Positions 1 to 56,005 of a stretch of 56,005 bases of DNA are shown one piece after another (position 1 is the first letter of the stretch; each line of letters begins with the position of its first letter). Below the pieces are notes generated by a model. The model was given only the letters and a program-made list of their open reading frames with translations, was not told the origin of the DNA and made no database searches. This DNA comes from Nemertoderma westbladi (lineage: Eukaryota; Animalia; Xenacoelomorpha). The DNA lies in assembly GCA_032718475.1 (NCBI GenBank), contig JAUCBJ010006203.1:1-56005 (forward strand). The letters run 5' to 3'. The position numbers and the translations under genes were made by a program.

Positions 1-2
1 CG

Positions 3-3000
3 TCGGTTCTTGATATAAACACTAAATTGACAGGTTTGATTCTTTAAGTATTCCAATACTAACATAGCATCTATCCAAAATACAATCATACTTAATAAAA
101 AGTCAAGTTTATCCACTACTGCCTCACTCATCGTAGCTGCATAGACCGCTGCTTGCATTTCTGCTCTAGGAATAGTTATGTCTGAGCCCATAGTCTTAGC
201 TTTGGCAAATATTAGTGATACTTCAACTCCTTCTTCTGACTGTTTTCTGAGATATATAGCCATGCCGAATCCTGTCGTACTAGCATCGCTGAATCCATGT
301 AATTGATAATTATCTGAGTCGCTGGTTTTTACGAAATATGTACGTGGTATATGTAAGTCCTCTATATCATTTAATTTCGATTCCCATTTTAACCAATCTT
401 CCAATATGTCACCTTCTATATTATCGTCCCAACCAATGTCTAATTTCCACATTCTGTGTACTATATTTCTGGCGATTAATATTATTGGTGATATTAGTCC
501 TAATGGATCGAAATATGTTGACAATATACTGAGACATATCCGCTTTGTTCTCATACCAGGTTCTCTTGTCTTTACTTTGTAATATAATGTATCAGTTTCT
601 GGATTCCAACACATGCCTAGTGTTTTGGTTGTTGGTAAGATTTCTTTCTGCAAATCGATATCTGATTTTGCTCTATCCTCTTTAGCTATTGCATTTAAAA
701 ATGGTTTCGAATTACTAGTAAATTTAGTAAGTTTAAATCCACCTTTTTTAAGGCAATTTACAGTACCAGTAGCTAAATTTATCGCGTCATTTATGTTGTT
801 ACATGATGTGATGTTGCCGTCCATATATATGTTTTTCTTTATGTTATTTATTACCTCTGGTGAATGTTCTGTTTGATGATCGTCTGCTGTGGTTTGTAAT
901 ATACAGCTGGCATTCGAAGGGCTGGATATTATACCAAAGGCTTGGCAAGCCATCCAATATTCCTTACACGGCTTGTTAAAATCACCTTCTGGCCACCACA
1001 ATAATCTTAGACTATCGCGATCAACATGTCTTGCTTTTACTTGTAAAAACATTCCTTCAATGTCTGCAGCAAAGGCAATCTCATGCTGTCGGAATCTCAT
1101 CAACATTCCCGGTAAACTTCTGAGTAAGTTGGGACCAGCCATGATCTCTGTATTTAATGAGTGTCCCATGTAAGTTGCGGCACAGTCATTCACTACTCGA
1201 ACCTTGCCTGGTTTCCCTTCTTTTTCAACGTAATGATGCGGAAGGTAATATGTTCTGGCAGTTATTGGCGTATTCAGGGGCACTGCCTCCATATATCCCT
1301 GCGCAATGAATTTATTCATTTCCTCCACATACATTGCTTTAATTTTATCATTCGCTTCTAATCTGCGTTTCAATTGACCGGCTCGCTTTTCAGCCAATAT
1401 GCGATTATATATGAGTCTTGGCTCACTTGCTCTCCAAAGCAAACCAATTTCATATCGGCCTTCGTCAACCAAAAATTTCTTAGTGGTCTCCTGTATTTGA
1501 ATTGCTCTTTCCTCTTCCACAGAAAGACACTTTTTGTGGGATGACAATTCACAGGCATCTTGATATAACCACGCCATTACGTGCTCAGTCAATTTCAAAT
1601 CGTTTATGTCTCTTTCAAATTGACTATATGTACCAATTGTACTGTTATTGTTTTCTAACATGGAATTCATGGTAAGTTGATGAGTTAACAAAGTTGTCTC
1701 ATCCATTAACTCTACGGAATTTTCCTGTAGATACTTACACACTGAATGAACTTCCACATCAGAATCCTCGTCATCGCAATCTGAACCTGAGAAAATGGAA
1801 GTATTATTCACACTTCTGATTTCGCTGTTAACGTACAACGATTTCTGATACGTTGCATGTTCACGCAATCGTTTCTTAGACGGTCCAGTGCAATACCAAC
1901 CCAAAGGTGTTCTCACTGCATAATTGCTTAACAGCGTTGGGTGTCTAGGTATTTTCTCCAGAGGTTCGAATGCTCCGAACATGTTTTGCCCAATTAGTAC
2001 AGTTATGCCTGGATAATCTACTGAGTACTGTGGTATGTTATTATCCAAGACAAATTGGTCTGCCTTCCAATTATATGGAACCGATTGACTCTTGGTGAAG
2101 TTAGGAATGGATATCAACTTTACATGATCTATACCTTCACCAAGATGTTCTTCTATCGGTTTAACTGAGGCATAATAATAATTTGTCATGAATTGTGTTC
2201 TCCATTCATTCATTACGCCGCTTAGACTTAAATTTAGTCGATAAGAATCCTCATCGCTAAACAAGTACTTAGCTAATTGCTCGTCAATGAATGAAGTTGT
2301 ACTACCACTATCTAGCAAGGCGTTAACTCGTGCCATTCGCTCTCTGATCTGAATGATTATTTGAATTATAGGAAACTCCTTAATGTAATCATCCTTACCA
2401 TCAGTAGTTTCCAGTGTTGTACTTTCACATTCAGAGTATCCGGAATCTGGGTCCTCGTGCGTCAAAGCTTTATATATTGTATGACAACTTGTTTCTTCCT
2501 CCTCAGAGAATTCTTCCTCTCCGAAGCTCTCCTGAGTGTCACTACAATCAGTGTCTACGAAGTGTACTACTTCTTTCTTGGATTCAAGTATCTCATCACT
2601 TTTAATTACCGGCAAATTTATATGTAATAAATTATGATGAGCACCCCCACATTTGCTACACTTCTGTTTACTATAGCACTGTTTACGGTAATGACCATAT
2701 TTCAAGCAAATATAACATGCTTTAAGACTCCTCATGAAGAGTCTCCTTTCAGCCAATGAATTTGCTTCAAATACTGGACATTCAAATATACTGTGTCCAA
2801 CTTTCTTACATCTTAAACAACCATAATCCTTAGTATCTGATGACTTTACAAACCCTTTATTGGATTTATAGTTACTATTCGAACCAGATTGATTATAGGA
2901 TTTTGGTTTGACATAAGAAGGTTTTTTATCTTTTGTATTATAATTATTACCGGATTGTTTCTTGAAAACGTCTTTGATGTGATTTACTATCTCAACAAAG

Positions 3001-3581
3001 TCATTCTCATCTTCAGTTTCTGATGTATGTTGTGTTGTGTTATATACTCTACCCTTAGTTTTCTTTTGGGTTTTATTTTCTTCTTCGGGTTTATCCCCGA
3101 ATCCCTTCCGTTCATTATCTATGTATTTTAATGAAACTTCCCATTTGAGAAAACTACGGAATTCTGTCATTGTTGGTTCTCGTTTCTCATTTGCTCTAAT
3201 AGTAGCAATCCTTTTATTCCAAGCTCGTCCAAATCCACCGCCTGGTAAGGATGCTGTAATTAGTTTAACTGTCATTTCATTATCATAGCTGGCGCTTTTC
3301 TCTAACCAATCTAATTGTTTGATTAACCGTTCGATCTCATCGGCAAATCGCACAAATCCATCATTGGTTACTTTGCGCTTCTGCGTTAACTCACCATATA
3401 TACTTGTGGTCAGTGCCATTGGATTGCCGTATCTTTCGGTTAACGTTTCCATAACCAATTTAGTTGCATTTTTCCTGGACCTGAATCCAGAAGCAACCCG
3501 CTTTGGTTCACCATCAAGCATATCAAGTAACAACTTGAGTTTCTCATTCTCAGGTAACGGCACGTCTTCAATGGTTGTCAT
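3..3581 (-). pseudogene. Pao polyprotein gag-PR-RT-RNH segment, apparently open for ~1190 codons and running off the window
   Basis: ATG at 3581-3579 (MTTIEDVPLPENEK), the RT motif at 827-816 and the ..VYIKNR codons at the window start share one frame. The ORF track reports no stop-terminated ORF in that frame. The catalytic YxDD reads YMDG, and the join to the upstream ORF is frameshifted. Confidence 0.8.
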
Positions 3582-6245
3582 ATTGATCCAAAAACGGTAT
3601 CCAATCACTGAGCTTACCATCGAACTTTGCGGTTACACCAGAAGCTACAGCTGCCCTTGCATCAGTTCTAGCCATTTGTCTAGAAAAGCTATCCTGTATG
3701 CCTGCATGTGTAAACGTTGAATGGTCCATGCAGGTATAGCCTTCATTACGTTTAAGGATTGTCGGTATATTTGGATCTGAATTATGAATACGAGATTCAT
3801 CTCTGGTCATTTCAGACTCCGTTCCCGTTACTCGAGAAGTATGCTCAAGTAAATTTCTAGCTTGACTTGCTGCTTGCCTGGGTACTTGATCTTGACTGCT
3901 AGATAGATAATCCTGTCGCAGTGCACATTCCTGCCTAAGTCCATCAAGAATTTGTCTATATGATGTTTCTTGTTTTTGAAACTCTTTTAATTTCTCATGA
4001 GACAAATCTATATTTTGAAGATTCTCGTTTAATCGTAGTTGATCAAGATGCAGATCATCACGCAACTGATGGACTCTCTCCTCCTCTGATACTACACCAA
4101 GTTGAGGTGCAAACGTGTCCCGAGAAGGAGAGGAGATCCGTAATGGTCTGAATACTCGAGTCGGTTGATGAAATGTCCGACTATTTGGGTTCAATGGCCG
4201 TCCGGGACAAAACTCACTGTTTCCAGGTAGAATTGTACTGGATAATGGCGCATTATGATATCTTGATTTATTATTTTGATTTAAGTCAGAAATGGATTCT
4301 TGGTTATTTATAGAAGGGTCAACAATATTTGAAACATTATTGACATTACTGTCCCTTCTGTCATTTCCAAACGATGGTCTATCGGTATGCCGATGCCTGT
4401 TCTGCTCAAAATCATCAACAGTTTTCCTAAGATTTGATCTGACTATGGGATCAGAACTTAAATCAATCTTAGGAGTTTGATGAGGTAAAGGAACATCAGA
4501 TTTTCGATATTTATCCGATGGAGTAGTAGTAAGATAGGTGTTATTTATTGATTTATCGCTTCGCTTTTTAACCTTTCTAGAACGCCTAGTTCTATCACTT
4601 CCATGATTAAAATCCTCAACATCCGTTGCACTATAGCAACTAGCTGATGATTCTTTACTTAATCCCCAACTAACTCTTTTCTTACTACTATCCAAAGTAA
4701 TGTTTAAAATCATCGTTGGATTTATCTTTATTTAATAACCTTTGATCTTTTAATATTTTCTCATTCCTTTCTATATTTTTCCTAACTGATTCAGCTGTTT
4801 TCAATGCATCAGTTCGGATTTTTAAATTCAAACTTTCTTGTTCAGCCTTGGCTTTATCTTGTGCTAGCTTAATTAATTTTAAATCAGCCGCTACTTTATT
4901 TTTCTGTATTTCAATCTCAGCTCTCTCTTGATCAGCCTTAGCTTCATTGCTCAGCTTAAGATTTTCGGCTTCCATTGCTAATCTGTCCCTCTCACAAGTC
5001 AAATCCAACTGCCTCTGCAACTTCTCTCTTGCAGCATCTTCTTCCAGTTTGAATCTTGCCTCTCTTATTGCTTCAACTTCATCAGCCATCTCTCTGATTA
5101 TCGTCTGAGCCGCTTCGCTACTAGGACGTAATCCTTTAAGTCTAGCTCTTACGCGATCCTCACCATAGTCCTCAAACAAGAAACTGAGAAGCTGTATAGG
5201 ATCTCCGTCGTAAGGTACCCTTTTAGGTTGTTCCCCTTTAGAAACATCGGTACCGTCGCTATCAGAATTAATGTCAGTTGTTGGAGCATGAGTTAATAAT
5301 CTACTCATAATGTCAGAAGCAATTACAGCTACTTTCTCTAAATGCTTATCGACACTCTGACTTAGCCGTGGCATATCTCGTCTTGAACTAGCTTCATGGA
5401 ATGCAGATAAAATTTCCATGATTCTATTTATTTTCAATTTAAGATCTTTGTAAAGTAATATGCAATCAATGTTATTAAATGTCTCACTGTCCATTTGTTT
5501 ATTGATTTGTTGGCAAAAACTACAAAAACCTTGAACATAACCACGCATTATGCGACCAAATTTCGTTTCATTTGATTTACGGGGTACTTTAGTACTTTAG
5601 AGTCATATAATTGTTCCCATGTATAATCTGTATAATCTGCATACCTTTGCAGACCAACCTGACTATACACTACATGATCACTACTCGAAGGGTTAAATAC
5701 TGTATCATCAGGTATTCCTACAGTATTATTTAAACTGTATTTGAGAATAATGACCTAAAGGCATCATTTTCTCCTAACTGTTCTCCTATATTACCACCGG
5801 TAGCAGTATCCAACTGATTTGTCTCAGCTGCTTGCTCAGAAGGAACATTAGCTGTACTTTCTACAAAACTGGCAGCTAAAATAGGATTATGAGGTGTATT
5901 TACAGTATTTGCTTCAGTTAAGCCTACACCTACAGTATCGAACAGATTTAAATTTCCCTCCAAATAATCGGAACTATCTGGAGGAGATTTATCAGTCTCA
6001 GTTGAAACACTCTGGCGCGAGACTTTACTAGCTCTCCAGCCATCATAAGCCTTGCTGGCTTTCGGTCCGACAACCTGAGGTCTTGTCACAGGTTCGGGTT
6101 TACCTTTCCCCGTTACTTCAGGTTCAGTAACAACCGGTGATATTATTTCCGGCTCAATAAGTACTTCAGTAGGGCTTTCGGAATCAGAATGGATTGAATC
6201 ACGATCCTGATTTAATTTAATTTTATCCTTATTACCGGTAGTCAT
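3568..6245 (-). pseudogene. Frameshifted N-terminal gag extension (track ORFs 5730-6245, 4688-5548, 3568-4713)
   Basis: Three collinear, near-abutting minus-strand ORFs (low-complexity, coiled-coil, then FDGKLSDWIPFLDQ). Frameshifts occur near ~5730, ~5565, ~4700 and ~3582. Confidence 0.7.
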
Positions 6246-9182
6246 TTTGGATTATCAACACTTACCTATAGTCTTTAAATTAATAAATCGGTAGTGCAAT
6301 ATAAATAATCCAAGCCAATAAGAATACTGAAAGTAATAAACAAATAGCCTACTGCAGTATAACAGTATTAATAGCAGCTGTCTGAATGCTGCGCAAATTT
6401 ACTGTACTTGATAATGTAATAATATGTCAAAGTTATAACAATAACAATCTTTACCGTATAATTAAATATACAGCCTTTATACAGTGTTAAATAATAACTA
6501 CTGGGCGTACATGCCAGACTGTCAATAATAATGCTTTAAATTCAGTTACCAAAGAAACAACTGTAATACTTAATAACAATAATAAAATAGTTGAATATTC
6601 AATGAATACGATTACCATACACAGCGTGCAGCAAGTGATTCAATAATTCAACCACTCAGCATATGGATGGTTCTTCAACAAATATTATTGTACACGGGTA
6701 TACAATCTGTTATATATCCCTGGTTGGCCCTAATGATATTAATGGCCAATCAGGTATCTTTAAACCTACCAGCTATCAAAGCCAATGCAGAACGCTTCGG
6801 AGCCGATAGATATTCACAACTTTAGGACAAGGATTTTAGCCGTGTATTGTGGCTAATAATATATATTTGATCCGTACGTAACATAAAATAAAATAGCGTA
6901 AAAACAAATACCAATTAATACTCAAGAGCTGATAATCCAAAATGAAATATATAGAACAATTTTGAGTTCAAATTTTGAATTTTATGTTTAATAATTAACA
7001 ATTATTCGCGGCAGATTGGCTCCGCTAAGGAATAACTGTCTGTACAAACAATACAAAACGACACATACAGTAGATCTTACAATACAAACGAACAAACGAG
7101 CAATATAATATAAGAATAGATGAGTAAATATTTTGGGTAAGAGATTGATACGTTACCTGTTGTGCTCTTGGTTACAAATAAATATCAATCACTCCTTTTT
7201 TAGTACTTTGTAGGACGGTAGAACGTACTTACGATATATCGATGGTTCGCGTAGCACAATTTAGGACAGCTACAGCCTTGGTTGATATGTCTGTTTAACG
7301 ACTAGGTATAAGCCTAGGATACCTTAGTCGGAAATAATACTAATCAGATTAGTATTAATTAACAAATCCTGGTAAGTTTTCGCTTCGAATCAAAAACCAA
7401 TCAAAATTTGTGGATGGTCAATCAAAAATTTTATTAAGGATAAGGTCGATTTAACATTCAAATTTAACCTAGTTGGAAAGCGTGGTACTCAAATTGCTAA
7501 CAAACCTCAGTACAGCTAAATTTGAAACGGACTTAATATGGTTCTCAGACAGAGCCAAAGCGCGTCAGCTTTTAAGTTGAAGGAGATTGACCAATTAATT
7601 ACCGCCTGTTTTTGAAAAATCTATTAAATAAAATTAATGAGACAATTTAGGTAGGGGTTTAGCCTTGTGTCAGGTAACCAACTCTGACTACAAAACTCGC
7701 TTTGAACCAATAACAATTCGCAGCGCGAGACGTGTACTTTTACAGTCGCGTCTGAAGTACCATAAACAGCTTCAGACCAGTCAGGACGACTTTCAGCACA
7801 ACTTCAGTCCAAATATATTTGAGTTCGCAATATCTAATAAAAGAGAACCTCCACAAACATATTTGAGCATTAGGTAATACTACTTTGTTAAGTTGAGATA
7901 TATGACTAACACACTAGTTGAACATAAAACAACCCATCGTTATCAGAATGTTGAAATTTATAATTAAAATTACCGATTTTAAAAAAGATCGCGACTCCTA
8001 ATTGAAAGAGGACTAAAATAATTAATGTACGCGCACGAACGCAAGGTGGTTATTGTGAGTCCAACTTATTTTGTTCTAGTTGTATAGCCGTGCGTGTTTG
8101 GACAGTTCGTAATAACGTTACGGACTTGTAACGTTATCGGCTTTAAGTTTGTTTATTTCAATCAGAAGCTAATCTCCAACGAGCAATTTCACAGTAAACC
8201 AGGTGCATTAGTTACATATCTCAAATTTGTAAAATGTAATAATCATTAGTTTGATTTTTATTGGATTTGTAATTAATCACTAATTGAGCACTTTATTTCC
8301 GACACTTACTTGTTATGGTGTTCCAGAACGACAATTCGGGTCTGTTTCCTAACTCAAAGCGGGAGCAAGTGACAACAGGGGTGAAACACGCTTACCAATG
8401 CTTTGTTCAGGCTAATGGACAAGACAAGTGCAAGGGTTTACGTCCTACTCACTGACCGGGTTTGGCGGTTCTTTGTGTTGTCCAGTCCCTCTTCTAGATA
8501 TCTCGGAACATCTCGGAATCTAATCTCGGAGAGTTAGATAAGATAGGCAACCATCCCGGAAAACATAATATCGTTGAGTTTACACATAACACTTAATATA
8601 TTACTCTTTGCCCTACATGCATTGCAATGCACTACAAGTACATGCAATCTCGGTGCATTTGTACAAATAATTATGCTCAAATTAGTTAATAGTTAATTAT
8701 TTTAGTCCTCTTAAAACCTAACTAAACATTATCAGACTCTACAAATAATAACAGGGTATTCTAACCTACGCGCATCGCATATACGCTCGTACAGATTGGT
8801 AGAATGACAGATTAATTAAAAGGTCATTCAGAGACGATATTATGACTAAAATGGGCCGGAGTATCGTGAGGCACAGCAATGCAACAAGCATATTATCCCT
8901 TGTAGTAGTAGCAAGGTGATAATTGGCTGGCTACACATGCGGTATAACGTGGAGATATTGTGACAATAAGGGCGGGAATGTACATTAATCCCATAAATGC
9001 CTTGTCATATCACGCACTAACCGGCCTCCTAATGTATTACATGGGTTGTTTTCCATTGTAATGTGTTTGCTTATGGTGGAAGCACTCTCTACCGAGTAAA
9101 ATACCAATTCGCCGTGATGGACCACCGATTGTCTCGATATAGCTCAACATTGGCAATGGTTATTACACGAGTGACTTCACAA

Positions 9183-9726
9183 CATACGTGTTTATTAACA
9201 AGAACCGACAGTTTGAATATAAGACCACCATTTTTACATTTCATAAAAACCGCCGGTTTTGAAAACTACATACGTGTTTATTAACAAGAACCGACAGTTT
9301 GAATAATAGACCACCATTTTTACATTTCATAAAAACCGCCGGTTTGAAAACTACATACGTGTTTATTAACAAGAACCAACAGTTTGAAAATAAAACCGCC
9401 ATTTTTACATTTCATAAACACCGCCGGTTTGAAAATTATATGTTTTAAAAATGTTTTTCATCAATAAAAACCGCCAGTTTGAACATTTAATAACCACCTT
9501 TTTAATACAACCGTCACTTTCTATGCAAAATTCCGCAATGACTACAGGTTTCGTTTCAGGTAATATAACCAATATATCTTAAACCGCCGGTTTAATATCG
9601 TAACCGGAGGTTACTACCAGCCATTTTTGTATGATCCATACTAACCCCCGGTTTATCAATCACTACCGCAAGTACCTATCCATAACCAATGGTTAAAAAA
9701 TCGACCGGCACTTACTTTTTTCAGTG
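9183..9726. mobile_element. One end of a putative non-autonomous DNA transposon with ~86-bp internal tandem repeats
   Basis: About three copies of catacgtgtttattaacaagaaccgacagtttgaa...aaaaccgccggtttgaaaac (9183-9430). The segment ends in ttttttcagtg, the reverse complement of a CACTGAAAAAA terminus. The partner TIR is not visible. Confidence 0.4.
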
Positions 9727-10014
9727 TTGATATGCTATAGCAAATCCGAAAGCAGATTCGGAATCAGCATCGTCCAATTGTATAGAAAAGTGTATTTTCA
9801 TATGAACAAATTTATATTTGAAAAATAATGCTTAAACCCACACAGTGGACTGCCGCGCTTAAAATTTGTAAACTTCAATGTGCTTGAGCACACCCTAAAA
9901 ATTGAGATATGATGCTCACATTTTTTTGGTGTGTTTTCTCATGGAATGGACCCAATTGACACCCTGAACGATCCAAAAATCACATCTTCGATTTTTAAGA
10001 GCCACCCTAATACC

Positions 10015-11400
10015 TATACGAAATTGCGCCGCCACAACTCCCTATCACCCATCCGCATCTTCAAGGCCAGTGTCCTTTAAGATGTGTCTCAAGAAAGTCA
10101 TGGGCTGTCCACCATGCTTATTCACTCCATGAGGCTGCCAAAGCACTAGATTATGCACTGGCTAGTCTTCACGGCGAAAGCAATGGCCTGCAAAGTGGAG
10201 TCAGCTCAGTTCAAGTGTCCAGCTTGGGGGAGCCTAATGAAACACCTAATGTTATATACCGGGTGTTCCATAATGATTGCCCCCCCTGGCCAGCCAAAAC
10301 TGCCAGGTGTAATATATCATTCGAAAGATAATTTAATTCTGAGCTTGCATGCAAAAATTTAGGGTCCAATAGAAAAGTATACAAATTTGATAGGCTATTA
10401 TTTAAAACAATCTTATTTTCATTATATTTTTGATTTAATCACAATTAAATAAAATATAATTTATCCAGGGTTAGTCATCAGCTTTACAGCCATGTTTCCC
10501 CTTTGCAGCACGGGGAGCTCCTCGATAGTGGTAAGGGATGTTGGCCCTTAAAAGGGCCGTTTTGGTTTGAGTTCAGTTTGAATATGCCACAGAATCACGA
10601 CCCTCTCTAAAAGTAACATCTCTGATCCTGTCAACAATACGTTTTTCTTCACAGTCATCGAAGATTGCACTGGAACTTGTCATTTTAATTACTTCTGTTA
10701 GGCCTAATTCAGTAAAATTAATAAAGAAGCACTAATACTGGTAACCGAATACTGTAATATATTGCAATTCAGCAAAAATCCGGCAGTAATAACTGTTTAA
10801 ACATTTAAACAGGGCTGCATGCAACCTGCAAAGCTGATGACTAACGCTGGATAAATTATATATTTATTAATTGCGATTAAATCAAAAATATTGAAAAGTA
10901 AGATGGTAGGTCTAAATAATTGCCTTATAAAATTTTTATACTTTTGTAATGGACCCTAAATTTTTGCATGCAAGCTCAGAATTAAATTCTATTTCAAATG
11001 ATATATTACACTAAAGTACATGTCTGGCAGTTTTGGCTGGCCAGGGGGGGGGGGGGGGGAATCATTATGGAACGCCCGGTACAGAGTCTGATTGGAGATG
11101 TGTTCATTCTACACAATGAACCCGGCGTAGTGTAAGTGACATCCAGAGATTTGGTGCCCTCGGTCTTTAGAGCCCAGCATTGACTCCCATACAGGAGAAC
11201 TGGTTCTACTGCTGCTCTAAATAATCGAACCTTAATTTTTCGGCGTATTCAACGTCACTTCCAAATCCTCTACAGCCCATTCAATGCTGCCCAGATGCAT
11301 TTCACTTGGTATTCGAAAACTTCCGGATCCATTAATGATCAGTCTTACCAATTACATAGTAATCTGGCTGTTTTTCAAACTGGAAATGTTTTAATTTTAA
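10015..11400 (-). mobile_element. Decayed RTE-like non-LTR retrotransposon 3' fragment, split by a MITE
   Basis: Minus-strand remnants KIKVRLFRAAVEPVLLYGSQCWAL (~11170-11240) and LHFAGHCFRRED*PVHNLVLWQPHG (~10125-10200) match the typical post-RT C-terminal motifs. In-frame stops are present. Confidence 0.72.
10259..11079. mobile_element. MITE (Tc1/mariner-type) with ~230-bp imperfect TIRs and TA target duplication
   Basis: TA|ccgggtgttccataatgattgccccccctggccagccaaaactgccag ... ctggcagttttggctggccaggg(n)aatcattatggaacgcccgg|TA. Inverted identity continues through ctgagcttgcatgcaaaaatttagggtcca and ttatccagggttagtcatcagcttt. Confidence 0.88.
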
Positions 11401-11477
11401 TTTTCTTCATATTTCCAACCAGCTCAAGATATGCACGTGTACACATCCTGAATTCTATAGGGGTTACTTTTATTTAG

Positions 11478-11671
11478 GAACAATATTCTAACGCTGTTAT
11501 TGTCCGCGGATACCGAGCCGGACAACTCCGCTAAGAGAGTTCCTTGCACCTGTAACCCCAGTCTGGAGACTGACATTAGACGAGTTGTCTCCAGTCAAAT
11601 TCGTCAACGTAAAGGGGAATTACCTTGTTTCTATCTGAGCAACAATACAGTGACATTCGCTCTACCAAGCG
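11478..11671 (+). CDS. ZRANB1: ZRANB1/Trabid exon A (end of AnkUBD to start of OTU region)
   Basis: tttag|G acceptor, then NNILTLLLSADTEPDNSAKRVPCTCNPSLETDIRRVVSSQIRQRKGELPCFYLSNNTVTFALPS, then G|gtaagt donor. It resembles the Trabid segment IRREIAASLHQRKGDFACYFLTDLVTFTLPA. Phase 1 matches exon B. Confidence 0.9.
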
Positions 11672-14600
11672 GTAAGTGTTAGACCAACAATACAGTGGCA
11701 TTCGCTCTACCAAGCGGTAAGTGTTAGACCAACAATACAGTGACAATCGCTCTACCAAGCGGTAAGTGTTAGACCAACAATACAGTGACAATCGCTCTAC
11801 CAAGCGGTAAGTGTTAGACCAACAATACAGTGACATTCGCTCTACCAAGCGGTAAGTGTTAGACCAACAATACAGTGACATTCGCTCTACCAAGCGGTAA
11901 GTGTTAGACCAACAATACAGTGACATTCGCTCTACCAAGCGGTAAGTGTTAGACCAACAATACAGTTACAATCGCTCTACCAAGCGGTAAGTGTTAGACC
12001 AACAATACAGTGACATTCGCTCTACCAAGCGGTAAGTGTTAGACCAACAATACAGTGACATTCGCTCTACCAAGCGGTAAGTGTTAGACCAACAATACAG
12101 TGACATTCGCTCTACCAAGCGGTAAGTGTTAGACCAACAATACAGTGACAATCGCTCTACCAAGCGGTAAGTGTTAGACCAACAATACAGTGACAATCGC
12201 TCTACCAAGCGGTAAGTGTTAGACCAACAATACAGTGACAATCGCTCTACCAAGCGGTAAGTGTTAGACCAACAATACAGTGACATTCGCTCTACCAAGC
12301 GGTAAGTGTTAGACCAACAATACAGTGACAATCGCTCTACCAAGCGGTAAGTGTTAGACCAACAATTCAGTGACATTCGCTCTACCAAGCGGTAAGTGTT
12401 AGACCAACAATACAGTGACATTCGCTCTACCAAGCGGTAAGTGTTAGACCAACAATACAGTGACATTCGCTCTACCAAGCGGTAAGTGTTAGACCAACAA
12501 TACAGTGACAATCGCTGAAACCAAGCGGTAAGTGTTAGACCAACAATACAGTGACAATCGCTGAAACCAAGCGGTAAGTGTTAGACCAACAATACAGTGA
12601 CAATCGCTGAAACCAAGCGGTAAGTGTTAGACCAACAATACAGTGACAATCGCTGAAACCAAGCGGTAAGTGTTAGACCAACAATACAGTGACAATCGCT
12701 GAAACCAAGCGGTAAGTGTTAGACCAACAATACAGTGACAATCGCTCTACCCAGCGGTAAGTGTTAGACCAACAATACAGTGACATTCGCTCTACCAAGC
12801 GGTAAGTGTTAGACCAACAATACAGTGACAATCGCTCTACCAAGCGGTAAGTGTTAGACCAACAATACAGTGACAATCGCTGAAACCAAGCGGTAAGTGT
12901 TAGACCAACAATACAGTGACAATCGCTCTACCAAGCGGTAAGTGTTAGACCAACAATACAGTGACAATCGCTGAAACCAAGCGGTAAGTGTTAGACCAAC
13001 AATACAGTGACAATCGCTCTACCCAGCGGTAAGTGTTAGACCAACAATACAGTGACAATCGCTGAAACCAAGCGGTAAGTGTTAGACCAACAATACAGTG
13101 ACATTCGCTCTACCAAGCGGTAAGTGTTAGACCAACAATACAGTGACAATCGCTCTACCAAGCGGTAAGTGTTAGACCAACAATACAGTGACAATCGCTG
13201 AAACCAAGCGGTAAGTGTTAGACCAACAATACAGTGACATTCGCTCTACCAAGCGGTAAGTGTTAGACCAACAATACAGTGACATTCGCTCTACCAAGCG
13301 GTAAGTGTTAGACCAACAATACAGTGACATTCATTCGCTCTACCAAGCGGTAAGTGTTAGACCAACAATACAGTGACATTCGCTCTACCAAGCGGTAAGT
13401 GTTAGACCAACAATACAGTTACAATCGCTCTACCAAGCGGTAAGTGTTAGACCAACAATACAGTGACATTCGCTCTACCAAGCGGTAAGTGTTAGACCAA
13501 CAATACAGTGACAATCGCTGAAACCAAGCGGTAAGTGTTAGACCAACAATACAGTGACAATCGCTCTACCAAGCGGTAAGTGTTAGACCAACAATACAGT
13601 GACATTCGCTCTACCAAGCGGTAAGTGTTAGACCAACAATACAGTGACAATCGCTCTACCAAGCGGTAAGTGTTAGACCAACAATACAGTGACATTCGCT
13701 CTACCAAGCGGTAAGTGTTAGACCAACAATACAGTGACATTCGCTCTACCAAGCGGTAAGTGTTAGACCAACAATACAGTGACATTCGCTCTACCAAGCG
13801 GTAAGTGTTAGACCAACAATACAGTGACATTCGCTCTACCAAGCGGTAAGTGTTAGACCAACAATACAGTGACATTCGCTGAAACCAAGCGGTAAGTGTT
13901 AGACCAACAATACAGTGACATTCGCTGAAACCAAGCGGTAAGTGTTAGACCAACAATACAGTGAAATCGCTCTACCAAGCGGTAAGTGTTAGACCAACAA
14001 TACAGTGACAATCGCTCTACCAAGCGGTAAGTGTTAGACCAACAATACAGTGACATTCATTCGCTCTACCAAGCGGTAAGTGTTAGACCAACAATACAGT
14101 GACAGTCGCTCTACCAAGCGGTAAGTGTTAGACCAACAATACAGTGGCATTCGCTCTACCAAGCGGTAAGTGTTAGACCAACAATACAGTGACATTCGCT
14201 GAAACCAAGCGGTAAGTGTTAGACCAACAATACAGTGACAATCGCTGAAACCAAGCGGTAAGTGTTAGACCAACAATACAGTGACATTCGCTGAAACCAA
14301 GCGGTAAGTGTTAGACCAACAATACAGTGACAATCGCTGAAACCAAGCGGTAAGTGTTAGACCAACAATACAGTGACATTCGCTCTACCAAGCGGTAAGT
14401 GTTAGACCAACAATACAGTGACAATCGCTCTACCAAGCGGTAAGTGTTAGACCAACAATACAGTGACAATCGCTCTACCAAGCGGTAAGTGTTAGACCAA
14501 CAATACAGTGACAATCGCTGAAACCAAGCGGTAAGTGTTAGACCAACAATACAGTGACAATCGCTGAAACCAAGCGGTAAGTGTTAGACCAACAATACAG

Positions 14601-17600
14601 TGACATTCGCTCTACCAAGCGGTAAGTGTTAGACCAACAATACAGTGACAATCGCTGAAACCAAGCGGTAAGTGTTAGACCAACAATACAGTGACAATCG
14701 CTGAAACCAAGCGGTAAGTGTTAGACCAACAATACAGTGACAATCGCTCTACCAAGCGGTAAGTGTTAGACCAACAATACAGTGACAATCGCTGAAACCA
14801 AGCGGTAAGTGTTAGACCAACAATACAGTGACAATCGCTCTACCAAGCGGTAAGTGTTAGACCAACAATACAGTGACAATCGCTCTACCAAGCGGTAAGT
14901 GTTAGACCAACAATACAGTGACAATCGCTCTACCAAGCGGTAAGTGTTAGACCAACAATACAGTGACATTCGCTCTACCAAGCGGTAAGTGTTAGACCAA
15001 CAATACAATGACAATCGCTCTACCAAGCGGTAAGTGTTAGACCAACAATACAGTGACATTCGCTCTACCAAGCGGTAAGTGTTAGACCAACAATACAGTG
15101 ACAATCGCTCTACCATGCGGTAAGTGTTAGACCAACAATACAGTGACAATCGCTGAAACCAAGCGGTAAGTGTTAGACCAACAATACAGTGACAATCGCT
15201 CTACCAAGCGGTAAGTGTTAGACCAACAATACAGTGACAATCGCTCTACCAAGCGGTAAGTGTTAGACCAACAATACAGTGACATTCGCTCTACCAAGCG
15301 GTAAGTGTTAGACCAACAATACAGTGACAATCGCTCTACCAAGCGGTAAGTGTTAGACCAACAATACAGTTACAATCGCTCTACCAAGCGGTAAGTGTTA
15401 GACCAACAATACAGTGACAATCGCTCTACCAAGCGGTAAGTGTTAGACCAACAATACAGTGACAATCGCTCTACCAAGCGGTAAGTGTTAGACCAACAAT
15501 ACAGTGACAATCGCTGAAACCAAGCGGTAAGTGTTAGACCAACAATACAGTGACAATCGCTGAAACCAAGCGGTAAGTGTTAGACCAACAATACAGTGAC
15601 AATCGCTGAAACCAAGCGGTAAGTGTTAGACCAACAATACAGTGACAATCGCTCTACCAAGCGGTAAGTGTTAGACCAACAATACAGTGACAATCGCTCT
15701 ACCAAGCGGTAAGTGTTAGACCAACAATACAGTGACATTCGCTGAAACCAAGCGGTAAGTGTTAGACCAACAATACAGTGACAATCGCTGAAACCAAGCG
15801 GTAAGTGTTAGACCAACAATACAGTGACAATCGCTGAAACCAAGCGGTAAGTGTTAGACCAACAATACAGTGACAATCGCTGAAACCAAGCGGTAAGTGT
15901 TAGACCAACAATACAGTTACAATCGCTCTACCAAGCGGTAAGTGTTAGACCAACAATACAGTTACAATCGCTCTACCAAGCGGTAAGTGTTAGACCAACA
16001 ATACAGTGACAATCGCTCTACCAAGCGGTAAGTGTTAGACCAACAATACAGTGACAATCGCTCTACCAAGCGGTAAGTGTTAGACCAACAATACAGTTAC
16101 AATCGCTGAAACCAAGCGGTAAGTGTTAGACCAACAATACAGTGACAATCGCTCTACCAAGCGGTAAGTGTTAGACCAACAATACAGTTACAATCGCTCT
16201 ACCAAGCGGTAAGTGTTAGACCAACAATACAGTGACATTCGCTCTACCAAGCGGTAAGTGTTAGACCAACAATACAGTGACAATCGCTCTACCAAGCGGT
16301 AAGTGTTAGACCAACAATACAGTGACAATCGCTCTACCAAGCGGTAAGTGTTAGACCAACAATACAGTGACATTCATTCGCTCTACCAAGCGGTAAGTGT
16401 TAGACCAACAATACAGTGACATTCGCTCTACCAAGCGGTAAGTGTTAGACCAACAATACAGTGACAATCGCTGAAACCAAGCGGTAAGTGTTAGACCAAC
16501 AATACAGTGACAATCGCTGAAACCAAGCGGTAAGTGTTAGACCAACAATACAGTGACAATCGCTGAAACCAAGCGGTAAGTGTTAGACCAACAATACAGT
16601 GACATTCGCTCTACCAAGCGGTAAGTGTGAGACCAACAATACAGTGACAATCGCTGAAACCAAGCGGTAAGTGTTAGACCAACAATACAGTGACAATCGC
16701 TGAAACCAAGCGGTAAGTGTTAGACCAACAATACAGTGACATTCGCTCTACCAAGCGGTAAGTGTTAGACCAACAATACAGTTACAATCGCTCTACCAAG
16801 CGGTAAGTGTTAGACCAACAATACAGTGACAATCGCTGAAACCAAGCGGTAAGTGTTAGACCAACAATACAGTGACAATCGCTGAAACCAAGCGGTAAGT
16901 GTTAGACCAACAATACAGTGACAATCGCTGAAACCAAGCGGTAAGTGTTAGACCAACAATACAGTTACAATCGCTCTACCAAGCGGTAAGTGTTAGACCA
17001 ACAATACAGTGACAATCGCTCTACCAAGCGGTAAGTGTTAGACCAACAATACAGTGACAATCGCTCTACCAAGCGGTAAGTGTTAGACCAACAATACAGT
17101 GACAATCGCTGAAACCAAGCGGTAAGTGTTAGACCAACAATACAGTGACATTCGCTCTACCAAGCGGTAAGTGTTAGACCAACAATACAGTTACAATCGC
17201 TCTACCAAGCGGTAAGTGTTAGACCAACAATACAGTGACAATCGCTGAAACCAAGCGGTAAGTGTTAGACCAACAATACAGTGACATTCGCTCTACCAAG
17301 CGGTAAGTGTGAGACCAACAATACAGTTACAATCGCTCTACCAAGCGGTAAGTGTTAGACCAACAATACAGTGACAATCGCTCTACCAAGCGGTAAGTGT
17401 TAGACCAACAATACAGTGACAATCGCTGAAACCAAGCGGTAAGTGTTAGACCAACAATACAGTGACAATCGCTGAAACCAAGCGGTAAGTGTTAGACCAA
17501 CAATACAGTGACATTCGCTCTACCAAGCGGTAAGTGTGAGACCAACAATACAGTTACAATCGCTCTACCAAGCGGTAAGTGTTAGACCAACAATACAGTG

Positions 17601-20600
17601 ACAATCGCTCTACCAAGCGGTAAGTGTTAGACCAACAATACAGTTACAATCGCTGAAACCAAGCGGTAAGTGTTAGACCAACAATACAGTTACAATCGCT
17701 CTACCAAGCGGTAAGTGTTAGACCAACAATACAGTGACATTCGCTCTACCAAGCGGTAAGTGTTAGACCAACAATACAGTGACATTCGCTCTACCAAGCG
17801 GTAAGTGTTAGACCAACAATACAGTGACAATCGCTCTACCAAGCGGTAAGTGTTAGACCAACAATACAGTGACATTCGCTCTACCAAGCGGTAAGTGTTA
17901 GACCAACAATACAGTGACAATCGCTGAAACCAAGCGGTAAGTGTTAGACCAACAATACAGTGACAATCGCTCTACCAAGCGGTAAGTGTTAGACCAACAA
18001 TACAGTGACATTCGCTCTACCAAGCGGTAAGTGTTAGACCAACAATACAGTGACATTCGCTCTACCAAGCGGTAAGTGTTAGACCAACAATACAGTGACA
18101 TTCGCTCTACCAAGCGGTAAGTGTTAGACCAACAATACAGTGACAATCGCTCTACCAAGCGGTAAGTGTTAGACCAACAATACAGTGACATTCGCTCTAC
18201 CAAGCGGTAAGTGTTAGACCAACAATACAGTGACATTCGCTCTACCAAGCGGTAAGTGTTAGACCAACAATACAGTGACATTCGTTCTACCAAGCGGTAA
18301 GTGTTAGACCAACAATACAGTGACAATCGCTCTACCAAGCGGTAAGTGTTAGACCAACAATACAGTGACAATCGCTCTACCAAGCGGTAAGTGTTAGACC
18401 AACAATACAGTGACAATCGCTCTACCAAGCGGTAAGTGTTAGACCAACAATACAGTGACATTCATTCGCTCTACCAAGCGGTAAGTGTTAGACCAACAAT
18501 ACAGTGACATTCGCTCTACCAAGCGGTAAGTGTTAGACCAACAATACAGTGACAATCGCTCTACCAAGCGGTAAGTGTTAGACCAACAATACAGTGACAA
18601 TCGCTCTACCAAGCGGTAAGTGTTAGACCAACAATACAGTTACAATCGCTCTACCAAGCGGTAAGTGTTAGACCAACAATACAGTGACAATCGCTGAAAC
18701 CAAGCGGTAAGTGTAAGACCAACAATACAGTGACATTCGCTCTACCAAGCGGTAAGTGTTAGACCAACAATACAGTGACATTCGTTCTACCAAGCGGTAA
18801 GTGTTAGACCAACAATACAGTTACATTCATTCGCTCTACCAAGCGGTAAGTGTTAGACCAACAATACAGTGACATTCATTCGCTCTACCAAGCGGTAAGT
18901 GTTAGACCAACAATACAGTGACAATCGCTCTACCAAGCGGTAAGTGTTAGACCAACAATACAGTGACATTCGCTCTACCAAGCGGTAAGTGTTAGACCAA
19001 CAATACAGTGACATTCATTCGCTCTACCAAGCGGTAAGTGTTAGACCAACAATACAGTGACATTCGCTCTACCAAGCGGTAAGTGTTAGACCAACAATAC
19101 AGTGACAATCGCTCTACCAAGCGGTAAGTGTTAGACCAACAATACAGTGACATTCGCTCTACCAAGCGGTAAGTGTTAGACCAACAATACAGTTACATTC
19201 ATTCGCTCTACCAAGCGGTAAGTGTTAGACCAACAATACAGTGACAATCGCTCTACCAAGCGGTAAGTGTTAGACCAACAATACAGTGACATTCGCTCTA
19301 CCAAGCGGTAAGTGTTAGACCAACAATACAGTGACATTCATTCGCTCTACCAAGCGGTAAGTGTTAGACCAACAATACAGTGACATTCGCTCTACCAAGC
19401 GGTAAGTGTTAGACCAACAATACAGTGACATTCATTCGCTCTACCAAGCGGTAAGTGTTAGACCAACAATACAGTGACATTCGCTCTACCAAGCGGTAAG
19501 TGTTAGACCAACAATACAGTGACAATCGCTCTACCAAGCGGTAAGTGTTAGACCAACAATACAGTTACAATCGCTCTACCAAGCGGTAAGTGTTAGACCA
19601 ACAATACAGTTACAATCGCTCTACCAAGCGTAAGTGTTAGACCAACAATACAGTGACATTCATTCGCTCTACCAAGCGGTAAGTGTTAGACCAACAATAC
19701 AGTGACATTCGCTCTACCAAGCGGTAAGTGTTAGACCAACAATACAGTGACATTCGCTCTACCAAGCGGTAAGTGTTAGACCAACAATACAGTGACATTC
19801 ATTCGCTCTACCAAGCGGTAAGTGTTAGACCAACAATACAGTGACATTCGCTCTACCAAGCGGTAAGTGTTAGACCAACAATACAGTGACAATCGCTCTA
19901 CCAAGCGGTAAGTGTTAGACCAACAATACAGTGACATTCATTCGCTCTACCAAGCGGTAAGTGTAAGACCAACAATACAGTGACATTCGCTCTACCAAGC
20001 GGTAAGTGTTAGACCAACAATACAGTGACATTCATTCGCTCTACCAAGCGGTAAGTGTTAGACCAACAATACAGTGACAATCGCTCTACCAAGCGGTAAG
20101 TGTTAGACCAACAATACAGTTACAATCGCTCTACCAAGCGGTAAGTGTTAGACCAACAATACAGTTACAATCGCTCTACCAAGCGGTAAGTGTTAGACCA
20201 ACAATACAGTGACAATCGCTCTACCAAGCGGTAAGTGTTTGACCAACAATACAGTTACAATCGCTCTACCAAGCGGTAAGTGTTAGACCAACAATACAGT
20301 TACAATCGCTCTACCAAGCGGTAAGTGTTAGACCAACAATACAGTTACAATCGCTCTACCAAGCGGTAAGTGTTAGACCAACAATACAGTTACAATCGCT
20401 CTACCAAGCGGTAAGTGTTAGACCAACAATACAGTTACAATCGCTCTACCAAGCGGTAAGTGTTAGACCAACAATACAGTGACATTCGCTCTACCAAGCG
20501 GTAAGTGTAAGACCAACAATACAGTGACATTCGCTCTACCAAGCGGTAAGTGTTAGACCAACAATACAGTGACATTCGCTCTACCAAGCGGTAAGTGTTA

Positions 20601-23600
20601 GACCAACAATACAGTGACAATCGCTCTACCAAGCGGTAAGTGTTAGACCAACAATACAGTGACATTCATTCGCTCTACCAAGCGGTAAGTGTTAGACCAA
20701 CAATACAGTGACATTCGCTCTACCCAGCGGTAAGTGTTAGACCAACAATACAGTGACATTCGCTCTACCAAGCGGTAAGTGTTAGACCAACAATACAGTG
20801 ACAATCGCTCTACCAAGCGGTAAGTGTTAGACCAACAATACAGTGACAATCGCTCTACCAAGCGGTAAGTGTTAGACCAACAATACAGTGACAATCGCTC
20901 TACCAAGCGGTAAGTGTTAGACCAACAATACAGTGACATTCAATCGCTCTACCAAGCGGTAAGTGTTAGACCAACAATACAGTGACATTCATTCGCTCTA
21001 CCAAGCGGTAAGTGTTAGACCAACAATACAGTGACATTCGCTCTACCAAGCGGTAAGTGTTAGACCAACAATACAGTGACAATCGCTGAAACCAAGCGGT
21101 AAGTGTTAGACCAACAATACAGTGACAATCGCTGAAACCAAGCGGTAAGTGTTAGACCAACAATACAGTGACAATCGCTCTACCAAGCGGTAAGTGTTAG
21201 ACCAACAATACAGTGACATTCGCTCTACCAAGCGGTAAGTGTTAGACCAACAATACAGTGACAATCGCTCTACCAAGCGGTAAGTGTTAGACCAACAATA
21301 CAGTGACATTCGCTCTACCAAGCGGTAAGTGTTAGACCAACAATACAGTTACAATCGCTCTACCAAGCGGTAAGTGTTAGACCAACAATACAGTGACATT
21401 CGCTCTACCCAGCGGTAAGTGTTAGACCAACAATACAGTGACAATCGCTCTACCAAGCGGTAAGTGTTAGACCAACAATACAGTGACATTCGCTGAAACC
21501 AAGCGGTAAGTGTTAGACCAACAATACAGTGACAATCGCTCTACCAAGCGGTAAGTGTTAGACCAACAATACAGTGACATTCGCTCTACCAAGCGGTAAG
21601 TGTTAGACCAACAATACAGTGACAATCGCTCTACCCAGCGGTAAGTGTTAGACCAACAATACAGTGACATTCGCTCTACCAAGCGGTAAGTGTTAGACCA
21701 ACAATACAGTTACAATCGCTCTACCAAGCGGTAAGTGTTAGACCAACAATACAGTGACATTCGCTCTACCCAGCGGTAAGTGTTAGACCAACAATACAGT
21801 GACAATCGCTCTACCAAGCGGTAAGTGTTAGACCAACAATACAGTTACAATCGCTCTACCAAGCGGTAAGTGTTAGACCAACAATACAGTGACATTCGCT
21901 CTACCCAGCGGTAAGTGTTAGACCAACAATACAGTGACAATCGCTCTACCAAGCGGTAAGTGTTAGACCAACAATACAGTGACAATCGCTGAAACCAAGC
22001 GGTAAGTGTTAGACCAACAATACAGTGACATTCGCTCTACCAAGCGGTAAGTGTTAGACCAACAATACAGTGACATTCGCTCTACCCAGCGGTAAGTGTT
22101 AGACCAACAATACAGTGACAATCGCTCTACCAAGCGGTAAGTGTTAGACCAACAATACAGTGACATTCGCTCTACCAAGCGGTAAGTGTTAGACCAACAA
22201 TACAGTGACAATCGCTCTACCAAGCGGTAAGTGTTAGACCAACAATACAGTGACAATCGCTCTACCAAGCGGTAAGTGTTAGACCAACAATACAGTTACA
22301 ATCGCTCTACCAAGCGGTAAGTGTTAGACCAACAATACAGTGACATTCATTCGCTCTACCAAGCGGTAAGTGTTAGACCAACAATACAGTGACATTCGCT
22401 CTACCAAGCGGTAAGTGTTAGACCAACAATACAGTGACAATCGCTGAAACCAAGCGGTAAGTGTTAGACCAACAATACAGTGACAATCGCTGAAACCAAG
22501 CGGTAAGTGTTAGACCAACAATACAGTGACAATCGCTCTACCAAGCGGTAAGTGTTAGACCAACAATACAGTGACAATCGCTGAAACCAAGCGGTAAGTG
22601 TTAGACCAACAATACAGTGACATTCGCTCTACCAAGCGGTAAGTGTTAGACCAACAATACAGTGACAATCGATCTACCCAGCGGTAAGTGTTAGACCAAC
22701 AATACAGTGACATTCGCTCTACCAAGCGGTAAGTGTTAGACCAACAATACAGTGACAATCGATCTACCCAGCGGTAAGTGTTAGACCAACAATACAGTGA
22801 CATTCGCTCTACCAAGCGGTAAGTGTTAGACCAACAATACAGTGACATTCGCTCTACCAAGCGGTAAGTGTTAGACCAACAATACAGTGACATTCGCTCT
22901 ACCAAGCGGTAAGTGTTAGACCAACAATACAGTGACAATCGCTCTACCAAGCGGTAAGTGTTAGACCAACAATACAGTGACAATCGCTGAAACCAAGCGG
23001 TAAGTGTTAGACCAACAATACAGTGACAATCGCTCTACCAAGCGGTAAGTGTTAGACCAACAATACAGTGACAATCGCTGAAACCAAGCGGTAAGTGTTA
23101 GACCAACAATACAGTGACAATCGCTCTACCAAGCGGTAAGTGTTAGACCAACAATACAGTGACAATCGCTCTACCAAGCGGTAAGTGTTAGACCAACAAT
23201 ACAGTGACAATCGCTCTACCAAGCGGTAAGTGTTAGACCAACAATACAGTGACAATCGCTCTACCAAGCGGTAAGTGTTAGACCAACAATACAGTGACAT
23301 TCGCTCTACCAAGCGGTAAGTGTTAGACCAACAATACAGTTACAATCGCTCTACCAAGCGGTAAGTGTTAGACCAACAATACAGTGACAATCGCTCTACC
23401 AAGCGGTAAGTGTTAGACCAACAATACAGTGACAATCGCTGAAACCAAGCGGTAAGTGTAAGACCAACAATACAGTGACAATCGCTGAAACCAAGCGGTA
23501 AGTGTTAGACCAACAATACAGTGGCATTCGCTCTACCAAGCGGTAAGTGTTAGACCAACAATACAGTGACAATCGCTCTACCAAGCGGTAAGTGTTAGAC

Positions 23601-24271
23601 CAACAATACAGTGACATTCATTCGCTCTACCAAGCGGTAAGTGTTAGACCAACAATACAGTTACATTCGCTCTACCAAGCGGTAAGTGTTAGACCAACAA
23701 TACAGTGACAATCGCTGAAACCAAGCGGTAAGTGTAAGACCAACAATACAGTGACAATCGCTGAAACCAAGCGGTAAGTGTTAGACCAACAATACAGTGG
23801 CATTCGCTCTACCAAGCGGTAAGTGTTAGACCAACAATACAGTGACAATCGCTCTACCAAGCGGTAAGTGTTAGACCAACAATACAGTGACATTCATTCG
23901 CTCTACCAAGCGGTAAGTGTTAGACCAACAATACAGTGACATTCGCTCTACCAAGCGGTAAGTGTTAGACCAACAATACAGTGACATTCATTCGCTCTAC
24001 CAAGCGGTAAGTGTTAGACCAACAATACAGTGACATTCGCTCTACCAAGCGGTAAGTGTTAGACCAACAATACAGTGACATTCGCTCTACCAAGCGGTAA
24101 GTGTTAGACCAACAATACAGTGACATTCGCTCTACCAAGCGGTAAGTGTTAGACCAACAATACAGTGACAATCGCTCTACCAAGCGGTAAGTGTTAGACC
24201 AACAATACAGTGACAATCGCTCTACCAAGCGGTAAGTGTTAGACCAACAATACAGTGACATTCGCTCTACC
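11640..24271 (+). repeat. 45-bp minisatellite, main block (~280 copies), built from the exon A 3' end plus its 5' splice site
   Basis: Unit caacaatacagtgacaWtcgctctaccaagcg|gtaagtgttagac. Variants are 46-bp (gctgaaacc), 49-bp (attcattcgc) and gttac. Confidence 0.98.
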
Positions 24272-27200
24272 GAGAGAAAGCCGCCCCAATATTAGATTAT
24301 TACAACAACATATCCATTGGGTAAGAAAGTGGAGGAGAGCCAGCCCGTCTCTTAATTTTTTACTTTATATTACGCGATCAATTTTCACTCATCTCGTCAT
24401 GAACCCAACATGTATGTAACCTTTTGTTAAATTTGTTGGCTATGCGTTTGCGGTTGTTTGGGCGGAGTGTGGTAGGCCTACACTTTTCACACTTAAATAT
24501 TTTGGTTGTGAAATGTTACAGGGCATAGCGATCTGAGATATTTCATTTATATTTTATTATGAGAGGAAGAAGAACATACAACGTTATTTACTATGTAACA
24601 AAATAATTGTTTTCGGGTTTAACTTGGAAGCCTCCCCAAATAGTTGATATACAATTATATTTAAAATTATTTCCATGGTCATGGTCATTCACCCGTCTTT
24701 AGTTAGAAATTTGTTTGCATGAAAGACAGTTTAGTTTAGTTTTTACTGATTTATTATCTCTTATCTGACTGGGGTAATAATAAAGGATAGGATAAATGGA
24801 AGCAAAGTGTGACAGTAACAAATATTTCCCCGTCACCCTAGCATGTCTTAAGTATATGATATATCAAAGGGGGAAGTTTGGATTCACTGCATAAATGCAG
24901 TTCACCAAACTTCCCCCGAATACACACTGTAACTTCCCCCTTCCCCCAAATATCCACTGTTGAATTAATTTGAAGCGATATAATAAGTACAAAATTGTGC
25001 GAGTTTTTAATTGTGTGGTCCAATTGTTATTTGATTTCTATTTATTATTTAAAGTGCATTTAATATCACACTGGTTTTTAGAATATTATACTATACAACC
25101 TTATGTTTTATTAATTTACCCAATCGAAGCCTCATAAGGGCCGGTTATTTGTACGCATATCCCCTAATGCGCTCAGTAAGGTTCAAACAACATATTAATA
25201 TGAAAATAAAGTATCTGCAAAGAAAATAACCCAATACTATATAATTTGACCTTATTAAAAAATTTGCACTTTTGCACACTTATTTGTACAAGTGCACTTC
25301 AGCAGATCGTAATGGTGGCTCTTATTTAACAAACTTATGTTTATCCTCTACCGATCTACGGTGTATGATCAAGTGTCAGTCGCTAAAAGTGTCAAAAATC
25401 CAATTTAATAAATCTGGATTTGCGATTTTGGACCATATTCATGGACATTTTAAGTCACTTTATATACATAAAAAGTTAAACAAATGTTACGATTATAGTT
25501 AGAAATCATTCCAAACTACATTTTAATCCAAAAAATAACATTCTACGATGAATAGAACTGGAAATAATAGTGTTTGAAATATCGAAAAAATGTTCACTAT
25601 TTAAGTGCATTTTGCACTAAGTGCACATAAGTCTTTTCCCAAGTTTTATCCTATTTCACACACTACAATCTATCCTCTATATAATGAAAAAAGTTTCAGA
25701 TCAAACGGCCCAGTAGAACCGAAGTTATTTATGTTTAAAATAGTCACTCGAAAATTTCAAATTCTCTTGGTCACATAGTCTAGTGGTTATCAATCACGTT
25801 AATGAAACCTAAGTTCGCGGGTTCGAAATCCAATATTGACCTGACCATTCTTAATTTTTTTGCAAAAAAAATTATTTTTATTTTTTCACTAAAATCGCTC
25901 TAACTTCGGTTCTGGTGGTCCAAATTCAATAATATTGGTATATTCTTTGCCGTAATTTTTTTCTTAATCTTTTGAGAAGGGGTTATTTTTGACCCCAAAA
26001 AAATTAAAAAAAGGGCCAAAATAACGCGATATTTTTCGACCCTTAAAATTCGTAATTTTAATTATATATGTTAAGATAAAAGATAGCGGAGTTAATTTGA
26101 AACTTTTTACAGGTACTTTTGGCGCAATACGCTAAATTATAATGGAATAGCGATTTGTTAAAAAAAAAATTTTTCGTCCCTTTTTATAAATATTATATTT
26201 CACACGATCGCCTGCCGCTCCAGTTTTATAATACCTCCGGCGCTGTGATTAACGCTGTTAGATAGATAATTTAACGCACTATAAGTCAGTGTAAACAAAT
26301 CTCCCGTAAGTTAAGTAGTTTTCGAGCTAGACGATTTCCCGCGAAGCAAGTTTGAAGCGCGAAATTATAATTTTGGCCCTCATTTTTTTAATATCATCCT
26401 TGGAGCAAAACCGATAGCATATTTGAATTCCCCGTATGGATATTGACTGTATAGAATGTACCTTAACCAACTAAAGTTAAAAATAAAAAATTATTCGATA
26501 AAAACTACTTTACAAATTCTGGCCCTTTTTGGCCCCTATTGCCGACATATTTTTTGTACCCCCATTCGATAGGAACGTAGCCCCAATGGTCTTCTACGAG
26601 TTTCATAAAAGAATTAGTGGATTCCTACCCGCGTTGTCGAATTAAACATTTCGGAAATAAGTTTTCCAAAAAAGACGGACAAAAACGTACAAATTTACAG
26701 CCCCTTTTTCCACCCGAAATTTTAATAAATATCTTACCCCCATTCGATACGAAGGTAGTACCACTCTTCCCCTTTCCAACCGCGTTACTTTCGTCCCCGT
26801 ACGATTAATATTAGCTGAGTTATAGCGGATCCCGCAAAGTCATTTTGTCCGTTTTTTCAACTTTGACGGACATTTTCAGAAAAAAGGCGTGGTAATCTTT
26901 TTTGAAAAAAAAAACGAATTCACTAATTAATCCCTTCTATCGTATCCCGGCGTCGGCTAAGCAATAACCTAGGGTTTTTTCGAGCCACTGTAGAGCGCCT
27001 TTCAAAAAAATTTTAAAATTGTCGAAAAAATGACGGTTTTTTGTCCGCCGTGTCCGTCGAAGGGTTAGATTTCATAATGTTAGAGTTGCTAATATCTTAG
27101 AATTCCGAGCCGCTCCCCTGGTGAGAAAATAAAAAAATTTGGTCAGTTCCTTCATCGAAAAGTCCCCCAGAATCCCAAGTTAACCTATATAGTTAGCGAG

Positions 27201-27287
27201 GGCCTGCGGCTTTAGGAGCGGCCGCGGTATTCACCTCCCTCATAGCGGCCGCGGCGGTGTTGCGTCAAATGGAGAAATATTTATCCC
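24272..27287. mobile_element. Unclassified ~3-kb AT-rich insertion inside the 45-bp array
   Basis: The array breaks at ctctacc|gagag and resumes at ttatccc|accaagcgg, giving a possible ACC duplication. There is no credible ORF and no clear TIR, but internal hairpins and a tRNA-like motif are present. Confidence 0.55.
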
Positions 27288-27433
27288 ACCAAGCGGTAAG
27301 TGTTAGACCAACAATACAGTGACATTCGCTCTACCAAGCGGTAAGTGTTAGACCAACAATACAGTGACAATCGCTCTACCAAGCGGTAAGTGTTAGACCA
27401 ACAATACAGTGACAATCGATCTACCAAGCGGTA
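27288..27433 (+). repeat. 45-bp minisatellite, ~3 copies between the two insertions
   Basis: Same unit as 11640-24271. Confidence 0.97.
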
Positions 27434-28074
27434 TAGATAGATAGATAGATAGATTTATTTACATTATGTAAAAACAATAACAAATACACCAAACAATGTA
27501 CCGGTATAAAGGTATTGTCCAACATAACATATAGGATTACCCCTAAAGCTTTGCAGCTTATTTCCAAGGGGGTCCTTTATGTTACTTGGTTACAAATACA
27601 ATATTACACTAGGCTAACCTAAAACCAATATAAAACGTAATTACACTATGTACATGTACAACTTTACCGAGAGCGTGACAATGCCCGACTCAACGATAAA
27701 GATGTAATGTACAGAACAATTTATTATAAAACGTAATTACAGTATAAATAGTAAATAATTAATAAACTAATAACTTACTGTAGGACTATTGTACCTATTT
27801 TTACATTGCACACGGAGATGAGATTTAACTGCAGATTTAAAAGAATGTTGATTATTTAGGTTTTTAATTTCATTAGGCAGAGCGTTCCAATTTTTTATGC
27901 CGTTAAAAAAGAAAGTATCAGATTCAAAGGATTTACAATTCGGGAGGTAGAAGTTTGAAGCACTAGCTCTGGTACTGTAAGAGTGTGTATCGCGTACTCT
28001 GTTGAATTTTTGTTTTAGGTAATTGGGACATTTACCATTATACACTTTATAAGTATTTAAATGTTTGTTACTTT
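27434..28074 (-). mobile_element. 5'-truncated CR1/L2-group LINE 3' end with (TCTA)n tail
   Basis: ORF 27767-28045 (..CPNYL..HSYSTR..FFFNGIKNWNALPNEIK..SFKSAVKSHL) is a typical CR1/L2-group ORF2 C-terminus. On the minus strand AATAAA is followed by a (tcta)n tail. It is flanked by gta..gta within the repeat's donor motif. Confidence 0.85.
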
Positions 28075-28416
28075 GTAAGTGTTAGACCAACAATACAGTG
28101 ACAATCGCTCTACCAAGCGGTAAGTGTTAGACCAACAATACAGTGGCATTCGCTCTACCAAGCGGTAAGTGTTAGACCAACAATACAGTGACATTCGCTC
28201 TACCAAGCGGTAAGTGTTAGACCAACAATACAGTTACAATCGCTCTACCAAGCGGTAAGTGTTAGACCAACAATACAGTGACATTCGCTCTACCAAGCGG
28301 TAAGTGTTAGACCAACAATACAGTGACATTCGCTCTACCAAGCGGTAAGTGTTAGACCAACAATACAGTGACATTCGCTCTACCAAGCGGTAAGTGTTAG
28401 ACCAACAATACAGTTA
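28075..28416 (+). repeat. 45-bp minisatellite, final ~7.5 copies ending ~33 nt before the acceptor of exon B
   Basis: Same unit; the last gtaagt is at 28390. Confidence 0.97.
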
Positions 28417-28449
28417 TCAACTAAACTGTTAACTCTGTTGCTGTTATAG

Positions 28450-28717
28450 AAATCTCGGAAATGAGTCAATGGATCCGGGCTAAGCTGTTGGGAGATATAG
28501 TGGACCAGGAAGTGCAGAAGGAGTTGGATTCCAGCCGAATAATCAACTGGAGTCGCGAGCTCACGGGTCGTCTGGGCAGTCGGTTGTACGCGCTGTGGAA
28601 CCGGACGGCGGGGGACTGTCTACTGGACTCGGTGCTGCAGGCCACCTGGGGAATCTTCGACAAAGAAAATGTGCTGAGACGGGCTCTGGCGGATAGTCTA
28701 CTAGAAGCCGGAATCAA
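28450..28717 (+). CDS. ZRANB1: ZRANB1/Trabid exon B (OTU catalytic Cys box)
   Basis: tatag|AA acceptor; EISEMSQWIRAKLLGDIVDQEVQKELD..IINWSRELTGRLGSRLYALWNRTAGDCLLDSVLQATWGIFDK..; catalytic Cys codon at 28617-28619; AA|gtaagt donor. Confidence 0.97.
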
Positions 28718-29288
28718 GTAAGTCGTTCGTCACGTTTATTTATACAGAATCTTATAATGAAATTATTTATAATTTAATGTTTGAACTCGGCACATTAATT
28801 TTTGTCGAAATTCTATTTGTTATTTCTCTTATATTTTATTTGGCTTTACCTTTTTGGAGACAACCTCCATTTTTTGTAGGTTTAAAATACCTACTAACTT
28901 AGTTGGTATGCATTGGAATTAGTAAGTTCTTATGATATTTTTCATGGCAGAAATTGAAATTTGAAAAATGACTCCGTCATTTATTCAATAAATTCGTTTG
29001 AAATGTTCAGAGAATGGTCTTGATATATTGACCTATAAAACTTCTAGACAGATGTTTGACATTTTGATCTGAAGTGTAATGTAAACTACAAAAATTGTAT
29101 TTTATTATGGGCCGATAATTTTTCAAATTTTCGGCCTAAAACAAAACTTTCACTCAAATTCTGTTTACAAGTTTTATTGATTAATAAATGACGGATAAGT
29201 TACATTTTGAGTGAATCAAAAACGATAAGTAATAATTTATAATGATGCGATGGTGTCAAAATGTTATTAAAATTTTAAAAATTTATAG

Positions 29289-29533
29289 GTTCTACGCTAG
29301 ATGGCGTGAGTACGAGATCCTCCAGGCCGATATGCTGCAGTACAGCTGGAATAACGCCCAATGGGAGGCCGAGTGGACCATACAGCTAAGTCTAGCCACC
29401 CAACCAGGATCGGCGCTCGAGCAGCTGCATATATTCGCGTTGGCCCACATACTGCGTCGACCAATCATAGTCTACGGGGTGAAACTCGTTAAGAGTTTCA
29501 GGGGGGAAACCCTGGGGTTCGCTCGATTCGAAG
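29289..29533 (+). CDS. ZRANB1: ZRANB1/Trabid exon C (OTU)
   Basis: tatag|G acceptor; FYARWREYE..SLATQPGSALEQLHIFALAHILRRPIIVYGVKLVKSFRGETLGFARFE; G|gtgagt donor. Confidence 0.97.
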
Positions 29534-29639
29534 GTGAGTCTGATACTAACGTGGTACCACCCCATGGTACTACGGTGACATGGTGCCGTGGTTCCACCCC
29601 ACCGTACTGCGGTGGCGCGGTGTCGTAGTACCATGAGGT

Positions 29640-31545
29640 GGCACCAGTCACCCCAGTACGATGGGGTGGTTCCGTGGCACCCCAGTACGATGGGGTGGTT
29701 CCGCGGCCCCGTGCCACCCCAGTACGATGGGGTGGTTCCGCGGCCCCGTGCCACCCCAGTACGATGGGGTGGTTCCGCGGCCCCGTGCCACCCCAGTACG
29801 ATGGGGTGGTACCGCGGCCCCGTGCCACCCCAGTACGATGGGGTGGTACCGCGGCCCCGTGCCACCCCAGTACGATGGGGTGGTACCGCGGCCCCGTGCC
29901 ACCCCAGTACGATGGGGTGGTACCGCGGCCCCGTGCCACCCCAGTACGATGGGGGTGGTACCGCGGCCCCGTGCCACCCCAGTACGATGGGGTGGTTCCG
30001 CGGCCCCGTGCCACCCCAGTACGATGGGGTGGTACCGCGGCCCCGTGCCACCCCAGTACGATGGGGTGGTACCGCGGCCCCGTGCCACCCCAGTACGATG
30101 GGGTGGTACCGCGGCACCGTGCCACCCCAGTACGATGGGGTGGTTCCGCGGCCCCGTGCCACCCCAGTACGATGGGGTGGTTCCGCGGCCCCGTGCCACC
30201 CCAGTACGATGGGGTGGTACCGCGGCCCCGTGCCACCCCAGTACGATGGGGTGGTACCGCGGCCCCGTGCCACCCCAGTACGATGGGGTGGTTCCGCGGC
30301 CCCGTGCCACCCCAGTACGATGGGGTGGTACCGCGGCCCCGTGCCACCCCAGTACGATGGGGTGGTACCGCGGCCCCGTGCCACCCCAGTACGATGGGGT
30401 GGTACCGCGGCCCCGTGCCACCCCAGTACGATGGGGTGGTACCGCGGCCCCGTGCCACCCCAGTACGATGGGGTGGTACCGCGGCACCGTGCCACCCCAG
30501 TACGATGGGGTGGTTCCGCGGCCCCGTGCCACCCCAGTACGATGGGGTGGTTCCGCGGCCCCGTGCCACCCCAGTACGATGGGGTGGTACCGCGGCCCCG
30601 TGCCACCCCAGTACGATGGGGTGGTACCGCGGCCCCGTGGCACCCCAGTACGATGGGGTGGTTCCGCGGCCCCGTGCCACCCCAGTACGATGGGGTGGTT
30701 CCGCGGCCCCGTGCCACCCCAGTACGATGGGGTGGTTCCGCGGCCACGTGCCACCCCAGTACGATGGGGTGGTACCGCGGCTCCGTGCCACCCCAGTACG
30801 ATGGGGTGGTACCGCGGCCCCGTGCCACCCCAGTACGATGGGGTGGTACCGCGGCACCGTGCCACCCCAGTACGATGGGGTGGTACCGCGGCCCCGTGCC
30901 ACCCCAGTACGATGGGGTGGTACCGCGGACCCGTGCCACCCCAGTACGATGGGGTGGTACCGCGGCCCCGTGCCACCCCTGTGCGATGAGGTGGTTCCGC
31001 GGCCCCGTGCCACCCCAGTACGATGGGGTGGTTCCGCGGCCCCGTGCCACCCCAGTACGATGGGGTGGTACCGCGGCCCCGTGCCACCCCAGTACGATGG
31101 GGTGGTATCGCGGCCCCGTGCCACCCCAGTGCGATGGGGTGGTTCCGCGGCCCCGTGCCACTCCAGTACGATGGGGTGGTACCGCGGCCCCGTGCCACCC
31201 CAGTACGATGGGGTGGTTCCGTGCCACCCCAGTACGATGGGGTGGTACCGCGGCCCCGTGCCACCCCAGTACGATGGGGTGGTATCGCGGCCCCGTGCCA
31301 CCCCAGTGCGATGGGGTGGTTCCGCGGCCCCGTGCCACTCCAGTACGATGGGGTGGTACCGCGGCCCCGTGCCACCCCAGTACGATGGGGTGGTACCGCG
31401 GCCCCGTGCCACCCCAGTACGATGGGGTGGTATCGCGGCCCCGTGCCACCCCAGTGCGATGGGGTGGTTCCGCGGCCCCGTGGCACCCCAGTACGATGGG
31501 GTGGTTCCGCGACCCCGTGCCACCCCAGTACGATGGCGCGGTACC
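29640..31545. repeat. 37-bp GC-rich hairpin minisatellite (~51 copies)
   Basis: Unit gtgccaccccagtacgatggggtggWccgcggcccc, with degenerate copies from ~29551. Confidence 0.97.
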
Positions 31546-31679
31546 ACGCCACCGCAGTAACGGTGGGTGTTGGCACCACAAATACTTGAGCGTACAAATT
31601 TAGTAATCAAATTGTTTTTTTTTCTCAATACATTAAAAATCTGTCGAACAATTTCCTTATCCCTCTGCTATTAAATTCA

Positions 31680-33350
31680 ATGTGGGGCGAGCCACGAAGT
31701 TGGCGGAGCCTTAGCGAATTGACACTGTTAGGGGGTGGGTCAATTTATGCAAATAGTTGTCGTCGTCGTCGTCGTCGTCGTTGTCGTCGTCGTCGTCGTC
31801 GTCGTTGTCGTCGTCGTCGTCGTTACGATTTTGACATGCTAATAACTTTGTCGGATTTAAAGCTGCCAAGTTGAAAATTTGTAGGTATCAATATGAGCAA
31901 AAGTTGAGATTTTTGAGAGACTTTCAGACACCATCAGTGCAATGGTCTCCCGCTAGAGGGCCACATGTCTAAACATTAAATGCCCTCCCATTTCTTTGCT
32001 TTTAATCCGTTTAAGCTGAAACTTGGCAGATATGTATTAGACCATTAGCTGTGACTTTCAAAGGAGGCGAATCCATCTGCAGTTCTCCAGTCTGCCGCTA
32101 GAGGGCCAAAGGTCTGAAAGTGAAATCGTTGTCGTCGTTACGATTTTGACATGCTAATAACTTTGTCGGATTTAAAGCTGCCAAGTTGAAAATTTGTAGG
32201 TATCAATATGAGCTAAAGTTGAGATTTTTGAGAGACTTTCAGACACCATCAGTGCAATGGTCTCCCGCTAGAGGGCCACATTTCTAAACATTAAATGCCC
32301 TCCCATTTCTTTGCTTTTAATCCGTTTAAGCTGAAACTTGGCAGATATGTATTAGACCATTAGCTGTGACTTTCAAAGGAGGCGAATCCATCTGCAGTTC
32401 TCCAGTCTGCCGCTAGAGGGCCAAAGGTCTGAAAGTGAAATCGTTGTCGTCGTTACGATTTTGACATGCTAATAACTTTGTCGGATTAAAGCTGCCAAGT
32501 TGAAAATTTGTAGGTATCAATATGAGCTAAAGTTGAGATTTTTGAGAGACTTTCAGACACCATCAGTGCAATGGTCTCCCGCTAGAGGGCCACATGTCTA
32601 AACATTAAATGCCCTCCCATTTCTTTGCTTTTAATCCGTTTAAGCTGAAACTTGGCAGATATGTATTAGACCATTAGCTGTGACTTTCAAAGGAGGCGAA
32701 TCCATCTGCAGTTCTCCAGTCTGCCGCTAGAGGGCCAAATGTCTGAAAGTGAAATCGTTGTCGTCGTTATGATATTGACATGCTTATAACTTTGTCGAAT
32801 TTAAAGCTGCCAAGTTGAAAATTTGTTTTGTTGAAAATCAGTTCAACAGTCACCCGCTATAGGACTACTTTATGCCTGAAAGTGAATAGATTCTCCCGTC
32901 TCATTGATTTTAATCAGTTTAAGCTGAATCTTGCCATATATTCTGGACCACATGCTGCGTCTTTGTGGGGGGGGGGGGGGGGGGGGAGATTTAATCGGTC
33001 TGCCGCTATACGACGAAATTTCTGAAAGTGAGATCCGTCTCTCATTTCGTTATCCGTTATTCAAGATGAAACTTGGCCGATGTACGTATGTACTATTCAT
33101 CCATAGGCTGTGTCTTTGTGGGGCTGGAGACCCTAATCCATCTTCAGTTCTCACTATACCGCTAGAGTCAGAAATGTCTGAATAGAAATGAAAGAGGTAA
33201 AAAGTGATTAGGCGAAATCTGCTTAAAATTTGCTAATACAGTAATACTTTCGAATTAGTACTTAAATTAAATTTAAGTCACGTGCTGCGCGAAGGCCCCA
33301 CTTCGTGTAACCGTATTGTAGGTAAGGAGGTAACCAGCAATTAATAGTTC
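31680..33350 (+). mobile_element. Putative non-autonomous Helentron-type (HINE/DINE-1-like) element
   Basis: Short subterminal inverted motif (gtggggc near 31682 / gccccac near 33295), a (GTC)n microsatellite at 31757-31823, then ~3.2 copies of a ~315-bp central tandem repeat. This layout is typical of DINE-1-like elements. Boundaries are approximate. Confidence 0.5.
31816..32826. repeat. ~315-bp tandem repeat, ~3.2 copies
   Basis: gtcgtcgttacgattttgacatgctaataactttgtcgga recurs at ~31816, 32131, 32446 and 32760. Confidence 0.95.
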
Positions 33351-33375
33351 AGTTATGTTTAATTCCCTTCTGTAG

Positions 33376-34745
33376 TCTACTACTACTACTACTACACGGT
33401 TTCTACTTACTGACTACAGGGTATCTACTTTCTGACTACACGGTTTCTACTTACTGACTACAGGGTATCTACTTTCTGACTACAGGGTGTCTACTTACTG
33501 ACTACACGGTTTCTACTTACTGACTACAGGGTATCTACTTTCTGACTACACGGTTTCTACTTACTGACTACAGGGTATCTACTTTCTGACTACATGGTGT
33601 CTACTTACTGACTACAGGGTGTCTACTTACTGACTACACGGTTTCTACTTACTGACTACAGGGTATCTACTTTCTGACTACATGGTGTCTACTTACTGAC
33701 TACAGGGTGTCTACTTACTGACTACAGGGTGTCTACTTACTGACTACAGGGTGTGTCTCCTTACTGACTACATGGTGTGTCTACTTACTGACTACAGGGT
33801 ATCTACTTTCTGACTACATGGTGTCTACTTACTGACTACAGGGTGTCTACTTGCTGACTACAGGGTGTCTACTTACTGACTACATGGTGTCTACCTACTG
33901 ACTACAGGGTGTCTACTTACTGACTACAGGGTGTCTACTTACTGACTACACGGTGTCTACTTACTGACTATATTGTGTCTACTTACTGACTACAGGGTGT
34001 CTACTTACTGACTATATTGTGTCTACTTACTGACTACAGGGTGTCTACTTACTGACTACATGGTGTCTACTTACTGACTACAGGGTATCTACTTTCTGAC
34101 TACAGGGTGTGTCTACTTACTGACTACATGGTGTCTACCTACTGACTACAGGGTGTCTACTTACTGACTACAGGGTGTCTACATACTGACTACACGTTGT
34201 CTACTTACTGACTATATTGTGTCTACTTACTGACTACAGGGTGTCTACTTGCGGACTACAGGGTGTCTACTTACTGACTATATTGTGTCTACTTACTGAC
34301 TACAGGGTGTCTACTTACTGACTACATGGTGTCTACTTACTGACTACAGGGTATCTACTTTCTTACTACATGGTGTCTACTTACTGACTACAGGGTGTCT
34401 ACTTACTGACTACAGGCTGTCTACTTATTGACTACATGGTGTCTACTTACTGGCTACAGTGTGTCTACTTACTGACTACAGGGTGTCTACTTACTGACTG
34501 CAGGGTGTCTACTTACTGACTACAGGGTTTACTACTTACTGACTACAGGGTTTACTACTTACTGACTACAGGGTTTACTACTTACTGACTACAGGGTATC
34601 TACTTACTGAATACAGGTTGTGTCTACTTACTGACTACAGTGTTTACTACTTACTGATTACAGGGTGTCTACTTACTGACTACAGTGTGTGTCTACTGAC
34701 TGACTACAGGGTTTACTACACACTGATTACAGGGTGTCTACTTAC
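33376..34745 (+). repeat. 22-bp minisatellite (~60 copies) containing TACTGAC, TACAG and the first bases of exon D
   Basis: Unit gtctacttactgactacagggt; exon D begins gtgtctacttac. Confidence 0.95.
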
Positions 34746-35289
34746 TGTCTACTTGTATCTACTTACTCTCCTCCTTCAGGTGACGTCTACTTACTGTCTA
34801 CTTGTATCTACAGTACTTACTGCCCTCCCTCAGGTGTCTACTTACTGTCTACTTGTATCTACAGTACTTACTCTCCTCCCTTAGGTGTCTACTTGTATCT
34901 ACATACTCTGATCAGATGTCTACTTACTGTCTACTTGTATCTACTTACTCTCCTCCTTCAGGTGACGTCTACTTACTGTCTACTTGTATCTACAGTACTT
35001 ACTGCCCTCCCTCAGGTGTCTACTTACTGTCTACTTGTATCTACAGCACTTACTCTCTTCCCTCAGGTGTCTACTTGTATCTACAGCACTTACTCTCTTC
35101 CCTCAGGTACTTGTATTACTTGTGTTACTTGTATCTACATACTCTGATCAGATGTCTACTTACTGTCTACTTGTATCTACTTACTCTCCTCAGGTGTCTA
35201 CTTACTGTCTACTTGTATCTACTTACTCTCCTCAGTTGTCTACTTACTGTCTACTTGTATCTACTTACTCTCCTCAGGTGTCTACTTAC
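34734..35289 (+). repeat. Compound 42-54-bp repeats spanning the exon D acceptor
   Basis: About 12 YAG sites of the type ctcctcag|gtgtctacttac. The last three units are exactly 42 bp, with AG at 35151, 35193, 35235 and 35277. Confidence 0.92.
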
Positions 35290-35507
35290 CACTCATGTGG
35301 GAGGTGAACTTCTGTATTCCCAGCGTGATCTGTCTCGGTTACACACGGGGCCACTTCTCTGCTCTCGTTGCTATGGAGGTTGACACTAGCGATAACTTGG
35401 GTGCCAGCGCTAACCTAGCTGACGACAAGAACGAACAGATAATGTTCCTACCCTTGACTGACTATCAGGGACAACTACTGCCTATACACTTCCTCACAAT
35501 GGAAGAG
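35278..35507 (+). CDS. ZRANB1: ZRANB1/Trabid exon D (OTU catalytic His box)
   Basis: ctcctcag|GT acceptor; GVYLPLMWEVNFCIPSVICLGYTRGHFSALVAME..GASANL..FLPLTDYQGQLLPIHFLTMEE; His codon at 35352-35354; GAG|gttagt donor. Confidence 0.96.
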
Positions 35508-35569
35508 GTTAGTTAAATAATGCCCTAAGTTAAATGATACCCTGTTAAATGATAGCAATGCCACACAAT

Positions 35570-36788
35570 GTTATGCCTCTTCCCTCTAGATGGCGCATCA
35601 CCGCATCTAGATGGCGCATCATCTAGGTGCCAAACAATGTTCTGTCTCTTCTCTCTAGATGGTGCATAGCAGTGCAACACAATGTTTTGTCTCTTCCCTC
35701 TAGATGGCGCATAGCAGTGCCATACATTGTTCTGTATCTTCCCTCTAGAGGGCGATTAGCAGTGCCACAGAATATTATGTCTCTTCCCTCTAGATGGCGC
35801 ATAGCAGTGCCATACATTGTTCTGTATCTTCCCTCTAGATGGCGCATAGCAGTGCCATACATTGTTCTGTATCTTCCCTCTAGATGGCGCATAGCAGTGC
35901 CATACATTGTTCTGTATCTTCCCTCTAGATGACGCATAGCAGTGCCATACAATGTTCTGTCTCTTCCCTCTAGATGGCGCATAGCAGTGCCATACATTGT
36001 TCTGTATCTTCCCTCTAGATGGCGCATAGCAGTGCCATACATTGTTCTGTATCTCCCCTCTAGATGGCGCATAGCAGTGCCATACATTGTTCTGTATCTT
36101 CCCTCTAGATGGCGCATAGCAGTGCCATACATTGTTCTGTATCTTCCCTCTAGAGGGCGATTAGCAGTGCCACAGAATATTATGTCTCTTCCCTCTAGAT
36201 GGCGCATAGCAGTGCCATACATTGTTCTGTATCTTCCCTCTAGATGGCGCATAGCAGTGCCATACATTGTTCTGTATCTTCCCTCTAGATGGCGCATAGC
36301 AGTGCCATACATTGTTCTGTATCTTCCCTCTAGATGACGCATAGCAGTGCCATACAATGTTCTGTCTCTTCCCTCTAGATGGCGCATAGCAGTGCCATAC
36401 ATTGTTCTGTATCTTCCCTCTAGATGGCGCATAGCAGTGCCATACATTGTTCTGTATCTTCCCTCTAGATGGCGCATAGCAGTGCCATACATTGTTCTGT
36501 ATCTTCCCTCTAGATGGCGCATAGCAGTGCCATACATTGTTCTGTATCTTCCCTCTAGATGGCGCATAGCAGTGCCATACATTGTTCTGTATCTTCCCTC
36601 TAGATGACGCATAGCAGTGCCATACAATGTTCTGTCTCTTCCCTCTAGATGGCGCATAGCAGTGCCATACATTGTTCTGTATCTTCCCTCTAGATGGCGC
36701 TTAGCAGTGCCATACATTGTTCTGTATCTTCCCTCTAGATGGCGCATAGCAGTGCCATACATTGTTCTGTATCTTCCCTCTAGATGGC
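35570..36788. repeat. 45-bp minisatellite (~27 copies)
   Basis: Unit ctagatggcgcatagcagtgccatacattgttctgtatcttccct. Confidence 0.97.
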
Positions 36789-36792
36789 TAGT

Positions 36793-36970
36793 CTAGTTAG
36801 CTAGACAAGCTTCCCACCCCCCACTCATAGTTTGATTAATACTGGTTGTGTTTGGGATCTAGAGTTAGCTAGACAAGCTTCCCACCCCCACTCATAGTTT
36901 GATTAATACTGGTTGTATTTGGGATCTAGCATTAGCTAGACAAGCTTCCCACCCCCCACTCATAGTTTGA
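36793..36970. repeat. ~67-bp tandem repeat, ~2.6 copies
   Basis: ttagctagacaagcttcccacccccactcatagtttga occurs three times. Confidence 0.85.
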
Positions 36971-37090
36971 ACTTGAAAGTAATGCCCGCTATGTTCCGGG
37001 CTCGGAATATTAACTACAAAACTTTCATCCAAAAACACCACCATATTAAATCTTTGAGAAAGTGACTATAGCTGACTGATATTCTTCCAG

Positions 37091-37251
37091 AGAGGACACG
37101 AGGAACAACTATTGAGACGATGGTTGGATTGTAGTGTCACTGAAGGTGGTCTATTAGTTGCTAAGCAACGCATTAGTCCGAAGCCATCTTGTGTCCGTCT
37201 GATGGTAGATGAATGGTTCAACCGATATCGGAACCTAACAGTGTCCGCACG
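37091..37251 (+). CDS. ZRANB1: ZRANB1/Trabid exon E
   Basis: ttccag|AGA acceptor (phase 0); RGHEEQLLRRWLDCSVTEGGLLVAKQR..VRLMVDEWFNRYRNLTVSAR, resembling Trabid LLREWLDCCVTEGGVLVAMQ..MVEKWLDRYR; CG|gtaagt donor. It is absent from the ORF track. Confidence 0.95.
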
Positions 37252-40200
37252 GTAAGTCTCTATGTGTCCGCAACGTAAGTCTCTATGTGTCCGCAAGGTA
37301 AGCCTCTATGTGTCCGCAAGGTAAGTCTCTATGTGTCCGCAAGGTAAGTCTCTATGTGTCCGCAAGGTAAGTCTCTATGTGTCCGCAAGGTGTAAGTCTC
37401 TATGTGTCCGCAAGGTAAGTCTCTATGTGTCCGCAAGGTAAGTCTCTATGTGTCCGCAACGTAAGTCTCTATGTGTCCGCAACGTAAGTCTCTATGTGTC
37501 CGCAAGGTAAGTCTCTGTGTCCGCAAGGTAAGTCTCTATGTGTCCGCAAGGTAAGTCTCTATGTGTCCGCAACGTAAGTCTCTATGTGTCCGCAAGTAAG
37601 TCTCTATGTGTCCGCAAGGTAAGTCTCTATGTGTCCGCAAGGTAAGTCTCTATGTGTCCGCAAGGTAAGTCTCTATGTGTCCGCAAGGTAAGTCTCTATG
37701 TGTCCGCAAGGTAAGTCTCTATGTGTCCGCAAGGTAAGTCTCTATGTGTCCGCAAGGTAAGTCTCTATGTGTCCGCAAGGTAAGTCTCTATGTGTCCGCA
37801 AGGTAAGTCTCTATGTGTCCGCAAGGTAAGTCTCTATGTGTCCGCAAGGTAAGTCTCTATGTGTCCGCAAGGTAAGTCTCTATGTGTCCGCAAGGTAAGT
37901 CTCTATGTGTCCGCAAGGTAAGTCTCTATGTGTCCGCAAGGTAAGTCTCTATGTGTCCGCAAGGTAAGTCTCTATGTGTCCGCAAGGTAAGTCTCTATGT
38001 GTCCGCAAGGTAAGTCTCTATGTGTCCGCAAGGTAAGTCTCTATGTGTCCGCAAGGTAAGTCTCTATGTGTCCGCAAGGTAAGTCTCTATGTGTCCGCAA
38101 GGTAAGTCTCTATGTGTCCGCAAGGTAAGTCTCTATGTGTCCGCAAGGTAAGTCTCTATGTGTCCGCAACGTAAGTCTCTGTGTCCGCAAGGTAAGTCTA
38201 TGTGTCCGCAAGGTAAGTCTCTATGTGTCCGCAAGGTAAGTCTCTATGTGTCCGCAAGGTAAGTCTCTATGTGTCCGCAAGGTAAGTCTCTATGTGTCCG
38301 CAAGGTAAGTCTCTATGTGTCCGCAAGGTAAGTCTCTATGTGTCCGCAAGGTAAGTCTCTATGTGTCCGCAAGGTAAGTCTCTATGTGTCCGCAAGGTAA
38401 GTCTCTATGTGTCCGCAAGGTAAGTCTCTATGTGTCCGCAAGGTAAGTCTCTATGTGTCCGCAAGGTAAGTCTCTATGTGTCCGCAAGGTAAGTCTCTAT
38501 GTGTCCGCAAGGTAAGTCTCTATGTGTCCGCAAGGTAAGTCTCTATGTGTCCGCAAGGTAAGTCTCTATGTGTCCGCAAGGTAAGTCTCTATGTGTCCGC
38601 AAGGTAAGTCTCTATGTGTCCGCAAGGTAAGTCTCTATGTGTCCGCAAGGTAAGTCTCTATGTGTCCGCAAGGTAAGTCTCTATGTGTCCGCAAGGTAAG
38701 TCTCTATGTGTCCGCAAGGTAAGTCTCTATGTGTCCGCAAGGTAAGTCTCTATGTGTCCGCAAGGTAAGTCTCTATGTGTCCGCAAGGTAAGTCTCTATG
38801 TGTCCGCAAGGTAAGTCTCTATGTGTCCGCAAGGTAAGTCTCTATGTGTCCGCAAGGTAAGTCTCTATGTGTCCGCAAGGTAAGTCTCTATGTGTCCGCA
38901 AGGTAAGTCTCTATGTGTCCGCAAGGTAAGTCTCTATGTGTCCGCAAGGTAAGTCTCTATGTGTCCGCAAGGTAAGTCTCTATGTGTCCGCAAGGTAAGT
39001 CTCTATGTGTCCGCAAGGTAAGTCTCTATGTGTCCGCAAGGTAAGTCTCTATGTGTCCGCAAGGTAAGTCTCTATGTGTCCGCAAGGTAAGTCTCTATGT
39101 GTCCGCAAGGTAAGTCTCTATGTGTCCGCAAGGTAAGTCTCTATGTGTCCGCAAGGTAAGTCTCTATGTGTCCGCAAGGTAAGTCTCTATGTGTCCGCAA
39201 GGTAAGTCTCTATGTGTCCGCAAGGTAAGTCTCTATGTGTCCGCAAGGTAAGTCTCTATGTGTCCGCAAGGTAAGTCTCTATGTGTCCGCAAGGTAAGTC
39301 TCTATGTGTCCGCAAGGTAAGTCTCTATGTGTCCGCAAGGTAAGTCTCTATGTGTCCGCAAGGTAAGTCTCTATGTGTCCGCAAGGTAAGTCTCTATGTG
39401 TCCGCAAGGTAAGTCTCTATGTGTCCGCAAGGTAAGTCTCTATGTGTCCGCAAGGTAAGTCTCTATGTGTCCGCAAGGTAAGTCTCTATGTGTCCGCAAG
39501 GTAAGTCTCTATGTGTCCGCAAGGTAAGTCTCTATGTGTCCGCAAGGTAAGTCTCTATGTGTCCGCAAGGTAAGTCTCTATGTGTCCGCAAGGTAAGTCT
39601 CTATGTGTCCGCAAGGTAAGTCTCTATGTGTCCGCAAGGTAAGTCTCTATGTGTCCGCAAGGTAAGTCTCTATGTGTCCGCAAGGTAAGTCTCTATGTGT
39701 CCGCAAGGTAAGTCTCTATGTGTCCGCAAGGTAAGTCTCTATGTGTCCGCAAGGTAAGTCTCTATGTGTCCGCAAGGTAAGTCTCTATGTGTCCGCAAGG
39801 TAAGTCTCTATGTGTCCGCAAGGTAAGTCTCTATGTGTCCGCAAGGTAAGTCTCTATGTGTCCGCAAGGTAAGTCTCTATGTGTCCGCAAGGTAAGTCTC
39901 TATGTGTCCGCAAGGTAAGTCTCTATGTGTCCGCAAGGTAAGTCTCTATGTGTCCGCAAGGTAAGTCTCTATGTGTCCGCAAGGTAAGTCTCTATGTGTC
40001 CGCAAGGTAAGTCTCTATGTGTCCGCAAGGTAAGTCTCTATGTGTCCGCAAGGTAAGTCTCTATGTGTCCGCAAGGTAAGTCTCTATGTGTCCGCAAGGT
40101 AAGTCTCTATGTGTCCGCAAGGTAAGTCTCTATGTGTCCGCAAGGTAAGTCTCTATGTGTCCGCAAGGTAAGTCTCTATGTGTCCGCAAGGTAAGTCTCT

Positions 40201-43200
40201 ATGTGTCCGCAAGGTAAGTCTCTATGTGTCCGCAAGGTAAGTCTCTATGTGTCCGCAAGGTAAGTCTCTATGTGTCCGCAAGGTAAGTCTCTATGTGTCC
40301 GCAAGGTAAGTCTCTATGTGTCCGCAAGGTAAGTCTCTATGTGTCCGCAAGGTAAGTCTCTATGTGTCCGCAAGGTAAGTCTCTATGTGTCCGCAAGGTA
40401 AGTCTCTATGTGTCCGCAAGGTAAGTCTCTATGTGTCCGCAAGGTAAGTCTCTATGTGTCCGCAAGGTAAGTCTCTATGTGTCCGCAAGGTAAGTCTCTA
40501 TGTGTCCGCAAGGTAAGTCTCTATGTGTCCGCAAGGTAAGTCTCTATGTGTCCGCAAGGTAAGTCTCTATGTGTCCGCAAGGTAAGTCTCTATGTGTCCG
40601 CAAGGTAAGTCTCTATGTGTCCGCAAGGTAAGTCTCTATGTGTCCGCAAGGTAAGTCTCTATGTGTCCGCAAGGTAAGTCTCTATGTGTCCGCAAGGTAA
40701 GTCTCTATGTGTCCGCAAGGTAAGTCTCTATGTGTCCGCAAGGTAAGTCTCTATGTGTCCGCAAGGTAAGTCTCTATGTGTCCGCAAGGTAAGTCTCTAT
40801 GTGTCCGCAAGGTAAGTCTCTATGTGTCCGCAAGGTAAGTCTCTATGTGTCCGCAAGGTAAGTCTCTATGTGTCCGCAAGGTAAGTCTCTATGTGTCCGC
40901 AAGGTAAGTCTCTATGTGTCCGCAAGGTAAGTCTCTATGTGTCCGCAAGGTAAGTCTCTATGTGTCCGCAAGGTAAGTCTCTATGTGTCCGCAAGGTAAG
41001 TCTCTATGTGTCCGCAAGGTAAGTCTCTATGTGTCCGCAAGGTAAGTCTCTATGTGTCCGCAAGGTAAGTCTCTATGTGTCCGCAAGGTAAGTCTCTATG
41101 TGTCCGCAAGGTAAGTCTCTATGTGTCCGCAAGGTAAGTCTCTATGTGTCCGCAAGGTAAGTCTCTATGTGTCCGCAAGGTAAGTCTCTATGTGTCCGCA
41201 AGGTAAGTCTCTATGTGTCCGCAAGGTAAGTCTCTATGTGTCCGCAAGGTAAGTCTCTATGTGTCCGCAAGGTAAGTCTCTATGTGTCCGCAAGGTAAGT
41301 CTCTATGTGTCCGCAAGGTAAGTCTCTATGTGTCCGCAAGGTAAGTCTCTATGTGTCCGCAAGGTAAGTCTCTATGTGTCCGCAAGGTAAGTCTCTATGT
41401 GTCCGCAAGGTAAGTCTCTATGTGTCCGCAAGGTAAGTCTCTATGTGTCCGCAAGGTAAGTCTCTATGTGTCCGCAAGGTAAGTCTCTATGTGTCCGCAA
41501 GGTAAGTCTCTATGTGTCCGCAAGGTAAGTCTCTATGTGTCCGCAAGGTAAGTCTCTATGTGTCCGCAAGGTAAGTCTCTATGTGTCCGCAAGGTAAGTC
41601 TCTATGTGTCCGCAAGGTAAGTCTCTATGTGTCCGCAAGGTAAGTCTCTATGTGTCCGCAAGGTAAGTCTCTATGTGTCCGCAAGGTAAGTCTCTATGTG
41701 TCCGCAAGGTAAGTCTCTATGTGTCCGCAAGGTAAGTCTCTATGTGTCCGCAAGGTAAGTCTCTATGTGTCCGCAAGGTAAGTCTCTATGTGTCCGCAAG
41801 GTAAGTCTCTATGTGTCCGCAAGGTAAGTCTCTATGTGTCCGCAAGGTAAGTCTCTATGTGTCCGCAAGGTAAGTCTCTATGTGTCCGCAAGGTAAGTCT
41901 CTATGTGTCCGCAAGGTAAGTCTCTATGTGTCCGCAAGGTAAGTCTCTATGTGTCCGCAAGGTAAGTCTCTATGTGTCCGCAAGGTAAGTCTCTATGTGT
42001 CCGCAAGGTAAGTCTCTATGTGTCCGCAAGGTAAGTCTCTATGTGTCCGCAAGGTAAGTCTCTATGTGTCCGCACGGTAAGTCTCTATGTGTCCGCAAGG
42101 TAAGTCTCTGTGTCCGCAAGGTAATCTCTATGTGTCCGCAAGGTAAGTCTCTATGTGTCCGCAAGGTAAGTCTCTATGTGTCCGCAAGGTAAGTCTCTAT
42201 GTGTCCGCAAGGTAAGTCTCTATGTGTCCGCAAGGTAAGTCTCTATGTGTCCGCAACGTAAGTCTCTATGTGTCCGCAACGTAAGTCTCTATGTGTCCGC
42301 AACGTAAGTCTCTATGTGTCCGCAAGGTAAGTCTCTATGTGTCCGCAAGGTAAGTCTCTATGTGTCCGCAACGTAAGTCTCTATGTGTCCGCAACGTAAG
42401 TCTCTATGTGTCCGCACGGTAAGTCTCTATGTGTCCGCAAGGTAAGTCTCTATGTGTCCGCAAGGTAAGTCTCTATGTGTCCGCACGGTAAGTCTCTATG
42501 TGTCCGCAAGGTAAGTCTCTATGTGTCCGCAAGGTAAGTCTCTATGTGTCCGCAAGGTAAGTCTCTATGTGTCCGCAAGGTAAGTCTCTATGTGTCCGCA
42601 AGGTAAGTCTATATGTGTCCGCAAGGTAAGTCTCTATGTGTCCGCAAGGTAAGTCTCTATGTGTCCGCAAGGTAAGTCTCTATGTGTCCGCAAGGTAAGT
42701 CTCTATGTGTCCGCAAGGTAAGTCTCTATGTGTCCGCAAGGTAAGTCTCTATGTGTCCGCAAGGTAAGTCTCTATGTGTCCGCAAGGTAAGTCTCTATGT
42801 GTCCGCAAGGTAAGTCTCTATGTGTCCGCAAGGTAAGTCTCTATGTGTCCGCAAGGTAAGTCTCTATGTGTCCGCAACGTAAGTCTCTATGTGTCCGCAA
42901 CGTAAGTCTCTATGTGTCCGCAAGGTAGTCTCTATGTGTCCGCAAGGTAAGTCTCTATGTGTCCGCAAGGTAAGTCTCTATGTGTCCGCAACGTAAGTCT
43001 CTGTGTCCGCAAGGTAAGCCTCTATGTGTCCGCAAGGTAAGTCTCTATGTGTCCGCAACGTAAGTCTCTATGTGTCCGCAAGGTAAGTCTCTATGTGTCC
43101 GCAAGGTAAGTCTCTATGTGTCCGCAAGGTAAGTCTCTATGTGTCCGCAACGTAAGTCTCTATGTGTCCGCAAGGTAAGTCTCTATGTGTCCGCAAGGTA

Positions 43201-45053
43201 AGTCTCTATGTGTCCGCAAGGTAAGTCTCTATGTGTCCGCAAGGTAAGTCGCTATGTGTCCGCACGGTAAGTCTCTATGTGTCCGCAAGGTAAGCCTCTA
43301 TGTGTCCGCAAGGTAAGTCTCTATGTCCGCAAGGTAAGTCTCTATGTGTCCGCAAGGTAAGTCGCTATGTGTCCGCAAGGTAAGTCTCTATGTGTCCGCA
43401 AGGTAAGTCTCTATGTGTCCGCAAGGTAAGTCTCTATGTGTCCGCAAGGTAAGTCTCTATGTGTCCGCAAGGTAAGCCTCTATGTGTCCGCAAGGTAAGT
43501 CTCTATGTCCGCAAGGTAAGTCTCTATGTGTCCGCAAGGTAAGTATCTATGTGTCCGCAAGGTAAGTCTCTATGTGTCCGCAAGGTAAGTCTCTATGTGT
43601 CCGCAAGGTAAGTCTCTATGTGTCCGCAAGGTAAGTCGCTATGTGTCCGCAAGGTAAGTCTCTATGTGTCCGCAAGGTAAGTCTCTATGTGTCCGCAAGG
43701 TAAGTCTCTATGTGTCCGCAAGGTAAGTCTATATGTGTCCGCAAGGTAAGTCTCTATGTGTCCGCAAGGTAAGTCTCTATGTGTCCGCAAGGTAAGTCTC
43801 TATGTGTCCGCAAGGTAAGTCTCTATGTGTCCGCAAGGTAAGTCTCTATGTGTCCGCAAGGTAAGTCTATATGTGTCCGCAAGGTAAGTCTCTGTGTCCG
43901 CAAGGTAAGTCTCTATGTGTCCGCAAGGTAAGTCTCTATGTGTCCGCACGGTAAGTCTCTATGTGTCCGCAAGGTAAGTCTCTATGTGTTCGCAAGGTAA
44001 GTCTCTATGTGTCTGCAAGGTAAGTCTCTATGTGTCCGCAAGGTAAGTCTCTATGTGTCCGCACGGTAAGTCTCTATGTGTCCGCAAGGTAAGTCTATAT
44101 GTGTCCGCAAGGTAAGTCTCTATGTGTCCGCAAGGTAAGTCTCTATGTGTCCGCAAGGTAAGTCTCTATGTGTCCGCAAGGTAAGTCTCTATGTGTCCGC
44201 AAGGTAAGTCTCTATGTGTCCGCAAGGTAAGTCTATATGTGTCCGCAAGGTAAGTCTCTATGTGTCCGCAAGGTAAGTCTCTATGTGTCCGCAAGGTAAG
44301 TCTCTATGTGTCCGCAAGGTAAGTCTCTATGTGTCCGCAAGGTAAGTCTCTATGTGTCCGCAAGGTAAGTCTCTATGTGTCCGCAACGTAAGTCTCTATG
44401 TGTCCGCAACGTAAGTCTCTATGTGTCCGCAAGGTAAGTCTCTATGTGTCCGCAAGGTAAGTCTCTATGTGTCCGCAAGGTAAGTCTCTATGTGTCCGCA
44501 ACGTAAGTCTCTGTGTCCGCAAGGTAAGCCTCTATGTGTCCGCAAGGTAAGTCTCTATGTGTCCGCAACGTAAGTCTCTATGTGTCCGCAAGGTAAGTCT
44601 CTATGTGTCCGCAAGGTAAGTCTCTATGTGTCCGCAAGGTAAGTCTCTATGTGTCCGCAACGTAAGTCTCTATGTGTCCGCAAGGTAAGTCTCTATGTGT
44701 CCGCAACGTAAGTCTCTATGTGTCCGCAAGGTAAGTCTCTATGTGTCCGCAAGGTAAGTCTCTATGTGTCCGCAAGGTAAGTCTCTATGTGTCCGCAAGG
44801 TAAGTCTCTATGTGTCCGCAAGGTAAGTCTCTATGTGTCCGCAAGGTAAGTCTCTATGTGTCCGCAAGGTAAGTCTATGTGTCCGCAAGGTAAGTCTCTA
44901 TGTGTCCGCAAGGTAAGTCTCTATGTGTCCGCACGGTAAGTCTCTATGTGTCCGCAAGGTAAGTCTCTATGTGTTCGCAAGGTAAGTCTCTATGTGTCCG
45001 CAAGGTAAGTCTATGTGTCCGCAAGGTAAGTCTCTATGTGTCCGCAAGGTAAG
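37241..45053 (+). repeat. 23-bp minisatellite (~340 copies) built from the exon E 3' end plus its 5' splice site
   Basis: Unit gtgtccgcaag|gtaagtctctat; the first copy is the real exon end gtgtccgcacg|gtaagt. Confidence 0.98.
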
Positions 45054-45467
45054 CGTATGGGGGAAGCCACTGTGATTCATTACGTTATGTTCTATTGAAT
45101 TTAATAAATTGAAATATAATATTATCATTGATGATGTGTTGATAGTATTTTGTTTAGTTATAAATCAATAGTAATTACATTCGTTGGCTGTGATTTGCTC
45201 GGTTGTAAATTTATTATTTTTCTTCATTTATTTATATAAAGTTGTCCATCCAAAGTCCAATATATTATTATTATACGTAATCATGTTATGCCTGTAAGGC
45301 CAAAGTCTCAATGGAAAATTGAAACTGTTTTTAAAAACTAGAGCCGGGAATGAGTTTCTGGACTTTCCGAATTGATGCAAAAATTTACTGATATAATTTT
45401 GGGGAATTTTGTTCACTATAAACTTTCTATTGATCGAGTATTATATATCATGTATTTATTACCACAG

Positions 45468-45531
45468 GACCTCCACTAGCTCGACTGCCCAGGTTGTCTC
45501 AGATGAAGGTGAGACTGACATGGATGAGTAG
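45468..45531 (+). CDS. ZRANB1: ZRANB1/Trabid probable last coding exon
   Basis: ccacag|G acceptor matches phase 2. It encodes TSTSSTAQVVSDEGETDMDE*, an acidic tail like the Trabid C-terminus (SDGEEDEDDEDE). Confidence 0.78.
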
Positions 45532-46111
45532 ACCCTATTAGTAGACGCGACGCCACATTGTGGAGAGTAACTGAATGCATCGCGAATTAGCTAAACATCC
45601 GGGGGGGGGGGGGGGGGGGTACCTTGACCATAGTGAGTCCCAGATAGAAACACACAGCTATCCAATGTTAAGCATTATAATTATAAATGTTATTGAATAC
45701 AATATGATTTGAGTTTTTGTTTAAAATTTCTCGCAGAATCACCATGGAGCGGACCAGACACTCAGACTATATCCGTCATTAAACCTCTATGGGGGTGGCT
45801 GTTTGTTTCTATTGGGGTCGAGTCGACTCTGGGGTTCGGACTGCACAAGTCTGCGATTTAGCTTTGTGTTTGATAGTTGTTGGTTGGTGCAAATGTAGTA
45901 TTGTAAGCAATAGCTAATTGTTATTAATTAATTAATGAGTTTTAATACTTCGGTCACTAAACTATTAGCCGAACTTATTCACCGAGTTTCTGAGTTGGTT
46001 GTTCTCTCTTCCCATTTGCAGCACATTTAGTTTGTGGTAGAAAATAATTTTTTAATTGTGTTGTTTAAATTTTGAAGAAAGTTTTATATTTGAGTTCCTC
46101 TGTAAATTCCA

Positions 46112-49100
46112 TTTAACGGACGCTTCATACCCGCGCCTGTATGTCGCGTTTAACGGACAGCTTCATACCCGCGCCTGTATGTCCCGTTTAACGGACAGCT
46201 TCATACCCGCGCCTGTATGTCGCGTTTAACGGACAGCTTCATACCCGCGCCTTTATGTCCCGTTTAACGGACGCTTCATACCCACGCCTGTATGTCGCGT
46301 TTGACGGACAGCTTCATACCCGCGCCTATATGTCGCGTTTAACGGACAGCTTCATACCCGCGCCTATATGTCCCGTTTAACGGACAGCTTCATACCCGCG
46401 CCTGTATGTCCCGTTTAACGGACAGCTTCATACCCGCGCCTGTATGTCGCGTTTAACGGACAGCTTCATACCCGCGCCTGTATGTCGCGTTTAACGGACA
46501 GCTTCATACCCGCGTCTGTATGTCGCGTTTAACGGACAGCTTCATACCCACGCCTGTATGTCGCGTTTAACGGACAGCTTAATACCCGCGCCTGTATGTC
46601 GCGTTTAACGGACAGCTTCATACCCGCGCCTGTATGTCCCGTTTAACGGACAGCTTCATACCCGCGCCTGTATGTCCCGTTTAACGGACAGCTTCATACC
46701 CGCGCCTTTATGTCCCGTTTAACGGACAGCTTCATACCCGCGCCTTTATGTCCCGTTTAACGGACGCTTCATACCCACGCCTGTATGTCGCGTTTGACGG
46801 ACAGCTTCATACCCGCGCCTGTATGTCCCGTTTAACGGACAGCTTCATACCCGCGCCTGTATGTCCCGTTTAACGGACAGCTTCATACCCGCGCCTGTAT
46901 GTCGCGTTTAACGGACAGCTTCATACCCGCGCCTGTATGTCCCGTTTAACGGACAGCTTCATACCCGCGCCTGTATGTCGCGTTTAACGGACAGCTTCAT
47001 ACCCGCGCCTGTATGTCCCGTTTAACGGACAGCTTCATACCCGCGCCTGTATGTCCCGTTTAACGGACAGCTTCATACCCGCGCCTTTATGTCCCGTTTA
47101 ACGGACGCTTCATACCCACGCCTGTATGTCGCGTTTGACGGACAGCTTCATACCCGCGCCTATATGTCGCGTTTAACGGACAGCTTCATACCCGCGCCTG
47201 TATGTCCCGTTTAACGGACAGCTTCATACCCGCGCCTGTATGTCCCGTTTAACGGACAGCTTCATACCCGCGCCTGTATGTCGCGTTTAACGGACAGCTT
47301 CATACCCGCGCCTGTATGTCCCGTTTAACGGACAGCTTCATACCCGCGCCTGTATGTCGCGTTTAACGGACAGCTTCATACCCGCGCCTGTATGTCCCGT
47401 TTAACGGACAGCTTCATACCCGCGCCTGTATGTCCCGTTTAACGGACAGCTTCATACCCGCGCCTTTATGTCCCGTTTAACGGACGCTTCATACCCACGC
47501 CTGTATGTCGCGTTTGACGGACAGCTTCATACCCGCGCCTATATGTCGCGTTTAACGGACAGCTTCATACCCGCGCCTGTATGTCCCGTTTAACGGACAG
47601 CTTCATACCCGCGCCTGTATGTCCCGTTTAACGGACAGCTTCATACCCGCGCCTGTATGTCGCGTTTAACGGACAGCTTCATACCCGCGCCTGTATGTCC
47701 CGTTTAACGGACAGCTTCATACCCGCGCCTGTATGTCCCGTTTAACGGACAGCTTCATACCCGCGCCTATATGTCGCGTTTAACGGACGCTTCATACCCA
47801 CGCCTGTATGTCGCGTTTGACGGACAGCTTCATACCCGCGCCTATATGTCGCGTTTAACGGACAGCTTCATACCCGCGCCTGTATGTCCCGTTTAACGGA
47901 CAGCTTCATACCCGCGCCTGTATGTCCCGTTTAACGGACAGCTTCATACCCGCGCCTTTATGTCCCGTTTAACGGACAGCTTCATACCCGCGCCTGTATG
48001 TCCCGTTTAACGGACAGCTTCATACCCGCGCCTGTATGTCGCGTTTAACGGACAGCTTCATACCCGCGCCTTTATGTCCCGTTTAACGGACAGCTTCATA
48101 CCCACGCCTGTATGTCGCGTTTAACGGACAGCTTCATACCCGCGCCTGTATGTCGCGTTTGACGGACAGCTTCATACCCGCGCCTGTATGTCCCGTTTAA
48201 CGGACAGCTTCATACCCGCGCCTGTATGTCCCGTTTAACGGACAGCTTCATACCCGCGCCTGTATGTCGCGTTTAACGGACAGCTTCATACCCGCGCCTG
48301 TATGTCCCGTTTAACGGACAGCTTCATACCCGCGCCTGTATGTCGCGTTTAACGGACAGCTTCATACCCGCGCCTGTATGTCCCGTTTAACGGACAGCTT
48401 CATACCCGCGCCTGTATGTCCCGTTTAACGGACAGCTTCATACCCGCGCCTTTATGTCCCGTTTAACGGACGCTTCATACCCACGCCTGTATGTCGCGTT
48501 TGACGGACAGCTTCATACCCGCGCCTATATGTCGCGTTTAACGGACAGCTTCATACCCGCGCCTGTATGTCCCGTTTAACGGACAGCTTCATACCCGCGC
48601 CTGTATGTCCCGTTTAACGGACAGCTTCATACCCGCGCCTGTATGTCGCGTTTAACGGACAGCTTCATACCCGCGCCTGTATGTCCCGTTTAACGGACAG
48701 CTTCATACCCGCGCCTGTATGTCGCGTTTAACGGACAGCTTCATACCCGCGCCTGTATGTCCCGTTTAACGGACAGCTTCATACCCGCGCCTGTATGTCC
48801 CGTTTAACGGACAGCTTCATACCCGCGCCTTTATGTCCCGTTTAACGGACGCTTCATACCCACGCCTGTATGTCGCGTTTGACGGACAGCTTCATACCCG
48901 CGCCTATATGTCGCGTTTAACGGACAGCTTCATACCCGCGCCTGTATGTCCCGTTTAACGGACAGCTTCATACCCGCGCCTGTATGTCCCGTTTAACGGA
49001 CAGCTTCATACCCGCGCCTGTATGTCGCGTTTAACGGACAGCTTCATACCCGCGCCTGTATGTCCCGTTTAACGGACAGCTTCATACCCGCGCCTGTATG

Positions 49101-50245
49101 TCCCGTTTAACGGACAGCTTCATACCCGCGCCTATATGTCGCGTTTAACGGACGCTTCATACCCACGCCTGTATGTCGCGTTTGACGGACAGCTTCATAC
49201 CCGCGCCTATATGTCGCGTTTAACGGACAGCTTCATACCCGCGCCTGTATGTCCCGTTTAACGGACAGCTTCATACCCGCGCCTGTATGTCCCGTTTAAC
49301 GGACAGCTTCATACCCGCGCCTTTATGTCCCGTTTAACGGACAGCTTCATACCCGCGCCTGTATGTCCCGTTTAACGGACAGCTTCATACCCGCGCCTGT
49401 ATGTCGCGTTTAACGGACAGCTTCATACCCGCGCCTTTATGTCCCGTTTAACGGACAGCTTCATACCCACGCCTGTATGTCGCGTTTAACGGACAGCTTC
49501 ATACCCGCGCCTGTATGTCGCGTTTAACGGACAGCTTCATACCCGCGCCTGTATGTCCCGTTTAACGGACAGCTTCATACCCGCGTCTGTATGTCCCGTT
49601 TAACGGACAGCTTCATACCCACGCCTGTATGTCGCGTTTAACGGACAGCTTCATACCCGCGCCTGTATGTCGCGTTTAACGGACAGCTTCATACCCGCGC
49701 CTGTATGTCGCGTTTAACGGACAGCTTCATACCCACGCCTGTATGTCGCGTTTAACGGACAGCTTCATACCCGCGCCTGTATGTCGCGTTTAACGGACAG
49801 CTTCATACCCGCGCCTGTATGTCCCGTTTAACGGACAGCTTCATACCCGCGCCTGTATGTCGCGTTTAACGGACAGCTTCATACCCGCGCCTATATGTCG
49901 CGTTTAACGGACAGCTTCATACCCGCGCCTGTATGTCGCGTTTAACGGACAGCTTCATACCCGCGCCTGTATGTCGCGTTTAACGGACAGCTTCATACCC
50001 GCGCCTATATGTCGCGTTTAACGGACAGCTTCATACCCGCGCCTGTATGTCCCGTTTAACGGACAGCTTCATACCCGCGCCTTTATGTCCCGTTTAACGG
50101 ACAGCTTCATACCCACGCCTGTATGTCGCGTTTAACGGACAGCTTCATACCCGCGCCTGTATGTCGCGTTTAACGGACAGCTTCATACCCGCGCCTATAT
50201 GTCGCGTTTAACGGACAGCTTCGTACCCGCGCCTGTATGTCGCGT
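46112..50245. repeat. 38-bp minisatellite (~109 copies) with higher-order structure
   Basis: Unit tttaacggacagcttcatacccgcgcctgtatgtcScg. Confidence 0.97.
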
Positions 50246-50319
50246 CGCTGTTAACATTTTCTATTAAACGGGGGCGAAACTGTTTATATTTAATATTTTC
50301 TATAAAAGGTTTTTGTTTT

Positions 50320-51497
50320 GGTGTTTAAATGGGATCCGAATTCTCCGGGATTTCCGGGGTTGGGAACGGGGTGTTTAAATGGGATCCGAATTCTCGGGAT
50401 TTCCGGGATTGGGAACGGGGTGTTTAAATGGGATCCGAATTCTCGGGATTTCCGGGATTGGGAACGGGGTGTTTAAATGGGATCCGAATTATCGGGATTT
50501 CAGGGGTTGGGAACGGGGTGTTTAAATGGGATCCGAATTCTCGGGATTTCCGGGATTGGGAACGGGGTGTTTAAATGGGATCCGAATTCTCGGGATTTCC
50601 GGGATTGGGAACGGGGTGTTTAAATGGGATCCAAATTCTCGGGATTTCCGGGATTGGGAACGGGGTGTTTAAATGGGATCCGAATTCTCGGGATTTCCGG
50701 GATTGGGAACGGGGTGTTTAAATGGGATCCGAATTCTCGGGATTTCCGGGGTTGGGAACGGGGTGTTTAAATGGGATCCGAATTCTCGGGATTTCCGGGA
50801 TTGGGAACGGGGTGTTTAAATGGGATCCGAATTCTCGGGATTTCCGGGATTGGGAACGGGGTGTTTAAATGGGATCCGAATTCTCGAGATTTCCGGGGTT
50901 GGGAACGGGGTGTTTAAATGGGATCCGAATTCTCGGGATTTCCGAGGTTGGGAACGGGGTGTTTAAATGGGATCCTAATTCTCGGGATTTCCGGGATTGG
51001 GAACGGGGTGTTTAAATGGGATCCGAATTCTCGGGATTTCCGGGATTGGGAACGGGGTGTTTAAATGGGATCCGAATTCTCGGGATTTCCGGGATTGGGA
51101 ACGGGGTGTTTAAATGGGATCCGAATTCTCGGGATTTCCGGGGTTGGGAACGGGGTGTTTAAATGGGATCCGAATTCTCGGGATTTCCGAGGTTGGGAAC
51201 GGGGTGTTTAAATGGGATCCGAATTCTCGGGATTTCCGGGATTGGGAACGGGGTGTTTAAATGGGATCCGAATTCTCGGGATTTCCGAGGTTGGGAACGG
51301 GGTGTTTAAATGGGATCCGAATTCTCGGGATTTCCGGGATTGGGAACGGGGTGTTTAAATGGGATCCGAATTCTCGGGATTTCAGGGGTTGGGAACGGGG
51401 TGTTTAAATGGGATCCGAATTCTCGGGATTTCCGGGGTTGGGAACGGGGTGTTTAAATGGGATCCGAATTATCGGGATTTCCGGGGTTGGGAACGGG
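50320..51497. repeat. 49-bp G-tract minisatellite (~24 copies)
   Basis: Unit gtgtttaaatgggatccgaattctcgggatttccgggattgggaacggg. Confidence 0.97.
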
Positions 51498-52858
51498 ACT
51501 ACCACCTTTGTGATCTTCACTATTTTGTTTGACGTAGAATCTGTTAAAGACTGATTTCGCTACTCGGAACCACTTAATCGGAACCTTATAGTTGCACTCA
51601 ATATCTCTTCTAGTGAACTTCAACTTCATTTCTATTTAACGAATATATATTTTAAACGTTTTCTATCTCCGTTGTATGTTTTCTGAGATTAATTCTTATT
51701 TCTTTAGAATAATTTTTGGCAATATATGATTCATATTATTCTGATTCTACTAAAAGCCATGGGAATTGGTCACTAAGATTTGGTTCCTTGTTTAATGCTA
51801 CATTTAGCTACTTTTTATAGCAGTTTCGGTATGATTAGTGATCAATTCACACTCAGAACATATTATTTAGTTCTCATTCGAATTTGGTATTTTCTTAATT
51901 AAATCCGCGTTCGCTTATGCGCGTGCTTGGTTTTGTAATTATTACTATAGTGTGATTCTCAATAAAAGTTACCAAATTGATAAATTAAACAATTTCACGA
52001 AAGTATTTCAAACTAAAGATATTTCGAGATCTCTTTTAGTGACATATTGGAAGCTGGAAGTAGTGCGGGTCATAGATTACATTCCAGAACTGTGTGCTAA
52101 TAATAGATGACGCAACAGTCGCAACAATTACGCATTTAGTTTTTTTCTGCAGTTTAAAATTGTCACGTTTGTCGTTGATATCTTTTCTGCCTATTTTTGC
52201 CATTTTTTCGTAAATGTTTTCATACAGTAAACTGCTAAACAATAACGCATGTAATTCTGGGCATCTCACTAGGCTCGTACAATTTATAAAGTTAGATGAA
52301 CCAGCCATTGGGTCTATCTAGTGTGTTTCAGCAAAGGCAAATTGTGTATTGCCTATTCTATAACTTGATAAAAGATTCTCACGATAAGAGATTCCAACGT
52401 CAATGAGATTCTCCTAACTTAAATCGCCATTCCCAATGCGAGAAGGCTATACCTACCAATCGAATTTCTCAATCATTTCTAACCAAATTTTCACCATTTT
52501 GTTCGGTATTAATTGGTCGTCATTTTAAGGCTTTTATTTCGGTATTAAAAAATACATGGGTTGTAATAAATTTCCGAAATCAAGAGGGAAGAAAAAGCAG
52601 TAAATAATATGTTATTATTTTTTTTATAACCCTATCTAATCTTTAACTATTATGTCAACATATGATAATAGTTAAGAAACAATATCCAAAATTTTCAGGC
52701 TTTCTAGCGTGATATAGGTTCAAAGTTATTTAAATAAAGTGTAAAAATGACAGACATGCGTTCAAATTGGCGAGTTTTCAAAACTAAACGGAAAAAATAG
52801 GTACTTTCTAACATTATCTAAGATCGGAATTTCAGTTTTGGCCACTTTTATTGAGAAC

Positions 52859-55800
52859 AACTTATAGTTCGGGGTCTATTGAGGCGTGTAAGAATAACTT
52901 ATAGTTCGGTGTCTATTGAGGCGTGTAAGAATAACTTATAGTTCGGGGTCTATTGAGGCGTGTAAGAATAACTTATAGTTCGGTGTCTATTGAGGCGTGT
53001 AAGAATAACTTATAGTTCGGGGTCTATTGAGGCGTGTAAGAATAACTTATAGTTCGGGGTTGAGGCGTGTAAGAATAACTTATAGTTCGGGGTCTATTGA
53101 GGCGTGTAAGAATAACTTATAGTTCGGGGTTGAGGCGTGTAAGAATAACTTATAGTTCGGGGTCTATTGAGGCGTGTAAGAATAACTTATAGTTCGGGGT
53201 CTATTGAGGCGTGTAAGAATAATTATAGTTCGGGGTCTATTGAGGCGTGTAAGAATAACTTATAGTTCGGGGTCTATTGAGGCGTGTAAGAATAACTTAT
53301 AGTTCGGGGTCTATTGAGGCGTGTAAGAATAACTTATAGTTCGGGGTTGAGGCGTGTAAGAATAACTTATAGTTCGGTGTCTATTGAGGCGTGTAAGAAT
53401 AACTTATAGTTCGGGGTCTATTGAGGCGTGTAAGAATAATTATAGTTCGGGGTCTATTGAGGCGTGTAAGAATAACTTATAGTTCGGGGTCTATTGAGGC
53501 GTGTAAGAATAACTTATAGTTCGGTGTCTATTGAGGCGTGTAAGAATAACTTATAGTTCGGGGTCTATTGAGGCGTGTAAGAATAACTTATAGTTCGGGG
53601 TTGAGGCGTGTAAGAATAACTTATAGTTCGGTGTCTATTGAGGCGTGTAAGAATAACTTATAGTTCGGGGTCTATTGAGGCGTGTAAGAATAACTTATAG
53701 TTCGGGGTCTATTGAGGCGTGTAAGAATAACTTATAGTTCGGGGTCTATTGAGGCGTGTAAGAATAACTTATAGTTCGGGGTCTATTGAGGCGTGTAAGA
53801 ATAACTTATAGTTCGGTGTCTATTGAGGCGTGTAAGAATAACTTATAGTTCGGGGTCTATTGAGGCGTGTAAGAATAACTTATAGTTCGGGGTTGAGGCG
53901 TGTAAGAATAACTTATAGTTCGGTGTCTATTGAGGCGTGTAAGAATAACTTATAGTTCGGGGTCTATTGAGGCGTGTAAGAATAACTTATAGTTCGGGGT
54001 CTATTGAGGCGTGTAAGAATAACTTATAGTTCGGGGTCTATTGAGGCGTGTAAGAATAACTTATAGTTCGGGGTCTATTGAGGCGTGTAAGAATAACTTA
54101 TAGTTCGGGGTCTATTGAGGCGTGTAAGAATAACTTATAGTTCGGGGTTGAGGCGTGTAAGAACAACTTATAGTTCGGGGTCTATTGAGGCGTGTAAGAA
54201 TAACTTATAGTTCGGGGTTGAGGCGTGTAAGAATAACTTATAGTTCGGTGTCTATTGAGGCGTGTAAGAATAACTTATAGTTCGGTGTCTATTGAGGCGT
54301 GTAAGAATAACTTATAGTTCGGGGTCTATTGAGGCGTGTAAGAATAACTTATAGTTCGGTGTCTATTGAGGCGTGTAAGAATAACTTATAGTTCGGGGTC
54401 TATTGAGGCGTGTAAGAATAACTTATAGTTCGGGGTCTATTGAGGCGTGTAAGAATAACTTATAGTTCGGGGTTGAGGCGTGTAAGAATAACTTATAGTT
54501 CGGTGTCTATTGAGGCGTGTAAGAATAACTTATAGTTCGGGGTCTATTGAGGCGTGTAAGAATAACTTATAGTTCGGGGTCTATTGAGGCGTGTAAGAAT
54601 AACTTATAGTTCGGGGTCTATTGAGGCGTGTAAGAATAACTTATAGTTCGGGGTCTATTGAGGCGTGTAAGAATAACTTATAGTTCGGGGTCTATTGAGG
54701 CGTGTAAGAATAACTTATAGTTCGGGGTCTATTGAGGCGTGTAAGAATAACTTATAGTTCGGGGTCTATTGAGGCGTGTAAGAATAACTTATAGTTCGGG
54801 GTCTATTGAGGCGTGTAAGAATAACTTATAGTTCGGGGTCTATTGAGGCGTGTAAGAATAACTTATAGTTCGGTGTCTATTGAGGCGTGTAAGAATAACT
54901 TATAGTTCGGGGTCTATTGAGGCGTGTAAGAATAACTTATAGTTCGGGGTCTATTGAGGCGTGTAAGAATAACTTATAGTTCGGGGTCTATTGAGGCGTG
55001 TAAGAATAACTTATAGTTCGGGGTCTATTGAGGCGTGTAAGAATAACTTATAGTTCGGGGTCTATTGAGGCGTGTAAGAATAACTTATAGTTCGGGGTCT
55101 ATTGAGGCGTGTAAGGAGATAACTTATAGTTCGGGGTCTATTGAGGCGTGTAAGAAGATAACTTATAGTTCGGGGTCTATTGAGGCGTGTAAGAATAACT
55201 TATAGTTCGGGGTTGAGGCGTGTAAGAAAACTTATAGTTCGGGGTCTATTGAGGCGTGTAAGAATAACTTATAGTTCGGGGCTATTGAGGCGTGTAAGAA
55301 TAACTTATAGTTCGGTGTCTATTGAGGCGTGTAAGAATAACTTATAGTTCGGTGTCTATTGAGGCGTGTAAGAATAACTTATAGTTCGGTGGTCTATTGA
55401 GGCGTGTAAGAATAACTTATAGTTCGGTGTCTATTGAGGCGTGTAAGAATAACTTATAGTTCGGGGTCTATTGAGGCGTGTAAGAATAACTTATAGTTCG
55501 GGGTCTATTGAGGCGTGTAAGAATAACTTATAGTTCGGGGTCTATTGAGGCGTGTAAGAAGAATAACTTATAGTTCGGGGTCTATTGAGGCGTGTAAGAT
55601 ATAACTTATAGTTCGGGGTCTATTGAGGCGTGTAAGAATAACTTATAGTTCGGGTGTCTATTGAGGCGTGTAAGAATAACTTATAGTTCGGGTGTCTATT
55701 GAGGCGTGTAAGAATAACTTATAGTTTCGGGGTCTATTGAGGCGTGGTAAGAAAGAATAACTTATAGTTCGGGGTCTATTGAGGCGTGTAAGAATAACTT

Positions 55801-56005
55801 ATAGTTCGGTGTCTATTGAGGCGTGTAAGAATAACTTATAGTTCGGGGTCTATTGAGGCGTGTAAGAATAACTTATAGTTCGGGGTCTATTGAGGCGTGT
55901 AAGAATAACTTATAGTTCGGGGTCTATTGAGGCGTGTAAGAATAACTTATAGTTCGGGGTCTATTGAGGCGTGTAAGAATAACTTATAGTTCGGGGTCTA
56001 TTGAG
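52859..56005. repeat. 37-bp minisatellite (>=85 copies) running off the window end
   Basis: Unit aataacttatagttcggggtctattgaggcgtgtaag, with a 33-bp deletion variant. Indels increase after ~55100. Confidence 0.97.

Follow-up and report, generated by a model that had tools for sequence, protein, structure and literature searches.

The window analysed here is a 56,005-nt stretch of the forward strand of contig JAUCBJ010006203.1 (Nemertoderma westbladi, assembly GCA_032718475.1). Tandem arrays were called with TRF, and exons were placed by tblastn of homologues together with a spliced contig of the public run X4. The window contains a Trabid/ZRANB1 gene with six exons, A to F, separated by five GT..AG introns and encoding 386 amino acids with no internal stops. 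The product shares 54–58% identity with animal Trabid/ZRANB1 proteins (12 of 12 aligned), and its Cys motif (TAGDC) and His motif (GHFS), whose Cys and His we take to be the catalytic residues of Trabid, are both intact, as a preliminary description of the locus had claimed for the conserved frame. In a tree, the predicted protein lies on a long branch without firm placement. No exons upstream of exon A were found within the 56,005-nt window. The gene and its arrays are laid out as follows.

11479..11671 (5' edge approximate), plus strand: exon A, from tblastn of homologues and the spliced X4 contig
11640..24271, plus strand: main block of the 45-bp array, 277 units (x277.6; TRF)
24272..27287, no strand: non-array insertion of ~3.0 kb that interrupts the 45-bp array
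27288..27433, plus strand: second block of the 45-bp array, 3.2 units (TRF)
27434..28074, minus strand: insertion of ~640 bp that interrupts the 45-bp array; one end is (TAGA)n, and the minus strand has a frame of 104 aa
28075..28414, plus strand: third block of the 45-bp array, 7.6 units (TRF)
28450..28717, plus strand: exon B, OTU domain start and TAGDC motif (gene model, homologues, X4 contig)
29289..29533, plus strand: exon C, OTU domain (gene model, homologues, X4 contig)
29550..31545, no strand: 37-bp array, 72% GC and hairpin-forming, starting 16 nt past the donor of exon C, outside the junction
33383..34767, plus strand: 22-bp array, x62, carrying the first 12 nt of exon D and a branch-point-like word, TACTGAC (TRF)
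34733..35289, plus strand: 42/51-bp units with a pyrimidine tract, CAG and the 12-nt exon D head (TRF)
35278..35507, plus strand: exon D, GHFS motif (gene model, homologues, X4 contig)
35568..36788, no strand: second 45-bp array, unrelated to the first, ~60 nt after the exon D donor, outside the junction
37091..37251, plus strand: exon E, authentic donor ACG|GTAAGT (gene model, homologues, X4 contig)
37241..45053, plus strand: 23-bp array, ~341 units (TRF)
45468..45531, plus strand: exon F, coding part up to the TAG stop (gene model, X4 contig)

Tandem arrays make up 64% of the window. Downstream of the gene their share rises to 81%, and three further arrays of 1–4 kb are located there. No exons or second gene were found near these three, and Pfam matched 0 of 3 frames, which is a weak test. 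Within the Trabid gene, the junction arrays are accompanied by five more intronic arrays, none spanning a junction, which the earlier account had passed over. When the arrays are collapsed, the introns measure ~60–1200 nt.

The 45-bp array begins inside exon A and repeats the exon tail, as previously described. Its unit, which had been given as the exon tail plus GTAAGT, comprises 32 nt of exon A tail and 13 nt of intron head, with the donor GCG|GTAAGT. In the main block, 26 unit types can be told apart; their order is irregular, and no run of more than six units recurs. Variants common to several units are scattered throughout the array, where 77 of 282 intervals measure 46 or 49 nt. The copies drift freely: in 161 of the 277 units, the codon for the Phe of TFALP, a conserved motif, is altered. 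The final donor copy of the third block is located 60 nt from the exon B acceptor. The ~640-bp insertion likely represents a 5'-truncated LINE end; its 104-aa frame had no Pfam match, and its atlas clusters were all unnamed.

At the exon E donor, the 23-bp periodicity extends ~11 nt into the exon and each unit combines ~11 nt of exon E tail with 12 nt of intron head, so that the earlier exon-tail-plus-donor reading holds. The array is highly homogeneous, with 282 of 341 units identical, a uniform interior of 168 units from 38202 and variants toward both ends. Together with the variants shared among 45-bp units, this uniform interior reveals concerted evolution within the donor arrays; neither donor array shows a higher-order repeat. 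The authentic donor reads ACG|GTAAGT, whereas 302 copies in the array read AAG|GTAAGT and thereby match the U1 consensus at 8 of 9 positions rather than 7 of 9. This difference may represent an old allele, because the Arg change (AGG/CGG) is synonymous. Exact GTAAGT occurs 289 times in intron A–B and 333 times in intron E–F, the authentic donors included, and the resulting 622 is close to the ~630 donor copies previously proposed for the pre-mRNA. The acceptor of intron E–F is situated in unique sequence, 414 nt past the end of the array, and is the only CAG in that intron.

The acceptor side of exon D is more complex. The 22-bp array continues into the 42/51-bp units, and the 42-bp periodicity extends 12 nt into exon D. 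The claim that these arrays end inside exon D and carry CAG plus the exon head therefore stands for their end; in the 22-bp unit, which reads CAG-G-GTGTC, the AG is one base out of register with the exon head. The 22-bp unit derives from the junction unit but has diverged and lies out of register. Intron C–D contains 58 copies of the exon D head (at most one mismatch), of which only six directly follow an AG; these six in-register acceptor copies upstream of the true acceptor are all in the 42/51-bp units.

Comparison of nine array units (36 pairs) revealed significant likeness for a single pair, the 22-bp and 42-bp units of the same junction, in agreement with the earlier view that the units are mutually unrelated. 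Given the periodicities that extend into exon A (32 nt), exon E (~11 nt) and exon D (12 nt), the sequences support an independent origin of the three junction arrays, each from its own exon–intron edge, as had been proposed. Introns are present at the A–B, B–C, C–D and D–E positions in 7, 12, 16 and 10 of the 38 homologous loci with hits, so these introns were not created by the duplications; a gain of introns by tandem duplication was rejected on the A–B and C–D counts. The E–F position was covered in only five of the 38 loci and is continuous in all five, but the acceptor of this intron sits in unique sequence outside the array. Among the 38 loci, no TRF array overlapped an exon hit.

That this gene copy is transcribed and spliced was confirmed by exon-joined contigs in run X4, where one 1872-nt contig, its loose ends matched to window coordinates, joins exons A-B-C-D-E-F. 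The contig passes from unique exon A with a single tail copy to exon B, from exon C to exon D at 35278 with zero 42-bp units, and from exon E to exon F at the first donor. The original splice site is used at all three array junctions in the main transcript: the first exon E donor despite 302 later copies with a better U1 match, and the last exon D acceptor over three in-frame upstream ones. This use is documented for the main form in one run, X4, with run X5 showing the D–E junction alone; contigs drop rare isoforms, and minor use of other sites could escape them. The intronic part of either donor unit was absent from the X4 contigs, which is uninformative on rare isoforms. None of the listed runs with matches is on record as RNA; X4 and X5, which the search tool took to be DNA, nonetheless contain contigs with joined exons. 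We considered but set aside a processed retrocopy as an explanation for these joins, no joined form having been found in the contigs of X1–X3, which show presence rather than absence; X2, a DNA run from the same sample as X5, carries intron sequence and lists no joined form. The X5 contig breaks off at the donor of exon E and has no loose end there.

It had also been stated that only the outermost copy at each junction gives the Trabid frame. This is correct for both donors, where read-through past the authentic site meets a stop within three codons (exon A) or one codon (exon E), but not for the exon D acceptor, where the last three of the six upstream copies, with AGs ahead of 35152, 35194 and 35236, keep the frame open and would add 42, 28 or 14 aa.

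The arrays are splice-junction minisatellites, a type that has already been described, and the question whether they are undescribed, which the preliminary description could not settle from the sequence, is answered by the published accounts of amphioxus, human F7 and ABCA7. The head-to-tail units are of minisatellite size (45, 23 and 22/42 bp), and each contains the gene's own exon and intron edge with a repeated splice signal, as in amphioxus "mirage" minisatellites. The latter are reported from Adh3, the globins BflGb6 and BflGb9, troponin C and PGBD5 (PMC3087553; PMC3902484). As described there, mirages share with the present arrays the tandem copying of an exon–intron boundary on the donor or acceptor side (PMC3087553), overlapping unit sizes (10–72 bp in Adh3; PMC3087553, PMC3902484), and a normal mRNA with homogenised interior units (PMC3087553). 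They differ in copy number, the globin examples having 3–6 units (PMC3087553) compared with ~290 and ~340 here, and in host, a lancelet rather than a long-branched invertebrate. In human F7 intron 7, the first unit of a 37-bp VNTR spans the exon end and is followed by identical donors, of which the most upstream is used even against stronger copies (PMC1557585). That report also lists minisatellites in IFI6 (6-16), CBS, LMNB2 and PDGF; the examples it gives have 5–25 copies at a single junction per gene, on the donor side only, and two of the genes, IFI6 and CBS, also use the donor copy, or the two copies, that follow the first (PMC1557585). The 25-bp VNTR of human ABCA7 intron 18 is of similar scale to the arrays here, with alleles of up to ~427 units (10.7 kb) and a donor GT in every unit, but its unit, as reported, begins at the GT and lacks an exon tail; the second donor sees low-level use, and the extent of exon skipping depends on how long the array is (PMC5954066). 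Repeats at exon–intron boundaries have also been reported in human segmental duplications, in a study whose Results, in the portion covered, contain no null test (PMC2812944).

Given these features, we consider it probable that the arrays are copies of the gene's own exon–intron edges, that the assembled transcript is spliced past them with the authentic sites, and that their persistence reflects how little they harm and not a function they serve. The preliminary description offered seeding and a role in splicing as its two explanations, leaving out this published third, tolerance through continued use of the outermost site. Initially, a tandem duplication of 20–45 bp would have chanced to straddle a junction; with collapsed introns of ~60–1200 nt, junctions represent a fair share of the sites at which a duplication is neutral for the protein. 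Since the first donor and the last acceptor stay in use, as seen in the main transcript, every extra copy would be intronic. The donor choice agrees with a reported 5'-to-3' bias towards the site furthest upstream, and a slip to a later donor would lead to an immediate stop, with exon A slips likely cleared by nonsense-mediated decay. The pattern of variants suggests that slippage or unequal exchange then enlarged and homogenised each array, and the same expansion would have affected at least nine other, non-junction arrays of this repeat-saturated region. The 45-bp array would be old enough to have received two insertions. On this account of tolerated copies, intron A–B could have grown from ~60 nt to 16.8 kb out of its own junction. 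The first-donor rule of F7, a weaker donor included, is extended to ~300 competitors in an invertebrate, and in the main transcript the last acceptor is preferred to three in-frame alternatives. With one weaker donor facing 302 stronger ones, the locus would serve as an extreme natural test of first-donor choice. For ABCA7, array length is reported to alter splicing, and harmless may not equal effectless (PMC5954066).

A second explanation is that in this lineage splice sites and their immediate surroundings are preferred places for the seeding of tandem duplications, which are then tolerated. Conceivable mechanisms are DNA breaks linked to transcription or splicing, a step in nucleosomes or GC at the edges of exons, and repair templated by RNA. 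Donor and acceptor sides are both hit, and three of the five arrays of at least 1 kb with a period below 100 span a junction (P 0.011; 0.03–0.05 GC-matched), the other two beginning 16 and ~60 nt from a donor. In the collapsed gene, none of the five large arrays is more than 35 nt from a splice site (P 0.0007, or 0.003 with a 60-nt cut-off); of the eight intronic arrays, six lie near one (P 0.006–0.024). When the two intron A–B insertions are counted as target, the three junction arrays among eight give P 0.014. Against this, only three of all eight intronic arrays span a junction in the plain count, with 1.3 expected (P 0.11); leaving out a 315-bp array gives three of seven (P 0.03; 0.08–0.12 GC-matched). 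The three 1–4 kb arrays downstream, where no exon was found, also argue against such a bias. These values come from a single gene selected post hoc out of a very large scan, in a window picked for its junction-array pattern and with cut-offs set after the data were seen. The enrichment of junction arrays within the window is weak, the position of all five large arrays near a splice site is a hint of biased seeding, and preferential seeding is a doubtful alternative. Equally tentative is its wider form, in which the lineage would seed minisatellites at splice sites, or a few dozen bases from them, much more often than chance, introns growing outward from their junctions; if true, splicing and tandem duplication would be mutationally linked. 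A literature search that covered few subscription papers found no genome-wide test of array seeding at splice sites against a matched null, and such a test would give the locus greater weight if it found arrays seeded there beyond that null.

Much less probable is that the arrays are kept for RNA processing, whether by recursive removal at AAG|GT, by U1 loading against premature polyadenylation, or by length-tuned Trabid output. In a recursive splice site, AG|GT is preceded by a branch point and a pyrimidine tract. The 302 AAG|GTAAGT copies of the 23-bp array share the AG|GT motif and match U1 better than the real donor, but the acceptor there would be AAG with only a short pyrimidine stretch and no evident conservation, and the 45-bp copies read GCG|GT and lack the AG. 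The donor 9-mer of the 45-bp array carries 0 of 15 distinct substitutions (P 0.035 taken alone), whereas in the 23-bp array this 9-mer is hit by 3 of 8 substitutions and by the majority of indels; combined, 3 of 23 fall in the 9-mer with 6.1 expected (P 0.097). Donor positions are thus not clearly conserved among the copies, which leaves a splicing function, as earlier put forward, without support. AATAAA is absent from both donor arrays, the bulk of the intron length to be processed consists of the arrays themselves, homologous Trabid loci have ordinary introns, and the AAG/ACG difference that improves the U1 match is the synonymous, possibly old one. On the other side, exon skipping is reported to shift with ABCA7 VNTR length (PMC5954066). 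Donor masking by RNA structure also lacked support, as folding of the junction units revealed nothing unusual (z −0.27, −1.56, +2.66 and +0.21).

That faulty assembly produced the arrays, or the greater part of their length, is scarcely credible. The length of 168 identical units from 38202 can be fixed by spanning reads alone, and X1 and X2 are possibly the assembly's own source reads. In short-read contigs of X1 and X2, which come from two studies, both donor units nonetheless reach depths in the thousands, compared with ~20–25 for adjacent single-copy DNA; an X1 contig runs from intron D–E through exon E into the 23-bp array, X2 carries another haplotype by four listed differences from the window in intron D–E, and the 26 unit types of the 45-bp block follow their irregular order. 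The ratio of unit to single-copy depth varies among X1, X2 and X3 and is ~five-fold apart between X2 and X3, which are one sample, so that it cannot show array length. In X5, a 53-nt array contig was found at a depth of 11.3 versus 149.8, and may derive from pre-mRNA or DNA carry-over.

The 3′ portion of an intact Trabid/ZRANB1 deubiquitinase gene lies in the window and contains three tandem arrays derived from the gene's own exon–intron junctions.

Exons of the Trabid/ZRANB1 gene
~11479–11671, exon A (approximate 5′ edge)
28450–28717, exon B
29289–29533, exon C
35278–35507, exon D
37091–37251, exon E
45468–45531, exon F

The model joins these six exons across five GT..AG introns and encodes 386 aa with no internal stop. 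A protein search with exon B returned 991 matches; the named proteins among the 120 listed were Trabid/ZRANB1-type deubiquitinases, with identities of at most 69%. Twelve homologues used as tblastn queries matched exons A–E (the same five matches for each of the seven listed), and the spliced model showed 54–58% identity to homologues (12 of 12). In a tree, the protein forms a long branch outside any supported group. Its TAGDC and GHFS motifs are intact, in agreement with the preliminary description of a conserved frame with both catalytic Cys and His.

Six public sequencing runs were found, none recorded as RNA, and five (X1–X5) were compared with the window over two stretches. An X4 contig (1872 nt, depth 430) joins A–B, B–C, C–D, D–E and E–F, showing that this gene copy is transcribed and spliced; in exon B it differs from the window at one synonymous position. 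At A–B, a single copy of the tail follows the unique portion of exon A and leads into exon B; at C–D, the contig enters exon D at 35278 without a repeat unit; at E–F, the first exon E donor is used. The D–E join is also seen in an X5 contig, and no exon-joined forms are listed in X1, X2 and X3, which cover intron sequence. The authentic sites are thus used in the main transcript, the only form that assembled contigs reveal.

As had been proposed, each array is copied from its own junction, with the periodicity entering exons A, E and D by 32, ~11 and 12 nt, respectively. The 45-bp array begins within exon A, its unit comprising the exon tail and 13 intron bases, and runs for 277 units up to 24271, with two more blocks beyond insertions of ~3.0 and 0.64 kb. 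Since 60 nt separate its last donor copy from the exon B acceptor, the 16.8-kb intron A–B is almost entirely array and nested insertions. The 23-bp array begins within exon E and has ~341 units; GTAAGT occurs 289 times in intron A–B and 333 times in intron E–F. On the acceptor side, 42/51-bp units terminate within exon D; the 22-bp units that precede them bear the same 12-nt exon head. Among 36 unit pairs, significant likeness was found only between the 22-bp and 42-bp units; therefore, the three arrays are of separate origin, as first suggested. The claim that only the outermost copy keeps the frame holds for the donors, where later copies lead to an immediate stop, but not for the acceptor, since the sites at 35152, 35194 and 35236, upstream of the true exon D site, are in frame and stop-free. 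Similarly, the 22/42-bp arrays do carry the exon head, but AG directly precedes it in only 6 of 58 copies, the common 22-bp unit having an extra G. The 22-bp array (33383–34767) also contains 53 CTGAC words resembling branch points, together with 40 AGs, all ahead of the exon D acceptor; the main transcript nevertheless uses the true site.

Neither the structure nor the scale of these arrays is novel, although the former had been raised as possibly undescribed (PMC3087553; PMC1557585; PMC5954066). The literature describes “mirages”, tandem exon–intron boundary copies in the Adh3, globin, troponin C and PGBD5 genes of amphioxus, which occur at either exon side and leave the mRNA normal (PMC3087553; PMC3902484), as do the arrays here in the main transcript. 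Donor-spanning minisatellites are likewise reported in human F7, IFI6, CBS, LMNB2 and PDGF; in F7 constructs the most upstream donor beats stronger copies (PMC1557585), as at exon E. The ABCA7 VNTR, with up to ~427 donor-bearing units and exon skipping that changes with length (PMC5954066), is comparable in scale to the donor arrays (~290 and ~341 units).

We consider it probable that tandem duplications straddling junctions would arise by chance, that choice of the outermost splice site would let extra copies be tolerated, and that the arrays would expand through ordinary minisatellite turnover. Preferential seeding near splice sites, as the preliminary description envisaged, appears rather unlikely. 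Under a null in which every array is collapsed to one unit and the target is any position where duplication leaves the mRNA unchanged, 3 of 8 intronic arrays overlap junctions (expected 1.3, P = 0.11), the other five in these introns spanning none. P is 0.03 without the 315-bp array (3 of 7; GC-matched 0.08–0.12), 0.011 among the five large arrays (at least 1 kb, period below 100; GC-matched 0.03–0.05) and 0.014 with nested insertions as target, the matching using 51% GC for exons and 34% for non-array introns. On the collapsed gene, no large array of the five is more than 35 nt from a splice site (P = 0.0007; 0.003 for a 60-nt limit), which counts against chance origin, but this proximity is only a hint because these cut-offs are post hoc and the window had been selected for showing such a pattern.

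A role in RNA processing is very unlikely, and the suggestion that the arrays act in splicing is not supported. Distinct substitutions inside the donor 9-mer number 0 of 15 in the 45-bp array (expected 3.0, P = 0.035) and 3 of 8 in the 23-bp array (expected 3.1), so that donor positions are not clearly spared overall (combined P = 0.097). AATAAA is absent from both donor arrays, and folding of the junction units gave no unusual structure. The exon part of the 45-bp array drifts, the Phe codon of TFALP being changed in 161 of 277 units, and its spacing is 46 or 49 nt in 77 of 282 intervals. The authentic exon E donor, ACG/GTAAGT (U1 match 7/9), is used despite 302 better-matching AAG/GTAAGT copies in the 23-bp array (8/9), the difference being a synonymous Arg change. 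An assembly artefact is scarcely credible: in the DNA-run comparison, which covers the donor arrays, X1 and X2 (two studies, either possibly the assembly source) contain the donor units at thousands-fold depth, compared with ~20–25 for single-copy flanks, values that are not copy numbers because X2 and X3, from one sample, differ about five-fold, and an X1 contig spans exon E into the 23-bp array.

Among 39 metagenome loci, 38 matched the Trabid model; all are distant and short-read, and so say little on array age. Introns at A–B, B–C, C–D and D–E are present in 7, 12, 16 and 10 of the 38 and the sequence is continuous in 9, 11, 10 and 12, the remainder being uncovered or unclear; E–F is continuous in all five loci that cover it. 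No TRF array overlaps exon matches in the 38 loci. The introns at the first four positions are thus older than the arrays.

Tandem arrays make up 64% of the window. Downstream of the gene their share is 81%, and three unrelated arrays (38 bp × 109, 49 bp × 24 and 37 bp × 86) occupy 46112–56005 past the stop codon, the last extending beyond the window edge; no exons were found between them. Within the gene, a 37-bp array (29550–31545; 72% GC, one hairpin per unit, z −7.98) begins 16 nt past the exon C donor. A second 45-bp array (35568–36788) has 22 matches to CCNCYAGRKGGCR, which we take to be a CTCF-like motif, against 0.05 expected from shuffles that ignore repeat structure; the 315-bp repeats (31811–32826) contain a similar word. 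At 28834–29220, intron B–C holds dispersed-repeat pieces partly overlapped by many contigs of all four runs. Of the insertions in the first 45-bp array, that at 24272–27287 (3.0 kb) may have a target duplication of 3 nt, and no frame inside it exceeds 85 aa; that at 27434–28074 has (TAGA)n at one end and, on the minus strand, a 104-aa frame that resembles a LINE ORF2 C terminus and whose atlas matches are unnamed clusters (0.94–0.95, low recognition). Upstream of exon A, an 85-bp × 3 array (9182–9435) lies away from known junctions, and a Pao/BEL-type retrotransposon occupies 1–5596 on the minus strand; its preceding frames of 386 and 301 aa have no Pfam matches, and its 1209-aa frame, still open at the window edge, matches DUF1759 and Peptidase_A17.
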